Below are positions 1 through 64,000 of a stretch of 64,000 nucleotides of DNA, piece after piece. This stretch comes from an uncultured Elusimicrobia bacterium (GTDB lineage Bacteria; Elusimicrobiota; Elusimicrobia; 2-01-FULL-59-12). How positions within the stretch are numbered: the stretch's first letter is position 1; each line of letters starts with the position of its first letter. Under the pieces are notes generated by a model that was given only the letters and a program-made list of their open reading frames with translations, was not told where the DNA came from and did not search any database. Location: assembly GCA_963702895.1 (NCBI GenBank), contig OY969767.1, positions 704,001 through 768,000 on the forward strand, in the 5' to 3' direction. Position numbers and translations under genes: made by a program.

Positions 1-1
1 G

Positions 2-901
2 TTTATCCTCGAGCGTCAACGCCGGTCCGGCTGGGGTGCCCGGGTGATCGATCGGCTCGCTCATGACTTGCGTGCCGCCTTTCCCGATATGCATGGATTC
101 TCGCCCCGAAACCTGAAATACATGCGGGCCTTCGCTGCCGCCTGGACGGACCGCTGCCTTGTGCAAGAGACACTTGCACAAATCACCTGGTACCAGAATC
201 TGGCGTTGCTCGAAAAACTGAACGATCGCGACACCCGTCTCTGGTACGCGCGAGCGGCCCGGGTAAACGGTTGGTCCAGAGATCTCCTGGTCCTTCAAAT
301 CGAACGCGAGGCCCATCGCCGCCAGGGTCGGGCGGTGGCCAACTTCAGCCAGACGCTGCCTCCAACGGACTCGGACATGGCCGCGCAAGCTTTCAAAGAT
401 CCTTACCTCTTTGATTTTCTCGGGACCGCCGGAGCGCGGCGCGAGGTCGAAGTCGAACGGGCGCTGATGGATCATGTTCACGATTTCCTGCTGGAACTTG
501 GTGCCGGGTTTGCGTTTGTGGGTCGGCAGGTCCATCTGGAGGTCGGAGACCAGGATTTCTATATCGACCTTCTGTTTTATCACCTTAAACTTCACGCCTA
601 CGTGGTGGTCGAACTGAAGGCCGTTCCCTTCAAGCCGGAATTCCTTGGTCAATTGAATCTCTACCTCTCGGCGGTCGATGATCTGCTTCGTCAGCCCGAG
701 GACAAACCTGCCATCGGGCTTCTTCTGGTCAAAGAGAAGAATCGTCTCCTGGTCGAATACGCACTTCGTGATATCCAAAAACCCATTGGCGTCGCCCACT
801 GGGAAACGCGTCTCGTCAAGGCGCTTCCCGAAGAGCTCAAGGGCATTCTTCCTACGGTCAAGGAACTCGAAGCGGAGCTATCCGGAGAGCCCGAACGCTA
901 A
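2..901 (+). CDS. DUF1016 / YhcG PD-(D/E)XK nuclease-domain protein (5'-truncated by window)
   Basis: Frame open from base 2. Motifs GFSPRNLKYMRAFA, KDPYLFDFL, FLLELGAGFAFVGRQ, IDLLFYH...VVVELK, GQLNLY are typical of DUF1016. Confidence 0.9.
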   Translation, partial: FILERQRRSGWGARVIDRLAHDLRAAFPDMHGFSPRNLKYMRAFAAAWTDRCLVQETLAQITWYQNLALLEKLNDRDTRLWYARAARVNGWSRDLLVLQIEREAHRRQGRAVANFSQTLPPTDSDMAAQAFKDPYLFDFLGTAGARREVEVERALMDHVHDFLLELGAGFAFVGRQVHLEVGDQDFYIDLLFYHLKLHAYVVVELKAVPFKPEFLGQLNLYLSAVDDLLRQPEDKPAIGLLLVKEKNRLLVEYALRDIQKPIGVAHWETRLVKALPEELKGILPTVKELEAELSGEPER

Positions 902-917
902 CAGGCTCCCGGAATAC

Positions 918-1325
918 GGCGGATCTTCGGTACTGTGGGGCGGATCTACAGTACTGTGGGGCGGATCTTTGGTTCCATGAGGCGGATCTTCGGTACCGTG
1001 AAGCGGATCTACAGTACCGTGGGGCAGATCTTCGGTACCGTGAGGCAGATCTTCAAGCTCCATGAGGTGGATCTTCGGTACCGTGAGGCGGATCTTCGGA
1101 ACCGTGAGGCAGATCTCCAAGCTCCATGGGGCGGATCTTCAGCTCCGTGAGGCGGATCTTAGGAACCATGGGGCGGATCTACAGCTCCGTAAAGCAGATC
1201 TTCAAGCTCCATGAGGCGGATCTTTGGTTCCATGAGGCGGATCTTCAGTACCGTGAGGCGGGAATATATCCCTTTGGTCCGCCGTATGGTACCGGGGATC
1301 TGCCGTACGGTACCGGAGATCCGCC
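918..1325. repeat. Degenerate ~21-bp tandem array (~16 units, GGCGGATCTTCGGTACCGTGA) followed by ~2 inverted units
   Basis: Units run 918-1260 with no spacers. 1278-1325 (...TACGGTACCGGAGATCCGCC) is the reverse complement of the unit. Confidence 0.9.
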
Positions 1326-1365
1326 TTCCTAACATTTGGTAAATTTACACAGTCTTCACGTTCCT

Positions 1366-1397
1366 GTAACCTGGCCGTAACATGGCGCTGGTACCCT
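1366..1397 (+). promoter_or_regulatory. Shared promoter motif, copy 1 (GTAAC-N6-GTAAC-N8-GGTACCCT)
   Basis: Same spacing as copies at 18656, 23323, 23759 and 45615; ends in a TAnnnT -10-like hexamer; upstream of the 1464 CDS. Confidence 0.6.
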
Positions 1398-1463
1398 TAG
1401 ACCCAAGGACAGAAGGCCTATGGCATAGGCTGAAAGGATGATGTTGGGATCCATAAACGATCT

Positions 1464-3326
1464 ATGAAGCCCCTCTGCGCTCCGGTGTTGCTTGTCTTGG
1501 TCTTCTCCATGGCCCATGGAGAAGAGATCACGCCCGCCAATATGGAGACGCTCGCCCCAATAGGCCTTGCGCCCAGAAGCGGCAACGTCTCTCCAGGCAC
1601 GGACGCCGTCCTCGAACAGGGCAAAGAGCTCTATGCGCAGGGACAGTACATGGCCGCCTTGGACAAATTTATGAAAGTGCTCCGGCGCGATCCGCGTCAA
1701 CCCGAAGCGCGAGAATATTTGAGGCTGGTGGTCGATGAGATTCGGCATAATCGCGGCAATTCCATGCCTAAAAACACTGTGCCGCAGAACCCGCTACCGC
1801 TGACCGAAACACCAATAAGCCCTTCGGCCCAAGCCGTGGCCCCCGCGTCGCCGCTTCCTCCGAAGCCTGTCCCGGAAGCGCGGGTCGCGCCGCTCACGCA
1901 AGAAAAAGACCTTCAGCAGAAGCGAACCAGGCAACTGCTGACTACGGATTTGTCCGTGATCCCGGGCGTGAAAGTCGTGGCCGACAAAAATAACGCGCAG
2001 GTCGAAATGGAGACCCATTTGCTCTTCGCGGATCAAACGGGAGGACTCCGGGAAGAGGGCGTGCCGCTCCTGGACCGGGTGGCGGCGTGGCTGAAGACCT
2101 TTGGTGAAAAACCCGTCGCGATCCACTGCTACCCCGAGGAAAACGCCGAGGCGGCGCTCGGCGGCTCCCTCTTCCTTCACCGCTATGCCCAACTGTATGG
2201 TTACTTCGTGGAGGAGCGAAAACTTTCCGCTTCGCGCTTCGTCACGACCACTTTCCTTAATGAGGATGACAAAGGCCCCAGGAAGAAAACCCGGGAGTCC
2301 GCGCCCAGCCCTCTTTATGAGGAAGCGCCGAATGACCCTTCCCGGCTCGCGAAGCTCGTTTCATCGTCTCCTTCCCGCGTGGTCATTGTGGTGGTCGGAG
2401 CGGCGGATGATCTCCAGTCCTTCGGTTCGGTCACAGGATCCGCTTCGCGGTGGCTGGAATTTTCCATCATGGCGCCTCGCCTGAGCTTTAATCCGGACGA
2501 AGGGGATTGGGCGACATTGGACCTGGCCGCCTTGACGCCCCAACAGGTGGCGGCTTGGCGATTTACGATTATCAAGGAAGGTGAATCCTCCAAAAAAGCG
2601 GGAGCTTCGAATCCTTACATCTACGCTCTCGAAGGGAAAGGCAATTTGCTTAAACGTGTCAGCTGGGACGGCCGTCGGCAAAAAGAAGGGACCTTTGTCT
2701 CCGCCGGAAAGTACGTTTGCAAGCTCGTTGCGACAAACGCCGATGGCACGGACAAGACGCAGTCTCTGACGCTTGAAGTCCTGCGCGCTCAGGCCGAAGA
2801 AACGGCGGTCAAGCCCGTCGCGAAAAAATCTTCCTCCTCTTCGGCCAAACCGAAGCCCAAAAAGCGCAAGGCGGCCACTCCTGAAGCGTCTGCCGCGCGA
2901 GCGAAGCCGCCGGTGGAGTCCCCGGCGCCTGCCGCCAAGACCCCACCCGCCGCGCAGACCCCACCGGCCGTCGCAGATCAAGCGGACCAGGGGGATGTGC
3001 CCGCGGCGGCCTCTGAAGAGGATTCCTCGGATGCGATATGGAAGCAAGTGATCCAATTTGATTCCGGTGAAAGCGATCTTAAGCCGACCCTGAAGGCTTC
3101 TTTGGAGCGTATCGGGAAGACGCTCGAAGTCTACCCGCTGCAGAAAGTGCGCGTGATGGGCTATGCCACGGGCGTTGAACCCGATGCCCTCGGGCTCGCC
3201 AAGGAGCGCGCGGAGCGTGTGCGACAAACCCTGATCAGCGAATATGGCGTCGACCCCAAACGGGTGTTTGTGGCGGGCGGCAAGGTGGGTTCGGCAAGCA
3301 AAGTGGAAATTTCCATCACCAACTGA
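1464..3326 (+). CDS. Exported TPR + OmpA-like + FlgD-like + C-terminal OmpA-like peptidoglycan-binding protein
   Basis: Signal peptide; TPR (QGKELYAQGQY..A..F); OmpA-like LLF..G..L...LDRVA; FlgD-like SWDGR...GKY; C-terminal IQFDSGES...LAKERAERVR. Confidence 0.75.
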   Translation: MKPLCAPVLLVLVFSMAHGEEITPANMETLAPIGLAPRSGNVSPGTDAVLEQGKELYAQGQYMAALDKFMKVLRRDPRQPEAREYLRLVVDEIRHNRGNSMPKNTVPQNPLPLTETPISPSAQAVAPASPLPPKPVPEARVAPLTQEKDLQQKRTRQLLTTDLSVIPGVKVVADKNNAQVEMETHLLFADQTGGLREEGVPLLDRVAAWLKTFGEKPVAIHCYPEENAEAALGGSLFLHRYAQLYGYFVEERKLSASRFVTTTFLNEDDKGPRKKTRESAPSPLYEEAPNDPSRLAKLVSSSPSRVVIVVVGAADDLQSFGSVTGSASRWLEFSIMAPRLSFNPDEGDWATLDLAALTPQQVAAWRFTIIKEGESSKKAGASNPYIYALEGKGNLLKRVSWDGRRQKEGTFVSAGKYVCKLVATNADGTDKTQSLTLEVLRAQAEETAVKPVAKKSSSSSAKPKPKKRKAATPEASAARAKPPVESPAPAAKTPPAAQTPPAVADQADQGDVPAAASEEDSSDAIWKQVIQFDSGESDLKPTLKASLERIGKTLEVYPLQKVRVMGYATGVEPDALGLAKERAERVRQTLISEYGVDPKRVFVAGGKVGSASKVEISITN

Positions 3327-3327
3327 T

Positions 3328-5489
3328 ATGGCAGAACACAGCGATCGCATGGGAGCACAAGGCGGCGCAGGGCAGATGAGGGGAGAACAGGGCAAACCCG
3401 GGGCGATCCATGGGATCATCTCCCAGGTGAAACCCGTGTTTTCCCGTGTCTTCCCTTCTTCTCCCATGCCTGCCCAGGCGAAGGCCCCCGTTTCTGCCGC
3501 GCCTCGCGGCAAGTTGCTTCACAAGCTCTTGCTCCTTTTTCTTGCGCTCTCCATTGTGCCGATCCTGCTGGCCCGCTTTTTCCTGATTGGGGTGAGCGAT
3601 TATTTCATCCAGAAGGAAAGCCGCGGGGTGAAGCTCGCCATCGCCCAGAAAATCGCGGGCAATGTGGAAGCCTATATGGTCAACATCCAAAACATCCTTC
3701 AGGTGGCCCATAAGTCAGGGGACTTCTTGAGCATGAACCGCCTCAACCAAACGGCGATCATGAGCAACGTCATGAACGCCTATCCGATGTTTATGCGCAT
3801 GGCGGTGCTGGGACTCGATGGTCGTGAAGTGGCGGCGGTCAATCGCATTTCCCGTCAGGAATCTCCCCGCGACAACACGGAGGCGCTCCGTACGGTGCTC
3901 TCGGCCGGCTACTACCAAAGCTTTGTGTCGCGCTCACAGGAAGGCTATCCCCGCATCACGATTGGCGTCCCGATCGAGCGTATCCCTGCCCGGCCGTTGG
4001 GGGTTTTGCTCGGGGTGGTCAATCTCATCGATTTGAGCTCCTTAATCAAGGATCTTGTGGTCGGCAAGAATGGCTATGTTTACATCGTGGACATGAATAA
4101 ACGCCAGCTGATCGCTCATCCGGATATCCAGACGCTGCTCTCTCCGAACCCGCCGCCTGAAGTCTCCGCGGCGCTTCTGACCGAAGAAGGGGATTCAGGG
4201 GCCGTGGAATTCACCGATCAGAAAGGGAACAAATTTCTCAATACCTATGCGACCGTTCAGCACTTGAGGTTCAAGTGGAGAGTGATTGTCCAGCAGCCGA
4301 CCGAAGAGGCCTATATGGCGTCCTCCCAGATGCGTTCCAAAGTCAATGGCCTGCTGGTCGTGGTGGTGGTGATCGTGGCCATCGTCGCTTATGGGATGAG
4401 CCGGGCCGTGGTCGGCCGCGTGCTCAAGCTGCAGGCGGCCATGGAACTGGTCGGAGAGGGAAAATTCGATGTTCCCGCGGTGCCTGCCTCGAATGATGAG
4501 TTCGGGGCTCTTGCGGAAAAGTTTTTGTGGATGGCCCATTCACTCAAAGACAAGACCTATCGGCTCATCAGCGCCCAGTTCGAGCTCAGGCGTTGGAATT
4601 CGGAGCTGGAGAGGCGCGTGCAGGAGCGCACGCGCGCTCTGCAGGAGGCCCAGGAACGGCTGATCGCGCAGGAGAAGCTCGCGGCCCTGGGGCAGATGGC
4701 TTCCGTCGTGGGCCATGAGCTTCGCAATCCCCTGGCCGTCATGAACAATTCGGTTTACTTTTTGAAGACCAAGCTCCTCGCGGCGGCAGGCGAAGCGGGT
4801 CTCGACAATAAGATGGAAAAACATATCCGGATCCTCGAATCTGAAATCGTCAAATCCAACATGATCATCCGGGATATTTTGGATTTCGCGCGCAACCGGG
4901 CGTTGAACACCTCAACACAGAAGGTGGACGAGCTGGTCGAAAAAGCGATCGAGCGCATCCAGCTGCCGCCTCATGTGACCGTGAAGAAAGCCCTCGGACT
5001 GCCCGGGGGCGAGGCGGTGTTGGATGAAGATGAAATCCGCCAGGTCCTGGTCAATCTCATGGAAAACGCTTGCCAGGCCATGCCCTCCGGGGGTACGCTA
5101 TTCGTAGGCACAAAGACCCAGGGAAAGTCGCCTTCCCCCCTTGTGGGGGAAGGTCGGGATGGGGGGATCGGGCGAGTCCAGCGCCCCCCACCTTCGTCCT
5201 CCCCCACAGGGGGGAGGAAAAGGCTGGGATTGAGATCCAGATATCCGATACAGGGTGCGGCATACCCCAAGAACATTTGAATAAGATTTTCGCGCCGTTT
5301 TTTACAACGAAGAGCCGTGGGACCGGACTTGGCCTGGCGGTGGTGATGAAAATCATTGAGCGTCATCATGGTACGATCCAGGTCGAGTCCAAAGTCGGGG
5401 AAGGGACCACGTTTAGAATCTTGCTGCCCTTCGTGCAGCCCGTGGCGGCAAACGGGCCGCCCGCGAAGAACAGCGACGCCGCAGCTTAG
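3328..5489 (+). CDS. Cache-HAMP sensor histidine kinase, split by a 1-nt frameshift inside a palindromic insert (ORFs 3244..5280 and 5070..5489)
   Basis: Two TMs, HAMP (SNDEFGAL), H-box ([21 protein letters not shown]) and N-box ([10 protein letters not shown]) in frame 1. DTGCGI, PFFTTK and GTGLGL continue in frame 3. Confidence 0.85.
3350..3470. repeat. Purine-arm/pyrimidine-arm inverted repeat (GGGGAGAACA-type) in the kinase N-terminus
   Basis: GGGGAGAACAGGG... arm followed by CCCGTGTTTTCCCGTGTCTTCCC arm; same family as 45765-46010. Confidence 0.55.
5131..5218. repeat. REP-like palindrome (CCTTCCCCC...GGGGGAAGG type) inside the HATPase domain
   Basis: Nested hairpins inserted between the N-box and the DxGxG box. 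Confidence 0.8.
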
Positions 5490-5496
5490 CGATACG

Positions 5497-5648
5497 CCCT
5501 CTCCCGGCACACGTCACGGGAGAAGAGGACGGAAATATTCCTTCTCCCGCCGAAGGTGGGAGAAGGCAAGGATGAGGGCACGATTTTGCCCTCACCCGGT
5601 CGCCAGACGTCTGGCGACCGCCCTCTCCCATCTTCGACGGGAGAGGGG
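5497..5648. repeat. Intergenic REP-like hairpin cluster (CCCTCTCCC...GGGAGAGGG)
   Basis: Several hairpins; same family as 5131 and 23439. Confidence 0.75.
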
Positions 5649-5669
5649 ATCGTAGCGAAGGAGAACATC

Positions 5670-6836
5670 ATGTCAGACGCCAACGAACTTTTTGAGCGCA
5701 TCGAAGCCGGGAACCCCAAGGTCCTCCTGGTGGATGATGATGTCAATATCCTGGACACCGCCCGGGATATCCTCGAGGACGTGGGTTACCTGGTTCATAC
5801 GACCTCCAATGGCACCGAGGCCCTCAAGCTCCTTGAGCAGCAGGCCTTTAACATTCTGGTCGTCGATTTCCAGCTGCCGGACCTGACGGGGCTCGAGCTG
5901 GCCCGAAAAGCGCGCGAGCACAACGCCCATACCCTGGTCGTGCTGATGACGGGACACGCCTCTCTGGAAATGGCGGTCAAAGCGATTCAAGAGGCCGTCT
6001 ATGATTATCTCATCAAGCCGGTCGATCCTGCGCAGCTCAAACGCACGCTGGAGCGGGCTTTGGAAAAGCAAAAGCTCGTCCTGGAAAATAAACACCTTCT
6101 GGAGGACCTCCAAAAGGCCAATGAGGCCATGGCGCGTCTGGACAGCCTCAAGTCCCAGATGCTGACCGTGCTCTCGCATGATTTAAGGACCCCCTTGTCC
6201 AGTATCCGCGGCTATTCCGAACTGCTCAAGTCCGGCGTGAAAGGCCGCTTGACCGACGTTCAGAAGAAAATGGTCGAGATCACCATGCAGGAGGCCGACC
6301 ACTTGAATGGCCTGATCAGCGACCTCCTGGATCTGGCCAACGTCGACGCCGGGATCCTGAGCCTCGATCAACGCACCGTGCCTTTCGAAGAGATCATCGA
6401 CAAGGCGAACCTCCGCGTGAAGATGGTTTCGGAGATGAAACAAATCCCGGTGGAAATTATTTTCGGGTCGTCTTTTTCTCCGGTTCAAGTGGACGTGCCC
6501 CGTATGGTCCAAGTGATCGCGAATCTCATCCGGTCTTGCCTGAAATACGCCCCCCGCGGCGGACGGGTCCTGTTGAACGCCATCGAGCGGGACGGCTGCG
6601 TGGAACTGCGCATTTCCCAGGGCGGCCAAGGTTTTTCCCCCGAGAAACTGAAGAGCCTCTTTGCCGTGCTCAAAAAAGACAACACTGAGGTTCCCGGCGG
6701 CCAGGACGGCCTCAAAATCATGCTGGGGCTGGCCCGTGAGATGGTGCTGGCGCACGGCGGCGACATCGGTGTCGAAAGCCGCGGCGAAACAAGCGGCTTT
6801 ACCTTTTGGATCAAGCTGCCTACGGTGAAGGCATGA
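5670..6836 (+). CDS. Hybrid response regulator-histidine kinase (REC-HisKA-degenerate HATPase)
   Basis: AAGGAG RBS before ATG 5670; LLVDDD, VVDFQLP, KP; H-box SHDLRTPL; degenerate N/G boxes. Confidence 0.85.
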   Translation: MSDANELFERIEAGNPKVLLVDDDVNILDTARDILEDVGYLVHTTSNGTEALKLLEQQAFNILVVDFQLPDLTGLELARKAREHNAHTLVVLMTGHASLEMAVKAIQEAVYDYLIKPVDPAQLKRTLERALEKQKLVLENKHLLEDLQKANEAMARLDSLKSQMLTVLSHDLRTPLSSIRGYSELLKSGVKGRLTDVQKKMVEITMQEADHLNGLISDLLDLANVDAGILSLDQRTVPFEEIIDKANLRVKMVSEMKQIPVEIIFGSSFSPVQVDVPRMVQVIANLIRSCLKYAPRGGRVLLNAIERDGCVELRISQGGQGFSPEKLKSLFAVLKKDNTEVPGGQDGLKIMLGLAREMVLAHGGDIGVESRGETSGFTFWIKLPTVKA

Positions 6837-6854
6837 TCATGCGGACCCTATTGC

Positions 6855-6978
6855 CGTCATCCCCCGCGGCTGTTAGCGGGGGATCCATCATGATGGACCC
6901 CGTCCCCCTTACATCTGGGGGACTGTCCCTTCCTATAGCCTCAGAGGAAGGGGACGGCTTACAATCCGCCGGGGTGAC
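6855..6978. repeat. CGTC-type REP-like palindrome (CGTCATCCCCCGCG...GGGGTGACG)
   Basis: Same family at 8686, 10681 and 18818. Confidence 0.8.
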
Positions 6979-7028
6979 GTTGATAATGGGCGAAGCGCAT
7001 GAATGACGCGATAAGGAGCGACTGAGCT

Positions 7029-8669
7029 ATGCTTTGGAAACGAATCAAAATTCTCTATTGGCAAAACCAGTTTTGGTTTATTGTCGTGGTCGTCATCCTG
7101 GTGCTCGGCTTTTTCTCCGTGATTGGACTTCTCTTCATGGACTCCTTCTTTGCCCAGCAGCAGATCGCGATTTTGCCGCTGGAGACGCTCAAGATGATGC
7201 TCTGGGGCCTCACCTCCGCCTACTTCTTTATGCAGATCATGTACAAGGGCGGAGGGGGTCTTTCCTCTCTGCGCGGCTCTAAAAAGATCAAAGGAGAATC
7301 AGTCAAGGTCACCTTTCAAGACGTGATCGGTCTGAGCGAAGCCAAGCGTGATTCCATGGAAGTCGTCTCGCTTATCAAGGACAGGGCCAAAGTGCGGCGG
7401 ATCGGCGGGAAAGTCGTGAAGGGGCTCCTCATGGTGGGCCCTCCGGGGTGCGGCAAGACCTATCTTGCGAAGGCCATCGCGCATGAGGCGGGCGTCCCGT
7501 TCTACTCCATCGCCGGTTCCGAGTTCGTCGAGGTCTTTGTGGGTGTCGGCGCCAGCCGCGTGCGAAAAATGTTTGAAATCGCCAAGAACTCCGCTTTCAT
7601 TCATGGCGCCGCGATCATTTTCATCGACGAACTGGATGTCGTGGGCCAGCAGAGACAGTTCTCCTTCATGGGAGGCCAGGAAACGAACAGCACGCTCAAC
7701 CAGCTCCTCGTATGCATGGACGGTCTGGGCAAGGAAGACGGGGGCAACGTCATCGTCATTGGCGCGACCAACGCCAACATCAATGTTTTAGATCCCGCCC
7801 TGCTCCGTCCCGGGCGTTTCGACCGCCATATTCAGATCACGATGCCCCGGGTGTCGGACCGCAAGGAGCTCTTCGAATACTATTTCAAAAAGGTCAAGAC
7901 CGACCCCGACATCGATGTGGCGAGGCTCTCGCGCAAGACGGTCTGGAAGTCGCCGGCGGACATTGAAAACATCGTCAAGGAAGCGGCCCTCATCGCGATC
8001 CGGAACGGCCGTGAAGTCGTGACCTACAAGGACATCTCCGCCTCGATTGAAAGAGTCGATCTGGGACAGGAAACACACCTCGAACTCACGCCCCAGGAGC
8101 GGGAGCGGGTGGCGTATCATGAGGCCGGGCACCTTTTGGTGCTCTACAATCAGCACCCGACCGATGACGTTTTTAAAGCTTCCATTAAGACGCGAGGCGG
8201 CGCCCTGGGTGTGGTCTATCATCACCCGCGCGAAGAGCTCTACACCAAGACGAAGGACGAGCTCTTCGCCAACGTCAAGACGGCGCTCGCCGGCTATGTC
8301 TCCGAAAAGATCAAATACAACGTGACCTCCACAGGCGTCTCCGGAGACTTCGCCAACGCGATGAGCGTGGCCTCCAGCATGGTCTGGCACTTCGGGATGA
8401 GCTCCAACGGTTTTGTGGGAGACTACAGCCTGCTTCTGGGGAGCGCGACGAAGGGCGAGAGCCGGATTTCTGAAAGCATGAAAGATCACCTGAATAAGGA
8501 AGTCCAGATTATCCTGCACAAGGCGACGGAAGAAACAGAGGCTTTCCTGCGCCAGGAATGGCCGATGCTCGAAGTCTTTGTGAAGGCGCTCCTGGAGAAG
8601 AGCGAATTGGATTATGACGAAATTGAGGCCATTTTTAAAGAGCATGGAAAAGAAAGGATTAAGGTTTAG
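7029..8669 (+). CDS. ftsH: FtsH-like membrane AAA+ zinc metalloprotease (probable paralog)
   Basis: Two TMs, Walker A GPPGCGKT, pore FVGVGASRVR, Walker B IIFIDE, SRH LDPALLRPGRFDR, HEAGH zinc motif. Confidence 0.9.
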   Translation: MLWKRIKILYWQNQFWFIVVVVILVLGFFSVIGLLFMDSFFAQQQIAILPLETLKMMLWGLTSAYFFMQIMYKGGGGLSSLRGSKKIKGESVKVTFQDVIGLSEAKRDSMEVVSLIKDRAKVRRIGGKVVKGLLMVGPPGCGKTYLAKAIAHEAGVPFYSIAGSEFVEVFVGVGASRVRKMFEIAKNSAFIHGAAIIFIDELDVVGQQRQFSFMGGQETNSTLNQLLVCMDGLGKEDGGNVIVIGATNANINVLDPALLRPGRFDRHIQITMPRVSDRKELFEYYFKKVKTDPDIDVARLSRKTVWKSPADIENIVKEAALIAIRNGREVVTYKDISASIERVDLGQETHLELTPQERERVAYHEAGHLLVLYNQHPTDDVFKASIKTRGGALGVVYHHPREELYTKTKDELFANVKTALAGYVSEKIKYNVTSTGVSGDFANAMSVASSMVWHFGMSSNGFVGDYSLLLGSATKGESRISESMKDHLNKEVQIILHKATEETEAFLRQEWPMLEVFVKALLEKSELDYDEIEAIFKEHGKERIKV

Positions 8670-8673
8670 GAGC

Positions 8674-9612
8674 ATGCGTTTATTCCGTCATCCCCCGCGG
8701 GTGTCAGCGGGGGATCCATCAAAAATGAACATGATGGATCCCGTCTCCATCCCTATAGCCTATAGGGATGGACAGTCTCCCGGTTGTAAGGGGGGCGGCT
8801 TACGGATTGCCGGGATGACGTCCATGATCCTCAGTCTTCTCCTCGTGAGCCTGCCAGCATGTCGTTGGAAACTGAGTCCAACCTATCCAGCGTCAAAAAT
8901 CTCGAGTTCGCTCCGGCAGCTCTGTGAACGGGATTACAAGCTTTCGGTTGAGACCCGGCACATCCGCAACTCTTTGCAGGCGCACTTTTGGAATTGGGGG
9001 CTCTTTAACGGAGATGCCCGTGACCTCCAAGCCATGAGCCGGGAGGCCATGCAGGCGCTGGAGCACATCCTCTTATGCTCCACACGCATTGCGCTCAGCA
9101 CCGACGCGAAGCTCGATTTTATTGAAGTGCGGCTCGCGGATGTTTTGACGGGAGCATCGATCACGCTTTGGCGCTATGTCCCGGATATCCACGACTCGAT
9201 GCGGCAGCGCTTTGGGGACACAGAATACATCAACCGCCTTTTGATCAATATTGAGCCTGGGAGGAGTTCTGACCCCATCGAGCCAAGGCAAGGCTCCCTC
9301 GTGAAGAGCGTGGAGTGGAATGAGCCGATGACCCTTTCAGAATTTCTGGCCAAACAAGTCATCATGCGGGCGCGTCGCGAAGCCGGGGATGGCTTTCTTG
9401 CCCATCCCGACCTCACGGAGCCCGCCACCCTCGGGGTTGTGATTGAGGATTGGGCAAGGATTGCGGAAAAAGGTCCGGAGCAAGCCGCTCACGTGACAGA
9501 GCTCCTCCACCAGAATGCCCAAAAGGTGGTCCGAGGTTACCGGTTTGACGGGTTTCGGGAAATCGTTTTACGTGACGGCCGCGGCGCGCCTTTGCGCCGC
9601 TGGTCATTTTAG
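8674..9612 (+). CDS. Putative lipoprotein of unknown function (start uncertain, 8674 or ~8815)
   Basis: Hydrophobic stretch with lipobox-like SLPA-C; a CGTC REP lies in frame upstream of it. Confidence 0.6.
   Translation: MRLFRHPPRVSAGDPSKMNMMDPVSIPIAYRDGQSPGCKGGGLRIAGMTSMILSLLLVSLPACRWKLSPTYPASKISSSLRQLCERDYKLSVETRHIRNSLQAHFWNWGLFNGDARDLQAMSREAMQALEHILLCSTRIALSTDAKLDFIEVRLADVLTGASITLWRYVPDIHDSMRQRFGDTEYINRLLINIEPGRSSDPIEPRQGSLVKSVEWNEPMTLSEFLAKQVIMRARREAGDGFLAHPDLTEPATLGVVIEDWARIAEKGPEQAAHVTELLHQNAQKVVRGYRFDGFREIVLRDGRGAPLRRWSF
8686..8820. repeat. CGTC-type REP-like palindrome
   Basis: CGTCATCCCCCGCGG...GGGGATCCATC...GATGGATCCC...GGGATGACG; near-copy of 6855-6978. Confidence 0.8.
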
Positions 9613-9666
9613 GCGTCACCCCGGCGCAAGCCGGTATGACGAGGGGTGGGGAGAAAGAGGCAGTGT

Positions 9667-10380
9667 ATGGCAGATGACAAGAAGAACGGAAGCGGAGCGA
9701 TGGTCCCAAGCTCCAAATCCGCTAAAAAAGACAAAGTCAGGCTGTTGCTCGCGGACGATCACTCGCTCTTCCGCGCGGGGCTCAAGGACCTCTTGGACGG
9801 GACAAGCCATTTTGTCATCGTCGGAGAGGCCGCGACGGGACCCGAGGCGCTGGAGCTTGTGGAAAAGAAAAATCCGGACATCGTGCTCATGGACATACGG
9901 TTACCGGGTATGGACGGGATCGCCTGCACCAGGCAAATCAAGAAGACCCATCCGGAGATGACGGTGCTCGTGCTGTCGATGTATGACGACGAGTCTCATG
10001 TGCTGGAGGCCTTTAACGCTGGAGCCAATGGCTATCTCTCGAAGCTCCTCTCCGCTCAGGACCTCGTGCGCGCCATCGAAACGGTGCATCAGGAAGGGTA
10101 TCTCATCCCGGGCAACATCATGACGCGCCTCATGGGGGGTCTGCGGAAGCTGGACCTCTCCGCCATGGAGGATTCCAATGGCGTTGTCACGAAGTCTGAG
10201 CTAAGGGTGCTCTCCAGCCTTGTGCAGGGACGTTCGAACAAGCAGATTGCGGAGGAGATTTTCGTGTCTGAGAAGACCGTTAAGAACCACCTCAATCACC
10301 TGTTCAAGAAGCTGGGTGTGAAGAACCGGACCGAAGCGGTCGTCAAAGCGATCGAACGCGGCCTGGTCTCGATGCAGTGA
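9667..10380 (+). CDS. NarL/FixJ-family response regulator (REC + LuxR HTH)
   Basis: LLLADDH, VLMDIRLP, SNKQIAEEIFVSEKTVKNHL...KLGVKNR. Confidence 0.92.
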   Translation: MADDKKNGSGAMVPSSKSAKKDKVRLLLADDHSLFRAGLKDLLDGTSHFVIVGEAATGPEALELVEKKNPDIVLMDIRLPGMDGIACTRQIKKTHPEMTVLVLSMYDDESHVLEAFNAGANGYLSKLLSAQDLVRAIETVHQEGYLIPGNIMTRLMGGLRKLDLSAMEDSNGVVTKSELRVLSSLVQGRSNKQIAEEIFVSEKTVKNHLNHLFKKLGVKNRTEAVVKAIERGLVSMQ

Positions 10381-10389
10381 GCGACGGCA

Positions 10390-10880
10390 AAAGTCGTCCC
10401 CGCGATGAGTCCTTGCGGGGACTGTCCCGCATCCTCTATCGATAGGGTGGCGGGACGTAAATAGTGAATGGTAAATAGTTCTTTGCAGATGTCCTGATGT
10501 TCAAAACCATTCACGATTGACCATTCACGACTTTTGCCTTGCTGGTCTGAACCCAGGGGGGTCAGATCCCGCCGCCTGATGCATCCAAGGGCTGTGGGAC
10601 CTGGCCCCTTCCTTTTACGTCAACGGCAAACGGCGTGAATGGTGAATCGTAAATAGTGAACCGGGAAAGTTCAGTTAGGCCGTCACCCCGGCGGTCGTCA
10701 GCCGGGGTCTATCATTCTTCGACGGAAATGATGGATCCCGGCGTCCGCCGGGATGACGGCACAAAAAAGTACATTGACTACAGACAACAAAACCGGCCCA
10801 AGAGAAGATTCCCTGATAGTCAATCGTGAAAGGGTGAATGGTGTAGGACCATTCACTATTTACGATTTACCATTCACGCC
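10390..10880. repeat. Convergent intergenic region built from 7-mer inverted arrays (GTGAATG/CATTCAC), CGTC REPs and hairpins
   Basis: GTAAATAGTGAATGGTAAATAG...CCATTCACGATTGACCATTCACG at ~10456-10530 and ~10815-10880; CGTC REP at 10681-10758. Confidence 0.75.
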
Positions 10881-10896
10881 GTTTGCCGTTTTGTTC

Positions 10897-11175
10897 TTAT
10901 TCTTGTTCGAGGTGCAGCGTCACGCCCTTGAAGCGGTTCGCCCAGACGTTGTAGAGCCACGAGATGAGCGTCAGGACAGCGGAGACCACCAACGTATAGA
11001 CCACGGTGAAAAGCAGGGTCGCCATGATCTTCTGCCAAAAGACCGTGATGCGGATGTTGGGGTTGGGAACGATGAAGAAACTGATGATGGCCACGATGAA
11101 ACCGACGACGACGAAGATGCGCAAAGCGTTGAAAAAGACAGAAGCGGGACTGATCGACTTAATTTCGTAATTCAT
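10897..11175 (-). CDS. Small membrane protein (DUF3566-like)
   Basis: EIKSISPASV..., two TMs, LYNVWA..FKGV.L C-terminus; GGAG RBS. Confidence 0.6.
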   Translation of the reverse strand: MNYEIKSISPASVFFNALRIFVVVGFIVAIISFFIVPNPNIRITVFWQKIMATLLFTVVYTLVVSAVLTLISWLYNVWANRFKGVTLHLEQE

Positions 11176-11191
11176 GGGGCTCTCCTTTTTC

Positions 11192-12298
11192 CTAATTCGG
11201 TATCAGGGCTATCAGCGTCTTGACGGCCACGGACTGCTGCGCGGGTACGCTTAAAATCATGGCGTTGTACTTATTTTCCTGGAACGTGACATCGCCCCGC
11301 ACCGCTTCGCCTTCCTTCTGAAAAGCGCCGGTGAGAAGGTTAGCAAAATTGGTCTCCGTGATCAAATCAAGCAGATGGGGCCTCTTCCGGTCTGATTTTG
11401 GGGAGGGCTCTCCTGTGTCGGAGACCACCCGGTTGTCCTTGTCCGCCACGATGATCCGGGCGCCTGGTAAGAGGGTCGTGGCAAGCTGCTCGATCCAAGC
11501 CTTCTCCTGTTCCGCCCGGGCGCTGAGGGCCGTCGTCTGGCGTTGGAGCTCATTTTTGATCTGCCGCACAAGCTGGTTGAAGGCGGCCGCCACTTTGCCA
11601 AACTCATCGGGATATTCCGGGAGGCTGGGGTCCGGGGAGGCGGGATTGAGGCTGCTGAGCGTTGTCCGGAAGTTTTGGAGAGGCTGCAGCACCCAGCGGT
11701 GCACAAAGAGCGACACAAAAGCAAAGCAGGTCATGAGCGACCCAATAATGATGAACCAAAACCGCTTGCGGGATGAGGTGACCTGCTGCTCAATGGACCT
11801 GTAGGTGAGGTCAATCCGAATGGCCCCTAAGGGGCCGGGGAGGCTACGGACCACGAGGGGCGTCAAGAGCGCCAAGGCCTTGCCGCCGGAATTTTCATAG
11901 ACCGCAATGCTCGCCTCTCCCGTTTTGAGGGTGTTGAGGATCGCGGCGTCCGAAGCGGGGGTGCCGACTCTTTCCGAGTCCCGGTGGTAGCGGAAATCCC
12001 CCCGTTGGTCAATCACATAGATGGAAAAAATCTCCTGGTCCTCCTCGAGCTGGTTGATGACTTGGAGGAGCGTCACATCGTCCTTCTGGATCAGGGCGGA
12101 AGCGATGCGGTCAGCGGAATAACGGTTAATGAAGCTCGCCTTTTCTCTTAAGCGTGTTTCGAGATTGGTCCTTTCCTGCCTCGCGAAGAACATTTGAGAA
12201 CTCAAGGCGGTCATGATGACCAGACACGCCGAAAGGAGGAAAAAGCGCTTCAACAAGCTCTCTGAGAGAAGAGAGGTCATACGCTCATCGGGAGGCAT
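11192..12298 (-). CDS. Membrane sensor-like protein (TM-Cache-like-TM-HAMP-PAS-like), no kinase domain
   Basis: Two TMs, HAMP PDEFGKVAAAFNQL, then IIVADKDNRVV; no H-box. Confidence 0.65.
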   Translation of the reverse strand: MPPDERMTSLLSESLLKRFFLLSACLVIMTALSSQMFFARQERTNLETRLREKASFINRYSADRIASALIQKDDVTLLQVINQLEEDQEIFSIYVIDQRGDFRYHRDSERVGTPASDAAILNTLKTGEASIAVYENSGGKALALLTPLVVRSLPGPLGAIRIDLTYRSIEQQVTSSRKRFWFIIIGSLMTCFAFVSLFVHRWVLQPLQNFRTTLSSLNPASPDPSLPEYPDEFGKVAAAFNQLVRQIKNELQRQTTALSARAEQEKAWIEQLATTLLPGARIIVADKDNRVVSDTGEPSPKSDRKRPHLLDLITETNFANLLTGAFQKEGEAVRGDVTFQENKYNAMILSVPAQQSVAVKTLIALIPN

Positions 12299-13733
12299 CC
12301 ATAGCGACCTTCTCCTGCTTGGCCCGCTGGAGCGCGACGTAGATATGTTCGTTGTCCGGGTCGTACTGCGAAGCGAGTTCCAGTTCCTGCACCGCTTGAT
12401 GATAATTTTTATTACGAATGGCGGCCAGTCCTGAGCGGTAGTGCTGGCTGGCCTTTACGGGATCGGCGGGCCGGCGGACAGGTGCCGGCGTGGAGGTAGA
12501 AGGTCCCTCCTGGCCGCTGGGCGGAGATCCTGGCTTGTCCTTTGAGGTTTTTTCGTTTACGGGCGTGACCCGTGCCTTGTTGGAAGCTGTGATCTTGCTT
12601 TCCGCTTCTTTGATGCCTTTCTTCGAATTTTCAACCTCATAACCATAGTTCAGGCTTTCTTTCCAAAAGTTGATCGCCGCCGCGTAGTGTTTCTGGGACA
12701 TGGCGCTCTTGGCGGATTGATAGGAAGCCTTGCCCAGCTCGATTTTAACGCGAGCGTACATCTTTCTGGCCTCGGTGTTGCGCGGTTCAAGCAGGAGGAT
12801 CTGCTCATAGGCCTTCAGAGCTTCGGTCAGGTCCTTTTCCTCGTAGAGCTGTTTGGCCCGTGCGAGGAGTCGTGAGGACTGTCCCTTTTGGAGAGCGAGC
12901 TGTGTCTTGGCCATCATCATGGTCAGCCCGCGTTCTTTCAGGGCCGGGTCAAGAGCAATAGCGTTGGACCAATTGTCGAGGGCCTGCTCATAATCTCGCT
13001 TTTTGTAGTTTCGGTAGCCTTCCTCATATTGTTGTTGGCCCAGCTCGCGGTTCACTTCCGCGATTTTCTTCAGGGCCGGTTTGTACGAAGGGTTGATGGC
13101 GAGTGCCTGCTTCCAATAATTGATCGCTTGGACGTTGCGTCCCGCTTTGCGCGCTTCATTTCCTTTGCGCATGTAATCGTCGAGCAATCCGCGCTTACTC
13201 TCAATTTGGCGGCCCTCTTTGATCGAGAAAATCTTTTCACGCAAGGCCGCGACGTCCTCATAGTGGGGGTCGACCGCATAAATGTTGTTGAGGTACTCCA
13301 AGGCCTCGTCATAGCGGCCCAAATTGTAAGCATCGAGAGCGTCCCGGTAGAACACGTCCAAGGTGTCTCGGGCCACGGATTCTTTGGCGGAGCGAATGGA
13401 CTGTTTAAAGAGCGTCTTTTCGGACGTGGTCACGCCCCGGCCGCCTTCCATGGCGGCGGCCCGCAAGATGGCTTCCTTTTGAGTTTCATCAGCGGCGTGC
13501 AGCGGGGAGAGAAGAAGAAGGAAAATTATCGAACCGGCGAACCGCCCGCCACTACAGCACGGCGGGCCCGCCAACGATGTGATGGCGGGGCGAACCAGAG
13601 ACACGGTGTACCGGAGTAACGGGGTGTCGGGGTAACGGGGTAACGGACTTGACTCCGATACTCCGACACTCCGGTACCCCGATACCGGTTTTACGCCGAT
13701 TCCCCGACCTGCCGACTCGGCCATAGCGGCCAT
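12285..13733 (-). CDS. Exported multi-TPR protein (TadD-like position)
   Basis: Many TPR helices (ALDAYNLGRYDEALEY, AINYWKQALAINP); signal peptide preceded by an in-frame repeat insert. Confidence 0.8.
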   Translation of the reverse strand: MAAMAESAGRGIGVKPVSGYRSVGVSESSPLPRYPDTPLLRYTVSLVRPAITSLAGPPCCSGGRFAGSIIFLLLLSPLHAADETQKEAILRAAAMEGGRGVTTSEKTLFKQSIRSAKESVARDTLDVFYRDALDAYNLGRYDEALEYLNNIYAVDPHYEDVAALREKIFSIKEGRQIESKRGLLDDYMRKGNEARKAGRNVQAINYWKQALAINPSYKPALKKIAEVNRELGQQQYEEGYRNYKKRDYEQALDNWSNAIALDPALKERGLTMMMAKTQLALQKGQSSRLLARAKQLYEEKDLTEALKAYEQILLLEPRNTEARKMYARVKIELGKASYQSAKSAMSQKHYAAAINFWKESLNYGYEVENSKKGIKEAESKITASNKARVTPVNEKTSKDKPGSPPSGQEGPSTSTPAPVRRPADPVKASQHYRSGLAAIRNKNYHQAVQELELASQYDPDNEHIYVALQRAKQEKVAMDASR

Positions 13734-13740
13734 AGTGTAC

Positions 13741-14610
13741 CTATTTCTGCGCAAAGAAGTTGAGCGCGATGGGGCCAAAAATGATCACAAAGACGATGGG
13801 AAAGAAGAACACCATCATGGGAAAAAGCAGCTTCACCGGCGCCTTTCCGGCCAGGTCTTCGGCGCGCAAAATGCGTTTGCTCCTCATATCTTCCGCGTAG
13901 CTTCGCAGAATGGTCGAAAGCGATGTCCCCAGTTCTTCGGATTGGATGATGATGGAGGTCAGCGACTGCATGTCGGACAGATTCACACGAAACGCCAGGT
14001 GCTGGAGCGCTTCTTTTCGCGGCGCGCCCAGGCGGCACTCCTGCAAGAGGAGCGCGAATTCATCTTTCAGGGGCGCCGGCTTCATTTTTTCCATGATGCG
14101 CTCCACCGCCGCGAGAAAATCCAGCCCGCCTTCCAGGGTGAGCGCCGCCAGATCGACAAATCCAGGGAGCTGTTTTTGAATGGAGGCCTGGCGGGCCTGC
14201 CCCTTGGCCTGGATGTAAATATCCGGCAGCCAAAATCCGGCGACGAGTCCAATGAGATAGAGAAGAGGTTGTTGCGCGCCCGAGCGCCAGAAGAGGAGCA
14301 CGAAGAAGAGCCCCGTAAGCTCTTTCACGAAGAGAAAGTTTTCGGCCTTCCAGCCAAAGGGATAGCCGCTTCGCAAAAGAAGGAGCTCGAGGCGCTCCCG
14401 GAGCTTTTGATAGCGCAGGAGGGACTTATTGAAGGAGAGCTTTTCGCTAAACTCGGTAAAACCACGGAGGGCCTTTTGGCCGAGCTCTTCCTTGGGGGCC
14501 TCGGAGGCGGTCACCCATTGTTTTTGGGACTTGGAGTCCAAATAGAGCCCTAGCCCCTGATAAACAAGGAGGAAAATGGGTACGGCGATCAGGATAGGTC
14601 CCCAGTCCAT
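13741..14610 (-). CDS. tadC: Tad pilus inner-membrane platform protein TadC
   Basis: T2SSF-like: LPGFVDL..LEGGL, IIQSEELGTSL..ILR, AGKAPVKLLFPM. Confidence 0.9.
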   Translation of the reverse strand: MDWGPILIAVPIFLLVYQGLGLYLDSKSQKQWVTASEAPKEELGQKALRGFTEFSEKLSFNKSLLRYQKLRERLELLLLRSGYPFGWKAENFLFVKELTGLFFVLLFWRSGAQQPLLYLIGLVAGFWLPDIYIQAKGQARQASIQKQLPGFVDLAALTLEGGLDFLAAVERIMEKMKPAPLKDEFALLLQECRLGAPRKEALQHLAFRVNLSDMQSLTSIIIQSEELGTSLSTILRSYAEDMRSKRILRAEDLAGKAPVKLLFPMMVFFFPIVFVIIFGPIALNFFAQK

Positions 14611-14615
14611 AGTCG

Positions 14616-15470
14616 TTAGACGTCGATGGCGACGATTTTCTTCGTGACGATAATGCCAATCACTTCCCAAACGATTAAAAAGATGACCACCAGCTGTCCC
14701 AAGGGGGACGTGAGGGCCGGCCTCATGAGGTCGGGGGACATCACGATGAAAAGCAGGGCCAGGACCCAGGGGAAAGCCGACAGAAAGAAAATCTGTGAGC
14801 GCGCCTGCGCCGTGATGGCGCGCGCTTTTTTCTGGAGCTTGTTTTCCTCCCGGATGGTGAGCACGAGCTGCTCAAAAACCTTCAAAATATTGCCGCCTGT
14901 CTCGCGCTGGATGTTGATGGCGTACACCACGGTTTCCAGGGTCTTGCTGTTGATGCGCTCCAGGAGCTCCACGAGCGCCCTCTCAAGCGACGATCCCAGG
15001 CGATAGGAATTGAGGACGAGCCCAAACTCTTCGGAGATGGGAGGCGCCATGCTCGTGACGACCCGCTCAATCCCCGCGACCATATCCAGGCCGCTGCGGA
15101 GAGAATTGGACATGAGAAGAAGCGCGTCCATGAGCTGGGCCTCCACCTGGGCGGAGCGGACTTCCTTCCACATTGACAAGAGCATCTTGGGCGCCACAAA
15201 CCCCGCGGCAATGACGGCTGCTCCGATCACCCAGCTCCGGGTCAGAAGCCCCAACAGAACAGCCAGCACCCCCGCGCCCATCATGATCTGCGTAGGCCGG
15301 ATATTGAGGAAAAACCTGCTTAATTCGCGCGCCGTCTGGCGGGATTGGCTCTTGTACTGTTCCCGGTAGACACCGAAGAGCTCTGGAATAATCCGGACGA
15401 TGCCCAGGGACAGGAAGAACACGCACACAAACACATAGAGGTGGCCGATGAAATCGGGTCCTGGGTTCAT
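14616..15470 (-). CDS. tadB: Tad pilus inner-membrane platform protein TadB
   Basis: QLMDALLLMSNSLRSG, PPISEEF, IQRETGGN, AITAQAR. Confidence 0.9.
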   Translation of the reverse strand: MNPGPDFIGHLYVFVCVFFLSLGIVRIIPELFGVYREQYKSQSRQTARELSRFFLNIRPTQIMMGAGVLAVLLGLLTRSWVIGAAVIAAGFVAPKMLLSMWKEVRSAQVEAQLMDALLLMSNSLRSGLDMVAGIERVVTSMAPPISEEFGLVLNSYRLGSSLERALVELLERINSKTLETVVYAINIQRETGGNILKVFEQLVLTIREENKLQKKARAITAQARSQIFFLSAFPWVLALLFIVMSPDLMRPALTSPLGQLVVIFLIVWEVIGIIVTKKIVAIDV

Positions 15471-16770
15471 GCCGCTTCTCCCTTGCCGTTCTTGTTCTCA
15501 AAGATGGCGGGGTCCAGGTGCAGGCCCTTGGCCTTCAGTTCGTCGAAAAAGGAGGGGAGCTTGCCTAGGGCTTCATAATGCCCCATGACCCGGCCGTCGT
15601 CATCGACACGGTCCTGGACAAAGCGAAAAAGGTCCTGGGAAAGAATCGTTTCGTCGCTGCGTCCCGTCACTTCCGTGATGCAGACCACTTTGCGCGTCCC
15701 ATCCTGAAGCCGGGCGAGCTGCACCACGAGATGCACCGCCGAACGGATCTGCTCACGCAGGGCCCACACCGGCAGGTCCATGCCGGCCATGAGACACAGG
15801 GTTTCCAGGCGCGTAAAACAATCTTGGGGGCTGTTGGCGTGAATGGTGGTGAGCGAGCCGTCGTGGCCCGTGTTCATCGCCTGGAGCATGTCCAGGGCTT
15901 CCCCGCCGCGGCACTCACCGACGACAATCCGATCGGGCCGCATGCGCAGGCAGTTCTTAACGAGGTCCCGTATGCTCACCTGGCCCTGGCCCTCAATATT
16001 GGCTGGCCGCGCTTCGAGTCGCACCACGTGTTCCTGCTGCATGCGAAGTTCGGCGGTGTCTTCCACCGTCACGATGCGCTCATTGTTGGGGATAAAGCTG
16101 GAAAGCATGTTGAGGATCGTGGTCTTTCCGGTGCCGGTACCGCCGGAGATCACCATGTTCTTTTTGAGCAGCACGCTGACCTTCAGAAAATCGATCATCG
16201 TGGGGGTGATCGATTGCGAACGGACCAAGTCCGCAGGGCCGAGGGCCCGTTCCGGAAAGCGGCGGATGGTGAGAGTCGGCCCCTGCACGGCCAAAGGCGG
16301 GATGATGGCGTTGACGCGTGAGCCGTCCTTGAGGCGGGCGTCGACCATCGGCGCGCTTTCATCAATGCGCCGGCCGAGGGGAGAGATGATCCTTCGAATG
16401 ACCTGGACCACATGGTTGTTATCAATGAAATGTTTGTCCGAGAGCGTGATTTTTCCGAGGCGCTCAATGAAAACCTGATCGAAGCGGTTCACCATGATTT
16501 CCGTGACGGAGGGGTCGGCGAGCAGCTCCTCGAGAGGCCCGAGCCCCAGGGCCTCGTCCACCATTTCCTTCACGAGCCGCTCGCGCTCTTCTCGGCTGAG
16601 CTCCATGTCCTTTTCCTTCGAGATAATGCTGTTCACGGTGCTCTCGACATTGGTGCGGAGCTGCCGTTCACGGACCGGGTCGCCTTTGGTGTCCAAATCA
16701 ATGCGCCGGATGTTGAGTTCTTCGACGAGTTCGCGGTGGACGTGCTGCTTGAAAGTGGTCCAGCGTTTCC
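15467..16770 (-). CDS. tadA: TadA/CpaF pilus assembly ATPase (probably the C-terminal part of a CpaE-TadA fusion)
   Basis: GLGPLEELL, GGTGTGKT, EDTAEL, LRMRPDRIVVGECRG, MNTGHDG. Frame stays open upstream of the TTG at 16696 (RWTTFKQHVHRELVEEL). Confidence 0.92.
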
Positions 16771-17631
16771 TTTTTCTTCCACCACCTTGTCGGTGACCTG
16801 ATGTTCGAGCGCGGCCGACGTCTTCCTGCTCGAAGGGGAGCTCGGGGCACTCCCTGAGTTTACCGCGCCGGAACGAAAGGTCCGCGGACCGTCCGCTTTC
16901 GGGAGCGCGTCGATCAATCGCTGGACGGCCGTGAGGTAACCCGAAAGCCCTCTCTGGAGGATGACCGGTTGACCTTGGTTCAACAATAAACTCAATTCCG
17001 GTTCGTTCGGAAGCTCCACAGAGACCGATTTTTGAAACCGCCCGAGCGCCTGGGAAATGCTTGGGGCTGGCAGTGCGTGGGGGGAATCGGATTGGTTCAG
17101 GGCAAAAAGAAATTTGTGAAAGCCAACTTTTTGGTTATGGAGAATCTCCATGTGCTGCAGAGTGGATTTGACGGAGAGCGCGTGAGGAAGGAAGGTCCAG
17201 ATCACGACATCGGCCAGGTCCAAGGCTGAGAGCAGCAGCGGATGCGTCATTTCCATGTCGATCACGAGGTCATGCAGCTTGGCATAACCTTCCACAAAAA
17301 ACTTAAAGTGGTCCGTCTCCACGTGGGCCGCTTCGGCAGGGTGGGCGGCGAGCGAAATGGTCCCAACATTCAGCTTGTTGACCGGCACCCTCCCGCGCAG
17401 CATAGGGAAGGAGATCTTTTGACTCGCGATGATTTCCAGGAGGCTCGTGAGACTGGGGGACAAGGGCGAACCGGATATTTGGGCGGCGTCCCCTCTGCAA
17501 AAGGGGTCCGCGTCAAGGATCAGAGCGGGCTGATGATGAACGCGCGCGAGCCCCGCGGCGACATTGACCGCCAGCGTCGTTTTGCCGACCCCCGCCTGAG
17601 GGCCGATCACCAGAATGATTTTGTTGGCCAT
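16633..17631 (-). CDS. cpaE: CpaE/TadZ-like MinD/ParA-family domain
   Basis: Deviant Walker A GPQAGVGKTTLAVN, LILDAD, LDLAD, LNQGQP. Confidence 0.75.
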   Translation of the reverse strand: MANKIILVIGPQAGVGKTTLAVNVAAGLARVHHQPALILDADPFCRGDAAQISGSPLSPSLTSLLEIIASQKISFPMLRGRVPVNKLNVGTISLAAHPAEAAHVETDHFKFFVEGYAKLHDLVIDMEMTHPLLLSALDLADVVIWTFLPHALSVKSTLQHMEILHNQKVGFHKFLFALNQSDSPHALPAPSISQALGRFQKSVSVELPNEPELSLLLNQGQPVILQRGLSGYLTAVQRLIDALPKADGPRTFRSGAVNSGSAPSSPSSRKTSAALEHQVTDKVVEEKGNAGPLSSSTSTANSSKNSTSGALIWTPKATRSVNGSSAPMSRAP

Positions 17632-17639
17632 AATGATCA

Positions 17640-17721
17640 GTCCCGCGTCTCGAGTCTCGGGGCCCGCGTCTTGAGTCTCACATTTGTTCTGAGCTTGTGA
17701 CCCGGGACTCGGGACTCGGGA
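17640..17721. repeat. 7-mer inverted tandem array (GTCYCGM / GGGACTC)
   Basis: GTCCCGC GTCTCGA GTCTCGG... then GGGACTC GGGACTC GGGACTA; same family in frame at 46809-47007. Confidence 0.75.
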
Positions 17722-18648
17722 CTAAGATTTTACCAGGCGGAACGTGACAAAGATCACAAGGGAGGTCTGCGTCACTTTCTCGTCCTTGTGCCTGAACAGG
17801 AGCCCTAAAATGGGGATATAGCCCAGGATCGGAACGCGCACGATGACTTTTTCTTTGCGTGACTGTTTGATGCCCGCCAGCACAACGGTTTCACCGTCTC
17901 TGACTTCCACTTTGGTGCTTGCTTCCCGGGTGGCCATGCCCGACACCATGGCCCGATCGACGGGGATGGCGACCGACGCGTCAGGATTGGAGACATTCAC
18001 ATTGATCTGGGCATCAATGGTTTCCCGCGGCGTGATCTGGGGGAGGATCTTCACTGACACGCCATATTTCTTGTACTCCACGCCGGAGACGCCCCCCTGG
18101 CCGACTTGGGGATAGGGGACCTCTCCTCCGACAAGAAAACTCGCCTCAAAGCCGCTCTTGGAGAGCAGGGTGGGATTGGCCAGGACCCTGACCTGATTGT
18201 TTTTGATCATGGCGTCGAGTATCCCGGCGAGTGGAGCGCGCTGAATTTCTCCCACTTTAAACAAGGACGGAACGGGCGACTCTTCAAGAAAATTGATTTG
18301 ACCTGCTCCTGGATTAAAGGCGTCTCCCCAGAGAAGGCCGACAAGCGCTGTATTGCTTTCGCTGATTTCCAGGGAGTCGACGCTGACTTCGATCAGCGGT
18401 TCCCTCGCTCCGGTTGCGGTGCTGGGAGTGGGCCCGGCCGCGGGAGCGGGCGCCGCGCCGAGGAGGCTGTTACTGGTGAGCAGAAGCGCGAGCGCCATTG
18501 AGAGATAACGGCGTAACGGAGTAACGGAGTAACGGGGTAACGGGGTAACAGCACAGATACTTTTTGCTGTGACTCCGTTACCCCGATACTCCGATACTCC
18601 GATACGGCTTTCTTGGGTCACACGGCCCAAAAGCACTGGGTCTTTCAT
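17722..18648 (-). CDS. cpaC: RcpA/CpaC-type secretin, secretin core only (start uncertain)
   Basis: RVLANPTL..SG..ASFLVGGEVP, EYKKYGV, VPILGYIPILGLLF, LVIFVT. Confidence 0.85.
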   Translation of the reverse strand: MKDPVLLGRVTQESRIGVSEYRGNGVTAKSICAVTPLPRYSVTPLRRYLSMALALLLTSNSLLGAAPAPAAGPTPSTATGAREPLIEVSVDSLEISESNTALVGLLWGDAFNPGAGQINFLEESPVPSLFKVGEIQRAPLAGILDAMIKNNQVRVLANPTLLSKSGFEASFLVGGEVPYPQVGQGGVSGVEYKKYGVSVKILPQITPRETIDAQINVNVSNPDASVAIPVDRAMVSGMATREASTKVEVRDGETVVLAGIKQSRKEKVIVRVPILGYIPILGLLFRHKDEKVTQTSLVIFVTFRLVKS

Positions 18649-18655
18649 ACTAGGA

Positions 18656-18687
18656 AGTGTAACGGATGACTGTTACGGCGATGTTAC
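18656..18687 (-). promoter_or_regulatory. Shared promoter motif, copy 2 (GTAAC-N6-GTAAC-N8-GTTACACT)
   Basis: Minus strand reads GTAACATCGCCGTAACAGTCATCCGTTACACT, upstream of cpaC. Confidence 0.7.
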
Positions 18688-18817
18688 GTTTTTGTAACAA
18701 ATTCGTTAATTTACGCGGTGTTTTGGTCGTTGAAAGTCACTTTAATTCGTTTTTTCGGGCATTTTTGGTCAATTTGAGGGGGGTAGGTGGCAATTCAATC
18801 ATCTACTGTTCTCTATC

Positions 18818-18903
18818 GTCATCCCCCCCGGGTGTAAGGGGGGGATCCATGAATGCCGCACGACAATGATAGATCCCCCGCTAACACCCGCGGGGGATGA
18901 CGT
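18818..18903. repeat. CGTC-type REP-like palindrome
   Basis: GTCATCCCCCCCG...GGGGATCCAT...ATAGATCCCCCG...GGGGGATGACG. Confidence 0.75.
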
Positions 18904-18970
18904 CGTAGAGACTTATGGCACAGTCTCCAGGATGACAGCAGAAAGACTTCACGAATTCTGGGATGGAAAT

Positions 18971-19711
18971 CTACTTCAGAATGGACCCTGGCGTGACAAC
19001 GGGAATTTGGTAAACCTGATTATCGCCATGGGGCCGCACGACCACGGAGATGTCCCCTTGGGATTCTGTTTGGGCGAGCGCGAGCGTCTGCACCTCGATG
19101 GGGTTGAGTGCCAGGGTCAAAATGAGGCTTTCGGCCGCTTCCTTCTTGCCCGAGACGTCCTCATTAGATTTCTTGAGTTCGCGTCCGACGGCGACGACCA
19201 GGATGTTTTGCAAAATTGTATGGGTGAGTTTCGTGGTTGCGTTTTCTTTGCGCACGTTAAAGGTCGCGATGATATCAATGAAGTCCCCGGGCAGGATCAA
19301 GTTGGCGACATCGACGTTTCCCAGACGCAAGAGGTACCCCCGCTTGCCGGGGGGAATGAGCGGCGCGACTCCGGTGGTATTGGGGGAAGGAAAGATCAGA
19401 TTGGACATCACGATTTGCGAGCCTTCCGGGACCGAAGCGATCGTCACTTTCCCTTTCACGCGGCCCAGGGCATCCGCAGGGACTTTCACCACCACAGCGC
19501 CGGGGGCGACATAGCGGAGCGGCACATTTTGTGTGGTGACATCGCGTTCGGTGATTTCCGTGCGGGGGGGAATGTCTTTGGCGGCGGTGAGCACTTCCAC
19601 CATGCCGTAGGCGTTGGCGAGGGCCTTCTCCTTTTCCTTGAGGTAGAACTGGATGAACCCGATGGCAAAAAGCGCGCTGATCAGGACCTGAAGAAGTTTC
19701 TTATGCTTCAT
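18971..19711 (-). CDS. cpaB: Flp pilus assembly protein CpaB/RcpC
   Basis: N-terminal TM, SAF domain (AAKDIPPRTEIT), IPPGKR, LPGDFIDI, ILQNILVVAVG. Confidence 0.9.
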   Translation of the reverse strand: MKHKKLLQVLISALFAIGFIQFYLKEKEKALANAYGMVEVLTAAKDIPPRTEITERDVTTQNVPLRYVAPGAVVVKVPADALGRVKGKVTIASVPEGSQIVMSNLIFPSPNTTGVAPLIPPGKRGYLLRLGNVDVANLILPGDFIDIIATFNVRKENATTKLTHTILQNILVVAVGRELKKSNEDVSGKKEAAESLILTLALNPIEVQTLALAQTESQGDISVVVRPHGDNQVYQIPVVTPGSILK

Positions 19712-20373
19712 CGGGGTGGCTTCAAGTTCATTCTGGCCTTGGCTTTGGCATGCACAACAAAAGAGCCAGAACCACTCGAATTATAAGCAAAGGTCTTAAT
19801 GTCTTCACACTTCGCGGCTTCTCCTAAGCCCGCTTTCAGCGCCCCGCCCAGGATCGCATTCACGAAGGGGAATGCCTTCACTTCAGCGCAGGCCTCGACT
19901 CGGACATCCCGCAAAAGTGGATCAATGGGGCTGTCGGGGTCCTTCGGGTTTGCCCACGCGTCTGGGTTTTTCATCCCTGCCACAAAGAACTGTTCTAGCC
20001 TCCTATTGTAGTCTTGGCCGCCTGAGATATTCTCCGCCACGGCTTGCCGGGCGATGGCCGCCGCTCCGTAGTTGACAACGACGAGAGCCGTCGCCAATTG
20101 CCCCAGCTGCAACAACCCAAAGACCAGCAGGAAATATAAGGGCACCAACATCAATGTTTCGGCGCTGGCCTGTCCACGGCAATGATCAGGCTGCCGAAAA
20201 ACTTTTCCCAATGCCTCCTGGCCGGAAGTGTAGCAGCCAAGCCATTGACCGAGCGCGCCTATGATCATCGACCCGCCCTTCCACTGGGCGGGCGCTCGAC
20301 GATGCACAGCAGAGCATTTTTGCAGGCTGTGGTATCTCAGGACATGCATGCATGCGCCCTTCGGCCGTTTCAA
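19708..20373 (-). CDS. tadE: TadE-like minor pilin (true start probably downstream of 20373)
   Basis: RG|QASAE followed by hydrophobic helix and NYGAAAIAR. Confidence 0.75.
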   Translation of the reverse strand: MKRPKGACMHVLRYHSLQKCSAVHRRAPAQWKGGSMIIGALGQWLGCYTSGQEALGKVFRQPDHCRGQASAETLMLVPLYFLLVFGLLQLGQLATALVVVNYGAAAIARQAVAENISGGQDYNRRLEQFFVAGMKNPDAWANPKDPDSPIDPLLRDVRVEACAEVKAFPFVNAILGGALKAGLGEAAKCEDIKTFAYNSSGSGSFVVHAKAKARMNLKPPR

Positions 20374-20395
20374 ACTGGCCTGTCTGTAAACTTAT

Positions 20396-20572
20396 TTACT
20401 TAACTTTTCCATCTCTAATTGTCTCGGCGATCTTGCCCGCCTTGTCTTTGATTGCGGTCTCGATGGTAGGGAAGAACACGACCAAGAGTCCTATGATGAG
20501 CGCCAGGATCACGATATATTCTGTTGTTCCCTGCCCTTTGCGGCTTTTGAGGTAGTTCATGTAGCGATTCAT
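20396..20572 (-). CDS. flp: Flp major pilin, 58 aa (below ORF-track cutoff)
   Basis: MNRYMNYLKSRKG|QGTTEYIVILALIIGLLVVFFPTIETAIKDKAGKIAETIRDGKVK*; AGGAGG RBS at 20581-20586. Confidence 0.9.
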   Translation of the reverse strand: MNRYMNYLKSRKGQGTTEYIVILALIIGLLVVFFPTIETAIKDKAGKIAETIRDGKVK

Positions 20573-20587
20573 TTCTTTGACCTCCTT

Positions 20588-20621
20588 CGGTATTGACCTT
20601 TAACCGGTATTGACCTTTAAC
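20588..20621. promoter_or_regulatory. Perfect 17-bp tandem duplication next to the flp RBS
   Basis: CGGTATTGACCTTTAAC twice (20588-20604, 20605-20621). Regulatory role is inferred. Confidence 0.5.
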
Positions 20622-20706
20622 GAAAGTGCTTGCGGCCGGCTCGATGTCCAGCCCTAAACGATCACTGCAATATTACACACAGGCTCAATCGAAGTAAAGC
20701 GTGTGA

Positions 20707-21021
20707 TTAGTCTTTGGCGATTTTCTCTACGGCGCCTTGGCTCATTCCCTTGATGGCGTCGGTGCCTCCATCGGCCGGAGTGAACGCGCGCATGATAAAA
20801 AAGCCAATCACCGTCAGGATCCCGAGGAGAAGGAGGTATTCGCTGGAGGACTGGCCGCCGTTCTTTAGGTAACGGTGTATCGGAGTATCGGAGTGTCGGG
20901 GTAACAGCATATCTTTTGTTTGGTGTGACTCCGATACGCCGATACCCCGATACTCCGTTACTGACATTGGCGTGACCCCGTTACTCCGATACCCCGATAC
21001 TCCGATACTGTCTTTTACCAT
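20707..21021 (-). CDS. Second Flp-like pilin with repeat-expanded leader
   Basis: KNGG|QSSSEYLLLLGIL...; leader is mostly 8-mer palindromic repeat (20868-21010). Confidence 0.75.
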   Translation of the reverse strand: MVKDSIGVSGYRSNGVTPMSVTEYRGIGVSESHQTKDMLLPRHSDTPIHRYLKNGGQSSSEYLLLLGILTVIGFFIMRAFTPADGGTDAIKGMSQGAVEKIAKD

Positions 21022-22019
21022 CGCACCTTCACCGTCACCGTATGCGAGATGCCGAGCGCTCCAAAGGGCGCCATCGTGTAATCGACGACGAAATGGAGGG
21101 TCTTAAACTGAGGGGGACGCATTTCCAGGCCCCCGCCGAAGGTGAGGCCGGCGAGCGAAGCGCTGCGGAGCCAGGAAATCTTGGCGTCCAGAGAGTCATC
21201 GAGCTCATCCCGAGTATGGTAGCCCAAGCGGAGCACGGAGTTTTCCAGCTGCGGCATGCGGTATTCCCCCGCAAGCGAGATCCGTACCGGAGCGTCGTTC
21301 GTATATCCCAGCGCGAGCGCTGATGTAAAGATGGGGAGAAAGTCATAGGACAGCCCGCCGGTGAGTTCCAGAGGGAAATCCGCTTTTCCGGTCGACAGGT
21401 TTCTCGCCGTAAGGCCTACATGCAAAGTGTCCGAAGGGTCCAGCATGAGCCCGAGGTCCACGGCCGCGTTGTTGTATTTGGTGTCCGCGATCTTTTCCTG
21501 GATGACTTTGAGCTGTCCGCCCAGATAGAGGTCCATGCCAATCTCATCCCGTGACCGGAGCCGCCCGCCATAGCCAAGACCCAGCACGAGGTCGTAGGCC
21601 GAGAAGTCGCCCGTTTGAAGACCGGCGCTGTCCCGGCCTTCCATGTCGCCGGAGCCCAAATAAAAGAGGTTGGCGCCAAGGCCGCTCATATTGAAAGGAT
21701 GCGCGTAGCTGACATTTTCAATGGAGACGTCCTGGTAATATTCGATATGGGTTGCGGCGACTTCTTTGCTCGTTGTGAAGGCCAGCCCCGCGGGGTTCCA
21801 GCGCATGCCTTCCGTTCCTTTGGCGAGCGACACCATGGTGGCCCCCATCGCCACGCCCCGCGCGTCGGTAGGGATCTTCAGGAAGGCGCCGGCCTTCGTC
21901 CCCGCGTTGTCGCTAATCGCGTGAGCGGCGGACGGCGACAATAGAAAATAGACAATAGAGAATGCCGCAAGAGCTCTATTCTCTATTTTCCATTTTCGCC
22001 GTATGCCGTTCCTGTTCAT
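21015..22019 (-). CDS. PorV/PorQ-like (UPF0164) outer-membrane beta-barrel
   Basis: AFLKIPTDARGVAMG, WNPAGLA, C-terminal DY..APFGALG.SH...W. Confidence 0.8.
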   Translation of the reverse strand: MNRNGIRRKWKIENRALAAFSIVYFLLSPSAAHAISDNAGTKAGAFLKIPTDARGVAMGATMVSLAKGTEGMRWNPAGLAFTTSKEVAATHIEYYQDVSIENVSYAHPFNMSGLGANLFYLGSGDMEGRDSAGLQTGDFSAYDLVLGLGYGGRLRSRDEIGMDLYLGGQLKVIQEKIADTKYNNAAVDLGLMLDPSDTLHVGLTARNLSTGKADFPLELTGGLSYDFLPIFTSALALGYTNDAPVRISLAGEYRMPQLENSVLRLGYHTRDELDDSLDAKISWLRSASLAGLTFGGGLEMRPPQFKTLHFVVDYTMAPFGALGISHTVTVKVRW

Positions 22020-23143
22020 CGGATCACCGCCAACTTCTTAATGGTCTGCACGGTGCCTTCCGGGTCCTCTTCCCTGACGACAAAGTAATAGACCCCGCGC
22101 CCAACGGCGTTTCCCGCCTCATTGGTCGTGTCCCAGTTAAACGTGACGGTGTTGCCGGTGGCCTGGTTCAAGAAGCTCTCCTCCCGGACCAGGTCTCCCG
22201 CAAGCGTGTAAATCTTGAGCGTGATATTGGCGTTATTGCGCACGGCCAAAAACTGGAAGGTGGCCTGGCTGTTCCGGATGGGATTGGGAAACACGATGGC
22301 GTTGTCCGCGAAGAGCTGATCGAGACTGGAACCCAAGCGCGCCAGAGACTGGATGGCGATGGAGCCGGAGCGTTGGATCGCCCTATCGGCGCTTCCGGGG
22401 TCCTTCGCGTCGACGTAGACGGTATAAATTCCAAGAGGAACGGGTTTGGCGTCGTCGCCGAGGCCGTCCCACATCAAAATATTGGTCTTAATATGTTCAC
22501 CATACTGCGGCGCGTCGGTGGCCAGCGTGCGCTTGAGCGTACCGCTTGAATCTTTTATTTGAACTGTGACGAGCGAGTCTTTGGCCAGGTCATAGACGAT
22601 GTAATAGGGGAGAGTCGGGTTTTGGTTCGCGTCGGTGCTGGGAATGACGCTGAAATTGTGGATGTCAACGGAGGTGATTTCCAGTAGCTTGGGGATGGTA
22701 AAAGAGCTAACGCCGCTTGCGCCTCGCGCGATCAGGATCACCTGGAAATTACCGTTCTGCCGGCCGATATCGCCGCCTACAAGCCACAAGGCATTCCATA
22801 AGTAAGAATGGGCCCCGATGGCGACCCCGTGTTGCTGGATCGAAGCCACCTGGTTCAGCGAGCTGGGTTCTTCTGAAATGTCTTCGAGTCGGTGTATGTT
22901 GATTTCGATACTGGAGATCTCATCCGCCGTGGTGTAATTGATGGTGGTATCAAGGGGCGCACCGATGGTTTCATAGGGAATGGTGTAATTGGATAAGGAG
23001 GCGGCTGTCACAGCGGCGTCGACAGGAAGAGCACAGAGCAGAGAAACGAGAGCAGAAAGTAGAAGGCCGTACCGGAGTATCGGGGTAACGGGGTAACGGG
23101 GTAAGAGCTGCATAAATTGTTTGAAAAGACTTCTCATGGTCAT
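22016..23143 (-). CDS. Exported protein with FlgD Ig-like domain and C-terminal type-A-sorting-like domain
   Basis: WDGLGDD..PVP.GIY; C-terminal VFPNP...LKIYTLAGDLV...WD..N..G..V..GVY. Confidence 0.75.
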   Translation of the reverse strand: MTMRSLFKQFMQLLPRYPVTPILRYGLLLSALVSLLCALPVDAAVTAASLSNYTIPYETIGAPLDTTINYTTADEISSIEINIHRLEDISEEPSSLNQVASIQQHGVAIGAHSYLWNALWLVGGDIGRQNGNFQVILIARGASGVSSFTIPKLLEITSVDIHNFSVIPSTDANQNPTLPYYIVYDLAKDSLVTVQIKDSSGTLKRTLATDAPQYGEHIKTNILMWDGLGDDAKPVPLGIYTVYVDAKDPGSADRAIQRSGSIAIQSLARLGSSLDQLFADNAIVFPNPIRNSQATFQFLAVRNNANITLKIYTLAGDLVREESFLNQATGNTVTFNWDTTNEAGNAVGRGVYYFVVREEDPEGTVQTIKKLAVIR

Positions 23144-23199
23144 CCTCTTAGTGTCTCCTTGATCTGCTGTTACTCCCCGCCATCACATAGTGGGCGGGC

Positions 23200-23277
23200 A
23201 TTACTCCGTTACCCCGTTACTCCGATACCCCGTTACTCCGGTACCCCGTTACTCCGGTACCCCGTTACTCCGATACT
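23200..23277. repeat. 8-mer tandem array (TTACTCCG/ATACCCCG)
   Basis: About nine units; inverted relative to the 23068-23104 arm inside the upstream CDS. Confidence 0.85.
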
Positions 23278-23322
23278 AACTTGGGTCTGCAGGCCCACCA
23301 CTGGGCCCTTCTTACTATGAGG

Positions 23323-23354
23323 AGTATAACCAGCGACTGTTACGGGAGTATTAC
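23323..23354 (-). promoter_or_regulatory. Shared promoter motif, copy 3 (GTAAT-N6-GTAAC-N8-GTTATACT)
   Basis: Minus strand reads GTAATACTCCCGTAACAGTCGCTGGTTATACT, upstream of the FlgD/PorV/flp operon. Confidence 0.7.
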
Positions 23355-23438
23355 GCTGGTGTAAAAACTGCGTTAAATCCATCAAAATGGCTTTGGCCCT
23401 GTCAGGGGGATGGCGCGAAGTCTTTAGCGATTACGCTT

Positions 23439-23540
23439 GCCCTCACCCGGTAGTGTGCCTGAACACGCCCTCTCCCGCGTGCAAGCGGGAGAGGGTGGAG
23501 CGGATGGTCGCTTGAGCGACCAGACAGCGGAGGGTGAGGG
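23439..23540. repeat. REP-like hairpin cluster (CCCTCACCC...CCCTCTCCC...GGGAGAGGG...GGGTGAGGG)
   Basis: Same family as 5497-5648. Confidence 0.75.
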
Positions 23541-23669
23541 CACGATCTCATGGCGATCAGCGTCAAAAGCACAGTCCTTTGATCCAGTGGGTGTTCAACA
23601 GGTGAGCGAATGATTCTTTTGCGCACGCAGCAGCGCCTGGTCTCATTTTGCCTTCCTGCCACCCCCAAC

Positions 23670-23749
23670 AGGCGAGGCAGCGGGCTGTGGCTGCAGGTGA
23701 GCGAATGGTGTATTGAGCGAACGCAGCCACAGCCCGCTGCCCTCGCCTC
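23670..23749. repeat. ~25-bp near-perfect inverted repeat
   Basis: AGGCGAGGCAGCGGGCTGTGGCTGC ... GCAGCCACAGCCCGCTGCCCTCGCCT. Confidence 0.8.
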
Positions 23750-23758
23750 CACCATTAT

Positions 23759-23790
23759 TTAACATGTACGTAACATGTACCTGTTATATC
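23759..23790 (+). promoter_or_regulatory. Shared promoter motif, copy 4 (TTAAC-N6-GTAAC-N8-GTTATATC)
   Basis: TTAACATGTACGTAACATGTACCTGTTATATC, upstream of tadG. Confidence 0.65.
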
Positions 23791-23810
23791 TAGTGCAGCA
23801 GCATCATCAT

Positions 23811-24956
23811 ATGAAGAGGATCCTGAGCGGCAAGAACGGTCAGTTTATTCCGATTTCCGCCATGGTGTTGTTCACCATGTCGGTCTTCCTCGTCGCTGTC
23901 GTCAATATCTACACCGTCACCCGCGCCAAGCTCCAGGTCCAAAACCTGGCGGACGCGGCCGCCCTTAACCTCGCCTCGCAGCAGGCCCAGGTTTTTAATC
24001 TCGTGGCCGACAAAAACGAATGGCTCAATCACATGATGGAGGGAGTGAAGAGCCCGAATGAAGACGGCGGTCCGGATTGCAGCCTCTTCAGTGCCAAGAA
24101 TGCGACGCTCATCCCCGGCATTTCTTGTGTCGAAAATGACGATAGGACGGGTCTTGCTCGCGGAGACGCCATCACTGCTACCGATATCAAGAAAGCCTCC
24201 TCGCGCAACTATAGGGGACCAAACGATGCTGCCTTCAAGCGCCATATCTTTTCCTCCCGCGGCGGGGCCATCAATTATGGGCTGATCCTTCATACCGTCA
24301 ACCAGGCGCAGAAACTCTTTATTCAGGCTTACAACTCCTTCCTTGGCGCGCCGAATCCGGCGGCAGGCGGCGCCTCATCGTCCAACGCCACCCCGCGCAA
24401 TTTTACGGCCCTCTTAAAGAAGGATATCCCGGCGCTCCGAGATCCGAACATTCGCCTGGTGGCCTGGAACTCTTCAGGCAAAGAAGAGGAGGCCAGACAC
24501 TCGCTGGCCAGCAGCTTTACGCCGGGTGAGGAAAGTGAACTCAAAGCCAAAATGGAGCCCCTCCAGTTTGAAGTCGAACGTGATCTTCAGACCCGGTATC
24601 TGATGACGAATAAAGACGTGAATAAACCGGACGGGTGGATTGTCGGAGCCACCTTCGGCCAACTTTTGTACGGGTGCATCCCTCAGGATTGGGTCAACAA
24701 GGATGCCAGTTATAAACGTTGCGGGCCCTTGAACGGCCAAGATCCTGCGAAAATCGGATGGTTAAAGCCCATCGCTATGCCAACTCTCAAAGTGGGCAGA
24801 GGGTCCCCTCAGGTCGGCGTGGGCGTCATGATTCAAAAAAAGATTACGCTGCCCGTGCTGGGGAGCAAAACCGTGAGCGCCACATCCAAGGCATACATCG
24901 TCGGGACCGCTGGCAGCGAGTTCCATCCGACGTATTGGGTGAAGCTAGGGAAATAA
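23811..24956 (+). CDS. tadG: TadG-like minor pilin/adhesin
   Basis: KNG|QFIP, hydrophobic helix, KLQVQNLADAAAL. ATG 23811 preferred because 23775 lies inside the promoter motif. Confidence 0.75.
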   Translation: MKRILSGKNGQFIPISAMVLFTMSVFLVAVVNIYTVTRAKLQVQNLADAAALNLASQQAQVFNLVADKNEWLNHMMEGVKSPNEDGGPDCSLFSAKNATLIPGISCVENDDRTGLARGDAITATDIKKASSRNYRGPNDAAFKRHIFSSRGGAINYGLILHTVNQAQKLFIQAYNSFLGAPNPAAGGASSSNATPRNFTALLKKDIPALRDPNIRLVAWNSSGKEEEARHSLASSFTPGEESELKAKMEPLQFEVERDLQTRYLMTNKDVNKPDGWIVGATFGQLLYGCIPQDWVNKDASYKRCGPLNGQDPAKIGWLKPIAMPTLKVGRGSPQVGVGVMIQKKITLPVLGSKTVSATSKAYIVGTAGSEFHPTYWVKLGK

Positions 24957-25075
24957 CCGTATCGGAGTAACGCCCGCCACTACAGCTCGGCGGGCCCGCC
25001 AACGATGTGATGGCGGGGAGTATCGGGGTAACGGAGTAACGGCAAATTGAGGATGAAACTATTTTAGAGAGTATT

Positions 25076-25759
25076 ATGAGAAACCTAATGCGAATGCTTA
25101 TTCGGCCTTTACTCCGGTACTCCGGTACCCCGATACCCCGGTACCCCGGAACCGCCGCTTCGCTTCGCTCCGCGGCGGGTCAAGCCTCAAGCGAAATCCT
25201 CTTCCTCCTTCCGCTTTTCGTCATGATGGCCGGCCTTGCGCTTTATGTGGGATACATGTGCTATCAGGGCGTGAAGGTCCAGCACGCCGCCAATTTCGCC
25301 GCGCGCATCCAGGGGCAGGAGCGCATAGGAGGCGGTGTGAGTCAAGACAGCATCAATCGATTAAATGGTCTGGAAGGCGCCTATGACGAAATCCCGGACG
25401 CGGCGACTCTGAGGAGCCTCTCAGGCAAAGATGTCCCGCCGGGGCGTCTGCGGAGGAAGGGACTCCATGGGGTGTATTGGAAGTATCGAACGCTTGCGGG
25501 AGAACTTTTCTATGAGGCCCCTGAAGACAAGCTTCTCTTCCCGAAACCGGACCTCGGCATCAATTCGGACAGGGTCCGGGTCGCGAGAATCTTGGTCCCT
25601 CCGAAGCTTTTCGGTCTGCAGATGGCGCCCATGGTTCTCGAGGCGGAGGCCTATGGGGGCGAAGACCCCCGGATGTACGGCCTGCCGCGCTGGGGTGAAA
25701 CAGGTGGTAAAACAGAATCGTTTTATAAAACCCAGATCAGGGAAAAGATAGGGCCATAA
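25076..25759 (+). CDS. tadE: TadE-like minor pilin with repeat insert in leader
   Basis: AG|QASSEILFLLPLF...QHAANFAAR. Confidence 0.75.
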   Translation: MRNLMRMLIRPLLRYSGTPIPRYPGTAASLRSAAGQASSEILFLLPLFVMMAGLALYVGYMCYQGVKVQHAANFAARIQGQERIGGGVSQDSINRLNGLEGAYDEIPDAATLRSLSGKDVPPGRLRRKGLHGVYWKYRTLAGELFYEAPEDKLLFPKPDLGINSDRVRVARILVPPKLFGLQMAPMVLEAEAYGGEDPRMYGLPRWGETGGKTESFYKTQIREKIGP

Positions 25760-25760
25760 T

Positions 25761-26073
25761 GGAGTAACGGAGTATCGGAGTATCGGAGTGCCGGGGTAAC
25801 GGAGTAACGGGGTGCCGGAGTAACGGAGTAACGGAGTATCGGAGTAACGGAGTACCGGAGTAACGGAGTAACGGGGTCACGGCAGGCTGCAACGAAGTGC
25901 CGGAGTGTCGAAGTATCGGTGTAACGGCACGACGATCGAAAAGGAGGAATGTGGATAGACAATAAATTGAGAATGTTGAGCCATTGGACTTTGAGGTTTT
26001 GACTCCGATACCCCGTTACTCCGTTACGCCTTTGCCGTTACCCCGATACTCCGGTACCCCGTTACTCCGATAC
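25761..26073. repeat. 8-mer palindromic array (GGAGTAAC arm, spacer, GTTACTCC arm)
   Basis: Forward arm ~25761-25927, reverse arm ~26000-26073. Confidence 0.9.
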
Positions 26074-26082
26074 GTCGTTTCT

Positions 26083-26463
26083 TCAACGAATGAGCCAGCT
26101 CTCAGGCGATTCGATCATTCGGACCAACTGAGACAGGATTTGATCATAAGTCAATCGCAGAGCAGCGGCACGGGAAGGGTCAAGGTATCGACAATGAACG
26201 GCAAATTCGATCCAGGTCCGGGTTTCACACGCTTCGCATTCAGCGTCGTTCAGCTTGGCAACAAAAGCTGCTTTGTATCGGCGTTTTCTCCAGGCTTCGG
26301 CCAGATTGGAGCAAACAGAGCGTGAACTTCTTCTTATTTGATCCACCAGGGAGTATCGCTCTTCGCTTGGGAATTCCTTTGTCAGGTGGAATATTTCCAT
26401 GGCGACTTGGAAAGCGTTCTTGTAAACGAGCAACTCCTCAAGGTTTCTGGCAAACGGATTCAT
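26083..26463 (-). CDS. Four helix bundle protein (TIGR02436 / 23S-IVS-protein / bAvd-like family)
   Basis: L.VYK.A...IF..TK.FP.EERYSL.DQIRRSSRSVC.NLAEAWRKRRY..F..KL.D...EA.ET. Confidence 0.92.
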   Translation of the reverse strand: MNPFARNLEELLVYKNAFQVAMEIFHLTKEFPSEERYSLVDQIRRSSRSVCSNLAEAWRKRRYKAAFVAKLNDAECEACETRTWIEFAVHCRYLDPSRAAALRLTYDQILSQLVRMIESPESWLIR

Positions 26464-26520
26464 CTATATCCTTAGATGCAATTTGCCAAGATTTATTCAT
26501 TTCTCCGTCCATCTCCCGCT

Positions 26521-26716
26521 GTTACGCCGTTGCCGTTACCCCGGCACTCCGATACCCCGTTACGCCGTTGCCGTTACCCCGGCACTCCGATACCCCGTTA
26601 CGCCGTTGCCGTTACCCCGATACTCCGGTACCCCGTTACGCCGTTGCCGTTACCCCGGCACTCCGATACCCCGTTACGCTGTTGCCGTTACCCCGATACC
26701 CCGTTACCCCGATACT
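26521..26716. repeat. 8-mer array with 38-bp higher-order period (5 copies)
   Basis: GTTACGCC GTTGCC GTTACCCC GGCACTCC GATACCCC units start at 26521, 26559, 26597, 26635 and 26673. Confidence 0.9.
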
Positions 26717-26859
26717 GCCACCCCGGGGCCCACGTTTCCCGTGGGACTTCTGGTCGGGGAAAAAAGGTCTTTGGATCGATTCAATGTGCGCCCGGCGGGC
26801 AGTATCCTTATGGTGTGGAAAAAAAGGTTCCTGGGAGGGGATCTTTTAGGTCGACTATT

Positions 26860-29800
26860 ATGATAACGCGATACTTATCGTGGTTGTATCGGCGTATCGG
26901 AGTATCGGCGTATCGGCGTATCGGAGTCACGGCCGTTACCCCGACACTCCGATACTCCGTTGCGCCGTCGCCTTTACCCCGATACCCCGTTACCCCGATA
27001 CCCCGTTACGATGTTTCGCTCTTCGCCTCTCGCTCCTCTGTCTTCTCTCGCTTCTTAGCCGTCTCCCTCTCTCTCTCGATGATCCTCACCGCGCCGGGCA
27101 CAACCGCCTGGGCGGAAGTCAGGTCTCAGAATGAGACGGAGCAATTAAAGGTCACCTCGGATAATGAGCCAGGAAAAAACTACAAGTCTTTAATCAAAAA
27201 CCCCAAGGCTGGTGGCGAAGCCATTCAATTGCTGCAAGCGCTTGCCAATTTGGGTATGGAACTTGGCTCTCGATTCGTAAAGCCTCAATCGATCTCCTCG
27301 ATGGCAGCTTTTCCCTTTGGTGGGCGTGGAGTTGAAAAAGGTGACGCCCAATACGCGAATCCCATCATCGTGCAGCACGATGTTGCGAATCTTGGTCATG
27401 ATGTGCGCACGTATCTGGGCGACATCCCAGTCATTGATTTAGACGAATCGGCTGCAACTCCTGACCAGTTGAGATATGGTGTCGCCAAACGGATGTTCGA
27501 GAGCATTGTTCACCCTGAACGAGATTCGCTTGAGGGTGGTACTGAAAAGGCTGGCGCGCCCGCATCCAATGCTTCCGTAGCCTCAGCAAATCCGAACGCG
27601 GGAGAAGAGCTTAATATTCCTCATATGCTGGAAATTCTGAAAAGCCAGCTTGGGGAAGCGGACAAGTCTGGAAAGGCGCGAGGCGGAGTTGTCGACGCCT
27701 ATCAGACGATGGTGGATGAATATAAGAACCTTTACGTTTCTAACGGTGTAGCAATAAAGATCAATCAGTATCTTCTAACGAAAACCAAAGCCGAACTTAA
27801 TGAGCTCGCTGTCGTCATCAATCAGTTAGAGATACAGAAAGCGACATGCGGCGGCGTGTTCACCCCGGCCTGTGTAGCTGTTGGCCGGCAACTTTCTGAT
27901 GCGCATGCAAAAAAGAAAGAGTTGCTCAAGAGACAAGCTGAATATGAAACAGCTTTGCGAGAAGCACAAGAATATTTCGCGGTGGCCAAACAGATGCTTC
28001 AACAGCTGCGGCAGGCTTCTTCAAATCCGAAGATGTTTGACTTTGACCACATGCTCAAGGGAGAAAAAGCTGAAGGTTATGACACTTCAAAGAGCCTTGA
28101 TGGTGTCATAGATGAGAGATATAACGACTGGAAAATGAAGCAAAGCAACAATGTCTTCGGAACGCTGACCAATTCTGTAGGCAGTTGGATATGGGCCCAC
28201 AAAGGGGCGATTATTGGTGCGGCGGTGGGCTTAGCGGCTGTAGCGGGCGTGATCGTATTTGCGCCAGCCGTGATTACGGGAGTTGCGGTGGCAGCCGTCA
28301 CCAAAGCGGCATTATTCGTCGGCGCGACTGCCGCTCCTGCTGCATTGACCACTGCGGCAGGTTGGGTCGCTGGGACGACGGCATTGGGAATCGGAGGTAC
28401 TGTAGGTGCGATGGCAGGGTCGCAATATGATGCAGGCGTGTTGTCAGCGAATCAGGCGACCATCCAGGCGGATGCAGCGCGAGCCGAGAGTACAGCATAT
28501 CGTCAAAAAACAGGAGCTTGGTTTGACCAATTGAAGGCATCCGGAGCCTCCCAAGATGCGTTAAGTAAGTTTCTTGCCGAGAGTGCGCGCAACGGACATG
28601 CCATGGATGCCGCCAAGACATTGCTGGCCGCTCAAAACGCGGCGGCTACAGCTTATAAGAACCTCGTCGGTATCGCTGCTCAATTACAAGATATCTTAAG
28701 TGGTGGGAACAATGCGCGTGATCAGTTCTTGCGTATAGCCAAGGCTTTAGGCGGTAGCTCCGTAGAGAATACCCTAGCGTCCAATTTGCGTAACGGCATG
28801 AAGTTGAACGATGCTGCCAATCATCTCTTCTCTTATCATTCCAATAATGTGTTGAAGTCTGTAGGCCAATCGTTCCAAGAGGGAATGCAATCATCATTCA
28901 TGAAAGGGCTTGAACAAACACGCAATGAGGTGAAAAGTGCCCAAGAGAATGCAAATAAAGTCCGACAATCAATCTTCCAGGCAGCCCAGAGCGGAGACCA
29001 TGATGCTCTAGCATTTGCGCGACAGAACGGAATGCAGTGGTTCGACTCTTATACAGGCGAACTCAGCCAAAATGCGTTCGATACTTCTCTCAAAGACCCG
29101 ACATCTGTTGGTCACTCATATGGGGACTACTCAACCCGCGTTCACAACACCTACAGTGGTGTGTCAAACCCGATATCGCCAATTGTAACAGCAGTGAAAG
29201 ATGCTTGGGGAGACTCAAGCGTGCTTCAGGATGGTGTAGTAGGAACGATTGGCCGCGTGGCCTGGGCGGGCGCCACAAGTGCTGTGAATTCTGTATTTGA
29301 GGTCGTCATGGATCCGGCCATGGCGGCTGGTGGTGCCATCTTCTCATTGAGTGGGAGCGCCATGCAGCGGTTTGGGGATACATATACCGGCCAGTGGCTC
29401 CAAACGGTTGGTGCTTCCCAATTCGGCAATACCGTCTTTTCACGCTCGCTAGGCGGCAATGCCTCCAGAGCCGTTCAATTTATGACAGGCGTCTCGGATC
29501 AAGAGCTGCTGCTTGACTACTCAAGCGGTCAGGGCCTCTTTAATACGAGAAATAGCCAATTCAACAGCTTCCTTAATACAACCAGACAAGAGCTGTTGCA
29601 GGAGGGCCAGCTGATGTCAAATGGTGCTGACGTTCTTAGCACCGTAAATATCAAAACAGCAAGTATGCGAGTGGGATCTCATGGCATCAGCGATTTATAT
29701 GCTGGCAATTACCTCTCAGGTGCGGCAAAGTTGGTGGGCGCAGGCTTGTCTATCGGCGGTCAGACGATGCTGGACATGGGCTCTTCCATGGGCGTTTTCA

Positions 29801-32800
29801 ATACGGGTATTGGGTATCTTGGTAAAGGTAATGCTTTTGTCCGTTCTGCCCTTCAAACTACCTTCGTACGTCTCCCTATGGCCCAATTTGGAATCGGAAT
29901 GGCGCATGACATGCGGAATATGTGGGAAGGCGTCCTCGCAGGAATGCATGGTGACACAGCCACGTCTGCCAAACTCTTTGGCAGTGGGTTGGTGGATTTT
30001 GCGGGGACGGCAGCTGGAATGACCGGCTTGGGCAGCATGCGTGCGGGAGCGCGTGCGGCTGGTGAACTGGGGAAGGGTGCTCCCGTCATGCAGCGGGCAC
30101 AGGCATACGCTTCCGGGTTTGCCCGTGACTTCGCGCCACGTCTCGTTTTCGAGACTGGGAAGCTGGGAATTCAGGGTGGATTGGTTTTGGCCGGTGGTGG
30201 CCTCATGGGTGGCGAGGGAGCCTTAGGGGGTGCTCTAGGCGGTGTGAAGGCCATTGAGATTGCTCCCCATCTTCCTGATTATGTACGTCTTCAGGCAGAT
30301 GAAATCAGAGTGGCCAATGACGTTGCTGCACGGGCCAGCATCAACACACCAGCCCAGGCTGAGAAAGCAGGGTATGCGACTCGGATTTATGAAAGGGCCC
30401 TATCGCGCTTTAGCGAATCCCAACTGAGTGCAATAGCCAAAGGTGAGGCTGGCCCAACGATAGACCTGGGTGCGAAGAACCCAGGCCTATCCTTAACACA
30501 ATCCAAAGTAGGTCGTTTCTTGCTTCGTGTAATGGGGAGCGAACCCGTCAATCCAGACAATACGCTGGCCGCATCCTTCAAGGTCGATGCCTCGAACCCT
30601 TACTTAAAAAAAGCGGCTGAAAATGTGCTCGTCAAACGAGTGGTGCCACAATCGACCGGGACCATAGCTGAGGCGCTCCGCGCTGGCTATCGTGAAGTAA
30701 GGTCCATGTTGAGCCCAGAGCCTGCGATGCAATTGGTGGGTGTTGGTGGCATGGTGCTAGGCGAATTTTCTGCCCCGAGAGAAATCACGCGTCAGTCTGT
30801 GGCGTCGAGATCTTCTCAGGCCCCTCAGGAGGCCACTCAGCCTTCAAGGTTCCAGAGGTACAAAATCTTCAGGGCTGAACGCGTGCAAAGCCCAATCGAA
30901 GCACTTAAGCGTCTGCATGAAACAACAGTTCAAGCAGGAGAAGCGTTGCGTGCTAACCCAAGCGATGCGAACTTAGCAAGAGCCTATAAAAAGGCGGCAG
31001 CCCGCGAACTGAGCGCGGTAGGTGAAGTTCGTGACATCCTGATTTTGCGAGGGGGTGCTGAGTCTGGAATCCGGGATATTGCGGAGACCTTAAGGCGCAC
31101 GAGGGAAGCTAATCATGAATTGAGTCGACTTGCGGATGAAGCAGGAGCGCATGTCAGTATAGCCGTGGGTTCCGAGGCGCTGGCACGCGCAGGCAACAAT
31201 GCGACTCCCTTACAGGTAGCGGAGGCAAAGTTCCGCCAGGCTTCGGGCGTTGCGCAGCTGGCGCGGGCGACGAACGATGGGACAGTGCCGGCGCGCCAAG
31301 CAACGTATAAAGCCTATGCTGAACTTGAAAGAGCGCGCGCTGACCTGCTTGAAGCGCAGTTGCGTGCAGATGAAGCGCAGAAACCTTCATCAGGGGGCCC
31401 TGATGCGCGGCTTGCGGAATTGCGGGCTCAAGAGGTGCGGGCTCAGGTCGCGGTAAGCCGTGCTCAAGCGGAGGCCCTCGAGAGCATGGCTCGCAGTCGT
31501 GGCGAATTGAACGCGGCGAGTGATCGTCTTAAAGCGGTACGACAGGCAGCGCAAGAAGCAAGAGACGTACGTGTCGGAGAGGAAATTGAACAAGCAGGGC
31601 GGTATCGAGCGCGCCTCCAGGAGCAGGAAGCGATCCTTAGCGACTCCTCACGAGCAAACGATCACGCTCAGGCTGTTCGGGCTAAGAAGGCTCTTGAAGC
31701 CGAACAATATCTCGCGAAGCTCAAGGCTGAAGGCGAGCATCCCGCAGCGGGTAGATACATCGAGGCAGAGCAGCAGGCTGCTTATCTCCGGCGCTTGGCA
31801 GACAAAGGGCTTGATCCCGTAACAGTGCGCGATAAGATACTGCATCCTGTTGCATCTTTGCGACGATCATCTGCCTTGCGTCAGTTAACCAAAGCAGTTC
31901 ATCAAGAAGTTGTATTCAAAAAGGCTCTCGATGGTGTCGTATCCAAGTTGTCGCCAAAAGTTCAGGCTGATGGGGAATGGGTGCGGTCGCTTCTTTCCGG
32001 AACTGATCCAGCGGCAAGGTTAGCTGAAGTTCGATATAACTTCGAAGATATTAGGGCAGAAGATTCGCCCGATGGACTGGCCTATAAGAAAGGTACATAT
32101 CGCTTCGAGATCACGAAAAAAGGTCTGGAAGGAAATGAGGGAGCGTTACTCCAACAAAGGATAACTGAATTAAATCGCGGACTCCAGAAGATTGCTGAAG
32201 CAGTTGGGATTGATGGCCTATTCCGGACACAGATCAATCAAATTCTTCAGGCTATTGGTGTGCCTCGTACATTTATTGTTGAAGGGACTGGCGGAGGCAA
32301 GACCAAAGTGATCACGCCGGCGCTCGCCTACTTGTTGAAATCGGTATATGGCGATGCGATCGGGAGGGTTACGGTTGCTTTGCCGGATACCAATTTGTTG
32401 CGCGGCGCATACAGTGAAGTTGGAATAGTCTACGAAAAACTCTACGGCAAAGGTGGAGTTTATAAATTGGAGGGCGATGCCATTAAGGGACAGGGCATCG
32501 CATCAGTTATCGAGAGTGTACGTAAGGCCAAGGTCATCTATACGACACGCGATACACTGAAACAGCTTGAAATGCAATATTCCGCTTCTGCAATGTCATC
32601 GCCAAAAGAAGTGGAGTTGTACAAGCTGCTCATTGATAAAGGCGTCATCATTGCCGATGAAGCCCATCAGTTGCGAAAAGTAGATCTTATACAAGGCAAT
32701 GATGGAACGCAGCCGCTTCGAATCGCTAACCGTGAAATGAATGACGCGATGCTTCGCGTAGATGCCGTGCTAGAGTCAATGAGAAATGACCCTCAATACA

Positions 32801-35800
32801 AAGCCTACCAAGACTTTCTGTCTCGTACTGGATTTAGAGACAACTACGATTCGTTTTATCGCTTCATGGCTGAACATGTTGCAGAAGACGGCTCGTTCAG
32901 CTCCTCGTTTTTGCAGGCTTATGCAAAGGCAAGTCAAGGTCGAGTGAACATGAAAGACCTGCGAAACCCCCGCTCATTTGCAATGGAGAATGAAGCGGCA
33001 GCGCTGCGAGGCTTTGGGGAAGCTGTGACCATCGCGCACCAATCGGAAAACGGCTATGGGCTTCATGCGAAAGCAAAGCCAGGCCAAGTTGTTCCTATGT
33101 CCCTGGGAGAGCCCAACCCAACTATGCGATGGAGCGATTCGGCGATGACAGGGGCGCGCCAGATCGTAGGTGCGAGGCGTCTTTCAGATGCAAAGCAATG
33201 GAACAAGGAGGGTAGGGCAGATCTCAGCGCGAAAAGCTTGCTTGAAAATGCCGAGACCAATGGGTCATCCGTGAGAGTTACCGACCTCAGTTATCTCAAA
33301 CGGTTCATGGGTGTGATCGAGCTGTCGGGATCGCCACAAGGCGTGATTCAGCGCGAAGCGGTTGACCTTGGTCTCATGGCGCCGAGGAATTATCAGGACT
33401 CTTCTCCAATGGCCCGGCTGCTCGAACGAGGGATGAATTGGATTCGAGGTCAGGATGTGAAAAATGTTCAGGATGTCAAAGAGATGGCAGCGCTTGCGGC
33501 CAGAGAGATCGAAGGACGACAAGTTGCCGTCATTGGAATTGAGTCCAATCAACTGCATGGTTTCGAGTATTCAAAGGCTTTGGTCGATAGACTATCGAAA
33601 GAGCCTGGTCGAATCGTCTTAGTCCAAAGCGGGCCTAAAGTCGAGATCTTTAGAGATGGTGTGAAGCTCGGCGAAAGACCCTCGGGCGAACTGGGTGACA
33701 TTTTAACGAGTCGCGAAGCTCAAGAACGCTACCTCGGAGGCCCGCTTGGCAAACAGAAGATCGCGATCGTTCTTGATCAAGGAGGGGTCACAGGGACTGA
33801 CATCAAAATACCATTTAAGCCCGCCAAGGTATTGCAGTCTTTGGAAAGATTTGCTGATGGTGCGCGTCGGGACAGTCTGCGCGCAGACGAGCTCGAACAG
33901 ATTCGCCTGGATCCGGCTGCGCGTCGTTTGTTCAGCGAAGACGGAAGGCTGATAGGTTCACTGGATCAAGTGCGCAATCGAATTGTTGAACTGAAGACTT
34001 CAGAAATGGTGAGCCGGCTATTACGTGGAGATCCACTGACTGAAGTGGAAGCTCGTAGCTTGAAAGCAGGCCTTGAAACGCTGGCTCGCTCTGGGGATAA
34101 GGCGGCTGGGGATCTTTCACGGATCGTAAAGGGAATCCAAGATGCTGAATTCGCGAAAGTTGAGGTCTTGAAAGATAAAGGTTTATTCGATCAGGCCAAC
34201 CCCGCGGCCAGGGAGATGTATCGAGGCGTGTTCAGTGAATATTTAGATAGTGGACCCAAATTCATTTCCGTGGGAGGCAAAGAGACAGCCTCCAAGCGGC
34301 TCGTTCAAACAGTCGGCCGCGATCGTGGCATTGATGTCGCGGCGTATGGGTACCACTCCAAGACGGTCATCAAAATTACAGGCGAGCCGATTGAAGAACC
34401 ATCCAGACGTCTGACAGATTTACTCAAAACCACAGAAATCAATGAGGCACGAAACAATCAAGAAGACTTATACCAAGGCTTTGTATCTGCGCTGACTGAA
34501 AACATGCTTAGCCGTTTTGATCATATGCTTACCAATATTGATCCGGGAATGGGGGGGCGGCGTGTAAAGGCGGAACGAGATGCCGTGATCTCGGCACGGA
34601 AGGCTTTTGAAAAGAGAGCAGGTCTTAACAGTAATCTGGTCGTCGGAAAGCGTACGAAGGCTTTTCAAGCGCTTCAGCAAGATGTCGTCCGGTTGCAGGA
34701 GACATTTGAGCGCGTCACGAAAGAATACAGGAGCGCTCTTGGGAAAGCAAATCGTGCATTTGTCGACACGATGAATCAGAATCAAGTGCGTCTTGCTTTT
34801 AATGAAGGGTCTCAGGGATGGAAAGCGTCGGATGGTATTGATTCAAAGCAAAGACTGTTTAATCCATCACCCGTAGCTGAGGGGCAGGCTGGAGCAGGGC
34901 GCCCAGCTGCTGAAATTCAAGGCCTGGTAGGTCTCGGCTTCAGTGAAGCTGTCAGTCGAATTGGACGGGCTCTCAAAGCCAGTGATTTGGATTTTGAAAT
35001 AGGGCAGCCTCAAAAAACGGCTGTGACATCCGCAGAAAATCTCATTTCGTACGCACAAGACCGCCTGGCTGCATCGCGGTCCAGCGTGGTGTCTGTTCGC
35101 GATCTCCTTGAAATTCAGCGCGCCTCTGTTCGTGCAGCCAATAGCCTGGGACCTAACGGACATCTGCCGCCGGTTGTGGGGATGATTGCTTCAGTTGGCG
35201 CTTCGCCCGATGATATTAAGGAGATCTTAACGCGAGAGCCTAAGATCAAAGGAGCAAACCCCGACACGCCGGATGCTCTTCCTGACTTTGTTCCGAAATT
35301 ACAGACAGCGGGACCGTCACAACGGGTGGCGGCTAGTATGAATGGTGTTGCTGACGACCTCAGGCAGGGATGGATGAGTTCCAAGGGTTACAAGAAACCA
35401 CTAGCAGCGCTTGCCAATGCCGTTCGCTCTTATGGAAGTGGACAGGTCACGGATTCTGGACGATTTAATATTGCTCTGAATGCGTACAAAGCAGCGCCCG
35501 CGTTGGTCGGCCATGCGTTTCTGCCTGAATTAGCGTTGAACAACGCACAAGCAGCCAGAGAGTCGCTTTCTGCAATGCAAAGCGCTTTGAGTGAAGCCAA
35601 GGACCCATTAGTTACTCGTAGTCTGGAACGATCGATTCAGATTGCTCAGAACGCCCCGCGGGCGGCCGTCGAATCCGACCCCGGCTACACCGTCGTGCGG
35701 GAGGGCCAGGGCGCGCAGGCGGCCGTGGCGGTGCACGTGACGGGGGCGACGGCCGAGCTCACGAGAGGCATCCTGAGCCTGCTGAAGTATGCCGCGGCCT

Positions 35801-38682
35801 CCAAGGCGCCGGTCACCATTTACGATCCCCAAAAACTTCTGTCGGCGCGGCTGCAACTGGAGATTGAGAAAGCCAAGCAGGCCGGCGCGCTGGTCGAGTT
35901 AACAGACCAAGCGCCTCCTCCCTTGACCGTCCGCCAGACAGTGCAGGCGGCCGCCAATCGTGCCTTTGGCGCGGCGGGCCGGCCTTCCTTTGATATTGCC
36001 GGCGCGGTAAAGCTCCAGGAGCGTGTCACTCAGCTTGGGCGCCAGCATGCAGAGGCTATCCAGAAACAGAGGATGGCACAGCTGGTCGAAGCACACGGTC
36101 CCGAGATCCTCCAGCGCATGGGGCCGCAATTTGCCGATCTTCGTCCCGAAGACTTGAAGCTCACGCCGAAAGAACAACAAGGGCTTCAAGAGCTGCAAAG
36201 GGCCCAGGAAGAACTGGAGCAGAGGGTGCATGCCTTGCGGCCTTACGCACCGCTTTACCTGGACGCCTATCGCGTGCAGAAGCCGATGGCCGCGTTCGAG
36301 AACGATCCGCGGCATGAGCTGCTCAAGCAGCTGGCGGCCGCCCAAGACGACGCGGGCGCCCTGAAGGCGCTTCACGAGTATGCACAGCCGGCTGTGACCC
36401 CTGAGCAGGAGCGCGCCGCGCTGAGTAGAGCCACCAGCGATTCCTTTGTTAGCAAGCTTCCGGATGGCACGCTGAAATTCTTTGGCCTTGAAGCCCCGGC
36501 AGGTGTATTGCAGGCCTTCGATACAGCCCTGGCGATGGTCATCAAGGGGAACGCTGGATTGAAGCCCCTCTCGGGGCCCATGGGTCAATTGCGGGGAGGT
36601 CTCTCGAGTGATCCGGCTTTTGAAAAGCTGGATATGGCCGGACAGATCGCTACTTTGGAAGCGAGATTGGCCGACTATTTGACATCGATGAAGCAGCTCC
36701 CTGTATACACTTCTGCGCAGGAGGCTATCGCTAGGGCGTCTCAAATGGCATTTGAAGGCCCCACCATCAAGACCCGCGGTCTGATGGAAGAGCAGATTGC
36801 CGTGCAGACAAGAGACCTTCCTCGAGAGACCGTGCCCATTTTTGTCGTCGAGGATGAACAAGCCGAGCAGATTCTGAATCCCGCCGGGACGGTCATGACG
36901 GGGCATCACCCCAAAGTGATCACGCAAGAGCAATACCAGGCCTATCAAATGGAATTGAGCAATTTGATCAAAGCCGCCGCGGAGAAACGGGTTAGCGATC
37001 TGCCCAAGTGGTTTGCGGCGCGGGAGGCCTATGCCACACGGCAGCAGACGATGCAGGCGGGCTCATCGGTGGCGACGCTGGTCGTGACGACCCTGGTTAC
37101 GCTGGGCCTCATTTCGTCGGGCGTGGGCACGGTCATGGGCATTGTGGTGGGCTTGCCCATGATGTGGCAGATGATGAAGACCATGCCAGCCATGATGCAG
37201 GCCATGAAGCTCGCCAAGCAGAATGGAACGCGCCCGGCCGCAGCGGCGCCTTCGGCGCCGCGTCTCGCGCTGCCGCAGATGGCCGGTATCGGAATTGCGG
37301 CGGCGGTGGTGCTGGCGTCGATGATCTTCGGATCCATGTTCTATGGCATTCCTCTGGGCCTGGGCAGCATGGTAATGAGCTTATTGATTCCCATTTTCAC
37401 CGGCGGGTCCGTTCTTTCCTTCGGGATTGGCGCGCTGCGCCACGTGCGCCGCGCCGCATCAGCACCGCCCGGCTCTCTCTCCGCTTTGGCGCAGCTTGAG
37501 CACATGGAGCCGGCGGCGCTCAAGAGGTTGGCCCGTGGCGCCAAGCTGGATGAGGAGACGGCCGACGCGCTCGTTGACAAATTTGCGGACGTGGCGCCGG
37601 TGACAACCGACGGCCTGTCGCCGCTTACGCTTTTCCGCGAGGCTTTGCGTGATCAGATTTATAAACTGACCGATGATGAGTTTCTGGCATCGAAATTGGC
37701 GAAAGAAACTTGGGCAAAGTTTGAACAAGCACTCGATCAAGGACTTGATTTTGAAGGCCTGCAGAAGAAAATCCGAGAGTATAAAGCCTCGGGCGAAGCC
37801 GGTCAATTCAAGGATCGGTTTAACAAGCTCCTGATGAGAGCATGGCGTAGCGCACAATACTCTCAGGCGATCCTCTATCGCGCAGCCGCGCGCCGTGCGA
37901 TTGCCGGCATCCGCCCCGGAGCGCTTCTGGCCGCGCCTTCGGCACGCGAAGTCCCGCTCATTCGGCAAGCCGTGAAAGCCATCCAAGCTCAACAAGCTAA
38001 CGCCAGCGAGGCGGCAGCACCAAACGCTGCCGCGGCGCCCGTTCCTTGGCGGGTGATTGACGGCAGTGCCTATCAGCAGTTCCTTGCCGCGGTGAAGGCG
38101 CAGGCCCGCCCGGCGGCTGCCGCCGCGCAGCCGGCGAGTGCTTCAGTTTCCGTACCCGATTCTGCGGCGGAGGTGAGACCTGACCCCGTTTCACCCGCCG
38201 CAGCTCTTTCTCCGATCGTCCGCACGAGCGTCCTCGTCTACAGCGGCTTGGCGATGGTCGGCATTTTCGCGGCGGCCATGCTGCCAGGGGCCGCCGCCGT
38301 TGCCGCCATCGCCGGCGTCGGCTTCATGGCCTCGATGTGGAGGCGCATGACGGATCAGGCGCTTCCTTCACCAGCAGTGACCGCCCAAGCGCCGCCGCGC
38401 TCCTTCTTCGGCATGCCCGTGAGTCGTCTGGCAAGAGTCGGTGGGTTGGCGAGCGCGCTCATTCTGGTTTTCAGCGCCCTCTCGCAAGCCTCACCGTCCC
38501 AGGTGCCCGGCGCGGCCGCCGCCGCGACCGGCTTCTCATGGGCGTCCCTCGGCTCGCTGGCCGCGCCGGTGGCCCTGGTGGCCGTCGTCGCGATCGCGGC
38601 TGTTAGCCTCATCCGTCACTACCGCTCCTCCCGCAGCCCTGTTCCTGAAGACCACAAGAAAGCCTTCGGCGCCACCGCCTAA
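26860..38682 (+). CDS. Giant (~3,940 aa) membrane-associated protein with central SecA-like SF2 ATPase
   Basis: Signal peptide ...SLSMILTAPGTTAWA|EV; Gly/Ala-rich hydrophobic helices; coiled coils; GTGGGKT, DEAH, RWSD, LSGS, GTDIK, QTVGR; C-terminal TM hairpins. ATG 26860 preferred over 26476, whose extension is translated repeat. Confidence 0.85.
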   Translation: MITRYLSWLYRRIGVSAYRRIGVTAVTPTLRYSVAPSPLPRYPVTPIPRYDVSLFASRSSVFSRFLAVSLSLSMILTAPGTTAWAEVRSQNETEQLKVTSDNEPGKNYKSLIKNPKAGGEAIQLLQALANLGMELGSRFVKPQSISSMAAFPFGGRGVEKGDAQYANPIIVQHDVANLGHDVRTYLGDIPVIDLDESAATPDQLRYGVAKRMFESIVHPERDSLEGGTEKAGAPASNASVASANPNAGEELNIPHMLEILKSQLGEADKSGKARGGVVDAYQTMVDEYKNLYVSNGVAIKINQYLLTKTKAELNELAVVINQLEIQKATCGGVFTPACVAVGRQLSDAHAKKKELLKRQAEYETALREAQEYFAVAKQMLQQLRQASSNPKMFDFDHMLKGEKAEGYDTSKSLDGVIDERYNDWKMKQSNNVFGTLTNSVGSWIWAHKGAIIGAAVGLAAVAGVIVFAPAVITGVAVAAVTKAALFVGATAAPAALTTAAGWVAGTTALGIGGTVGAMAGSQYDAGVLSANQATIQADAARAESTAYRQKTGAWFDQLKASGASQDALSKFLAESARNGHAMDAAKTLLAAQNAAATAYKNLVGIAAQLQDILSGGNNARDQFLRIAKALGGSSVENTLASNLRNGMKLNDAANHLFSYHSNNVLKSVGQSFQEGMQSSFMKGLEQTRNEVKSAQENANKVRQSIFQAAQSGDHDALAFARQNGMQWFDSYTGELSQNAFDTSLKDPTSVGHSYGDYSTRVHNTYSGVSNPISPIVTAVKDAWGDSSVLQDGVVGTIGRVAWAGATSAVNSVFEVVMDPAMAAGGAIFSLSGSAMQRFGDTYTGQWLQTVGASQFGNTVFSRSLGGNASRAVQFMTGVSDQELLLDYSSGQGLFNTRNSQFNSFLNTTRQELLQEGQLMSNGADVLSTVNIKTASMRVGSHGISDLYAGNYLSGAAKLVGAGLSIGGQTMLDMGSSMGVFNTGIGYLGKGNAFVRSALQTTFVRLPMAQFGIGMAHDMRNMWEGVLAGMHGDTATSAKLFGSGLVDFAGTAAGMTGLGSMRAGARAAGELGKGAPVMQRAQAYASGFARDFAPRLVFETGKLGIQGGLVLAGGGLMGGEGALGGALGGVKAIEIAPHLPDYVRLQADEIRVANDVAARASINTPAQAEKAGYATRIYERALSRFSESQLSAIAKGEAGPTIDLGAKNPGLSLTQSKVGRFLLRVMGSEPVNPDNTLAASFKVDASNPYLKKAAENVLVKRVVPQSTGTIAEALRAGYREVRSMLSPEPAMQLVGVGGMVLGEFSAPREITRQSVASRSSQAPQEATQPSRFQRYKIFRAERVQSPIEALKRLHETTVQAGEALRANPSDANLARAYKKAAARELSAVGEVRDILILRGGAESGIRDIAETLRRTREANHELSRLADEAGAHVSIAVGSEALARAGNNATPLQVAEAKFRQASGVAQLARATNDGTVPARQATYKAYAELERARADLLEAQLRADEAQKPSSGGPDARLAELRAQEVRAQVAVSRAQAEALESMARSRGELNAASDRLKAVRQAAQEARDVRVGEEIEQAGRYRARLQEQEAILSDSSRANDHAQAVRAKKALEAEQYLAKLKAEGEHPAAGRYIEAEQQAAYLRRLADKGLDPVTVRDKILHPVASLRRSSALRQLTKAVHQEVVFKKALDGVVSKLSPKVQADGEWVRSLLSGTDPAARLAEVRYNFEDIRAEDSPDGLAYKKGTYRFEITKKGLEGNEGALLQQRITELNRGLQKIAEAVGIDGLFRTQINQILQAIGVPRTFIVEGTGGGKTKVITPALAYLLKSVYGDAIGRVTVALPDTNLLRGAYSEVGIVYEKLYGKGGVYKLEGDAIKGQGIASVIESVRKAKVIYTTRDTLKQLEMQYSASAMSSPKEVELYKLLIDKGVIIADEAHQLRKVDLIQGNDGTQPLRIANREMNDAMLRVDAVLESMRNDPQYKAYQDFLSRTGFRDNYDSFYRFMAEHVAEDGSFSSSFLQAYAKASQGRVNMKDLRNPRSFAMENEAAALRGFGEAVTIAHQSENGYGLHAKAKPGQVVPMSLGEPNPTMRWSDSAMTGARQIVGARRLSDAKQWNKEGRADLSAKSLLENAETNGSSVRVTDLSYLKRFMGVIELSGSPQGVIQREAVDLGLMAPRNYQDSSPMARLLERGMNWIRGQDVKNVQDVKEMAALAAREIEGRQVAVIGIESNQLHGFEYSKALVDRLSKEPGRIVLVQSGPKVEIFRDGVKLGERPSGELGDILTSREAQERYLGGPLGKQKIAIVLDQGGVTGTDIKIPFKPAKVLQSLERFADGARRDSLRADELEQIRLDPAARRLFSEDGRLIGSLDQVRNRIVELKTSEMVSRLLRGDPLTEVEARSLKAGLETLARSGDKAAGDLSRIVKGIQDAEFAKVEVLKDKGLFDQANPAAREMYRGVFSEYLDSGPKFISVGGKETASKRLVQTVGRDRGIDVAAYGYHSKTVIKITGEPIEEPSRRLTDLLKTTEINEARNNQEDLYQGFVSALTENMLSRFDHMLTNIDPGMGGRRVKAERDAVISARKAFEKRAGLNSNLVVGKRTKAFQALQQDVVRLQETFERVTKEYRSALGKANRAFVDTMNQNQVRLAFNEGSQGWKASDGIDSKQRLFNPSPVAEGQAGAGRPAAEIQGLVGLGFSEAVSRIGRALKASDLDFEIGQPQKTAVTSAENLISYAQDRLAASRSSVVSVRDLLEIQRASVRAANSLGPNGHLPPVVGMIASVGASPDDIKEILTREPKIKGANPDTPDALPDFVPKLQTAGPSQRVAASMNGVADDLRQGWMSSKGYKKPLAALANAVRSYGSGQVTDSGRFNIALNAYKAAPALVGHAFLPELALNNAQAARESLSAMQSALSEAKDPLVTRSLERSIQIAQNAPRAAVESDPGYTVVREGQGAQAAVAVHVTGATAELTRGILSLLKYAAASKAPVTIYDPQKLLSARLQLEIEKAKQAGALVELTDQAPPPLTVRQTVQAAANRAFGAAGRPSFDIAGAVKLQERVTQLGRQHAEAIQKQRMAQLVEAHGPEILQRMGPQFADLRPEDLKLTPKEQQGLQELQRAQEELEQRVHALRPYAPLYLDAYRVQKPMAAFENDPRHELLKQLAAAQDDAGALKALHEYAQPAVTPEQERAALSRATSDSFVSKLPDGTLKFFGLEAPAGVLQAFDTALAMVIKGNAGLKPLSGPMGQLRGGLSSDPAFEKLDMAGQIATLEARLADYLTSMKQLPVYTSAQEAIARASQMAFEGPTIKTRGLMEEQIAVQTRDLPRETVPIFVVEDEQAEQILNPAGTVMTGHHPKVITQEQYQAYQMELSNLIKAAAEKRVSDLPKWFAAREAYATRQQTMQAGSSVATLVVTTLVTLGLISSGVGTVMGIVVGLPMMWQMMKTMPAMMQAMKLAKQNGTRPAAAAPSAPRLALPQMAGIGIAAAVVLASMIFGSMFYGIPLGLGSMVMSLLIPIFTGGSVLSFGIGALRHVRRAASAPPGSLSALAQLEHMEPAALKRLARGAKLDEETADALVDKFADVAPVTTDGLSPLTLFREALRDQIYKLTDDEFLASKLAKETWAKFEQALDQGLDFEGLQKKIREYKASGEAGQFKDRFNKLLMRAWRSAQYSQAILYRAAARRAIAGIRPGALLAAPSAREVPLIRQAVKAIQAQQANASEAAAPNAAAAPVPWRVIDGSAYQQFLAAVKAQARPAAAAAQPASASVSVPDSAAEVRPDPVSPAAALSPIVRTSVLVYSGLAMVGIFAAAMLPGAAAVAAIAGVGFMASMWRRMTDQALPSPAVTAQAPPRSFFGMPVSRLARVGGLASALILVFSALSQASPSQVPGAAAAATGFSWASLGSLAAPVALVAVVAIAAVSLIRHYRSSRSPVPEDHKKAFGATA

Positions 38683-38701
38683 ACTTCAGTAACGACAACA
38701 G

Positions 38702-39210
38702 CGTAACGGGGTATCGGAGTAACGGAGTCACACCAATATAAGTATCGGAGTGTCGGCGTAACGGAGTATCGGGGTCACGTCAGAGCCGGAACTCCGTTCC
38801 TCCGAAATGCCGTTACGCTGACGCCGTTACGCCGATACTCCGATCCTCCGATACTCCGATACGCTGTCGCCGTTACCCCGTTACGCCGATACTCCGATAC
38901 TCCGATACGCTGTCGCCGTTACCCCGTTACGCCGATACTCCGATACTCCGATACGCTGTCGCCGTTACCCCGTCACGCCGATACTCCGTTACGCTGTCGC
39001 CGTTACCCCGTTACGCCGATACTCCGATACTCCGATACGCTGTCGCCGATACTCCGATACTCCGATACTCCGATACGCTGTCGCCGTTACCCCGTCACGC
39101 CGATACTCCGTTACGCTGTTGCCGTTACCCCGTTACGCCGATACTCCGATACTCCGATACGCTGTCGCCGTTACCCCGTTACGCCGATACTCCGATACTC
39201 CCATACCCCG
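38702..39210. repeat. 8-mer palindromic array with 38-46-bp higher-order units
   Basis: Forward arm, core GTCACGTCAGAGCCGGAACTCCG, long reverse arm of GATACGCT GTCGCC GTTACCCC GTTACGCC (GATACTCC)n. Confidence 0.9.
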
Positions 39211-39333
39211 ACCCTGATGCCCTGGGGGCGGGCCACCAGAACGGTTGAATTAATGGAAATATGCTTATAAATAACAAGATAATGTTACATGACTTGTCTT
39301 TATGACATCTCTATGTTATATTCCTCAATGCCT

Positions 39334-40485
39334 ATGGATTTCAATCGGTTGCTCAATTTGGAGCAGTACACGAGTTCAGTCTTTCTGTTTGGCCCGCGCA
39401 TGACCGGGAAAACATTTCTTCTGCGCCGGCTTACGACGTCACTCTATGTGGATCTTCTGGACCCGCAAGTGGAGCTCGAGCTCAAAGCGTCGCCCAAATT
39501 GTTCTGGGAAAAAGTCGCGGTCCTTCCCGAGGGGGCGTCCGTTATCGTCGATGAAATCCAGCGGATTCCGCCGCTCTTGGATTACGTGCAAAAGGCCATC
39601 GAAGAGAAGAAGCTGCGCTTTATTCTTTCGGGCTCCAGCGCGCGCAAATTGCGGCGCGGTGGCGCAAATCTTCTGGGAGGGCGCGCGCTGGATTTACGGC
39701 TGCATCCGCTCACGGCGTCTGAAACAGGGGACGCCTTTCGCGTCGAGCGCGCGCTTCAGTTTGGAACCTTGCCGCGCATCTCGCAGCTTCTGCTCGAAGA
39801 TCGCCCGGAGGAAGCGCGGCAAGCCCTGCGCTCCTACTATACCACCTACATCAAAGAGGAAATTCAGGCGGAGGCCCTGACCCGCAACGTCGGTGCTTTC
39901 CAAAGGTTTCTTCAAGTCGCGGCCCAGGCTCACGCGCAGGTGATTGAATTTTCGAACATCGCCCGCGACTGCTCCGTGCCGATGAGTACCGTGAAGGAGT
40001 ATTACTCCATCCTCGAGGACACGCTGCTGGGTGATTTTGTGTGGCCGTGGGACCGCAGCGAGAGAAAAAAAGCCAGGCCCAAGTTTTTCTTTTTTGATAA
40101 CGGGGTGGTCCGGGCCATTCAAAACCGTTTGGTCGATCCTCCGACGGCCCATGAACAAGGTTTTCTTTTTGAGGCCTGGATGGTCCGTGAGCTCGTGCGC
40201 TATCGTGATGCCTTCATGAAACCTCACGAGTTTGCCTTCTGGCGGGACGGAGGCCATGAGATTGATCTTCTCATCATGCAGGGGACGAAGCCTTTGTGGG
40301 CGATCGAATGCAAAGCGGGCCAAGAGGGAGTCTCGTCGGGGACCCTCGCAGCCTTCCGTAGGCGCTTTCCGGATTTGCCGTTGGTCGTTGCCTCACTGCG
40401 CGACCCCTCACCGAGGCGTTTAGATTCTGGCATCGAAATCCTGCCCTGGCGGGACGTTCTCGCTCGTTACCAGGCATTGAAATAA
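39334..40485 (+). CDS. AAA_14 / DUF4143 ATPase
   Basis: GPRMTGKT, VDEIQ, LSGSS, LLGGRA, PKFFFFDNG, EIDLL...AIECK. Confidence 0.88.
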   Translation: MDFNRLLNLEQYTSSVFLFGPRMTGKTFLLRRLTTSLYVDLLDPQVELELKASPKLFWEKVAVLPEGASVIVDEIQRIPPLLDYVQKAIEEKKLRFILSGSSARKLRRGGANLLGGRALDLRLHPLTASETGDAFRVERALQFGTLPRISQLLLEDRPEEARQALRSYYTTYIKEEIQAEALTRNVGAFQRFLQVAAQAHAQVIEFSNIARDCSVPMSTVKEYYSILEDTLLGDFVWPWDRSERKKARPKFFFFDNGVVRAIQNRLVDPPTAHEQGFLFEAWMVRELVRYRDAFMKPHEFAFWRDGGHEIDLLIMQGTKPLWAIECKAGQEGVSSGTLAAFRRRFPDLPLVVASLRDPSPRRLDSGIEILPWRDVLARYQALK

Positions 40486-40514
40486 TCGACTTCGGCGCTA
40501 CCGCCTGATCTGCA

Positions 40515-40890
40515 GTACCGGAGTAACGGGGTATCGGAGTAACGGAGTCACACCAATATAAGTATCGGAGTGTCGGCGTAACGGAGTATCGGAGTAACGG
40601 AGTCACACCAATGGAAGTATCGGAGTATTGGCGTAACGGAGTATTGGGGTCACGTCAGAGCCGGAACTCCGTTCCTCCGAAATGCCGTTACGCTGTTGCC
40701 GTTACCCCGTTACTCCGTTACTCCGATACTCCGATACTCCGATACGCTGTCGTCGTTGCCCCGTTACGCCGATACTCCGTTACGCTGTCGCCGTTACCCC
40801 GTTACGCCGTTACTCCGATACTCCGATACTCCGATACGCTGTCGCCGTTACCCCGTTACGCCGTTGCCCTTACCCCGTTACTCCGATACG
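40515..40890. repeat. 8-mer palindromic array, near-duplicate of 38702-39210
   Basis: Shares unique cores GTCACACCAATATAAG and GTCACGTCAGAGCCGGAACTCCGTTCCTCCGAAATGCCG. Confidence 0.9.
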
Positions 40891-40991
40891 TCGCTCGCCT
40901 CAGGTGATCTTTACAGAGGACGGGACGCGCCACCGCCTGACGACTTCGTTTTTTGAGGTGTAACTCAAATCACTCATGAGTATAATGAGCT

Positions 40992-42158
40992 ATGGCTCAA
41001 ATCACTCATGCCCGGTTGCCTCGCCAGCGCTATCTCGTCCAAGCTGTTCGTGAGGATCTTGCCCATAAGATGGTGTTTGTGGGCGGGCCGAGACAAGTGG
41101 GGAAAACAACCTTCGCCCTGAAGTTCCTTGGAACGAAAGCGAATGAAAAACACCCTGCCTATCTCAATTGGGACAATCGGGAGCATCGCGAAAAGATCTT
41201 GAGAGTTCAATTCCCATCACAGGAAAAGCTTGTCGTCCTGGATGAGGTTCATAAGTTTGCGGGCTGGCGCAACCTGGTCAAGGGCTATTATGACACTCAC
41301 AAATCGGAAACGACGCTTCTGGTCACCGGATCGGCTCGTCTGGATTATTACCGAAAAGGGGGGGATTCTCTCCAGGGACGCTATCACTATTACCGGCTTC
41401 ATCCGTTCTCGCTGTCCGAGGTGGATGCTGCTCGACATTCTTCAGCTTTGAGTGATTTGCTTCGCTATGGTGGATTTCCTGAGCCGTTCACCGTGGCTTC
41501 GGAGCGTCAGTGGCGGCGCTGGCAGCGCGAACAACGCGAACGCGTCATTCGGGATGATTTACGGGATCTGGAAAAAGTAAGAGAAGTCTCCATGGTCGAA
41601 CTCCTGCTCGAGCATTTGCCGCGCTGCGTCGGCTCGCCGCTTTCCGTTCTTCATCTGTCGCAGTTGCTTCAGGTCTCTCCTCATGCTGTTGAGCATTGGG
41701 TCTCGATTCTGGAGAGGCTCTACGTGTGCTTTCGAATCGCTCCTTACGGGTCCGCGAAAATACGGGCGGTGCGAAAAGAAAAAAAACTTTATTTCTGGGA
41801 CTGGTCCCAGGCCCCTGAGGGAGGGGCACGTTTTGAGAATCTGGTCGCCTGCCAGCTTCTCAAATACTGTCATCTGCAGGAAGACACACAAGGCTATCGT
41901 ATGGAGCTTCGGTTTTTGCGGGATACGGACAAGCGAGAGGTTGATTTCGTTGTGTTGCAGGAAGGGGAGCCTGTTTTTGCTGTCGAATGCAAATCCGGTG
42001 ATCAGGCCGCCTCGCCTGCGGCACGGTATTTCCGGGATCGGACGCCCATTCCGCTCTTTTATCAGGTTCATTTGCGCGACAAGGACTTTGGCTCAGAAGC
42101 AGCCTCGGTTCGAGTTCTCCCTTTTGCTCGCTTCTGCAAAGTCAGACAAATGCCTTAA
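40992..42158 (+). CDS. AAA_14 / DUF4143 ATPase
   Basis: GPRQVGKT, LDEVHK, VTGSA, DSLQGR, GGFPEP, KLYFWD, REVDFV...ECK; TATAAT at 40981-40986. Confidence 0.9.
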   Translation: MAQITHARLPRQRYLVQAVREDLAHKMVFVGGPRQVGKTTFALKFLGTKANEKHPAYLNWDNREHREKILRVQFPSQEKLVVLDEVHKFAGWRNLVKGYYDTHKSETTLLVTGSARLDYYRKGGDSLQGRYHYYRLHPFSLSEVDAARHSSALSDLLRYGGFPEPFTVASERQWRRWQREQRERVIRDDLRDLEKVREVSMVELLLEHLPRCVGSPLSVLHLSQLLQVSPHAVEHWVSILERLYVCFRIAPYGSAKIRAVRKEKKLYFWDWSQAPEGGARFENLVACQLLKYCHLQEDTQGYRMELRFLRDTDKREVDFVVLQEGEPVFAVECKSGDQAASPAARYFRDRTPIPLFYQVHLRDKDFGSEAASVRVLPFARFCKVRQMP

Positions 42159-42362
42159 CGAAGAGGGCCCGCCTGACGGCCACAGAATCTCCCACCCCGC
42201 CGTACCGGCGTTTCTTCTGGCGGCATCGCGGCGCTGGGCGTCTTCTTGAGCCGCGCGCGCTCCTCCTCCCCGTCCCCAAGATGTAAACGACACATCTCTG
42301 ACTCGCCGACTCAGCCTCCGCGCTCTCGCCAAGCAAAGCGCATTCTTTGTATCTTATGGTCC

Positions 42363-42692
42363 ATGACGAATGAGGCGGCGCAGGAAAAGATTCAGGAGAT
42401 GGTACGGCGCATTGTCGCTGCCTTTCATCCCGAGAAGGTCGTTCTTTTCGGGTCTTACGCGCGCGGGACGGCCGGTCCCGACAGCGATGTGGACCTTCTC
42501 GTGGTCATGCCTTTTTCGGGGAAGCGGCGAGACTTGGTCGTTGAAATTCGCGGACACTTGCATGGCTTAGGATTGGCAAAGGATATTGTGGTGTCGACTC
42601 CGGAGGAGTTTATTGAAGATCAATCGATCGCCGGCACCATTCCACGGGCCGCCTATTTGGAAGGTAAAGTGTTGTATGACCGAGCGGCCTAG
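42363..42692 (+). CDS. Minimal nucleotidyltransferase (MNT) antitoxin-like protein
   Basis: LFGSYARG...DSDVDLLV. Confidence 0.88.
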   Translation: MTNEAAQEKIQEMVRRIVAAFHPEKVVLFGSYARGTAGPDSDVDLLVVMPFSGKRRDLVVEIRGHLHGLGLAKDIVVSTPEEFIEDQSIAGTIPRAAYLEGKVLYDRAA

Positions 42693-43099
42693 AAAAACTT
42701 TTCACGTCCGAGCTTGGGTACAAAAAGCGGAGAGCGATTTTGTCACGGCCGAACACACACTTCGAATGCCGTCCGAGCAATGCCCTTACGATACGGTTTG
42801 TTTCCATGCGCAACAGGTTGTTGAGAAATATCTCAAGGCATTGCTCGTATGTCACGACATCGATTTTGGGAAGACGCATGACTTGGTGGAGATATCGATG
42901 TTATTGTCCGTTCGATGTCAAACACCTATGACGAAGGCCGAACTTGAGCTTTTTGACAACGCATGCTGTTGAGAGTCGTTATCCCAGCGATCCCGACCTT
43001 GTCACGGCGGCCGAAGCGGGAAAGGCGATGGAGTTGACCCGCCGACTTCGCGACTGGGCCAGAGCCAGCCTCCCGAAAGACGCTCTTTCATCGAAATAG
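42676..43099 (+). CDS. HEPN-domain protein, frameshifted at T5 run 42950-42954
   Basis: W..KAESD, CFHAQQ.VEKYLKA, KTHDL. Removing one T gives LTTHAVESRYP...* at 43099. Confidence 0.8.
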
Positions 43100-43214
43100 G
43101 ACAACCTGTTGCTTTCCCCTTCGGTTAAAGGCGTTTCTCCTACTTCCGCTGAACCGTCTAAATATTATCAAAAACGAGCTTATTTGTAGAATAAATACCG
43201 GGAATTAATATATC

Positions 43215-43244
43215 TTGACGATGCACCGGGATTCCCGGTATTAT
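43215..43244 (+). promoter_or_regulatory. Sigma70-like promoter with palindromic operator
   Basis: TTGACG-18nt-TATTAT with ACCGGGATTCCCGGT in the spacer and a further ACCGGGAAT half-site just upstream. Confidence 0.6.
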
Positions 43245-43250
43245 TATGGA

Positions 43251-44213
43251 GTGAAAATCCATCTCCCAAACAGCGCTTTCCTTGGGAATATCGACCCCTT
43301 CTTGAGGGGTTTTGACCCTTCGCATCCCGATACTCTCCAGATCACAGCCAATGAAAGCTGGATTTCGGTTCACCCCATGGTGCTCTCCATGATCGCCGCC
43401 CTGGGCTTGAGCGTGAAGCCGGAAAACATTCACTGCGAACAACTCAAAGCAGCCTCAAGACACTATCTGGTTCGTATGGGGCTCTTTAAGCTCCTCCACA
43501 TCGAGTCCGGCATCCAGGTGACGGAGCATGAGCCGGCCGGCCGGTTTATCCCTCTGACTCCGCTCCATACCTCGGAGGAATTGTCCCGATTTATCACGGA
43601 GATGATTCCCCTTCTCCACGCGCCCCCGGAGCAAGCGAAAACACTGGGTTATATGGTGAGCGAACTGGCGCGCAATGTTCTGGAGCATGCCCGCGCGCCC
43701 AACGGGGCGCTCCTGTGCGCGCAGTATTACAGGAAGAGCAACGCGATTCGGATCGGGATTGCCGACACCGGAATCGGCATCCGAAGCGCCATCAACGAAT
43801 CCTACGCGGCCAAGACCGATCTGGAGGCGATCCAGCTGGCGCTCACCCCCGGCATCACGGGCACCACGCGTCGCGAAGGAGGGACGGAGCAAAACGCGGG
43901 GGCCGGACTTTTCTTTATCCGATCGATGGCCCGCGTCAACCGCGATTTCTTCGTGATTTATAGCGGCAGCGGCTTTTATAAACTGCTCAAGAAATCCTCG
44001 TCGAAGAAGATGGCTTTGAACGCGGACCCGTTCCGGGACAGGCACACGAAATCAGACGCGCTCCCTTACTGGCAGGGGACGCTGGTGGGGATTGATATGA
44101 CGCTCGACCAGACGGCGGAATTTTCAAGTTTGCTGGATGTCATTGGGAGAACCTACAGCCAGGCCGTCCAGGAGCGAAAAAAAGCGAGACTCCGGAAGGC
44201 GCGTTTTATCTAA
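43251..44213 (+). CDS. HATPase_c-like ATP-binding protein
   Basis: SELARNVLEHA, IADTGIGI, NAGAGL, WQGT; GTG start 43251. Confidence 0.75.
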   Translation: MKIHLPNSAFLGNIDPFLRGFDPSHPDTLQITANESWISVHPMVLSMIAALGLSVKPENIHCEQLKAASRHYLVRMGLFKLLHIESGIQVTEHEPAGRFIPLTPLHTSEELSRFITEMIPLLHAPPEQAKTLGYMVSELARNVLEHARAPNGALLCAQYYRKSNAIRIGIADTGIGIRSAINESYAAKTDLEAIQLALTPGITGTTRREGGTEQNAGAGLFFIRSMARVNRDFFVIYSGSGFYKLLKKSSSKKMALNADPFRDRHTKSDALPYWQGTLVGIDMTLDQTAEFSSLLDVIGRTYSQAVQERKKARLRKARFI

Positions 44214-44226
44214 AAAGGAGGGTGCC

Positions 44227-44520
44227 GTGAAAACCATTTCCATTATGGAACGTGCCGGGACATTCGCCGAAAACAAGGATGTCGCGCGCGCCATTCGCCT
44301 GCAGGAGATCCTCCCCGCGCTCGAGAAGAAGGAGGAGATCGTTCTTGATTTTGACGGGGTGGAGGCCGCGACGCAGTCGTTTATCCACGCGCTCATCAGC
44401 GACGTGTTGAGAACCTACGGGAGTGAAGCGCTCGACGCGATGGTGTTTAAATCCTGCAACCTCACCATTCAGAAAATCATCCAGATCGTCATCGAGTACA
44501 TGCAGGAAGGCGATCGGTGA
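44227..44520 (+). CDS. STAS-like (DUF4325) protein
   Basis: IVLDFDGVEAATQSFIHAL; AAGGAGG RBS; usual partner of the upstream ATPase. Confidence 0.75.
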   Translation: MKTISIMERAGTFAENKDVARAIRLQEILPALEKKEEIVLDFDGVEAATQSFIHALISDVLRTYGSEALDAMVFKSCNLTIQKIIQIVIEYMQEGDR

Positions 44521-44668
44521 GCTGGCGCCCGCGCCACGGGGTTGCCGCCTCTCCGGGAGGCCGCCTTGCTGGGGCACCACCGTTCCGGATGGTCGCCTTA
44601 TCGGCGGGCGCCAGCCCAAAGTAAACATTGCAGGCTCGACGGAGGGCAGGTACAATGTCATTACGGTC

Positions 44669-44875
44669 ATGATTCAAAACGCCCATCTCTGGAATGCTTG
44701 GGAGCGCGCTTGGCTCGCTTCTCAGAAGCCAAACTTCCAGCAATCCCTTCGAATCTTTGAGTCCATGCTCACCCAGGCGCGGCATTTGGGCGCCTTCCCA
44801 CCGAAAAACCCTTTGGAAGGGTTCCCGGAGAAAATCCTGTTTGTCCAGCGCCTCCATGTTCGAAGCGCTGCTTGA
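44669..44875 (+). CDS. Small hypothetical protein, putative partner of downstream nucleotidyltransferase
   Basis: MIQNAHLW...LGAFPPKNPLEG; overlaps next gene; TACAAT upstream. Confidence 0.55.
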   Translation: MIQNAHLWNAWERAWLASQKPNFQQSLRIFESMLTQARHLGAFPPKNPLEGFPEKILFVQRLHVRSAA

Positions 44876-45413
44876 GCGGCTCGGCAACCTTCTCGACCGG
44901 TATCATATTCCCTACATGATCATCGGGGGTCAGGCTGTTCTCCTTTACGGAGAGCCACGTTTTTCGAAGGATGTGGACCTCACGCTGGGGCTCGAACCCA
45001 CCCAGGTGGGGACCTTGCTGGAAGCCCTCAAATCCGCCCACATTCAACCGCTGGTGGAAGACCCGCAGGGGTTTGTGCAAACCACCTGCGTGCTGCCCTG
45101 TCAGGATCCCGAGACAGGATTTCGTCTCGACTTTGTCTTTTCATTTTCCGATTATGAGCGTCAGGCGCTCCAGCGCGTCCGCCGCACTCTCGTCGGGAAA
45201 ACGCCGGTCGCCTTTGCCTCTGTGGAAGATCTGATCATCCATAAGATGGTGGCCGGCAGGCCTCGCGACCTGGAAGACGTGAAAGGCATTCTCATCAAGA
45301 ATCCAACACTGGACAGCCGCTACCTCCACCGCTGGCTTGAAGACTTTGAAAAAGGCCTGGCCCAACCGATTCTTCATCGCTTCAAGGAAATTCAAGAATC
45401 CCTTCGCTCGTAG
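44856..45413 (+). CDS. Nucleotidyltransferase-fold protein (DUF6036/AbiEii-like)
   Basis: YMIIGGQAV..YGEPR.SKDVD, EDLIIHK..AGRPRDLED. Confidence 0.8.
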   Translation: MFEALLERLGNLLDRYHIPYMIIGGQAVLLYGEPRFSKDVDLTLGLEPTQVGTLLEALKSAHIQPLVEDPQGFVQTTCVLPCQDPETGFRLDFVFSFSDYERQALQRVRRTLVGKTPVAFASVEDLIIHKMVAGRPRDLEDVKGILIKNPTLDSRYLHRWLEDFEKGLAQPILHRFKEIQESLRS

Positions 45414-45614
45414 CCATCCCCTATCAGAGCGGGCTTTCTGACGCCGGCTCGCCGCTTCGCCCCCTCGCCGATTCGATCATCCGCACACGCCTTCCGCGTC
45501 ACCACCGATGTTCCGGATTGTCGCCCTTTCGGCCTAGATCAAAACGAGTTGATAAATCCACCACTCCTGCTGAATAAGATGTTGATTTCTAGATGCGTTT
45601 CTGATGCCAACAAT

Positions 45615-45646
45615 GTAACCCTCCCGTAACACCCATCTGTTAAAAA
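45615..45646 (+). promoter_or_regulatory. Shared promoter motif, copy 5 (GTAAC-N6-GTAAC-N8-GTTAAAAA)
   Basis: GTAACCCTCCCGTAACACCCATCTGTTAAAAA in the AT-rich region upstream of giant ORF 2. Confidence 0.65.
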
Positions 45647-45764
45647 TAAGCATAAGAATGAGAAGCAAGACCCATGAATCGAGTGGGCCAAACGGTCGGT
45701 TATTTTTGACCCTGCGACCCATCGTATTACCGTCGACGAAGAGATAAAGTTTTCTTGTAAGCCA

Positions 45765-46010
45765 CAGGGGAGAGAACAGGGGAGAAAAGGGGAAAAGATG
45801 GGAGGACAGGGAAACATGGCCAAGGGAGACGGCGACATGGAAAAAGTTCGATTAAATTTTTCTGCCCCCGCGCCTGAGCCACTCCACTCTTCGCCGAGCG
45901 ATCCCATCGACAATTCGTCAGACACCCTTTCTTCCTCAAGCCTCTTCTCCCGTCTTCTCCCCCGTTCTCCCCTGTTCTCCCGTGTTCTCCCCGTCCTCCC
46001 CTGTTCTCCC
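45765..46010. repeat. Purine-arm/pyrimidine-arm inverted repeat (GGGGAGAACA / TGTTCTCCCC)
   Basis: Purine arm ~45765-45830, pyrimidine arm ~45930-46010, spanning the start region of giant ORF 2. Confidence 0.8.
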
Positions 46011-46021
46011 TTGCGAAGCGT

Positions 46022-49000
46022 TTGATCTCGCTGCTTTTGGCCCTGTGCATGATCGTCGATCCCGTGTGGGCGACGGGCGTTTCGGACTTCGTCCGCGCGA
46101 GCTTCACGCACGACATCCGCGACATCATGATCCCGGCGAAGCTGGGGATGGTGACCGATAAGTGGATTGCGTCTGTATCGGAGTATCGGAGTAACGGAGT
46201 GCCGGGGTCACGTCAGAGCCGTAACTCCGCTACTCCGAAACACCGTGACTCCGATACTGTTGTTACCCCGATACCCCGATACCCCGATACTCCGGTACAG
46301 CCGTTTGTCGTCCTCATCCAAGACCTCCACGCCAACATCAGCGTCCAGCAAAATATCTCGGGCATCCTCCAGTTCCTCTACCGCCGCACGCGACTCAGCC
46401 ACATCTTCGCCGAAGCGGCCTTCGGCCCCTGCGATGTCTCCATCCTCCGAACCCTCCCCAGTCGGCGCGCGCAGAAGCGCTTTGAGAAAAAGCTACTCGA
46501 CCAGGCGCTCATCGCCGGCGACGAGCTCGCCGCCGCGCACGTGGGCGAGGGTCCCCTCTCACCCGTCAAGCTCATCGGCGTCGATGACCCGCTCCTGTAT
46601 CTGGCGAACGTCCAGGCGTTCCGTGATCTGGTTTCCAACGGCCCGCGGATCGCCGAAGAATGGAAGGCGATCCGGGACATTCTCATGCCCGGCGCGGCGC
46701 CGAGCTTGCGCCGGCACCTCGAGCTCACCGAGAAGATGCTGTCGCTCAAACTCGTCGATTACGAATGGGAACAGTACAAAGAACATAAAGATTGGACTCC
46801 TGGAAGGGCGTCCCGAGTCCCGAGTCCCGAGTCCCGCGTCCCGAGTTCCGCGTCCCGAGTCAAGGGACGGACGCAGAACCTGAACGGCCAGACGCGAAGC
46901 GCAGGACGCAAGACGCAAGACGCAGCACGCAAGACGCAGGACGCGCGACGCGTAACGCAGGACGCGAGACGCGTAACGCAGGACGCGAGACGCGAGACGC
47001 GGGACGCTTTATCTGAAGCGATCGCAGCGGCCGAGCGCTTCTACACCGCCGCCGAAGCCCGTAATGGGGCGATGGTGGACAATTTGCTGGATCAAATGGG
47101 TGTATCGGAGTATCGGAGTACCGGAGTACCGGAGTCACAGCGTGAAGGCGTAACGGAGTACCGGGGTACCGCAGTACCGGGGTCACATCAGAGCCGTAAC
47201 TCCGTTACTCCGATACCCCGTTACCCCGATACAGAAATTGCGCCGGTCGCGCTGGTGACCGGCGGCTTCCACACCGCCTCGATCGCTCACCGGCTCAAGG
47301 AGCAGGGCATCAGCTTCATGGTGGTCACACCCCAGGTCGACCGCCTCGACCACGAAGAGCTCTACGTCCGCAGCATGACCGAGCCGCCGCACGAAACCGT
47401 GCGGGCGGTCGCCACGTCCGGTTATCGACAGCTTACGAACCTCAAAAAGTTCGCTGTGAGCTTCGGCATGGGAGAGAAATTCGGAGAGTGGTTCAACCGG
47501 ATGATCAAGCCACAGTACATCTGGAAACAAATCAAAGCCTGGGCCCAAGATAGTTTTGATGTTCTTGTGCGTGAGGTGGCCGCCAGACTCCTCCGACAGA
47601 TCATGGACCAGCCTCAACGATTGCCTCGCTTCGCGTTGTCTCGGCGTTGGGCCCCGGCGCTGGCCGGCATCGGCACCGTTTTGGTCGCCACGCTCGCCTC
47701 CGTGGCGGATGCCGGCACGCTCCAGGCCGCCTCTTTCGCGCCGAGCCTGACGGCGGCATCCGCCGCTCAGCCGGCCTCTGATTTTCCCTCGTTGGGTGCG
47801 GCCTTCTGGCAGAGCGCCTCTGTCTTTCTATTGGTGTCCATCTTATCCATCCTTCTTGTAGCGTGGACCTGGCGATTCTTCCGCAAATGGCAGAAAGCCG
47901 AAAGTCCGCATATGGACATAGTGCATCGGCTTAGGAACATGATTCCACGGAGGTCAGTAACACCAGGCAGTCGTCCTGGTGTTAATCCGTCAGCGCCTCG
48001 TCGTGCGAAAAGTCTCCAGGCCGGTCAACCGCGGAAACCCTCCCCTCCCGCTGTTCTGCGTCTGCAGCTTGCTACTGATGTGCCAGCGGATCCCGTTGAT
48101 CTGCGTCTGAAGCTTGCTACTGATGTGCCAGCGGATCGAGGTGCAAAAGTACCCTCGGCCGGTCAACCGCGGACACCCTCCTATTCCCGTGTTCTGCGTC
48201 TGCCGTCCGTCCTTGTCATGGCCGCGGGAACGCTCTCCGCGCTGGCCGCCAGCGCCGGCAAAGTTGCAGCTCAGGGCCTCGAGGTCGCCGGCGCCGCGGC
48301 GGGCCAGGCCGCCAAGCTCGTTCAGGTCGTATCGCCGGAGGCCGTGTCGGAATACATCATTCATCCCGGCGACACGCTGAGCGAGATCGCGCCGCAGCTC
48401 GGGACCACGGTCCAAGACCTGGTTGAGCGCAACCATATTGTGGACCCCGACCTCATTTTCGCCAACGCCAAGCTCCTCTATCCAACACCGCATTTTGCGA
48501 CGGATCTTGCCGTGACGGCGTCCCAGCCGGCCGCTCAGGTCGCGGGTCCCGCCGCCCAGGCGGCCGACGCCGCGGCGCAGGCCGTCAACACGATCCCCTC
48601 CGCCGCGCAGGCGTCCAGCTGGTTCGATTCCGTCCAGCAGGTTTTCTCTCAAGGCTCGGCCGTGCTCCAGGCGCATCCCTATCTGATCTTCGGGTTCGTT
48701 GGCACGGCGATCATCGGACTGGTCTTCTACGGGATTTCCCGCTATCGCGCCCAGCGGTCAACCAGCGCCATCATTGAAAAAGCCTGGGTTCAGGCTCTCA
48801 AGAGAACGTACACTTCCGAAGCGCAAGCCAGAGAAGCGATCCAGGCTGTCCAGGCGCTCCTCCCGAAGCCGGGTCCTTATGGAGATTATGCGGAGTATGC
48901 CTCGGATGAACTCCTCACGAGCGTCATGCAGAGGATGGAGACCTCCAAGATTAGCCGAGGTGCGGATGGCCAGAACTGGATCCTTCGCGACGGCACCTCC

Positions 49001-52000
49001 AATTTGCGGCGCGAGCAGCAGGCCGCCCGGCAAGTCCGGGCCTACTACCTGGGATTGCCGCGCTACTATCTGAGACGCCTCTTCAACGCTGGGCGGCGGA
49101 AGTTTTTAAGTCCCTGGACGGAACTGGTCTCCATTGTGCCGTCCCCTTCGCCGGTCCCTCAAACGGCGCCTTCGGCAAAAGTCCAAGTGTCCGGGCGACA
49201 GGAGCCGTCGGCTGTCCACGCTTCGGTTGCCGGCGGCGAGCAAAGCGCGCCGAAAGCCGCCGCCGTGCGCTCCCAGCAGGCGGCCAAGGCCGCGGCGCGG
49301 CGGCGGCCTTCCGGTTCGGAAAAGCAGCCTAGGCGCCTCCAGGATATTCCGCGCCTGGCCGCACTCCAATTGACGGATGAAGAACAAATGGTTCTGGCCG
49401 AAGCGCCCGATCTCATGGTGGACAAGAGGACGGAAATCGATGCCGCCTACCGGCGCTTGAATGAACTGCTCGATACGCATATCCAGGCCTATGTCCTATC
49501 TTCATCAAAAAATACCTACCGGCACCTTCAGTTTGCACCTTCTAAAAAACAGCGTGCCCTCCAGCGTCCCCTCCAGCATGCCCAGCGCTTGAAGGAAATC
49601 CTTCGCCACCGCCCCCAACTTTTGCAGGAGGCAAAGCTTCTAGCACAGGCTTTAGGCAAGAACGCTCTCAACCAGAGGCGCAAGGCCGTGGATTTGGTGT
49701 TGGTGGGAAGCGCTGATTTGACGGAGGCTGCCGGGCGGCTCGAGCAAGTCGCGGCCCGCGTCGAAGGAGAACTCACTGGGGAGCTTGCAGCCGTTCAGGT
49801 CGCGGCGCAAGAGACCCAGAAAGATCTGGAAGCGATACGGCGAAGAGACGGCCGCATCCATCCATCGGTCTTAAAGTCCCTGGAACAAATAGTGCGAAGA
49901 CTTCCTACGCTCTTTGATGCCAGTTCTCTTCGCGGCGAACTGGAACATGTAGACCGCCTGAACGGCACCCTCATCGGGCGCGTCCAAAAAGCACAAGGAT
50001 TCCAGTTCCTTGCCGCCTTGCAAAGCCGGGTGAACCAGATCTTAAGGCACCTCCGCGGGATTGCCAAACTCCTCGAAGCTCTCGGTGCGCAGAAGGACCT
50101 GGCCGGCTCATGGGCTGAGTCCAGCAACAACCGGTGGCAGGCCGTCTTGGCCAGCCTTGCCCCGGCCCGCCGCATGCTCGCCCCGGTGGTCGTCGTGCTT
50201 GGGCTTGTGTTCGCCGGACCGGTCTGGGTCCCCTACGCATGGAGCGTCGTCGCCACGGCGCCCTATCTGAGCGGCACGGTCCTTGTGGCGGGCGCTCTTC
50301 TCGTTGGGGCCATCGCTGGCGTGAAGCGCTACCGTGCTTCCACGATGGTCGTGCTGGATCTGACGCCCAAGCTGTCCGGCGCGGGTGTTTCGGTTCTCCC
50401 GTTTCTCGCGCAGGCGCCTGCGCCTCGTCGCTTGGCGCGCACCGGCCTGGTGAGTCTTTTGCAGGCGGTGTCTTTTGCGTTGCCAGTGGCAGCCGGGAAT
50501 ATGGGGCCTTTCCAGACCCCCGCCCAGGAACTTCAAGACCAGGAGCTCTCGGGCTGGCAGCGCCGGGCGGACTACTTGCGCCGGCAGAGAGGCTATCTTG
50601 ACCCAAGGTCCTCCCGCGCGCAAGACCTTGCCCGTGAGTTGTCATGGGTCGAGGCACACCTTGAGGAAGTCGCGCTCCGCACGGCCCAGATGGAAAGGTA
50701 TTTGCAGGACCCTGCGCGTCTCAGTGCCGTTCATCAGCGGGAAGCCCGGCTAGAAAAACTTGCTTCCGAGCTTGCCGCGCTTGAAAAGCAGAAAGCCCCC
50801 GCCTCTCGCGTGGAAGCGCTTCGCCTGCAAATCCGCTATGAAGAGCTTGAACTCCGCAGGCTCAAGATTCCGGAAGAGCTTCATGACATCAGCCAGCAAA
50901 AGATCGCCATTCTCAAAGAAAACAAGGACGTCGATGCGCGGCTCAAAGCGCTCTATGCCCGCGAGATGACGATCCAAGCGGAAGAAGAGGCGCTCTCGCA
51001 GGCGCTTGTTGCCTCAGCCAACGCCTACGGGACATCGCAGGCGCTGCTGGAGGACCTCCAAGCAGGCCGCGGTGACGTGCTGGGTAAAGCGCTTGGCGTG
51101 CTCATCGGAAACTTTGAGCGCATCGAGAAGCTCCCCCGGCCGGAGCAGGAACGGATCCTGGCCGAGCTGGCCCAAGCGCGCGGCTGGACAGGGGAGCGGT
51201 CGGAAATCCTCCGGCAGCAGGCCATCGAGCTGCTCGAGCGCGCGCTCGTTCCTTTTCAGGCGCGCTTCCAGATTCGCCTGGACTTCTATGACCGCGCCAT
51301 GGCCCAGGCCGGGCTTCGGGAGCGTGCCTTGAACGGCCGCGTTAGTCACGCTGCGGCGGCTGAAGAGCTTGAATTCGAACGTGAAAGCGATCGTGCGGCC
51401 GCTGTCATACTCGAGAATCCCTATGCCGATGTTCTACTTGAGAAAGACTACGCCGGTGTCGCGGATGCAACCTTAACGCAGGAAGAAGTGGAGCTGCGGA
51501 ATCATTTGATCTCGATCATCGCACACGCGGAGGCCCGCTTCGACCAAGAGGTTGTGACCGGAGTCAAGCCGTCCCAAGACAGCGCCGAACTCGCGGACGT
51601 CAACTGGAAACTGGCCACAGCCCAAGGTCCTGAGCGCGAGAACCTTCTGAAGAAACAGAAGGAGCTTCAAGCGAGCATCCAGAAGCGTGAGGAGGCCGCC
51701 AAGCTCTCTCAGCGGAACAGCGAAATCAAGGCGCTGGCCGGGCGGCTCAAGCTCAAAGCCGGCAAACCCCAGGCCGAGTTTCAGCACCTGGCGAGCTGGC
51801 TGAAAGATTTGCATATCGCGGTGCCCCCTCCCGCGCCCTCCGCGGGCCTGCAGCAAAGGCTGGCGGCACTCAACCCCTCCCAAAGGGTGCAAGCCTTTTC
51901 CGAAGAGATGGAGCGCATGACCGAGCGCTCCTACGATGAAGGCCTGCAGCAGGCGATGAAGGTTTTTGGGGAAGTGTACGGTGTTGTCGTCGGCGACGAG

Positions 52001-55000
52001 TTCGATCAGAACATCGCCGATGCGCTGATCAAGGCCCTGCAATCGCCGAAAGACCAGGCTGATGTTTTGAAGGTGGAATCCCGCCTTGAAAACTCCGAAC
52101 AGAAAGAGGAACCCTCGTCCGCGCCCAAGTCCACTCCCGGCTTCTTCCCAAATCCCTTCGCTTGGCTCTGGTCCAAGATCGGAACCGAGGTGGATGCTTT
52201 CCAGGAACAATCATCGAAACCAAAAGAAAGCGCTGCCGATGCTCAAATCGCTTCCCAACTGGCAGAATTGGAGCGCCAGCTCGGCGAGGAGAAAGACAAG
52301 CACAAGAAAGACCAGCTCACCAAGGAAATTTTCGAGTTGCGCTTCATTCAGTCTCAGCGGGCGCTGGCGGGGAATGTCCGCGCGCTGCCCGATCAGCTCT
52401 CCGCGATACCGACTGAGCAGATCGGGCAAGTCCAAACATGGCTGGTCCTGGCCGGAATGCCCGAGCCGGATGCCGTCGCGCGAGGCTGGAAATACGCGCC
52501 GCAGATGAACGCGTTTCTGCGCGACTTCCAAAAGCAACGGGGCATCACCGGCGAAACCGACGCGAGCGGCCAGCCGCTCCTTCTCGAGAAGACAAAAGAC
52601 GCCCTGATCAAAGCCGTTTGGGCCGGACAGCGCCGCGCCCAGCGTACACAGGCGGACGCGCTGGCCCGTGCAGAAGAGCGCCAGAGACAAGCGCAGCTCC
52701 AAGACGAACACGCCCGGGCTGCTGTCCAAGCAGAGGCCGCCCGGCGCAAGGCCCAAGAAGAAACCACCACTTCTCCTGAGCGCGCGGAGGCCGCTGCTGG
52801 AGCCGTCGAGAATGTTGCCCGCATGAGCACGGATCTTGGCACGGGCGCCGAGGAAAGCCGGCGCGTGGTCGCAGCCCAGCAAAAGATCCCGCCGGGGATG
52901 CTTCCGGCCGTGGAGAAGCTGGTGAACCGCCTGAGCTCCCGGGCCGCCAACCCCCTGCAAGAACGGGCGGTCATTTATGAAGAGATCGTGCAAGTCCTGG
53001 CGCAGGCGTTTAGCCCGGAAGCCCTGAAGTTTGCCCTCCAGGAGCTGATCGCGCGTCATGCCAACGGGTTTTTTGCGGACGTGGCGGGGACACTGGCGGA
53101 ACACTTGGTCGGGCTCCTGGCGCTGGGCTCGTCCGTTTCTCTCGAGATTACGCAGCGCATGCTGAGCCAGACGCCGGACGTCATGGCCATCCCCGACAGG
53201 GGTTTCCGCACGCGCGAGACCCAATTCGCCGACACGAAGCTCCGGCAGTTCCAGGCGAGCGACCGCGGGTTCGACGCGAGCCAGTTGACGATGATCTTGC
53301 CACGCTTCCAGGTCCAGCTGGGCGGTGTGACGAACGCGGGGGACCGTTCTTTCTACGGCAGCCTGGGTGTCATGCTCCCTGTCGACCTGCGCGCGATCGC
53401 CCAGCGCAAGGAGATGGCGCAAGCCTATGCTGAGCTCCTCACCCGCGCGATCGCGGCCAAGAACCAAATGAATTTGGAGTTTATGAAAGGCTGCCTGCAG
53501 CTTCTGGCCTTTGAGGCGGCCATCAAGCAAGCCCAGGCCGCTCAATATGCTCAAGGGATCACCGAGGCCGAGCGTTATGCGCTCGAAGTCCAGGTGGACC
53601 TCCTTTTGGCCAGGCATGCGGAGCTCGCCAGACAACTGAGCGCCGTTTTCAAGGTGCCGCTCGAAGGCAAGGCCATGGGGAGGTTGCTGGGCGAGAAGCG
53701 TCAATCCTATTTTGATCTGCGGGAAAACACCCAGGTACTCGAGCCCGGGACTATCCAGAGTACGCTGGAGGAAGCGACGGAGGATGTGACGGCCTGGCTC
53801 AACCGGGAGTCCATCATCACGCAGGTCACGACCATCCTCCAAGGGCGCCCCGGCGTGAACGTCGAGACGCTGGGCAACAAGCTGCGGGCCGCCCTAAACA
53901 ACGCCGGCCAATCGGCGCTTATGAGCGGCGCGGGGCTCGATGAGGTCGTGCACACGGTCTTACGGGAGGCCCATTTAAATCCGCAGCCGATCGAAGACAA
54001 TAACTGGGAGATCGGTTTCACCCTCGCTCCTGCCCGCGCCGTTCCCAAGGGTTCCGATGGCAATCGCTTGGGCAGAATTCTCCTCGCGATCGGGACGAGG
54101 TCCCGGGGCTCGCTGATGCCGGCGCTCGAATGGAACGGCGGCGTGCGAGGACGCCTGGGCGCCTTCATCCACATCGATCTTATCGATCCTGCGCGCAAGG
54201 GCGAGCTGCCGGCCAAGCTTCGCGCGCTGGAGGCGGCCAAAGCGCGCGAGCGGCAGCTCGATGTCGAGCAGATGCGCCGGGAAGCCGCGTACACCTCTGA
54301 TCTTCTGGCCGGGCCCGCCGCCAGCGGCCAGGCGGCGCCGGAGCTCGTGGGTCGCTACCTCACAGCACGGCTGCAACAGCGGATTTTGGGGCCTGCTTCA
54401 GAGGCGGAACAGTGGCTTGAGACGGCCGTACCGATTCTTGAAGGGACCGCTGCAGATTCCGAATCCAGCCTGCGCGGCATCCTCGCGGCCGCGCGCAGCC
54501 GGGAAAGCGAAGCCGGCGTGTCCGCCGCCCAACTCCAGCTGGGCCTGGTCGAGAAAAAGTCTGGACGCTTCTCCTTGTCGATCGATATCGGGGCCCCCGC
54601 CGGCCCGACGCTCATCGAGCTCGCCTGGGACCGCAGCCGCTTCAAAAATCAGAACCAGATCATCGAGCAATTGCTGAAGATCCAAAACGCCCTCAACCTC
54701 GACCTCGTCGAGTTCCAGACACTGGCCGTCGTGGAAGTGCTCATCGCCGCCCACCAGTCCCCACCGGACTCCCTTGAAGCGAAGGTCGCCTTCAAGCAAG
54801 CGCAGTTCATGCTCCGGCGCCTCCTCGGCCAGGCCGCGCTCAGCCTCACGCTCTCCTCCGACACGCTCGAGGGCCTCACGCGGCTGCGCGAGGAGCTCTA
54901 CGCCCGGCAGAGGGAGCGCCAGGCCAAAGCCACGGAGCTAGAGGCGTTTGTTGCCCAGAAAGTCTATGAAGTGGCTTTACAGAACAAACCGTCCCTTCGA

Positions 55001-58000
55001 ATCACCGTGCCCGCTTCCCCGACCCCGAAGACGGTTGTCGTGGCCATTGCCAAGAATCTGATCAGTGTGCCGGTCTTTCTGGTCAGCTTCTTACGGCATG
55101 GCGTGACGCCGCAAGAGCGCGCCGAGAAACGTGCCATCGATGAGCAACAACGCGCCCTCGAAGAGCAACAACGCGCCCAGGGACAGAAGCCCCAAAGCGC
55201 CCCGAAGAAGCCCATGAGCGAGCGCGAGAAGCGTCTGGATGAACTGGAAAGAAAAGCCCGCGAGGCCGAGGAGCAGGCTCTCGCGGCCCAGATTGCCCTC
55301 GAGCTTGAGCAAGGGGGACCGGGCGTCCAGGTGATCAAAAATAACGCCGGCCAGGTCATGCTCTTCACGGAAGTTCAAGGGGCTAACCCCGCGGGGCCAA
55401 GCCGCCGCTATTTCCTTGTCCGGCCCACGCCCCAGACCATCAAGGACCTCGTGAACTGGCAGCCTGGCCGCAGGGACCAGGAGATCTCGACCCTGACGGG
55501 ATCGTTCCTTGCCCCGATCCTGGTCGCGGCCGACCTCATCAAAGTCGGCGATCTCCATGAATTGGCGGTCACGGAGTACAACAGCGCGAACGGCAAAATC
55601 CTACGCACCTACCACGTCGGCGGAGAAGGCGTCCAGGCGCTGGTGCAGGCGCGGGACACGAACCTCAACCAGGATCTGGTCGGCCAGATCGCGTGGCAGT
55701 TCCTGATATCGGACTTCGTTCTTGGGCTCGGCTTCTCGGGCACGGCGGGCCAGCCCGGCCGCTTGAATCAGGATTGGATGCTTCGCAACATGGGCCGCAA
55801 TTTGAAGGACCTGAGCAGCCCCATGTATGACGTGAGCGCTGTTTTCGGCCATTCTGCTTTCACGGTCCGCGGCGCCTACGCCTACGATTCGCAGAGTTCC
55901 GCGGGCGTGGCCGCCTTGTCGGCGCCACTTGGCGAAAACGCTTCGGCGGGTGTGGGCGGGAAGGTGAACACGACCGGTAAGAGCACCACCATCATCCCTT
56001 TTGGGCAAGTCTCTTACAGCCACCGGAGCGATGCGGAGGGGCTGCTGACCCGCGTCTCCGCCTATTTCTCCCAGGACCAGGACTATATCGACCTGATGCA
56101 GAACCTGAACCGCTCGAGCGCCGTCCAGCTCCGCGTCTTTTATGGAGCGGGCGGACAGCTGGAATTCATGCCTGTCATCAACATCCAGAACGGAAGATGG
56201 GTCTTGGCTGCCAACATAGACCGCCACAACATCGAGCCGTCCTTCACCGCAAGATGGGTGATCAAACATGATCTGGCGGTGCGCATCAACGGCATGTTGC
56301 ACGACGAGCGCAATTACGCGACGTATGTCAATCTGATCAAGACCCTCCCGCGAGGGGGCGAGTACTATGGAGGGGTCCGCGCGACCTCCGAGCAGTCTGT
56401 TCAGATGGACCTTGGCGCGTCGACGAGGCTCAGGAGCCTGACCGTGGAAGGCATGATGCTCTTTGAACTGGAGGACCTCGCAAGAATCTCCTGGGGATTG
56501 CAAGTGGCGCAGCACATCGGACACCAAGGCGGGTCGTCCTGGAGCGCGAGCGTCGGCGGCGACGGGCAAGACAGCTCGCGCTGGGCGTTCATGTTCCAGC
56601 AGACGCTCACGCCTCTGCGTAAACTCTATGGTTTGCCGGGCGCCCCGGCGCCGGGCGTGCCGCCGGGCGAAAAGGACGGGGTCTCGGCGCCATCTGCCGC
56701 CGGCGGTTTCTCGGAGGCCCTGGCCCAAACCTTGGGCGAGAATGCCGCCGCGGAAAAACTCTTTGACCAGATCACCCGCTCCCTCTCGACGGATGCCAAG
56801 GACCTCAAGCAAGCGGCCGAGGCCCTTCGCCGGGAACTGGTCCGCCTGCCGCCCGAGGAACAGGCGCGCCTCGGGCCGCTGGTCCAGGGCCTACTGGACG
56901 TGATCGAAGGGCTGCCGCAAGGGATATCGGTCCTACAGAAAGCAAGCCAGTCCGTCGTGGGGAAAATGGAAGCGCAGCTGGTGCAAATTGACAGGGAGCT
57001 GGAAGCGCTCGCCCCTCGTCATGCCGGCAGCGCCCCAATCCAGTCCACGCGGAAGTCCCTGCGCGAAAAGCTTGACAAGGTGTCGAAAATCCACGCGGAG
57101 GTCCATAAAACTTTTCAGGACTACCTCAAGGCGCTGCAGGACGTGCAAAAGGGCCGGCAGACGCTCCAGGCCCTGGGCATTCAGACGGACCTCTCGGAGC
57201 TGCAGCAGGCCCGCGGAGAGTACCTCAGGAGCATTGAAGCGGTCCACCGGATCTCCCAGGTGCCCCGCAGTGCGCGCTCCTCGCAAGACCGGAACGAATG
57301 GAGGCGCTTTGTCGAGCTGCGGCGCTCGCTGGATCCCATAGTCCAGGATTTCCTTCGCTCGGCGCAAGCCGAGGTTTCGTCCGATGCCCAGCGCGCCTGG
57401 CTGGATTACTTTGTGATTTGGGATTGGATGAATCCGGAAAAGCCGCAAGCCGCCGAAGTGATGAACGTGATGAAGGGCCTCCTGCCGCATCTGGACCGCC
57501 TGGGTCAGTTGGACATGAACAAGAGTGGAGCGCGCGAGCTTCTGGACCAGATCGCGAGCGCCATCCTCATCGGGAAGGTCGACCCCCAGAGCGTCTATGC
57601 GCTCCTCGACCGTGCGGCCGAGATGCTGCCGTCCTTTGCCCGGATGCAAGGCAGCAGTGCCTTTGACCTCAACCGATCGGGCGACCTGCTGGAACTTTTG
57701 CGGTGGGTCCATGGCAACGAGATGGCCGTTGACGCTGTCCAGAAGGACATCCGCCAGGAGAAGCTGCCTGAGTCCCTGGGGACGGTCCGCCAGGGCGCAC
57801 AGGTCCGAGCCGAGATCTTGAAGGATGTCGCCACGCTCTTGCGCCAGATCATCCAAGAGGCCGATCCGGATGGCGAGCAGTTCCGTAGGAGTGATCCACA
57901 ACACCAAGCGCTTTTTGACAACGCCCTCAATGTCCTGGCAGATGCCATCCTGAAGGACGCCTACCTCCGGGGAGCAAGCGTTCCCAAGGCCATGCTCTCC

Positions 58001-61000
58001 GCTCAGATTCACTATTTTGACCTGCTGCTCCAGCTCATCGGGAAAGACAACCTCCAAGGTTTCAACATCGTCGATTATCTCCGGCATCTCACGAATGAAA
58101 AGACCGATACGTCTTATATCCGTTTGGCCTATTGGGCAATCTACGCGACACACAAAGACATTGTCGGCCTAGGAGGCGCGGGGGTGCGCGAGCACTTCCA
58201 ACGGATGCTGAATCTGCGCGAGAGCGTCCGGGAGGCCGGTCTCTTTGGCCGCAATCAGGAGGGCCAGAACCGCGCCTTTGACCCGGAGCGCCAGGAAGAC
58301 GGAGAGCTGTTGAGTTATCTCGCGTCCTTCCTCAGTTTCCATGTGCGCTGGTTCGACAAGCCAGTGAATCTTTCGGGCCTCGTTTCCCTGATGAAAGGGA
58401 TAACACTGAGTTTTCAAGCGCCCTTCGTCTTTTTGCCTGCGCGCTTGGCCAACAACACGATGGAGCCTTCGGACCTTGCTTTGCTGATCGAACAGGCGGG
58501 GCGCCTGTGGGGGAAAGACCGCGCGCCGGAACCCGATGAGCTCAAAACACTCGTAACCAACGCTGCCACCCTCATCGGCATTGAGAAGCTGGGATCCAGC
58601 AAGGACCGCCGCAGCCTCCAGGCGCTGGAGGAGTACAGCCGGCTGGGCGAGCTCATCGATGCCGTCAAGGCCGTTTGGGAAGTGCAGCCCGCCGGCCTCG
58701 GGACCGACCGCGGCGTCGGGGCGGCCCTGGGCTATGAGATTGACCGGGTGGTCGACAAGCGCGAGACCGTTTCACACCGCCTCCAGATTCTCCAGACGCA
58801 GGCAGCCATCAAGAGCCAGCTTGAGGCAATCCTCAAACGGACGCTCCTGCCGCAAACACAGGACCTCGACCTGCTCGACCGCTGGGCCGGGGTTATTCTC
58901 GCGCGCTCCCAGGACACCGACCCCTTGTCGTATTTGAGCCAGTACCAGCGGGAGCTTGCGCCGCTCTTTGGCCGGCAGGAATCCGAAGGGCTGGATCTCC
59001 AGGATCCTGAGGCTTTTAGGATCGTCAACGATCTGGCGATCAACCACGCGATGCGCGCGGGCACCGTCAAGGACGTGGTCCCTCATCGCCAGGGCGACGA
59101 AGTCGAAGTGGAGGTTTCGTTGCCCGGCGTTGTCAAGGCCATGCGCGAGCTGCTTGACGTGTGGCTTCTCGCAGAAGGAAATGGCGAGCGCCACCTGCGC
59201 CTGAAGGACCAAGAGGCGTTTGCTTCGCTGCAGAAATGGGCCATTCGCCACTTGATGGCTGCACGGCTGGGCTATGCCGAAGACTATGTACCCAAGATCC
59301 TCGCGGCGGCCCATGAAGTGCGTCCTATGGTCGAGGCAGAAGAAAGCGGCCGCCTGGCTCCGAACCGGACGCGCGGTGCGCGCGCCAGTTTTGACAAGTC
59401 GCCGCTCCTCGCGGTTCTTGCCGAGTGGCGGATCCAGAACCCGCAGGCAAGCCCCGAGGATATCCGCCGGGTCATTCAGGAGTTCTCCGACAAAAACCGG
59501 ACCGAGACAGGCATCCGGGGACATTCCCAGCAAAAGGAAAGACAGCGAAATCCTTTTCTAGAGTGGATCCGGGCTCTCCGAGAAGGTCCGCCGGTTCAGA
59601 AAGCGCTACCGGGCAATGACGCGAATCGCGCCCCCACGCCCCGGCCGGATGCTGGAAAGCCGGCCACAAGCGCTCCAGCGGTGCCCGTCCGCGCCAGCGC
59701 TCAAGCCGCGCCCCGCGAGGAAGCGCAGCCGCGCGAGTCCCTGACGGCGATTCTTCCCCCCAGTCGCACGATGGTGAAGCGCTCAAGCGTGCGTGCTGAA
59801 GGGCGCAAAAAAGCTGTCGACGAAGAAATTGCCTTTCCTCCTGGCTTTGACAAGGTCAACGTCTCCTTTGTTATCCCGGTTCTTCCGCTTTTCCTCCTCT
59901 CGCGTCTCTTAGGGCGCAAGCACAGGGGCTATTCGCGCATTGCCTTCTCGTTGGGCGTCGTCGGCATTGTTCTCTTGGTCCCTTCCACGGCCGAAGCCCA
60001 GATGCCCCCGGGCGCCCTCACGCCGGACGGCCAGGATCTTCTTGATGCCATACGTGAATTCAGGGAGCCCTGGCGCCTGGGCTATTTCAATGATGATTGG
60101 GGCACCAAGATTGCTGCCATCGGTATTCCCACTCCTGCCGATATCAGTAAACTGAACGATGTAGCGTTCATCTATGGGGGGGCCGCGGACGAGTATTTCG
60201 CCTTGGTCTACGACCGGGTTCACGAACTCGTGGAAGGCTATGTCATGCCGAAGGGTTATGAAACGCCTTTCTTTGTTCTTTCGGGAATCCCCGTCGACGC
60301 GCGTGGCGTCACCGCCGACAATATCCTCGGGCTCAGGCGTTATGTCGACGCGCGCGATTACAATTTTGAGGACAATCAGAAAGCTCTCGAGCTCATTGAC
60401 ACCTTGCTGCGCGACGACTTCCTGAATAGGGCCTTCAAATACCTGAAGGGAATCTCCGTTGAGGACGGAGTAGCCTTGGGGCGCGGCCAGGTGCAGAGCA
60501 TTTTCACGATCTTTCATCCGGATATATCCCCATTGCCTTTACCGGATGGTACGGTTTGGCCAGTTCCTTTCTCCGAATATTCGCTTGCTTCCTTCACCGG
60601 GGCCATGCGCGAGCTCTATGAGATGCATCTTGATTTCAGTCGCGCAGGGCTCGGGGCCGCTTTCCGGGTCCTCTTTCATGACATCAACATCGATGCCTCC
60701 AAAGTCCAAACCCCCGGCAGTGAAGCCTTCCTGATGTCCTTGGTGGGGACCATGCCCTATAAGCCCGAACAGATTCGCCAGGCCCTGATCATGATTAAGA
60801 CGGCCAACCCTGCTTATGTAAGTGCGTTCCGCTATGTCCATGGGTTAAACATCGCCTATGGGAACACGCTCACCGAGGAAGAACGTGATAAGTTCTTTGA
60901 GATCATGAACCCCGGGGGTGTCATGCTGGAAGGGGAGAAACTCACGGAGCACCTGGAGGCGGTGGAGAAGATTTATGAGCTGCATGAGGCGTTCAAAGGC

Positions 61001-64000
61001 GACATGCGTAGCGCGTTCCTGGTGTTTAAGGGGATTGATTTAGCCACGGACCCGCTTGCGCCGGAGGATGTGAAGTCGATGTTTGATTTCGTGGGGGCGA
61101 AGGACCCCTCCTATGACTCGGAGGCGGTGTTGGCGACGGTGCAGATGATTTATGAGGTGAACGAAAAGACGCTCACGAAGGAATTCCTGTATGTGCATGG
61201 AATCGATGTGACCTATGGAAGGGTGCTTCTCCCGGACGAGGCCAAGCGCTTGGCGGGCATCGCCAACCCTGAAGGCGGCCGCGTGGAAGGGGAGAAACTT
61301 ACGGAGCACTTGGAGGCGGTGAAGGAGATTTATGAGTTGCACATGGAAGTGCAAAAAGATCCAAACAGGACCAAATCCTTCAGGATTCTCAACAAAGGCA
61401 TTGATCTGGGTGGGAAGACGCTTGCGCCGGAGGATGTGAAGCCGATGTTTGAGCTTGTCGGAACCCAGGCGGATCCGGACAAGGGAATCTTCAAGTACAG
61501 TAAGGAAGGGACCTTGGTGACCCTGGATGTGATAACGGAGATCAATCAGGGCGGCAAGAAGAGGCTGGGCGCTTTTGAAGATGTGTTCGGGTTTACGGTG
61601 GAGTGGAACGGAAAACCTTTAAGCCCTGAGAATGCAAGAAGGATGGGTACGATCGCGCACCCGGACGGGGAGGCACTCAAGGGACAGGATCTCACGGACT
61701 TCGGGAAGGACGTGGAATACGCCGCGAGTTACTTGACGGAGTTGCGTAAGCAAGAGACCTTAGGGGACCTGAAGTATCTGACTGGCGTCGATCTGCCCAA
61801 GAAGGGCCCGCTCGATGAGAAGCAGGCCAAAGACCTCTTTGGTCTCCTCTACAAGAGCGCACATGTCCGGCATACGTTTGTGGAGCAGGAGAAATTTGAG
61901 GAGGCGGCGCGGGATCTGGGGTATGCGGCGAAATACCTGGAGGCCCTGCGTAAGACACCGGGAGCGCTGGCGGCGTTAAAGGACCTGACCGGCAAAACGC
62001 TGCCTCCTGAGGAGGGGAAGACCCTGAACGGGGAGGAGATGGATGACCTCATTGGGCTCCTCTACAAGGAAGGCGGGGACCTGCACGATTTTGTGAAGGA
62101 AGAGAAGTTTGAGCAGTCGGCACAGGATCTGGTGTATGCGGCGCAGTACTTAAAGGAACTGCGTGCTGAAGAGGGGGCGCTGGAGGCGCTGGCCTACCTG
62201 ACGGACACGAAGCTCCTGCCGCCCAGCGGCAAACTGACCGGGGACCAGATCGACTTTTTGATGGAGCAGCTCTACAAGGCGGATGGCAAAACGCATCAGG
62301 ATTTTGTGGAGGATAAAGAGTTTAGGGAGGCGGCCCAAAACCTCGTCCCTGCGGCGGACTACCTGAAAGCGCTGCGGGCGACGCCGGGGGCGCTGGAGGC
62401 GCTGGCCTACCTGACGGGCACCCAACCCCTGCCGCCCAGCGGCAAATTGACCGGGGACGAGATTGACTTTTTGATCGGGCAGCTCTACAAGGCGGATGGC
62501 AAGACGCTGCAGGATTTTGTGGGCAAGGGGGCGGAGGCGTACACGAAGGCGGCCGAGAACCTCGTCTCAGCGGCAGAGTTATTAAAGGATAACGAGTACC
62601 GAGAGTTTTATCAAATCCCAGAAAACTTTACGTCTGATCCCGACACCAATCGAGAAGTTATCGAGTTTGTGATAGATCAGGTCTTCACCTTCATCGGAGA
62701 TAAGCGCTACTACACTCAGGGCGAAAGGTTCGTGGAATCTTACCTTCGGGAAGTTCATTTGATGCTGGCCCTGAAGCGGCATATCGAAGGCGTTCGACCG
62801 CTTTGGGAGCTGCTCAATGGCGGCGAGGATTTTGTCTTGGCCTATAACTCCACTCCCCCGCAAAATAAGGATGACGTATATGGCAATCCTTCACAGCGAG
62901 GAATAGACGTTCAATTCCTCCGAGACCTTGTGGGCCTGATTGGCCCGGCGACGCAGTACGGCTTCCAGGATGAAAACCAGCTCTTCGCGATGCTCGACAC
63001 CGCCGCCAAAGTCGCCCCCGCGGCCCAGGAGTACGTGAAGATCCTCCTGCGCGATGGCCAGCTCGGCGAGACCCCGACCCCGAATGTGTACGGGCTGAAA
63101 GTCGATACGGCCGCGCGCGAGCTGCTCTTCTCAGTGGCCGCGGAATTCTCCAATCGCGGAATGTCCAGCCTCCTGGGCATCGACGGCGCGGATCACAGCC
63201 TGGAGAAACTGGCGCTTGTGAAAGCCGCGCGCACGCTCCGCGAAGAAGGCTACTCTGGCCCATTGGATCTTAAGACCTTTGCCCAGCAGCTCAAGGTGTA
63301 TGGCATGGAGCGGGAAGCCTCGGACGTTGTGCGCCTGCGCCAGGCCGCCAGCCGCTACGGCAGCCGCAACGGCGAGTACGCGTTGTCTTTTGCCGCGGCC
63401 AAGACCCTCGAAATCATCCTCTTTGGGGCGGACGAAGTCGGCAAGTACCATTACGTTCTGGAAGGAGTGGGATCCAACGCCGGCTGGGCCGCCCGCCTCA
63501 CGACACCCGCACGGGCCACGGTGACGGACCCCGTCTACGCGCATCGCAAGATCACCGACACCTACACCGCCTTCGGAACGATCCAATCAACCGTGATCGA
63601 AGATCCTTCCGGCTATGAGGACACGGTGACGCTCACGTACGACCAGGATGGCCGCCCCTCCGGGAAATACATTGGGAATGAGCGCGCGGCCACTTATGAA
63701 GCGTGGCGTGTCAAGCGGGATGACCCGGCCTTTAAAGAGCTTGAGCGCTGGATCGGGGCGGAAGCGGCAAAAGCCTTTGCCGAAGTCGACCTCATAAAGG
63801 AAACGGACGTCGAAACCGGCCGCAAGTCGTTGTCTTATTACACCGTCACCGGCGCAGATACTGTTGTCCCCGGAGACCTCATCGCGCAGCAGGTGGGTGA
63901 TGAAGTGACCCTTGTCCGGGACATCGGCCTGGACACCCGGCGTGAGGCCTGGCAGCTCGACTCCTCCGGCCTGGACGCCCGGCGTGAGGCCTGGCAGCTC
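46022..64000 (+). CDS. Giant envelope protein, at least 5,984 aa, 3'-truncated by window (absent from ORF track; start uncertain)
   Basis: Frame +2 opens after TGA 45875-45877 (TTG 46022, ATG 46049) and the window ends in the same frame. The track lists no frame +2 ORF beyond 46 kb, as expected if there is no stop. Spot translations give a signal-like helix, IQDLH...LVTGGFHT domain, LysM (48350-48485), TMs, coiled coils and a beta-rich region. Confidence 0.88.
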   Translation, partial: MISLLLALCMIVDPVWATGVSDFVRASFTHDIRDIMIPAKLGMVTDKWIASVSEYRSNGVPGSRQSRNSATPKHRDSDTVVTPIPRYPDTPVQPFVVLIQDLHANISVQQNISGILQFLYRRTRLSHIFAEAAFGPCDVSILRTLPSRRAQKRFEKKLLDQALIAGDELAAAHVGEGPLSPVKLIGVDDPLLYLANVQAFRDLVSNGPRIAEEWKAIRDILMPGAAPSLRRHLELTEKMLSLKLVDYEWEQYKEHKDWTPGRASRVPSPESRVPSSASRVKGRTQNLNGQTRSAGRKTQDAARKTQDARRVTQDARRVTQDARRETRDALSEAIAAAERFYTAAEARNGAMVDNLLDQMGVSEYRSTGVPESQREGVTEYRGTAVPGSHQSRNSVTPIPRYPDTEIAPVALVTGGFHTASIAHRLKEQGISFMVVTPQVDRLDHEELYVRSMTEPPHETVRAVATSGYRQLTNLKKFAVSFGMGEKFGEWFNRMIKPQYIWKQIKAWAQDSFDVLVREVAARLLRQIMDQPQRLPRFALSRRWAPALAGIGTVLVATLASVADAGTLQAASFAPSLTAASAAQPASDFPSLGAAFWQSASVFLLVSILSILLVAWTWRFFRKWQKAESPHMDIVHRLRNMIPRRSVTPGSRPGVNPSAPRRAKSLQAGQPRKPSPPAVLRLQLATDVPADPVDLRLKLATDVPADRGAKVPSAGQPRTPSYSRVLRLPSVLVMAAGTLSALAASAGKVAAQGLEVAGAAAGQAAKLVQVVSPEAVSEYIIHPGDTLSEIAPQLGTTVQDLVERNHIVDPDLIFANAKLLYPTPHFATDLAVTASQPAAQVAGPAAQAADAAAQAVNTIPSAAQASSWFDSVQQVFSQGSAVLQAHPYLIFGFVGTAIIGLVFYGISRYRAQRSTSAIIEKAWVQALKRTYTSEAQAREAIQAVQALLPKPGPYGDYAEYASDELLTSVMQRMETSKISRGADGQNWILRDGTSNLRREQQAARQVRAYYLGLPRYYLRRLFNAGRRKFLSPWTELVSIVPSPSPVPQTAPSAKVQVSGRQEPSAVHASVAGGEQSAPKAAAVRSQQAAKAAARRRPSGSEKQPRRLQDIPRLAALQLTDEEQMVLAEAPDLMVDKRTEIDAAYRRLNELLDTHIQAYVLSSSKNTYRHLQFAPSKKQRALQRPLQHAQRLKEILRHRPQLLQEAKLLAQALGKNALNQRRKAVDLVLVGSADLTEAAGRLEQVAARVEGELTGELAAVQVAAQETQKDLEAIRRRDGRIHPSVLKSLEQIVRRLPTLFDASSLRGELEHVDRLNGTLIGRVQKAQGFQFLAALQSRVNQILRHLRGIAKLLEALGAQKDLAGSWAESSNNRWQAVLASLAPARRMLAPVVVVLGLVFAGPVWVPYAWSVVATAPYLSGTVLVAGALLVGAIAGVKRYRASTMVVLDLTPKLSGAGVSVLPFLAQAPAPRRLARTGLVSLLQAVSFALPVAAGNMGPFQTPAQELQDQELSGWQRRADYLRRQRGYLDPRSSRAQDLARELSWVEAHLEEVALRTAQMERYLQDPARLSAVHQREARLEKLASELAALEKQKAPASRVEALRLQIRYEELELRRLKIPEELHDISQQKIAILKENKDVDARLKALYAREMTIQAEEEALSQALVASANAYGTSQALLEDLQAGRGDVLGKALGVLIGNFERIEKLPRPEQERILAELAQARGWTGERSEILRQQAIELLERALVPFQARFQIRLDFYDRAMAQAGLRERALNGRVSHAAAAEELEFERESDRAAAVILENPYADVLLEKDYAGVADATLTQEEVELRNHLISIIAHAEARFDQEVVTGVKPSQDSAELADVNWKLATAQGPERENLLKKQKELQASIQKREEAAKLSQRNSEIKALAGRLKLKAGKPQAEFQHLASWLKDLHIAVPPPAPSAGLQQRLAALNPSQRVQAFSEEMERMTERSYDEGLQQAMKVFGEVYGVVVGDEFDQNIADALIKALQSPKDQADVLKVESRLENSEQKEEPSSAPKSTPGFFPNPFAWLWSKIGTEVDAFQEQSSKPKESAADAQIASQLAELERQLGEEKDKHKKDQLTKEIFELRFIQSQRALAGNVRALPDQLSAIPTEQIGQVQTWLVLAGMPEPDAVARGWKYAPQMNAFLRDFQKQRGITGETDASGQPLLLEKTKDALIKAVWAGQRRAQRTQADALARAEERQRQAQLQDEHARAAVQAEAARRKAQEETTTSPERAEAAAGAVENVARMSTDLGTGAEESRRVVAAQQKIPPGMLPAVEKLVNRLSSRAANPLQERAVIYEEIVQVLAQAFSPEALKFALQELIARHANGFFADVAGTLAEHLVGLLALGSSVSLEITQRMLSQTPDVMAIPDRGFRTRETQFADTKLRQFQASDRGFDASQLTMILPRFQVQLGGVTNAGDRSFYGSLGVMLPVDLRAIAQRKEMAQAYAELLTRAIAAKNQMNLEFMKGCLQLLAFEAAIKQAQAAQYAQGITEAERYALEVQVDLLLARHAELARQLSAVFKVPLEGKAMGRLLGEKRQSYFDLRENTQVLEPGTIQSTLEEATEDVTAWLNRESIITQVTTILQGRPGVNVETLGNKLRAALNNAGQSALMSGAGLDEVVHTVLREAHLNPQPIEDNNWEIGFTLAPARAVPKGSDGNRLGRILLAIGTRSRGSLMPALEWNGGVRGRLGAFIHIDLIDPARKGELPAKLRALEAAKARERQLDVEQMRREAAYTSDLLAGPAASGQAAPELVGRYLTARLQQRILGPASEAEQWLETAVPILEGTAADSESSLRGILAAARSRESEAGVSAAQLQLGLVEKKSGRFSLSIDIGAPAGPTLIELAWDRSRFKNQNQIIEQLLKIQNALNLDLVEFQTLAVVEVLIAAHQSPPDSLEAKVAFKQAQFMLRRLLGQAALSLTLSSDTLEGLTRLREELYARQRERQAKATELEAFVAQKVYEVALQNKPSLRITVPASPTPKTVVVAIAKNLISVPVFLVSFLRHGVTPQERAEKRAIDEQQRALEEQQRAQGQKPQSAPKKPMSEREKRLDELERKAREAEEQALAAQIALELEQGGPGVQVIKNNAGQVMLFTEVQGANPAGPSRRYFLVRPTPQTIKDLVNWQPGRRDQEISTLTGSFLAPILVAADLIKVGDLHELAVTEYNSANGKILRTYHVGGEGVQALVQARDTNLNQDLVGQIAWQFLISDFVLGLGFSGTAGQPGRLNQDWMLRNMGRNLKDLSSPMYDVSAVFGHSAFTVRGAYAYDSQSSAGVAALSAPLGENASAGVGGKVNTTGKSTTIIPFGQVSYSHRSDAEGLLTRVSAYFSQDQDYIDLMQNLNRSSAVQLRVFYGAGGQLEFMPVINIQNGRWVLAANIDRHNIEPSFTARWVIKHDLAVRINGMLHDERNYATYVNLIKTLPRGGEYYGGVRATSEQSVQMDLGASTRLRSLTVEGMMLFELEDLARISWGLQVAQHIGHQGGSSWSASVGGDGQDSSRWAFMFQQTLTPLRKLYGLPGAPAPGVPPGEKDGVSAPSAAGGFSEALAQTLGENAAAEKLFDQITRSLSTDAKDLKQAAEALRRELVRLPPEEQARLGPLVQGLLDVIEGLPQGISVLQKASQSVVGKMEAQLVQIDRELEALAPRHAGSAPIQSTRKSLREKLDKVSKIHAEVHKTFQDYLKALQDVQKGRQTLQALGIQTDLSELQQARGEYLRSIEAVHRISQVPRSARSSQDRNEWRRFVELRRSLDPIVQDFLRSAQAEVSSDAQRAWLDYFVIWDWMNPEKPQAAEVMNVMKGLLPHLDRLGQLDMNKSGARELLDQIASAILIGKVDPQSVYALLDRAAEMLPSFARMQGSSAFDLNRSGDLLELLRWVHGNEMAVDAVQKDIRQEKLPESLGTVRQGAQVRAEILKDVATLLRQIIQEADPDGEQFRRSDPQHQALFDNALNVLADAILKDAYLRGASVPKAMLSAQIHYFDLLLQLIGKDNLQGFNIVDYLRHLTNEKTDTSYIRLAYWAIYATHKDIVGLGGAGVREHFQRMLNLRESVREAGLFGRNQEGQNRAFDPERQEDGELLSYLASFLSFHVRWFDKPVNLSGLVSLMKGITLSFQAPFVFLPARLANNTMEPSDLALLIEQAGRLWGKDRAPEPDELKTLVTNAATLIGIEKLGSSKDRRSLQALEEYSRLGELIDAVKAVWEVQPAGLGTDRGVGAALGYEIDRVVDKRETVSHRLQILQTQAAIKSQLEAILKRTLLPQTQDLDLLDRWAGVILARSQDTDPLSYLSQYQRELAPLFGRQESEGLDLQDPEAFRIVNDLAINHAMRAGTVKDVVPHRQGDEVEVEVSLPGVVKAMRELLDVWLLAEGNGERHLRLKDQEAFASLQKWAIRHLMAARLGYAEDYVPKILAAAHEVRPMVEAEESGRLAPNRTRGARASFDKSPLLAVLAEWRIQNPQASPEDIRRVIQEFSDKNRTETGIRGHSQQKERQRNPFLEWIRALREGPPVQKALPGNDANRAPTPRPDAGKPATSAPAVPVRASAQAAPREEAQPRESLTAILPPSRTMVKRSSVRAEGRKKAVDEEIAFPPGFDKVNVSFVIPVLPLFLLSRLLGRKHRGYSRIAFSLGVVGIVLLVPSTAEAQMPPGALTPDGQDLLDAIREFREPWRLGYFNDDWGTKIAAIGIPTPADISKLNDVAFIYGGAADEYFALVYDRVHELVEGYVMPKGYETPFFVLSGIPVDARGVTADNILGLRRYVDARDYNFEDNQKALELIDTLLRDDFLNRAFKYLKGISVEDGVALGRGQVQSIFTIFHPDISPLPLPDGTVWPVPFSEYSLASFTGAMRELYEMHLDFSRAGLGAAFRVLFHDINIDASKVQTPGSEAFLMSLVGTMPYKPEQIRQALIMIKTANPAYVSAFRYVHGLNIAYGNTLTEEERDKFFEIMNPGGVMLEGEKLTEHLEAVEKIYELHEAFKGDMRSAFLVFKGIDLATDPLAPEDVKSMFDFVGAKDPSYDSEAVLATVQMIYEVNEKTLTKEFLYVHGIDVTYGRVLLPDEAKRLAGIANPEGGRVEGEKLTEHLEAVKEIYELHMEVQKDPNRTKSFRILNKGIDLGGKTLAPEDVKPMFELVGTQADPDKGIFKYSKEGTLVTLDVITEINQGGKKRLGAFEDVFGFTVEWNGKPLSPENARRMGTIAHPDGEALKGQDLTDFGKDVEYAASYLTELRKQETLGDLKYLTGVDLPKKGPLDEKQAKDLFGLLYKSAHVRHTFVEQEKFEEAARDLGYAAKYLEALRKTPGALAALKDLTGKTLPPEEGKTLNGEEMDDLIGLLYKEGGDLHDFVKEEKFEQSAQDLVYAAQYLKELRAEEGALEALAYLTDTKLLPPSGKLTGDQIDFLMEQLYKADGKTHQDFVEDKEFREAAQNLVPAADYLKALRATPGALEALAYLTGTQPLPPSGKLTGDEIDFLIGQLYKADGKTLQDFVGKGAEAYTKAAENLVSAAELLKDNEYREFYQIPENFTSDPDTNREVIEFVIDQVFTFIGDKRYYTQGERFVESYLREVHLMLALKRHIEGVRPLWELLNGGEDFVLAYNSTPPQNKDDVYGNPSQRGIDVQFLRDLVGLIGPATQYGFQDENQLFAMLDTAAKVAPAAQEYVKILLRDGQLGETPTPNVYGLKVDTAARELLFSVAAEFSNRGMSSLLGIDGADHSLEKLALVKAARTLREEGYSGPLDLKTFAQQLKVYGMEREASDVVRLRQAASRYGSRNGEYALSFAAAKTLEIILFGADEVGKYHYVLEGVGSNAGWAARLTTPARATVTDPVYAHRKITDTYTAFGTIQSTVIEDPSGYEDTVTLTYDQDGRPSGKYIGNERAATYEAWRVKRDDPAFKELERWIGAEAAKAFAEVDLIKETDVETGRKSLSYYTVTGADTVVPGDLIAQQVGDEVTLVRDIGLDTRREAWQLDSSGLDARREAWQL
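46174..47232. repeat. Three in-frame palindromic repeat inserts in giant ORF 2 (8-mer 46174-46298; 7-mer 46809-47007; 8-mer 47101-47232)
   Basis: Same unit families and core (GGGGTCACRTCAGAGCCGKAACTCCG) as intergenic arrays; frame preserved. Confidence 0.88.
60830..62580 (+). repeat. Intragenic protein repeats in giant ORF 2 (two ~120-aa units, then about four ~70-aa units)
   Basis: EGEKLTEHLEAV..IYELH twice (~60927, ~61286); DL.YAA.YL..LR...GAL.AL..LT...LP....L......L...LYK repeated. Confidence 0.8.

Follow-up and report, generated by a model that had tools for sequence, protein, structure and literature searches.

Does the giant protein encoded at this locus carry a translocation motor of its own, built like SecA, or is the ATPase in its middle a helicase-type enzyme whose likeness to SecA is incidental? 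The window, that is, the whole stretch of DNA analysed, is 64,000 nucleotides long, and its relevant features are collected in Table 1. The giant gene occupies a single frame of 4,068 codons (26476-38682, plus strand). Initiation at the likely start gives a protein of 3,940 residues, as long as its database version P0003; the only other in-frame start codon up to the signal-peptide-like segment, ATG 27079, would truncate that segment. The repeats at the 5' end are read in frame, from 26886 to 27009, as a Pro/Arg/Tyr-rich peptide. The protein then appears to open with a conserved Sec-type signal peptide that ends in A-W-A and is probably cleaved. The motif S[MI][IV]LT[AM]PG..WA is kept in all four family members with such an N terminus (the giant protein, P0004, P0005, and P0007), and the description of a giant signal-peptide-bearing protein in an earlier note on this DNA thus holds. 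Hydrophobic clusters were located by a Kyte-Doolittle scan (19 residues at a time, threshold of 1.6), and after the last of them come a basic tail and a C-terminal end (..T-A) that is conserved. The SecA-like module lies within a stretch of about 2,900 residues that has hydrophobic clusters on either side; if the module burns ATP, this stretch would have to face the cytoplasm.

Table 1. Positions of the giant gene, its parts, and its neighbors in the window
Feature	Position	Strand	Basis or remark
Tad-type pilus/secretion core	13741..20373	-	Pfam
PorV-like and FlgD-Ig/CHU_C genes	21015..23143	-	Divergently oriented; conserved neighborhood
TadG-like gene	23775-24956	+	Pfam Tad 6.6e-5
TadE-like gene	25076-25759	+	Pfam TadE 1.4e-4
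8-nt tandem repeat arrays CCGTTACC / CCGATACC and inverted GTATCGGC	26521..27009		5' end of giant ORF
Giant gene	26860..38682	+	ORF open from 26476; likely start ATG 26860
Signal-peptide-like segment	27016..27114	+	Basic n-region, hydrophobic FLAVSLSLSMILTA, then PGTTAWA; read from sequence
Hydrophobic cluster A (aa 575-640; 1-3 membrane helices)	28198..28395	+	Kyte-Doolittle scan
First RecA-like lobe (lobe 1, NBD1 equivalent)	32218..32700	+	Pfam ResIII/DEAD, hhalign, conserved columns
EGTGGGKT (Walker A)	32281-32304	+	Sequence
VTVALPDTNLL	32368-32400	+	Sequence
VIYTT	32533-32547	+	Sequence
IADEAH (Walker B/DEAH)	32650-32667	+	Sequence
Insert between motifs II and III, PPXD-like fold	32683..33300	+	AF2 model, VIA-align
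GEPNPTMRWSD	33106-33138	+	Sequence
SYLKRF	33289-33306	+	Sequence
LSGS (motif III)	33322-33333	+	TGT or TAT in relatives
Second RecA-like lobe (lobe 2, NBD2 equivalent)	33334..34395	+	Model secondary structure; SecA chain alignment
GTDIK (motif V, TGTDI)	33793-33807	+	Sequence
QTVGR	34306-34320	+	Motif VI QTVGRDRG 34306-34329
Helical extension, family-conserved	34396..35595	+	BLASTP conservation
Hydrophobic cluster B (aa 3528-3654)	37057..37437	+	Kyte-Doolittle scan
Hydrophobic cluster C (aa 3914-4050)	38215..38625	+	Kyte-Doolittle scan
12,935-residue neighbor ORF, start	46022..64000	+	Downstream of giant gene; runs off window

The nine motifs that the earlier note had listed in the order of SecA were all recovered in one reading frame, where they span residues 1936-2615 of the 4,068-residue ORF. 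They are more than chance and fall on the family's most conserved columns: in an alignment with 11 relatives (23-50% identity), the invariant or near-invariant columns are exactly these motifs, namely, G64, G66, and K67 of Walker A; D186, E187, and H189 of the DEAH box; M342, the M of M-R-W-S-D, with A352 and G357; T386 and D395 (TN..S.RVTD); G565 (TGTD); and R740 and D741 (GRDRG). The proposal that RWSD and GTDI point to SecA rather than to a helicase survives in part. In hhalign the domain and SecA align collinearly over GKT, DEAH/DEVD, LIxG/LIISG, RWSD, and TGT, and over TGTDI/GRGTDI in a greedy run, but taken alone the two motifs are statistically indecisive (P of 0.03-0.16, a value that refers to the insert plus motif III against SecA).

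A domain search for SecA families, proposed earlier as a check, gave no match to the giant ORF at E≤10 with the Pfam and NCBIfam models and returned weak ResIII and DEAD matches on lobe 1 instead (2.3e-5, 24.8 bits, cut-off of 22.5, and 8e-5, 22.9 bits, under the cut-off of 26, respectively). Lobe 2 matched no sequence family, and PF07517 run over the whole genome left the giant ORF unmatched. The genome has a canonical SecA at another site (3.7e-133), so the SecA-like module is an extra. This SecA is closest to Elusimicrobia/Elusimicrobiota sequences, not to those of Omnitrophota; BLASTP of the giant protein against it was not significant, nor was it matched when the family HMM was run against the genome. 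Other giant ORFs, from this phylum and from Omnitrophota, contain bona fide SecA-like domains, and the family HMM matched such giant-embedded domains at E values of 0.0003-0.2 only (set of seven sequences). The family itself numbers 13 matches among 1.84 billion representatives, and a search of 400 other genomes from the phylum added 1 more credible match.

Against canonical SecA alone, hhalign gave a probability of 7% when the whole domain was compared and of 17% with lobe 1, and there was no sequence-profile signal against SecA for the insert alone or lobe 2 alone (0.1-1.6%). With a broadened profile of 31 SecA and 4 giant-embedded SecA-like domains the probability for lobe 1 was 96.8% (E 2.8e-10); this same profile matches HsdR at 90.7%, which makes part of the 96.8% a general SF2 signal. 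Lobe 1 matched an HsdR-type restriction helicase cluster at 97-97.7% (E 2e-12 to 8.5e-11) and is, by profile, at least as close to HsdR as to SecA. Judged by its sequence, the domain would be classed simply as an outlier SF2 ATPase.

Structure comparison relied on two moderately confident models with middling scores, one of 800 residues (pLDDT of 68.8; 47-60 in lobe 1) and an AF2 model of the insert (mb50377184be9; pLDDT of 75.4, pTM of 0.75). When the insert, folded alone, was compared with 48,161 chains by VIA-align, the first rank was taken by 5k94_B, from a SecA PPXD chimera (Z 6.8, rmsd 3.9, 127 residues), and the second by SecA2 4uaq_A (Z 5.0, rmsd 4.0, 106 residues, chain 240-358), with rank 3 at Z 3.5; on a second look, 5k94_A reached Z 7.6 and the next chain 3.3. 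No other SecA representatives were among the best 50 matches listed for the insert, and Foldseek found nothing with it (best E, 2.3). For the whole 800-residue model, SecA or SecA2 accounted for 13 of the 14 top entries among 994 chains (Z 6.7-8.1), with 157-308 residues aligned that cover PPXD and NBD2 (model 203-797 against SecA ~226-600); nucleic-acid helicases reached Z≤6.7 over 100-160 residues. The multi-domain alignments are mostly at rmsd 10-19 Å, with Z 5-8. Foldseek of the model, also suggested earlier, placed a SecA on top, albeit weakly (2ipc_B, E 3.4e-3, probability 0.80). An ordinary SF2 helicase, or a restriction subunit, that lacks SecA-specific subdomains was rejected as the best structural match in view of the 13 SecA/SecA2 entries and the SecA PPXD matches of the insert. 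The models thus lend partial support to a domain that by fold follows the SecA plan. The earlier designation as a divergent SecA-like ATPase is borne out by the fold plan and the PPXD-like insert but not by any SecA family match in sequence.

We consider it somewhat better than an even bet that 32200-34400 is the ATPase core of a module of about 1,000-1,300 residues, which forms the conserved center of a rare giant membrane protein family. This module is probably a very divergent SF2 ATPase on the SecA plan, with lobe 1, PPXD-like insert, motif III, and lobe 2 in succession. At the end of the insert, which has about 190 residues, stand the conserved motifs M-R-W-S-D (to 33138) and TN..S.RVTD. 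Features of the module's own are a helical insert of about 140 residues in lobe 2 (33823-34245, between motifs V and VI), which matches generic helical bundles only, and a helical extension of about 250 residues; BLASTP conservation in the family extends to residue ~2850 when the relatives are distant and to ~3040 when they are close. This extension showed no similarity to the SecA scaffold or wing by alignment and hhalign (probability of 0.1%), and no scaffold, wing, two-helix finger, or SEC-C zinc finger was detected in the giant protein.

Directly upstream of the giant gene, on the same strand, lie TadG-like and TadE-like pseudopilin genes. The distant relative L200 has a 30%-identical giant protein preceded by TadG/TadE-like orthologues in the same order, and the whole series PorV-like, FlgD-Ig, TadG-like, TadE-like, giant is kept there at ~30-48% identity per gene (PorV-like, 48.5%; FlgD-Ig/CHU_C, 39.9%). 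The Tad-type core comprises two T2SSF (TadB/C-like) genes, a T2SSE ATPase, a ParA/TadZ-like gene, a secretin, and a TadE-like gene. The 12,935-residue neighbor carries LysM, SLT lytic transglycosylase, methyltransferase, and Glyco_transf_5 domains, and this cell-wall-enzyme giant is a possible cargo or partner of the motor. No HsdM or HsdS was found among the annotated neighbors.

Most likely, with a probability of roughly 55%, we infer a membrane-tethered, ATP-driven motor that clamps polypeptides and is built on the SecA plan. It would assist very long proteins with multiple membrane spans in their threading or insertion across the inner membrane; its substrate could be the giant protein itself or neighboring giants such as the 12,935-residue protein, and the housekeeping SecA would operate alongside it. 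Action inside a target cell, as had been suggested, found no support. A clearly less probable reading is an SF2 enzyme of ResIII/HsdR-like type, tethered to the membrane and acting as a translocase or helicase on nucleic acid, involved, for instance, in DNA movement linked to the Tad-type pilus, in which case the resemblance to PPXD would be incidental. In its favor, ResIII and DEAD are the only Pfam matches, one or the other recurs in 5 of the 11 relatives scanned, whereas a SecA family occurs in none, the matching HsdR-type cluster has a member in this genome with ResIII and EcoEI_R_C, PHROG reports a "DNA helicase" (2.1e-4), and a DEAH Walker B box is common in DNA translocases. The HsdR match, however, is confined to 132-142 columns of lobe 1, while true ResIII clusters align with each other over 363-473 columns at 99.6-99.8%. 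Moreover, Pfam detects no Helicase_C, nuclease, HsdR_N, or EcoEI_R_C, helicases rank structurally under SecA, and the insert has its only above-background matches in SecA PPXD and sits where SecA has it, between motifs II and III.

More doubtful still is a SecA-like build put to another use, in which the motor, as a cytoplasmic unfoldase or remodeller, would act on the long cytoplasmic region of the giant itself, or would regulate the Tad machine, with no membrane translocation. Scaffold, wing, two-helix finger, and zinc finger are the parts that canonical SecA uses at SecY, and that no equivalents were detected would suit such a role, as would the family's own conserved helical extension and the tight synteny with TadG/TadE-like genes; the flanking membrane segments and the conserved signal peptide fit a membrane role instead. 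That the domain is decayed and catalytically dead, serving as a structural spacer only, seems very improbable. The extreme divergence, the low confidence of modelled lobe 1, and the variable motif III (SGS/TGT/TAT) might hint at decay, but in relatives at 23-50% identity the Lys of Walker A, the Asp-Glu of Walker B, and the Arg-Asp of motif VI are near-invariant, and it is this module that the giant proteins conserve family-wide.

Compared with known systems, the polypeptide-clamping motor that we favor resembles ResIII/HsdR-type SF2 translocases in its profile-similar lobe 1 (probability of 97%), its DEAH box, and a Gln placed some 20 residues before Walker A; it differs from them in that lobe 2 does not match, nuclease and HsdR-specific domains are absent, a PPXD-like insert is present, and the motor is part of a membrane protein. 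Canonical SecA and SecA2 (PDB 6itc, 1tf5, 4uaq, and 2fsf) are, by the models, the best structural match family; they too are two-lobe SF2 motors, have their PPXD-type domain between motifs II and III, and carry the conserved motifs in the same order at partly the same spacing. In contrast to them, the module is neither soluble nor stand-alone, lacks a sequence-family match, has DEAH for DEVD in Walker B, reads Thr for the Arg before G-T-D of GRGTDI in motif V, and combines a large helical insert in lobe 2 with no detected SecY-facing parts of the kind named above.

The closest parallel is offered by Omnitrophota and some Actinobacteriota, in which SecA_DEAD and SecA preprotein-binding domains are embedded in giant multi-transmembrane proteins (West-Roberts et al. 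2023, bioRxiv 10.1101/2023.11.21.568195). Self-export of the Omnitrophota giants has already been published there as a hypothesis, and another preprint describes a PF07517 architecture group of giant proteins with flanking Tad cassettes (10.64898/2026.06.07.730766). A SecA-like motor embedded in a giant protein is thus a known arrangement; its Pfam-invisible form is new, and its function presumptive. The likeness extends to several membrane segments in the giant protein, an NBD1-PPXD-NBD2 plan with no scaffold or wing detected, a separate normal SecA elsewhere in the genome, a position just downstream of a T2SS/Tad-like cluster, and adjacent giants with cell-wall-active and transferase domains. 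The Omnitrophota-type domains are recognized by Pfam/SecA HMMs (fetched examples, E 1e-20 to 1e-114), however, whereas the present motor goes unrecognized at E≤10 and forms a small family of its own. It resides in a protein of about 4,000 residues, separate from the enzyme-laden giant, and differs further by additional helical inserts, by a signal peptide that is conserved, and by the conserved synteny with TadG/TadE.

The nine motifs on which the earlier note based a SecA-like reading all lie in one frame, at exactly the coordinates claimed, and correspond to aa 1936-2615 of an uninterrupted open reading frame of 4,068 codons. The same giant protein is held in the public protein collection as P0003, a version of 3,940 aa that begins 128 codons downstream at ATG 26860. 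This ATG is likely the true start of the gene, since the ORF opens with ~530 bases of 8-nt tandem repeat arrays and since the sole alternative in-frame start ahead of the signal-peptide-like segment truncates that segment. The arrays, which lie on either side of the TadE-like gene as well, are partly translated in frame at the 5' end of the giant ORF, and the repeat-derived peptide signature (TPIPRYPDTP, SEYRSTGVP) appears again early in the second giant ORF. The G+C minimum of the window falls in the ATPase-coding stretch 32001-34000 (0.50; the genome as a whole has 0.57, and the region at 46-60 kb has 0.60-0.64).

A prepilin-type leader was considered for the N-terminus and rejected, the hydrophobic stretch coming before, not after, the PG. 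The core of the signal-peptide-like segment (S-M/I-I/V-L-T-A/M-P-G-..-W-A) is kept in the database relatives P0004, P0005, and P0007, with relatives only 25-40% identical. Comparison of P0004-P0008 showed that the extreme C-terminus, too, is common to relatives: a membrane segment is followed by a basic stretch and then by a short ending of the form ..T/N-A. Together, this conserved N-terminal core and C-terminus suggest dedicated sorting or processing signals. The ATPase module is placed in a ~2,900-residue stretch separating the first two hydrophobic clusters and, on this hydropathy-based topology, should face the cytoplasm.

The 800-residue segment encoded at 32101-34500 of the window was searched against 1,835,955,588 representative proteins, yielding 13 matches at E<=1e-3, 11 at E<=1e-10, and 4 at E<=1e-30, the protein itself included; none of the 13 was a SecA. 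These matches are 238-7,008 aa long, several being fragments. By BLASTP, the portion common to the family spans aa ~1880-2860, reaching ~1720-3040 in the two closest relatives, and the remainder is variable. In an alignment of the module with 11 relatives, the invariant or near-invariant columns are the motifs listed in the earlier note: G/G/K of Walker A, D-E-x-H, M of MRWSD, A352/G357, T386/D395 of TN..S.RVTD, G565 of TGTD, and R740/D741 of GRDRG. Given this coincidence, the motifs are under selection, with the ATPase residues retained, and a chance ORF or chance motifs were rejected on the same family conservation. The module is a conserved, probably active SF2 ATPase. An HMM built from its relatives found one copy in the 2.72-Mb genome, this ORF, and no paralogue. 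Among 401 genomes of the phylum, its own included, the HMM matched five at E<=0.01, one of which is credible besides its own (genome G350, 1.9e-15), and none of the five further genomes assigned to its taxonomic family (completeness, 89-98%). The distribution of the family is sporadic and, taken with the low G+C of the ATPase stretch, compatible with acquisition by transfer.

At the level of sequence families, the SecA reading was not supported. SecA_DEAD (PF07517), a Pfam family that the earlier note had proposed as a check, matched neither the 800-residue segment or its pieces at E<=10 nor the whole giant protein at E<=1, and no SecA family at all matched the segment at E<=10. Run over the whole genome at E<=10, PF07517 found the canonical SecA and two unrelated weak places, and passed over the giant ORF; that canonical SecA scores 3.9e-132 with PF07517 and carries SecA_DEAD, SecA_PP_bind, P-loop_SecA, and SecA_SW at 1e-43 to 1e-132. 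On lobe 1 of the segment, Pfam placed a marginal ResIII (2.3e-5; 24.8 bits versus a cut-off of 22.5) and a DEAD match under its cut-off (8e-5; 22.9 bits versus 26), and among the 11 relatives scanned, five have ResIII or DEAD and none has a SecA family. NCBIfam did not match the module, and PADLOC and PHROGs gave one weak match each (mad8, 0.0047, and 'DNA helicase', respectively). When the PDB was searched by sequence, phmmer returned nothing at E<=10, and a family profile (A3) returned 12 chance-level rows with a best E of 0.19.

Self-built local profiles were compared by hhalign. The match to 31 canonical SecAs of the phylum was weak (Prob 7%, E 0.005) but nonetheless collinear over 297 columns, pairing GKT with GKT, DEAH with DEVD, M-x-W-S-D with R-R-W-S-D, and TGT with MTGTA. 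When four SecA-like domains from giant ORFs of other genomes were added to the SecA profile, the match rose to Prob 96.8% (E 2.8e-10, 166 columns); this broadened profile also matches HsdR (90.7%). Controls were 29 ResIII-type helicases from 26 genomes, clustered. Lobe 1 matched the HsdR-type cluster, whose own-genome member is a ResIII plus EcoEI_R_C protein, at Prob 97-97.7% (E 2e-12 to 8.5e-11), and two further clusters at 80-92%. Genuine ResIII clusters match each other over both lobes (363-473 columns, 99.6-99.8%), whereas the module family matches them over lobe 1 only. Neither the insert nor lobe 2, compared alone, gave a sequence-profile match, with lobe 2 at Prob <=1.1% against the HsdR clusters. 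The family HMM scored seven giant-ORF regions that match SecA_DEAD at E 0.0003-0.2 only, mainly near Walker A, and the SecA-like region of another giant, from genome G004, matched canonical SecAs only in a search of 400 genomes, and nothing in a search among longer proteins. Because of these comparisons with SecA and with the ResIII/HsdR clusters, we class the module, by sequence, as an outlier SF2 ATPase about equally distant from SecA and from restriction-type motors.

At the level of fold, the SecA reading was supported. The insert between motifs II and III, folded alone with AF2 (206 aa), gave a model with pLDDT 75.4 and pTM 0.75, which was compared by VIA-align with 48,161 chains and no Foldseek prefilter. 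Rank 1 was the MBP-SecA-PPXD chimera 5k94_B, which includes the preprotein cross-linking domain (PPXD) of SecA (Z 6.8, rmsd 3.9, 127 aa), and rank 2 was SecA2 4uaq_A (Z 5.0, rmsd 4.0, 106 aa, chain residues 240-358), after which Z fell to 3.5 at rank 3; in a second comparison, 5k94_A scored Z 7.6 and the next chain 3.3. Since two PPXD-bearing entries head 48,161 chains, clear of the background, and the insert sits at the site of the PPXD in SecA, chance is hard to invoke. The best 50 of the 48,161 rows held no further SecA representatives and no XPD/DinG Arch-domain match, and Foldseek on the insert alone found nothing (best E 2.3). We regard the insert as PPXD-like by fold and position with moderate confidence, given its pLDDT and middling Z. 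The AF2 model of all 800 residues is itself moderate (pLDDT 68.8, pTM 0.53; lobe 1 poor, insert good). The Foldseek check proposed in the earlier note did put SecA first (2ipc_B, E 3.4e-3, prob 0.80), ahead of RIG-I (5.3e-3, prob 0.54), with nothing at E<=1e-3. On re-scoring of 994 Foldseek-ranked chains with VIA-align, SecA or SecA2 took all but one of the top 14 places (Z 6.7-8.1, 157-308 residues aligned), SecA chains typically covering model residues 203-797 with SecA ~226-600, that is, the PPXD and the second RecA-like lobe (NBD2), at a high rmsd of 10-19 A in most multi-domain alignments. Some rows were generic helical bundles (on the lobe-2 insert) or Rossmann-like folds (on lobe 2), which we treat as common arrangements.

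We put the probability that the module is of SecA-type build at roughly two in three. The conserved features of its two RecA-like lobes (GTGGGKT, DEAH, and QTVGRDRG, near-invariant in the family) are not specific to SecA, as Walker A/B and the motif VI arginines are common to all SF2 ATPases. The main rival, a membrane-tethered nucleic-acid translocase, seems to us rather unlikely but is kept alive by the ResIII likeness of lobe 1. Nucleic-acid helicases ranked below SecA in the re-scoring (spliceosomal helicase chain, FANCM, Brr2, MDA5, and Cas3; Z 5.2-6.7, 100-160 residues, 247 for Cas3). A Helicase_C-type lobe 2, an HSDR_N nuclease, and EcoEI_R_C, all present in the genome's own HsdR, were none of them found in the giant protein; likeness to ResIII/HsdR-type helicases is confined to lobe 1.

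The module also departs from canonical SecA in several respects. Walker B reads DEAH instead of DEVD, and the residue ahead of G-T-D is Thr instead of Arg. The PPXD likeness is invisible by sequence (no PF01043 match on the module; hhalign of the insert versus SecA, Prob 0.1-1.6%). For the scaffold and wing, including the two-helix finger, sequence comparison gave no PF07516 match and Prob 0.1% for the 460 residues past motif VI against SecA, and the SEC-C zinc-binding motif gave no PF02810 match on the whole giant protein. In the family, motifs V and VI are separated by a helical insert of ~140 residues, for which the only matches are generic bundles, and motif VI is followed by a conserved ~250-residue helical extension. 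The mechanism we favour is that of a motor which, on the cytoplasmic side of the membrane, would clamp polypeptide and move it along, and would thereby aid the insertion or export of very long proteins, be it the giant protein that carries it or neighbouring ones.

Features of the giant gene and its surroundings (window coordinates unless prefixed G000:C1, the genome's contig)
Feature	Position	Strand	Remarks
Tad-type cluster: two T2SSF, T2SSE ATPase, TadZ-like, secretin, TadE, TadG-like	13.7-25.8 kb		upstream of giant gene (Pfam); TadG-like and TadE-like genes immediately upstream
PorV-like outer-membrane protein and FlgD-Ig/CHU_C (type IX sorting-domain-like) genes	21015-23143	-	
8-nt tandem arrays (TAACGGAG / CCGTTACC / CCGATACC and inverted copies)	25757-25882, 26002-26073, 26521-26725, 26886-27009; also 46.1-47.5 kb		
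Antisense ORF, 126 codons	26083-26463	-	between TadE-like gene and giant gene; absent from L200
Giant ORF	26476-38682	+	
Signal-peptide-like segment ending PGTTAWA	27016-27114	+	N-terminus of giant protein; read from sequence
Lobe 1	32218-32700	+	
Insert between motifs II and III	32683-33300	+	
Lobe 2	33334-34395	+	
Extreme C-terminus	38560-38682	+	
Hydrophobic clusters	aa 575-640, 3528-3654, 3914-4050		hydropathy scan
Two paralogous AAA_14 + DUF4143 ATPase genes, HATPase_c_2 gene, AbiEii/DUF6036-type nucleotidyltransferase gene	39289-45413		between both giant genes
12,935-residue ORF	from 46022 past window end; G000:C1:749878-788682		LysM, SLT lytic transglycosylase, SAM methyltransferase, Glyco_transf_5
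ORFs past window (L198)	G000:C1:788779-807850	same strand	3,018 aa, DnaJ J-domain; 1,536 aa, no Pfam match; 1,730 aa, FBPase_3
Canonical SecA	G000:C1:1096194-1097429		

Queried with the single protein, neither genome contigs nor metagenome contigs gave a context for the relatives. The family alignment A4 found two metagenome loci, of which one, L200, has flanking genes. This contig encodes a relative of 4,036 residues that is 30% identical across 1,425 residues, and five of its genes share order and orientation with the window at 31-49% identity. Owing to this shared arrangement, the association of the module family with TadG/TadE-like genes is conserved. At both loci, PorV-like and FlgD-Ig/CHU_C genes stand beside the TadG, TadE, and giant genes, an unusual combination of T9SS-type with Tad-type components. 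The antisense ORF by the look of its sequence is presumably of the 'four-helix-bundle / 23S rRNA intervening-sequence protein' type, and the genes between both giants look like a defence or toxin-antitoxin-like islet. The 12,935-residue ORF resembles the multi-enzyme 'Archaeovorin-type' giants of Omnitrophota and is one of 31 open frames of at least 1,500 aa in the genome, the longest being 13,707 aa. The canonical SecA has its closest matches in Elusimicrobia/Elusimicrobiota/Endomicrobiales records, at 57-72% identity, and is 50-56% identical to Omnitrophota records.

For the insertion and export of bacterial proteins that run to thousands or tens of thousands of residues, the only clue proposed, to our knowledge, is the presence of SecA-like modules within such proteins. 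Synteny with L200 suggests that the motor gene is co-inherited with TadG/TadE-like pseudopilins. One could imagine, as a decidedly long shot, that the ~4,000-residue protein works within a Tad-type machine as a dedicated SecA-like motor anchored in the membrane, and that it powers the export of other giants that attack the cell wall, for example its 12,935-residue LysM/SLT/transferase neighbour. If true, Elusimicrobiota-like bacteria would have a secretion route for giant proteins that has so far gone unrecognised, with motor and cargo on separate polypeptides. Apart from that reading, the family extends the SecA-like motif of giant proteins well beyond Pfam detection and outside Omnitrophota, places the motor on a protein other than the enzyme-laden giant, and travels with TadG/TadE-like genes. 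The protein, ~4,000 residues long and with a conserved module of ~1,000, is also more tractable for expression, ATPase assays, and structure than the proteins of 30,000-80,000 residues reported to date.

We see the module as another instance of the SecA-like modules already described in giant proteins. West-Roberts et al. (bioRxiv 10.1101/2023.11.21.568195) report that the giant proteins of Omnitrophota are rich in transmembrane regions and that most of these proteins bear divergent SecA_DEAD and SecA preprotein-binding domains but no scaffold or wing. Ordinary SecA genes are present alongside, and a T2SS/type IV-like cluster generally lies upstream of the giant genes; the authors suggest that the modules aid export of the giant protein itself. 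A 2026 preprint describes a PF07517 architecture group of 20 proteins and Tad cassettes flanking giant genes (10.64898/2026.06.07.730766). An export aid of the kind we envisage is already in print for related proteins, and the features shared with the proteins of West-Roberts et al. are a very large host protein with several hydrophobic clusters, a canonical SecA elsewhere in the genome, the lack of a scaffold/wing signal by sequence, and a Tad-type (T2SS/type IV pilus-like) cluster upstream. We confirmed Pfam-visible SecA-like modules in giant ORFs of the Elusimicrobiota phylum and of Omnitrophota genomes. These comparison examples and the modules described by West-Roberts et al. are Pfam-recognisable (SecA_DEAD plus preprotein-binding), whereas the present one is not, and its host has 4,068 aa against the at least 30,000 aa of the giants reported there. 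In contrast to those modules, it belongs to a separate, Pfam-invisible family with its own inserts, a conserved leader, and conserved TadG/TadE synteny, carried on a smaller host protein distinct from the adjacent enzyme-laden giant.

Follow-up and report, generated by a model that had tools for sequence, protein, structure and literature searches.

The window, a stretch of 64,000 nucleotides, ends inside a very large gene on the forward strand. An ORF listing with open ends allowed showed a frame from a TTG at 46022 to 64000 (+), 5,993 amino acids long and open at its 3′ end, and the translation of positions 46022-63999 included zero stops. The upstream in-frame stop is located at 45875-45877 and the frame is therefore open from 45878, in agreement with the first-pass annotation of this DNA, which described frame +2 as stop-free from that position to the window end. 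The same annotation counted 5,984 codons from an ATG at 46049, which is present and yields this number ((64000 − 46049 + 1)/3), and proposed an ORF of at least 18 kb. This understated the case. Extended beyond the window, the frame stayed open to a stop codon at genome positions 788683-788685 (84683-84685 in window numbering), 20.7 kb past the window end, and in the whole-genome sequence the full gene consists of 12,887 codons (38,661 nt, no N). It was missed by the ORF track, and in this sense hidden, only because frames leaving the window are unlisted by default. The short ORFs listed in its place had been regarded as shadows, and short overlapping frames were indeed found among the 21 other ORFs of at least 150 amino acids over 44000-64000.

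45764 to 46010, unstranded: purine/pyrimidine hairpin repeat with 10-nt units ACAGGGGAGAA / CCTGTTCTCC, abutting the start codon (repeat scan).
46022 to 46081, + strand: signal-peptide-like N-terminus, M-ISLLLALCMIVDPVWA/TG (translation, hydropathy).
46022 to 64000, + strand: giant gene, first 5,993 of 12,887 codons (open-ended ORF listing, translation, whole-genome extension, codon-position GC).

The choice of start codon is uncertain among TTG 46022, ATG 46049 and an in-frame CTG at 46001, the last of which would give the protein an extra F-S-L-A-K-R n-region. Promoter and terminator scans around the start found none, and weak terminator-like hairpins are located 3′ of the stop codon. Since a stop probability of 0.032 per codon (mononucleotide) gives a P(no stop) of ~e^-416, chance cannot account for the frame. 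In each 1,000-codon block of the gene, 16-43 stops per 1,000 codons interrupt both remaining sense frames, and the codon-position pattern GC1>GC2<GC3 is kept over its entire length. The codon-position GC, the domains found in it (LysM, SLT, methyltransferase, GlgA-like) and its collinearity with a locus of a second genome show that the gene is real, with 46022-64000 forming the 5′-terminal 18 kb of its 38.7 kb. Its host genome is complete and of Elusimicrobiota type, a single 2.72-Mb contig with 98% completeness. A search of sequencing runs for the stretch returned one DNA run with 0.05 of the words and listed no RNA run, a result that is neutral either way.

A whole-chain Pfam scan at E<=0.01 matched only LysM, SLT, methyltransferase families and Glyco_transf_5, once each; the Pfam and NCBIfam matches were LysM (4e-8), SLT (1e-23), MTS (2.6e-11), Glyco_transf_5 (2.2e-23) and TIGR02095 glgA (1.6e-41). 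Three of these domains are found past the window end, namely SLT (aa 6884-6992), the HemK-like methyltransferase (aa ~11653-11771) and the GlgA-like glycosyltransferase (aa ~11991-12505).

47813 to 47869, + strand: hydrophobic segment, aa 598-616, Kyte-Doolittle 2.22, followed by basic residues (crude hydropathy only).
48353 to 48478, + strand: LysM peptidoglycan-binding domain, aa 778-819, flanked by the hydrophobic segments 724-742 and 884-902 (PF01476, E 4e-8).
59855 to 59995, + strand: hydrophobic hairpin, aa 4612-4658 (hydropathy).
60209 to 62581, + strand: tandem repeats within the protein, aa ~4730-5520 (self-BLAST in chunks, E as low as 3e-41).

The repeats were visible only by chunked BLAST, as self-BLAST of the whole protein returned the identity match alone. 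Crude hydropathy identified 33 hydrophobic 19-mers in the 12,887 amino acids. The segment at aa 598-616 is likely the first membrane anchor after the N-terminal domain (hereafter, the head), and the second helix of the hairpin at aa 4612-4658 resembles an internal signal peptide with a basic stretch, a hydrophobic core and A-E-A/Q. A single consistent topology was sought from hydropathy and flanking charge and none was found, the charges of several segments being in conflict. Cysteine accounts for 0.05% of the residues, compared to 1.11% pooled in 1,527 ordinary ORFs. Judging from its sequence, the giant is an almost cysteine-free, signal-peptide-led protein predicted to cross the membrane many times, and it mixes modules that appear to be of usually extracytoplasmic kinds (head, LysM, SLT) with others that are usually cytoplasmic (HemK-like methyltransferase, GlgA-like glycosyltransferase).

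These properties place the giant within the published kind of giant, cysteine-poor "multi-enzyme" membrane proteins described for Omnitrophota and mentioned for Elusimicrobiota. Like the multi-enzyme giants of Omnitrophota (West-Roberts 2023; Nielsen & Lui 2026, class 1), it exceeds 10,000 amino acids and combines a signal-like start, many transmembrane segments and unrelated enzymes. Class 1 requires at least 10,000 amino acids, a signal peptide and/or transmembrane helices, and several distinct enzyme Pfam families with none dominating, all of which the 12,887-aa protein displays, with signal and transmembrane segments judged by crude hydropathy. The class is also defined by a host in Omnitrophota, whereas this host is of Elusimicrobiota type and the nearest relatives with a name bear the label Elusimicrobia or Elusimicrobiota; in the available text of West-Roberts, Elusimicrobiota are only mentioned, for proteins of at least 10,000 amino acids (bioRxiv 10.1101/2023.11.21.568195). 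The giant shares starch-synthase-type PF08323 and methyltransferase domains with the Nielsen & Lui catalogue, where these are reported as the commonest families (bioRxiv 10.64898/2026.06.07.730766). It shares an SLT domain with the Archaeovorins, for which one has been noted (bioRxiv 10.1101/2023.11.21.568195), and, as in the Omnitrophota giants, a type II/Tad-like secretion cluster is found nearby. While the gene itself is another example of already known giants, the family of its head is the unannotated part. N-terminal regions were reported to be generally devoid of identifiable domains except C39 and S8 peptidases (bioRxiv 10.1101/2023.11.21.568195), and the portions available of the two preprints make no mention of a Tiki/ChaN/esterase-like head (bioRxiv 10.1101/2023.11.21.568195, 10.64898/2026.06.07.730766). 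Among titles and abstracts of the literature on Tiki and Omnitrophota no work on the head domain was found.

46130 to 47386, + strand: head domain, aa ~37-455, Tiki/EreA/ChaN-superfamily hydrolase-like, unannotated (alignments, AlphaFold pLDDT 80.9, fold searches).
46170 to 46303, + strand: in-frame hairpin repeat insert 1, 8-nt units GTATCGGA / ACTCCGAT, encoding ...SEYRSNGV...TPIPRYPDT (repeat scan).
46322 to 46330, + strand: D101-L102-H103, first acid/His motif (D in 147/147 and H in 147/147 representatives).
46412 to 46414, + strand: E131, 28 residues past H103 (E in 147/147).
46808 to 47007, + strand: in-frame hairpin repeat insert 2, 7-nt units GTCCCGA / AGACGCG, encoding SRVPSPESRV...TQDARR (repeat scan; low pLDDT).
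47060 to 47062, + strand: R347, conserved basic residue (R in 147/147).
47096 to 47232, + strand: in-frame hairpin repeat insert 3, 8-nt units GTACCGGA / CCGTTACC (repeat scan, AlphaFold model).
47270 to 47272, + strand: H417 of G-G-F-H, second His motif (H in 144/147).

All the motifs listed in the first-pass annotation were in place: IQDLH (aa 99-103, at 46316), FAEAA, GVDDPLLYLAN, FYTAAEARNGAM and LVTGGFH (aa 411-417, at 47252). Q109 is also present in 147/147 representatives, insert 1 is missing from a relative (P0147), and the distance from the arginine to the second histidine is 27 in an insert-free paralogue. The giant's head alone matched no relevant Pfam family at E<=10 and no NCBIfam model, and a profile of the head family found only unrelated PDB sequences (best E 0.27).

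The head profile retrieved 9,717 cluster representatives with a cutoff of E<=1e-3 and 6,412 with E<=1e-30. The head was N-terminal in all 147 representatives analysed, starting within residues 1-93, and the median length of these proteins was 1,560 amino acids. It was present in 51/151 genomes of a phylum sample, on ORFs of up to 12,027 amino acids, and 34 of 80 named loci carried Elusimicrobia-type labels and 19 carried Omnitrophota labels. The statement in the first-pass annotation that this pattern heads long or giant proteins of Omnitrophota and Elusimicrobiota was therefore correct, and homologs are abundant. Seven ORFs of the giant's genome carry the head. Two are stand-alone proteins of 331 and 351 amino acids; 111 clusters were found for the former, and the ESM Atlas returned only unnamed Elusimicrobiota and Omnitrophota clusters for the stand-alone paralogue. 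Behind the head, 8 of 25 relatives scanned have recognizable cargo (TIM, aldolase, PGI, FBPase, response regulators, HATPase). A signal-peptide-like N-terminus was seen by eye in all seven paralogues, and a crude heuristic detected such a start in 95/122 head relatives versus 266/1,281 control ORFs. These comparisons show the head to be a separate, strongly conserved, always N-terminal module behind a putative signal-peptide-like leader.

To what superfamily the head belongs was addressed with two AlphaFold models, of the giant's head (pLDDT 80.9) and of an insert-free paralogue (pLDDT 91.1), searched with Foldseek and VIA-align. For the giant's head, VIA-align matched ChaN 2g5g (Z 8.6, 181 aligned, rmsd 5.6), EreC 6xcq (Z 8.2, 171), HopBA1 5t09 (Z 8.0, 170), and 2qgm and 2rad (Z 7.7); the top six Foldseek matches were all superfamily members, yet with E values of 0.08-0.7. 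With Foldseek, the insert-free model matched 3b55 (E 6.1e-4, prob 0.97), 6xcq (1.7e-3), 2qgm (2.2e-3) and 2rad (2.5e-3), while VIA-align returned ChaN (Z 8.8), HopBA1 (8.6) and EreC (8.0). With either model, five of the seven highest places in VIA-align went to ChaN, EreC, HopBA1, Bcr135 and Bcr136 (Z 7.3-8.8, 162-212 residues aligned), and the RRSP-related PMT C-domain 2ebf scored Z 6.2-6.3. The Z values of 8-9 are middling, and an unrelated Rossmann-like methyltransferase also reached 8.0-8.3, over only 98 residues. Sub-threshold matches to PF04187 ("Tiki superfamily, ChaN") occurred in 17/55 family members (best 3.3e-4; next family n=6). An hhalign comparison of the head with 12 ChaN-family sequences gave E 5.3e-4 with a probability of only 30.5%; it paired the head R..N/GGFH with WNe.M/GnGH of the ChaN family, and its N-terminal half was mis-registered, also with mact 0.1, 0.01 or global alignment. 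The whole genome had 0 matches to PF05139 and 0 to PF04187, and PF01963 (TraB_PrgY_gumN) had no sequence-level match in the head or the relatives scanned. As the head stays below the curated gathering thresholds of PF04187, PF05139 and PF01963, it would represent a new family within the superfamily, outside those three.

The residue pattern points in the same direction as the fold. The reported catalytic residues are E47/H50/E78/R261/H289 in EreC (PMC7979712) and E3900/H3902/E3930/R4001/H4030 in RRSP (PMC6254334). The head H103-E131 spacing of 28 is identical to those of EreC H50-E78, Bcr135 H85-E113 and RRSP H3902-E3930. By order, the head D-x-H corresponds to RRSP E-x-H and EreC E47..H50, R347 to EreC R261 and RRSP R4001, and H417 to EreC H289 and RRSP H4030, so that D-x-H, +28 E, then R, +27 H reproduces the spacing of both sets. 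This acid-His/Glu/Arg/His set was reported to be required for catalysis by mutagenesis in EreB/EreC and RRSP (PMC7979712, PMC6254334). The superfamily is marked by an alpha/beta fold in which helices flank a central parallel beta-sheet, and by an acid-x(1-2)-His past strand 1, a Glu about 28 residues on, a conserved Arg and a second His, in G-x-x-H, at 27-29 residues from the Arg. The head thus appears to possess the superfamily alpha/beta fold, with moderate strength, and, in D101-x-H103, E131 (+28), R347 and H417, the putative catalytic-type set and its spacing. From the models and these residues, the assignment of fold and superfamily (Tiki/erythromycin-esterase/ChaN) is very probably right. 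The first-pass annotation had compared the domain to an EreA/ChaN/TIKI metal-binding fold; the likeness of fold is borne out by Foldseek, VIA-align and the residue pattern, but the metal-binding part is not, EreC and RRSP being reported as metal-independent (PMC7979712, PMC6254334).

Within the superfamily, EreA-D and the Bacillus cereus proteins Bcr135/Bcr136 (PF05139; 6XCQ/6XCS, 3B55/2RAD, 2QGM) include the best Foldseek matches of the paralogue (prob 0.87-0.97); as in the head, their acid-His pair is followed by Glu at +28, then by Arg and, at +27 to 29 from it, by His. The head differs from these esterases in its 10-15% identity to them, the lack of a PF05139 match in the genome, a long helical insertion, predicted export and fusion to a giant chain, and nothing points to macrolides as its substrate. 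Tiki1/2 and TraB/PrgY are membrane-tethered ecto-peptidases in which a signal peptide precedes a Tiki-fold domain that lies outside the cytoplasm and has two His motifs, and one or more membrane anchors end the protein. The giant seems to have the same beginning, a signal-like start, a Tiki-fold domain with two His motifs and then one or more predicted anchors, but ~12,300 residues follow the anchor and there is no PF01963 match. RRSP of the Vibrio MARTX toxin resembles the head as a Tiki-fold hydrolase with a 2His/2Glu+Arg set in a modular protein of several thousand residues (PMC6254334). However, RRSP is internal cargo that acts in the host cell, in a toxin cut by a separate cysteine protease domain (PMC6254334), whereas the head is always first in its chain, and the whole-chain Pfam scan of the giant (E<=0.01) showed no CPD or RTX features.

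We consider it quite probable that the protein is a multi-enzyme membrane giant whose head, its first ~420 residues, represents a very divergent family of the Tiki/erythromycin-esterase/ChaN superfamily with a full catalytic-type residue set. The head is most likely an exported, active hydrolase module, as far as sequence can indicate; its catalytic activity, taken by itself, is fairly likely in view of the conserved residues. Its export is inferred by eye and from the crude heuristic only. The leader would take the head through the inner membrane by Sec, the hydrophobic segment or segments behind it would tether it, and the exported head would act on its own, hydrolysing peptide or ester bonds with water activated by His/Glu, in the way presumed for the two stand-alone paralogues. 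The head would then be an enzyme and not a passive secretion signal. Its substrate could tentatively be another envelope peptide or ester; that it consists of exported protein chains, the giant's own included, which would be matured or trimmed, is doubtful. One layout is hard to reconcile with export of the head when the enzyme behind it is cytoplasmic, since no hydrophobic segment separates the head from the fructose-1,6-bisphosphatase domain in the paralogue p1730.

Two recent preprints raise the question of how cells make, insert and use proteins of 10,000-150,000 residues, and both, in the text available, leave the N-terminal regions unannotated. An enzyme-like domain with invariant catalytic-type residues starts about ten thousand mostly long protein clusters. 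Through it the Tiki/erythromycin-esterase superfamily gains a large family so far lacking annotation, which annotation pipelines could use to flag such genes. The small stand-alone heads are expressible objects with which to ask if giants undergo cleavage once synthesized, which side of the membrane their chains begin on and which bond is hydrolysed.

A more specific role would be that of a dedicated maturation protease that, once exported, would cleave the chain it belongs to, and perhaps other giants too, within periplasmic linkers, the product being a polyprotein. Tiki, PrgY and RRSP are peptidases of the superfamily, RRSP within a giant autoprocessing MARTX toxin (PMC6254334). In addition, a constant head, always at the N-terminus, is combined with varying cargo (8/25 relatives scanned), and its catalytic set is invariant. 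However, the genome has 31 ORFs of 1,500 codons or more, of which only 5 have the head, and the 26 others include the largest, of 13,707 amino acids; two head copies stand alone; and cytoplasmic linkers would be beyond the reach of a periplasmic enzyme. Neither was a recurrent junction motif found: the R-S-E-x-R tag is absent from the 5 long ORFs with a head and present once in the other 26 giants, and the most frequent 6-mers revealed no other. We regard this role as unlikely. The first-pass suggestion of a processing or secretion domain for giants is weakened by the same distribution, the two stand-alone copies out of seven and the missing tag. In its widest form, the giant would be a membrane-threaded polyprotein matured in the periplasm with a flavivirus-like logic, yielding many enzymes, normally cytoplasmic ones included, from one 38.7-kb gene. 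Signal peptidase would cut internal signal-like segments, and the N-terminal Tiki-type peptidase would trim or release the exported modules. Segments with a basic stretch, a hydrophobic core and small-x-small are found at aa ~529-565, 715-745, 4632-4660 and 8377-8407, and the polyprotein scheme as a whole is quite improbable.

That the head is instead a non-catalytic secretion or targeting domain for a transporter, comparable to the TPS domain or the C39-like domain of type I substrates, is very unlikely. The layout is TPS-like (a signal peptide, a conserved domain of ~300-400 amino acids and a long variable chain) and the Tad/type II-like cluster lies 27 kb upstream in the window. Nonetheless, hydrolase-type residues invariant in 144-147/147 are needless for mere recognition, the stand-alone forms are well conserved (the 111 clusters of the 331-aa paralogue), and the many hydrophobic segments favour retention in the membrane over release. 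Pfam scans of the neighbours revealed no transporter gene, whether Omp85/TpsB, ABC-C39 or of another type; specifically, the head had no TPS or haemagglutination-activity match (Pfam E<=10) and the 30 neighbouring ORFs scanned had no Omp85-type TpsB.

A ChaN-like domain of the lipoprotein type that binds haem or a cofactor and is no enzyme would agree with ChaN / Cofac_haem_bdg (PF04187, 2G5G) being the top VIA-align match of both models (Z 8.6 and 8.8, over 181 and 186 residues) and PF04187 the sole recurrent Pfam family. ChaN, EreC and HopBA1 are tied, however, because their Z values differ by less than 1, and the head has the full set of residues needed for catalysis in EreB/EreC and RRSP. 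Furthermore, PF04187 itself has 0 matches in the genome. ChaN is a small haem-binding lipoprotein, and the head stays below every curated threshold; bona fide PF04187 genes, each a separate ORF of 270-400 aa, exist in 14/151 genomes of the phylum sample, the giant's genome having none. A non-enzymatic binder is highly improbable, and the hydrolase reading is preferred.

The collinear locus in another genome, G151, was covered by HSPs in order from aa 1 to 12,863 of the giant, amounting to 6,904/12,887 residues at 25-75% identity. This locus is split into at least five frames, as would be expected if the long frame were an assembly chimera or a decaying pseudogene, which is extremely improbable given a stop-free 38.7 kb with uniform codon bias in a one-contig, 2.72-Mb genome of 98% completeness; at least one G151 break falls at a run of unknown bases and another in Pro/Gly-rich low-complexity sequence, which suggests draft-assembly errors in G151 rather than in the giant's genome. 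For the same reason, the locus was dropped as proof that the modules exist as separate genes. Close full-length relatives were sought with query residues 1500-3000 of the first 6,666 amino acids among targets of 3,666-11,666 amino acids, and none was found at E<=1e-5. In G064, the only genome of the same family in the panel, three queries of 1,000-1,221 amino acids detected no full orthologue; a 3,476-aa ORF of this genome carries a short form of the head, and the 4,477-aa ORF next to it includes one piece with 35% identity.

The first-pass annotation had proposed a hidden ORF of at least 18 kb in frame +2, open from 45878 with an ATG at 46049 (5,984 codons) and encoding the motifs IQDLH (46316) and LVTGGFH (47252). 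All of these coordinates were correct. When open-ended frames were included, the ORF list contained the following entry.

46022..64000, + strand, in-window part of the giant ORF, 5,993 codons, TTG start, 3′-open

Translation of this segment showed zero stops, and the ORF had been hidden solely because frames running off the window are unlisted by default. The genome is a single contig of 2,724,539 bp (marker completeness, 98%), in which the window corresponds to bases 704001-768000. Beyond the window, the frame continues without an in-frame stop up to genome 788683-788685 (window-equivalent 84683-84685); the upstream in-frame stop is at window 45875-45877. The gene, referred to here as the giant, has 12,887 codons counted from TTG 46022, and its sequence includes no N. 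At a stop probability of 0.032 per codon, the likelihood of such a frame being open by chance is approximately e^-416. In each block along the giant, the two remaining sense frames are interrupted by 16-43 stops per 1,000 codons, and its codon-position GC1/GC2/GC3 values, about 0.65/0.44/0.72, are steady across all 13 blocks. A frame open by chance is excluded: the giant is a real gene, twice as long as the part visible in the window, and a further example of an already known kind of protein.

A collinear homologue lies on one contig of a genome labelled as an Elusimicrobia MAG (G151, locus L048). By tblastn, successive HSPs keep the order of the giant between aa 1 and aa 12,863, span 36 kb and account for 6,904 of the 12,887 residues at 25-75% identity, an arrangement that, as a sequence comparison, supports independently the giant being a gene. 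The homologue is split over at least five frames (L131/L132, contig C53, 90500-129999), with two frame changes within the N-terminal domain. One break includes a stretch of unknown bases and a second falls within Pro/Gly-rich sequence, so that the breaks can be read either as real splits or as draft-assembly errors. Similarity to the giant in G064, the sole same-family genome of the panel, was found in fragments only; therefore, the giant gene must be evolving fast.

The N-terminal domain, or head (aa ~37-455, window 46130..47386), had zero Pfam matches at E≤10, and its family profile had no PDB sequence match below E 0.27. A resemblance to the EreA/ChaN/TIKI fold had been suggested from the sequence. 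The AlphaFold model of aa 30-470 (pLDDT 80.9, pTM 0.76), in which three repeat inserts are low-confidence loops, was compared with 48,161 chains using VIA-align. ChaN 2g5g ranked first (Z 8.6, rmsd 5.6, 181 aligned), followed by EreC 6xcq (Z 8.2, 171), HopBA1 5t09 (Z 8.0, 170), and 2qgm and 2rad (Z 7.7). The six best Foldseek matches all belonged to the same superfamily, with E values of only 0.08-0.7. A paralogue free of the inserts gave a better model (pLDDT 91.1), and Foldseek again retrieved superfamily members: 3b55 (E 6.1e-4, prob 0.97), 6xcq (1.7e-3), 2qgm (2.2e-3) and 2rad (2.5e-3). Its VIA-align Z values were 8.8 for ChaN, 8.6 for HopBA1 and 8.0 for EreC. The fold alone is indecisive because these Z values are middling and uroporphyrin methyltransferase scores Z 8.0-8.3, over 98 residues.

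Sequence and residue comparisons point the same way. Sub-threshold matches to PF04187 ('Tiki superfamily, ChaN') were found in 17 of 55 family members (best, 3.3e-4), and any other family matched at most six. An hhalign comparison of the head family with 12 genuine ChaN-family sequences taken from the phylum (E 5.3e-4, probability 30.5%) paired R..N/GGFH with WNe.M/GnGH, the N-terminal half being mis-registered. In the alignments, D101, H103, Q109, E131, G186, Y341, R347 and G414 are invariant and H417 nearly so; among the re-analysed representatives described below, D101, H103, Q109, E131 and R347 are each present in 147/147 and H417 in 144/147. The catalytic residues are E47, H50, E78, R261 and H289 in EreC (PMC7979712), and E3900, H3902, E3930, R4001 and H4030 in the Tiki-family endopeptidase RRSP; in Bcr135 the pair is H85/E113 (PMC6254334). 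In all three reference enzymes, as in the head, His and Glu are 28 residues apart; Arg and His are separated by 28-29 residues in the references and by 27 in the insert-free paralogue. Taking fold, sequence and residues together, the head very probably belongs to the Tiki/EreA/ChaN superfamily, as the early suggestion had it. Because it falls below every curated family threshold (PF04187, PF05139, PF01963), it is a new family within the superfamily and not a member of any of the three.

Exactly seven ORFs of the genome bear the head (E≤1e-3): the giant, four ORFs of 6,682, 1,972, 1,730 and 1,536 codons, and a further two genes that stand alone (351 and 331 aa). A search of 1.84 billion representatives with a 12-sequence profile (A1) returned 9,717 at E≤1e-3, of which 6,412 reached E≤1e-30. 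From the matches listed (150 of 9,717), 147 new representatives were re-analysed. The head starts at residue 1-93 in every one; median length is 1,560 aa (106 have at least 1,000 aa, 23 at least 3,000 and 17 at most 650), and median cysteine content is 0.17%. Within a sample of 151 genomes of the phylum, the head occurs in 51, representing 25 of 63 genera, and the longest ORF bearing it has 12,027 codons. Scanning species genomes with a seed pattern, which biases the list, left 80 head loci labelled Elusimicrobia-type (34), Omnitrophota (19), 'uncultured Planctomycetia/-ales' (11), 'uncultured bacterium' (11) or other (5). The proposal that this pattern begins long proteins in Omnitrophota/Elusimicrobiota-like genomes is thus borne out. 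For the 331-aa stand-alone paralogue, 111 relatives of comparable length were found, all without a Pfam domain, for which the sole name given is 'hypothetical protein'. Judging by its sequences, the head is a large unannotated family, apparently active.

The existence of stand-alone forms shows that the head module is autonomous. It is always first in the chain, and its hydrolase-type residues are under strong constraint. The cargo behind it had Pfam matches in 8 of 25 scanned relatives (TIM + GHMP kinase, FBPase_3, class-I aldolase, PGI, two response regulators, HATPase) and none in 17. A head that stays the same while its cargo varies suggests a general function in the biology of these chains. 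In four relatives (P0114, P0116, P0118, P0161), glycolytic/gluconeogenic enzymes follow an export-type leader (triosephosphate isomerase, FBPase, class-I aldolase, phosphoglucose isomerase). All seven paralogues have a signal-peptide-like N-terminus, and a crude test found such a stretch in 95/122 relatives versus 266/1,281 control ORFs. We propose that the head would be exported via Sec and anchored to the membrane through the hydrophobic segment that follows it (aa 598-616, then basic residues), where it would act as a His/Glu water-activating hydrolase. Tiki and PrgY have the same order: signal peptide, ecto-domain, anchor. Zero hydrophobic segments separate head and FBPase domain in the 1,730-codon paralogue; either its FBPase is exported or its head is not.

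The first-pass annotation also considered the head a possible processing or secretion domain for giants, which stays a hypothesis. In its favour are the N-terminal position of the head and the analogy to Tiki, PrgY and RRSP, all peptidases. Several observations in this genome speak against it: the head is missing from 26 of the 31 ORFs with 1,500 or more codons, including the largest (13,707 codons), two head copies stand alone, the R-S-E-x-R junction tag is absent from the five long head-bearing ORFs, and no transporter partner was seen among 30 neighbouring ORFs. That the head processes its own or other exported chains seems rather unlikely, and a passive secretion signal is highly improbable. 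Four internal hydrophobic segments of the giant are themselves signal-peptide-like (basic stretch, hydrophobic core, small-x-small).

aa ~529-565
aa 715-745
aa 4632-4660 (window 59915-60001)
aa 8377-8407 (beyond the window)

Therefore, signal peptidase could cleave the giant from the periplasm even if the head played no part in it. The segments have A-x-A-like ends, and one of them has a twin-arginine-like S-R-R-W-A-P motif.

A Pfam/NCBIfam scan of the giant identified four domains.

aa 778-819, LysM (4e-8)
aa 6884-6992, SLT lytic transglycosylase (1e-23; NF047373, 4.5e-18)
aa ~11653-11771, HemK/PrmC-like SAM methyltransferase (MTS, 2.6e-11)
aa ~11935-12505, GlgA-type glycosyltransferase (Glyco_transf_5, 2.2e-23; TIGR02095, 1.6e-41, under the TIGR02095 cut-off)

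Peptidoglycan is the target of LysM and SLT domains, while enzymes that depend on SAM or sugar nucleotides act in the cytoplasm; for this reason, we infer that the chain crosses the membrane repeatedly. A Kyte-Doolittle scan detected 33 hydrophobic 19-mers, with clusters at aa 544-902, 1375-1427, 4612-4658, 8387-8448, 9076-9301, 10053-10622, 11233-11626 and 12750-12861; hydropathy and flanking charges yield no one consistent topology. Tandem repeats occupy aa ~4730-5520 and ~6160-6870, and aa ~1000-3000 form a long stretch rich in Ala/Glu/Leu/Lys/Arg/Gln. Cysteine content is 0.05%, compared with 1.11% in 1,527 pooled ORFs of 200-999 aa and 0.29% in the 31 ORFs of 1,500 codons or more, which make up 11.8% of the genome.

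West-Roberts et al. (bioRxiv 10.1101/2023.11.21.568195) described Omnitrophota giants and mentioned Elusimicrobiota proteins of at least 10,000 aa; according to their text, N-terminal regions mostly have no identifiable domains, C39 and S8 peptidases being exceptions. Nielsen & Lui (bioRxiv 10.64898/2026.06.07.730766) defined a class of multi-enzyme SP+TM giants whose commonest families are PF08323 and methyltransferase domains; the giant matches this class in all but phylum. The terms 'tiki', 'erythromycin esterase', 'esterase' and ChaN (protein) are absent from the texts proper of both preprints, and a full-text literature search on Tiki and Omnitrophota returned nothing on the head domain, judging by titles and abstracts. 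The head family, not found in either preprint, is a new addition.

The head carries three in-frame inserts, hairpins of inverted tandem 7- or 8-nt units, which we take to be similar to Rickettsia palindromic elements.

window 46170-46303
window 46808-47007
window 47096-47232

The insert peptides …SEYRS.GV…TP.PRYPDT and SRVPSPESRV…TQDARR recur within three other ORFs, and at dozens of further genomic places in several frames.

genome 947810-949117, − strand, MiaB-like ORF
genome 817564-819381, + strand, DnaX-like ORF
genome 1677037-1680231, − strand, UvrA-like ORF

Another hairpin repeat precedes the gene.

window 45764-46010, purine/pyrimidine hairpin repeat of 10-nt units, ACAGGGGAGAA versus CCTGTTCTCC, ending 12 nt before TTG 46022

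This repeat may have taken the place of an original start or leader, or may influence translation initiation. The start codon is uncertain among candidates that include TTG 46022, which yields the N-terminus M-ISLLLALCMIVDPVWA/TG, and the in-frame CTG 46001, which adds the basic n-region F-S-L-A-K-R.

A Tad/type II-like secretion cluster is located 20-30 kb upstream of the giant, similar to the proximity of secretion genes to Omnitrophota giants reported by West-Roberts et al. It encodes two T2SSF proteins, a T2SSE ATPase, a ParA-like protein and a secretin, and adjoins genes for PorV-like and FlgD_ig/CHU_C proteins and TadE/TadG-like pseudopilins. Between it and the giant are a second very long ORF, which lacks the head (Cys 0.17%), and a defence/mobile-looking stretch.

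13744-18648, − strand, 21018-23143, − strand, and 23775-25756, + strand, Tad/type II-like cluster
26476-38682, + strand, ORF of 4,068 codons, marginal ResIII helicase match (E 1.1e-4)
39289-45410, + strand, two AAA_14/DUF4143 ATPases, a nucleotidyltransferase, a HATPase_c_2 protein and a DUF6036/AbiEii-like nucleotidyltransferase

Directly downstream of the giant, three further long ORFs lie on the same strand (coordinates are those of locus L004, genome 788600-808000).

180-9233, giant's strand, 3,018 codons, DnaJ match
9385-13992, giant's strand, 1,536 codons, head domain
14062-19251, giant's strand, 1,730 codons, head and fructose-1,6-bisphosphatase class V domain (FBPase_3)

Follow-up and report, generated by a model that had tools for sequence, protein, structure and literature searches.

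Giant proteins of Omnitrophota and neighbouring phyla have been described before, and proteins of at least 10,000 amino acids were reported for Elusimicrobiota (West-Roberts et al. 2023). Whether such chains are cut is explicitly left open in that paper and in a 2026 complete-genome preprint, in which autoprocessing by C39 or S8 domains, or no processing at all, is proposed and the word "polyprotein" does not occur. Cutting at an internal membrane helix is known from the astrotactins ASTN1 and ASTN2, whose second membrane helix was found by experiment to be cut by signal peptidase (Lara et al., bioRxiv 10.1101/493858). Here, we describe a pair of giant envelope proteins from an uncultured, diderm member of the Elusimicrobiota that may be cut into several pieces by ordinary signal peptidase.

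Giant 2 is a mosaic of 12,887 amino acids with LysM, SLT, methyltransferase and GlgA-like domains. Its listed extent had to be corrected, because the end of the window (the whole stretch of 64,000 nucleotides that was analysed) truncates a full frame of 12,887 codons. The basic n-region of its N-terminal signal peptide lies 5' of the first canonical start codon, and the signal is kept as DPxWA↓A/T (the arrow marks the candidate cut) in G005, G004, G006, G003, G009 and P0154-P0157. The N-domain that follows is interrupted three times, each time in frame, by a copy of a dispersed DNA repeat. In giant 1, the first ~190 listed codons are dispersed-repeat DNA, and the true start is therefore probably near the signal peptide at 27052-27114, the end of which is kept as TAWA↓E/V. 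The features are as follows:

13741..25759, strand unspecified: Tad/type II-like pilus and secretin gene cluster, 5' of giant 1 (context)
26476..38682, + strand: giant 1, 4,068 codons as listed; orthologue in G005
27052..27114, + strand: probable N-terminal signal peptide of giant 1, ...FLAVSLSLSMILTAPGTTAWA↓E; in G005 ...LTMPGMTAWA↓V
32257..32679, + strand: P-loop helicase-like domain of giant 1 (ResIII, slightly over the Pfam cut-off)
38425-38493, + strand: giant 1 segment, aa 3984-4006, signal-like, ...VFSALSQA↓S; in G005 ...ATAVLSA↓K
38533..38613, + strand: inward-going TM at the giant 1 C-terminus, aa ~4020-4046, partner of the giant 1 segment, then RHYRSSR
46022..64000, + strand: giant 2, first 5,992 of 12,887 codons, 20.7 kb more past the window end; collinear orthologue in G005
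46022..46072, + strand: N-terminal signal peptide of giant 2, ...LISLLLALCMIVDPVWA↓T
46160..47431, + strand: exported N-domain of giant 2, EreA/ChaN-like fold, motif QDxH...E...GGFHT
47639-47716, + strand: giant 2 segment 1, aa 540-565, signal-like, ...SRRWAPALAGIGTVLVATLASVADA↓G, end ADA↓G
47807..47872, + strand: inward-going TM, aa 596-617, partner of segment 1, then RFFRKWQK
48188..48271, + strand: giant 2 segment 2, aa 723-750, signal-like, end ASA↓G (aa 745) or KVAA↓Q (aa 750)
48353..48478, + strand: LysM domain, aa 778-819, E 2.3e-8, between segment 2 and its partner TM
48677..48739, + strand: inward-going TM, aa 886-906, partner of segment 2, then RYRAQR
50174..50323, + strand: two-helix membrane hairpin, aa 1385-1434, directly preceding segment 3; kept in G005, G004 and G010
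50426-50497, + strand: giant 2 segment 3, aa 1469-1492, signal-like, ...LPVAA↓G
59855..59902, + strand: short inward-going hydrophobic arm, aa 4612-4627, then the 12-residue basic loop RLLGRKHRGYSR, then segment 4
59915-60001, + strand: giant 2 segment 4, aa 4632-4660, signal-like, ...VPSTAEA↓Q

The earlier note had pointed to five signal-like segments inside the two giants, and to a nearby TM for each of the four in giant 2. All five lay at most 3 nt from where it had placed them, and a hydrophobic partner accompanied 5/5. Direct reading of the sequences revealed a shared build of 2-5 Arg/Lys, then 13-16 mostly apolar residues and a closing stretch of 3-6 residues whose -3 and -1 positions are occupied by small side chains (ADA↓G, ASA↓G or VAA↓Q, VAA↓G, AEA↓Q and SQA↓S) and an uncharged stretch of 18-20 residues per segment. 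At -4, segment 2 carries Lys or Arg, an unusual choice for signal peptidase I and a point against cutting. The arm in front of segment 4 comprises only 10-11 apolar residues in G005, L023 and G010. Segment 4 itself starts a TM-free stretch of 3,700 aa that contains the SLT domain, beyond the window end. LysM and SLT are extracytoplasmic domains, and both sit behind outward-going signals.

The data show the segments with their geometry and conservation, the enzyme genes, and that LysM and SLT are extracytoplasmic; topology and export role are inferred, and so, most of all, is cleavage. The segments would act as internal Sec-type export signals (start-transfer sequences), and both giant chains would be threaded to and fro across the inner membrane. 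Each segment would send the next module to the periplasm, i.e. the LysM domain, a stretch of 3,100 aa, and the 3,700-aa stretch with the lytic transglycosylase, and the chain would return to the cytoplasm via an inward-going hydrophobic segment followed by an Arg/Lys cluster. The cutter would be one of three signal peptidase I enzymes; the genome contains three S26 signal peptidase genes. The severed signal would remain as a C-terminal membrane anchor of the upstream piece, and, if this is true, a single gene would give rise to several membrane-tethered or periplasmic products. We give about even chances to the view that the giants are exported polyprotein chains with internal Sec-type signals and signal-peptidase cutting. 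Reading of the flank charges yielded two out-then-out conflicts, between the N-terminal signal and segment 1 and between segment 4 and aa 8387, so that not every segment can be a simple N-in/C-out signal within one chain.

Relatives of giant 2 were found only within its own order of Elusimicrobiota. Conservation of AxA in homologues, a check that the earlier note had named, was indeed observed: orthologues with 22-38% identity retain the small-x-Ala ends at matching sites, while their hydrophobic cores have diverged. The equivalent of segment 1 ends in PALA↓N in G004, whereas in G005 the segment and its partner are both missing. Segment 2 corresponds to KAAA↓Q in G005 and RAAA↓Q in P0159, and segment 3 could be compared in four genomes (VAA↓G in giant 2, VSSA↓G in G005, TASA↓Q in G004, FAQA↓Q in G010). 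At site 4, giant 2 (VPSTAEA↓Q), G005 (LPAVAEA↓Q) and L023 (APTAAEA↓A) have Pro at -6, Ala at -3 and Ala at -1 in common, and G010 has GVAKA↓A after a core of only ~10 residues. The first signal after the N-domain carries the strict motif in 5/6 homologues meeting an objective rule, and, by eye, Ala at -1 in 9/9. The true N-terminal signals of the two giants show the same kind of conservation. Because orthologues preserve the geometry of cleavable signals (a core that is short, small residues at both -3 and -1 and, in many cases, Pro or Gly between -6 and -4), cutting is probable for at least segments 3 and 4 and for the first signal behind the N-domain. This conservation in other genomes is stronger support than the motif counts within this genome.

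Of the 11-residue windows along giant 2, 22.5% hold the [AVS]-x-A motif by chance, and Ala is the commonest residue. Among the ~30 giants of this genome, it was present on 21/55 outward-going and 14/56 inward-going segments (p=0.098). The outward value differed from the composition baseline of ~23% (binomial p=0.009) and from the outward helices of ordinary polytopic proteins (63/313; Fisher p=0.004), and it is similar to that of N-terminal signal candidates, 41% of which carry the motif (100/243 single-core proteins). On a hydrophobicity scale, the median was ~2.1 kcal/mol for polytopic helices, which are more hydrophobic, versus 4.9 for the outward segments of the giants. When homologous ORFs of other genomes were scored, the motif followed 18/27 outward-going but only 2/22 inward-going cores in the first batch (Fisher p=4e-5, with homologous positions counting as non-independent observations). 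Without three true N-terminal signals, 15/24 outward-going cores retained it, and it was found on the periplasmic N-flank of 3/22 inward-going cores. A second, weak batch did not yield a clear asymmetry (6/13 outward versus 4/12 inward), and a self-trained cleavage-site matrix failed to discriminate between the classes. The polyprotein reading of the earlier note is backed in part, by the conserved small-x-Ala ends, the three S26 genes and the astrotactin-like site 4, but draws no support from the second batch or the matrix.

The main rival to cleavage is that the segments are uncleaved outward hairpin arms or signal-anchors, which would staple one chain of 12,887 residues to the inner membrane and leave LysM and other loops outside. 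The small-x-Ala ends would then stem from Ala-rich linkers and shared ancestry rather than from selection for cutting. We consider this a serious possibility, if somewhat short of probable. With 18-20 uncharged residues, a segment is long enough to cross a bilayer, the motif baseline is already 22-23%, and the second batch lacks the asymmetry that the first batch shows and that this rival leaves unexplained. Between giant 2 and G004 on one side and G005 on the other, hairpin 1 has been gained or lost in its entirety, which leaves the remaining chain with its topology intact, as a staple predicts. In G006, a paralogous module is exported via a plain 22-residue anchor without AxA, so that cleavage is unnecessary for the design. 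The 2026 Omnitrophota preprint likewise views such proteins as multi-TM chains and drops internal signal calls as chunking artefacts. However, uncleaved helices do not explain why three orthologues with differing cores share Pro -6, Ala -3 and Ala -1 at site 4, or why all homologues of site 3 and of the first signal behind the N-domain have Ala at -1. The G010 core at site 4 is too short for a stable helix, and no enrichment of this kind is seen in the ordinary polytopic proteins encoded by this genome (63/313 versus 62/323).

Two further explanations were weighed against signal-peptidase cutting. It is unlikely that the segments are fossil signal peptides, left by fusion of once-separate genes for exported proteins, with no present cutting and perhaps no export role. 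Such relics would account for the complete twin-arginine-like signal (GRRRFLKL...) at aa 10756 of giant 2, ahead of a glycoside-hydrolase-like module, though no TatC was found in this genome; for the stand-alone signal-plus-N-domain proteins of 340-390 aa; and for the gene call P0155, which ends exactly at the point where, in G004, the signal core starts. The giant is also divided between two genes in G006, but the split is not at a signal. Neutral relics would, moreover, lose their n/h/c geometry across 22-38% identity, and LysM and SLT require an upstream export signal. Processing by another protease, e.g. the exported N-domain of the chain itself, appears more improbable still. The N-domain has invariant His/Glu/His-type residues, and its predicted model (pLDDT 85) resembles EreC, BcR135 and ChaN (Foldseek E 1e-4 to 2e-3; VIA Z 8.0-8.8), but Z scores of 8-9 are borderline and a common fold is no proof of activity. 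The EreA/ChaN-like superfamily to which it would belong includes the Tiki and TraB/PrgY proteases. Autoprocessing by peptidase domains was suggested by West-Roberts et al.; yet domain searches recognised no C39, S8 or SecA_DEAD domain in the giants, and signal-type ends were the only cleavage motif found.

Compared with the giants of Omnitrophota and neighbouring phyla, the proteins studied here have in common many TMs, mosaics of enzymes for cell wall and sugars (starch synthase, methyltransferase) and type II/pilus secretion genes nearby, whereas the giant 2 family was found in one Elusimicrobiota order only and lacks recognisable SecA_DEAD, C39 and S8 domains. Ordinary signal-anchor and hairpin helices are likewise hydrophobic, paired and oriented positive-inside, but polytopic helices carry the small-x-Ala end at the baseline rate only. 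In viral glycoprotein polyproteins (flavivirus, bunyavirus), host signal peptidase cuts, and alternating stop-transfer and internal signals define the subunits. The analogy drawn in the earlier note holds for the mechanism only; the viral proteins act in the eukaryotic ER, reach a few thousand residues at most and have no homology to the giants. The note also proposed that one ORF supplies several envelope subunits at a fixed ratio, which can be entertained as a reasonable hypothesis but is not a result. A bacterial case is the Bradyrhizobium FbcH cytochrome b-c1 precursor, which Thöny-Meyer et al. are said to have described in 1991: one ORF is reportedly cut into two membrane proteins in fixed ratio, the second of which is said to start at a signal peptide inside the ORF, following a polytopic part. 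FbcH differs in having two products and one site and in belonging to a well-known respiratory complex. The astrotactins are eukaryotic ER proteins with one proven cut and no sequence relationship, unlike the several candidate sites in a bacterial chain of 12,887 aa. Their order of parts is nevertheless alike: a signal, an exported domain, an inward TM1, a short cytoplasmic loop, an outward TM2 with the cut site, and a large exported C-terminal part. At site 4, the counterparts would be the arm at aa 4612-4627, the loop RLLGRKHRGYSR, the core, PSTAEA↓Q and the 3,700 aa that follow, and in the G009 orthologue an astrotactin-like order stands directly after the N-domain.

Two genes of the window, giant 1 and giant 2, carry signal-like segments deep inside their reading frames. 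Their source genome (G000) is a single contig of 2.72 Mb, with the window at G000:C1:704001-768000; it contains 31 stop-to-stop frames of at least 1,500 aa, and a rough gene prediction assigns 11.6% of its DNA to 30 such genes. The earlier note had singled out four such segments in giant 2 (sites 1 to 4; aa 540-564, 723-750, 1469-1491 and 4632-4659), each with a neighboring transmembrane helix (TM), and one in giant 1 (aa 3984-4005), and had read them as internal signals of a polyprotein. All five were found where it had placed them, and a hydrophobic partner lies near each. The only recognizable domain of giant 1 is a ResIII-type helicase match barely above the cut-off.

Features of the two giants (residue numbers refer to the respective giant; a slash marks a candidate cut point)
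Window 26476-38682, forward strand: giant 1, a long open frame of 4,068 codons
Window 46022 onward, forward strand, open at the window end and extending to 788685 in the genome: giant 2, 12,887 codons
Giant 2 aa ~47-470, window 46160-47431, forward strand; also L045:1543-2505, minus strand: exported N-domain heading giant 2, with invariant QDxH, E and GGFHT
Giant 2 aa 778-819: LysM domain
Giant 2 near aa 6884-6992: SLT lytic transglycosylase domain
Giant 2 near the C-terminus: SAM methyltransferase and GlgA-like starch-synthase domain
Giant 2 after A564, A745 or A750, A1491 and A4659; giant 1 after A4005: candidate cuts
Giant 2 aa 8387-8410, beyond the window: further signal-like segment (LLA/Q), with TM 8434-8452
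Giant 2 aa 9173-9193, beyond the window: further signal-like segment (VEA/Q), with TM 9195-9224
Giant 2 aa 10756-10780 (L009:18287-18360), beyond the window: twin-arginine (Tat)-like signal GRRRFLKL…, before a glycoside-hydrolase (GH)-like module and a TM anchor

In layout, all five segments resemble a signal peptide: a basic n-region with 2-5 Lys or Arg residues within 12 residues upstream of the core is followed by an apolar core of 13-16 residues and then by a few end residues, of which those at -3 and -1 are small. Core and end together comprise 18-20 uncharged residues per segment, which is long enough for a helix. On a hydrophobicity scale, the segments scored +3.1 to +5.3, most partners -0.8 to +2.2, and the inward arm at giant 2 aa 4612 +5.0. 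As the segments sit 540 to 4,632 residues into the chain and not at its N-terminus, they are at most "internal signal sequences".

Both giants also begin with an N-terminal signal of the usual type (giant 1 …TAWA/E, giant 2 …DPVWA/T). That giant 2 might start as a lipoprotein was rejected, as the Cys is not conserved. The basic n-region of the giant 2 signal (…SLAKR; window 45881-46021) precedes the first ATG, GTG or TTG of the frame, and translation of giant 2 may therefore start at a non-canonical codon.

The earlier note had named unconserved AxA sites as a possible refutation; the comparison with orthologues favors its reading, as small-x-Ala ends were retained. Homologous frames were read from the genomes G002, G003, G004, G006, G008, G009 and G010 and from the stretch L023, and G005 carries collinear orthologues of both giants, adjacent as in G000, with frames broken only by N runs. 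At site 4, giant 2 ends in …LLVPSTAEA/Q, G005 in …LGLPAVAEA/Q and L023 in …LAAPTAAEA/A, so that Pro at -6 and Ala at -3 and -1 are constant while the cores diverge; the G010 counterpart is …ILGFLAVAAGTEGVAKA/A behind a core of only ~10 residues. The ends of site 3 are VAA/G (giant 2), SSA/G (G005), ASA/Q (G004) and AQA/Q (G010), those of site 2 KVAA/Q (giant 2), KAAA/Q (G005) and RAAA/Q (the protein P0159), and those of the giant 1 segment SQA/S and LSA/K. In the relatives compared at these sites, the residues at -3 and -1 remained small and uncharged, and Pro was absent from +1.

The first signal behind the N-domain was compared in nine homologues. Six passed an objective rule, and five of these had the strict motif; charge or hydrophobicity excluded P0154 and P0159, and an N run left the G005 piece without the anchor motif. 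Judged by eye, the nine ends are ADA/G, ALA/N, VLA/Q, AAA/S, VGA/S, AAA/Q, GLA/H, AVA/K and AAA/Q. The protein P0155, a 417-aa gene call on a contig of 124.6 kb, ends with …MGRAFARV precisely where G004 runs on from …GFRAMARV into the signal core (MVLSVV…); this end may be a seam at which the signal starts a separate gene.

The frequency of the motif [AVS]-x-A, 2-12 residues behind the core, was quantified for hydrophobic cores sorted by flank charge into outward and inward crossings of the inner membrane. The chance level was 22.5% of 11-residue windows in giant 2 and 23% over all giants. In the giants of G000, the motif followed 21 of 55 outward cores and 14 of 56 inward cores; in ordinary polytopic proteins of the same genome, the values were 63 of 313 and 62 of 323, and N-terminal single-core proteins had it in 100 of 243 cases. 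For the outward cores of the giants, p was 0.009 against the baseline (binomial), 0.004 against the polytopic proteins (Fisher) and 0.098 against their own inward cores. The enrichment within G000 is thus real but modest.

In a first batch of homologous frames, the motif was found behind 18 of 27 outward cores versus 2 of 22 inward cores (Fisher p=4e-5), and behind 15 of 24 outward cores after removal of three real N-terminal signals; it occurred on the periplasmic N-flank of 3 of 22 inward cores and behind 5 of 33 ambiguous cores. The second batch (G003, G006, the second contig of G008, and G009) was weak, with 6 of 13 outward versus 4 of 12 inward cores and 4 of 19 in the third count; part of it consists of long polytopic stretches, and two signals of marginal strength scored below the threshold. 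Because equivalent positions in different relatives do not count as independent observations, these p-values overstate the case. A cleavage-site matrix trained on the N-terminal candidates of G000 did not separate the classes and drifted to Cys and hydrophobic columns, and the length of the uncharged stretch did not differ between outward and inward cores (medians 21 versus 22). Gln at +1 was dropped as a lineage signature, as it was present in only 6 of 112 N-terminal candidates.

LysM and SLT domains work on peptidoglycan and hence outside the cytoplasmic membrane; the methyltransferase and GlgA-like domains need cytoplasmic cofactors. The giant 2 chain would therefore have to pass through the membrane several times, with the flagged segments as its outward crossings. 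At site 4, the order is an exported stretch, a short inward arm, a basic loop of 12 residues, the outward core, PSTAEA/Q, and again an exported stretch. The inward arm has 10-16 residues overall, and 10-11 in G005, L023 and G010. The same layout follows the N-domain in G009, with a full inward TM, KRFSLSRR, a loop and the signal, of which giant 2 retains only PRFALSRR. The flank-charge reading produced two conflicts, in which one outward segment follows another without a TM in between: the N-terminal signal and segment 1, and segment 4 and aa 8387. In G005, a single inward TM stands where giant 2 carries 8387 and 8434. Return to the cytoplasm may rely on hydrophobic stretches that are very short and precede Arg/Lys clusters; alternatively, some of the signal-like segments may not enter the membrane at all.

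Uncleaved membrane helices would also suit the segments, since 18-20 uncharged residues each suffice for a helix. The hairpin formed by segment 1 and its TM partner (aa 596-617) is present in giant 2 and G004 and missing as a unit in G005, as expected of a topology-neutral staple, and in G006 a paralogous GH module lies behind an anchor of 22 residues that has no motif. Set against this are the ends retained at -3 and -1, the locations of the domains, three Peptidase_S26 (signal peptidase) matches above the cut-off in G000, and the astrotactin-like layout. On these grounds, the reading of the segments as conserved internal export signals is well supported, and the chance that signal peptidase I cuts at some of them is about even. 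The processed polyprotein proposed in the earlier note is partly supported. A far-reaching version is less likely than not: giants 1 and 2 would be true bacterial polyproteins, at least five conserved internal signals of the 12,887-residue precursor would be cut by signal peptidase I, for example freeing a periplasmic SLT piece of 3,700 residues, upstream pieces would be tail-anchored by the spent signal, and giant envelope proteins would often mature by the same route in Elusimicrobiota, in Omnitrophota and in further lineages with small cells.

The N-domain has the invariant residues D70, H72, E100 and H275. Its structural model (pLDDT 85) shows a borderline resemblance to the erythromycin esterase EreC, BcR135 and ChaN, with Foldseek E-values of 1e-4 to 2e-3, low TM-scores and VIA Z-scores of 8.0-8.8. 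The family had 4-17 matches per genome in 11 of the 12 genomes of the order, G000 counted; it heads many giants and also forms stand-alone exported proteins of 340-390 aa that consist of a signal plus the domain. An Atlas search with the N-domain yielded unnamed clusters only, and a PDB sequence search gave no match for the N-domain or for the helicase region of giant 1. At E<=1, Pfam returned nothing for the N-domain of G004 and for giant 2 aa 3180-3620 and 1493-2326, and noise only for aa 4661-5509.

Giant 2 aa 3225-3560 (window 55694-56701) is beta-rich and rich in Gly, Ser and Tyr, and language-model searches (Atlas) linked it weakly, at 0.89-0.90 and with low recognition, to clusters of outer-membrane barrels or porins. 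An AlphaFold model from the single sequence of this region was unusable (pLDDT 31), and no orthologue aligned to aa 3180-3620 in a local blastp search.

Beyond the window, the Tat-like motif S/T-R-R-x-F-L-K precedes a hydrophobic core both in giant 2 (GRRRFLKLTGAAAAAV) and in G005 (TRREFLRGILKGG, where it is kept as TRREFLRG). The motif was retained in both, though TatC was not found in G000 with the Pfam model or by tblastn with TatC of the same genus; Within the order, 9 of 12 genomes have TatC, among them all three that share the genus. A stand-alone precursor of the GH module was not found; its homologue in G006 also lies inside a longer protein and follows a long anchor. There, two genes stand in place of the giant-2-like gene, a frame of 6,918 codons and a gene for 982 aa (L058/L059, G006:C11:9001-34000); the latter encodes HEAT-like repeats, TM helices, the anchored GH module and an M50-like end. 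No signal-like segment coincides with the point of the split.

Matches to giant 2 residues 500-1550 were present in 2 of 41 relatives and matches to residues 1200-2000 in 2 of 401 sampled genomes of the phylum, G000 counted in both cases; for residues 500-1550, the matching genome was ranked in the same family. With a profile built on residues 5510-5992, matches were obtained in 6 of the 12 genomes of the order, in two metagenome contigs and in a single contig of the GTDB collection. Word-index searches gave no match for aa 1200-2000 among proteins of 3,295-10,486 aa or for aa 4560-5992 among proteins of 2,509-5,000 aa, both of which are weak negatives. A search of 1.84 billion representatives with aa 500-1550 was swamped by LysM; among the best 150 matches none reached E<=1e-30, and the matched stretches were nearly all at query positions 212-409. 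By these searches, the giant 2 family is rare.

Giant 1 is immediately preceded by a gene cluster for a Tad/type II-like pilus and a secretin (window 13741-25759), with two TadB/C-like T2SSF genes, a T2SSE ATPase, a ParA-like gene, a secretin and TadE/TadG-like pseudopilins, and also with PorV-like and FlgD-Ig/T9SS-tail proteins. Between the giants (window 39289-45413) are two AAA_14/DUF4143 ATPase genes and genes for a HATPase_c_2 protein and a DUF6036/AbiEii-like nucleotidyltransferase, which are defense- or mobile-element-like. The next gene after giant 2 is a frame of 3,018 aa that has a DnaJ domain and weakly matches M50 peptidases (L010:4779-13832; G000 788779-797835), followed by two more large frames (1,536 and 1,730 aa) headed by the N-domain family. 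A dispersed DNA repeat, read as TPIPRYPDT or SEYRSTGVP depending on the strand, had 133 matches across both strands of G000. Copies lie in frame within the N-domain (window 46170-46310, 46810-46950 and 47095-47235), and the repeat fills the first ~190 codons of the giant 1 frame (window 26476-27040).

The finding may be described as internal signal sequences, possibly processed by signal peptidase, in a bacterial giant mosaic protein; it may be new in that setting, the general kind being known. The bacterial FbcH precursor of Bradyrhizobium reportedly has one internal signal that is cut in this way. The ER signal peptidase cleaves astrotactins at their second helix (bioRxiv 10.1101/493858), and site 4 of giant 2 has the same layout. 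A literature search for bacterial signal-peptidase or internal-signal polyproteins returned no relevant paper. West-Roberts et al. 2023 describe very large genes in Elusimicrobiota, giants with many TM regions for which topology calls are unreliable, and secretion and pilus genes near giants; they treat single chain versus cleavage as an open question, and the sole route proposed there is autoprocessing by C39/S8 domains. In a 2026 Omnitrophota preprint, 94% of long proteins are classed as carrying a TM or a signal, and internal signals called on any later chunk are downgraded as artefacts. The word "polyprotein" does not occur in either text.

The present family of giants, in which no C39/S8 domains were detected, retains canonical signal-peptidase-type sites at module borders across orthologues, which gives exact candidate cut positions; the sites point to a housekeeping enzyme. 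If the giants are true polyproteins, the question of whether they act as one chain would be answered, a single gene would supply a number of envelope parts at a constant ratio and at one location, and the protein "size" of giants would be a precursor size only. If they are not, the same sites would show where a chain of 12,887 residues is threaded through the membrane.

Like the Omnitrophota-type giants (West-Roberts 2023), the giants studied here have numerous TM segments, a mosaic of envelope and sugar enzymes, and secretion or pilus genes nearby; the Tad/type II-like cluster beside giant 1 echoes the secretion loci that adjoin Omnitrophota giants. Unlike those giants, which exceed 30,000 aa, have an Omnitrophota host and carry SecA_DEAD, giant 2 has 12,887 aa, its nearest named relative is an Elusimicrobia MAG, and in giant 1 only the ResIII-type helicase match was found.
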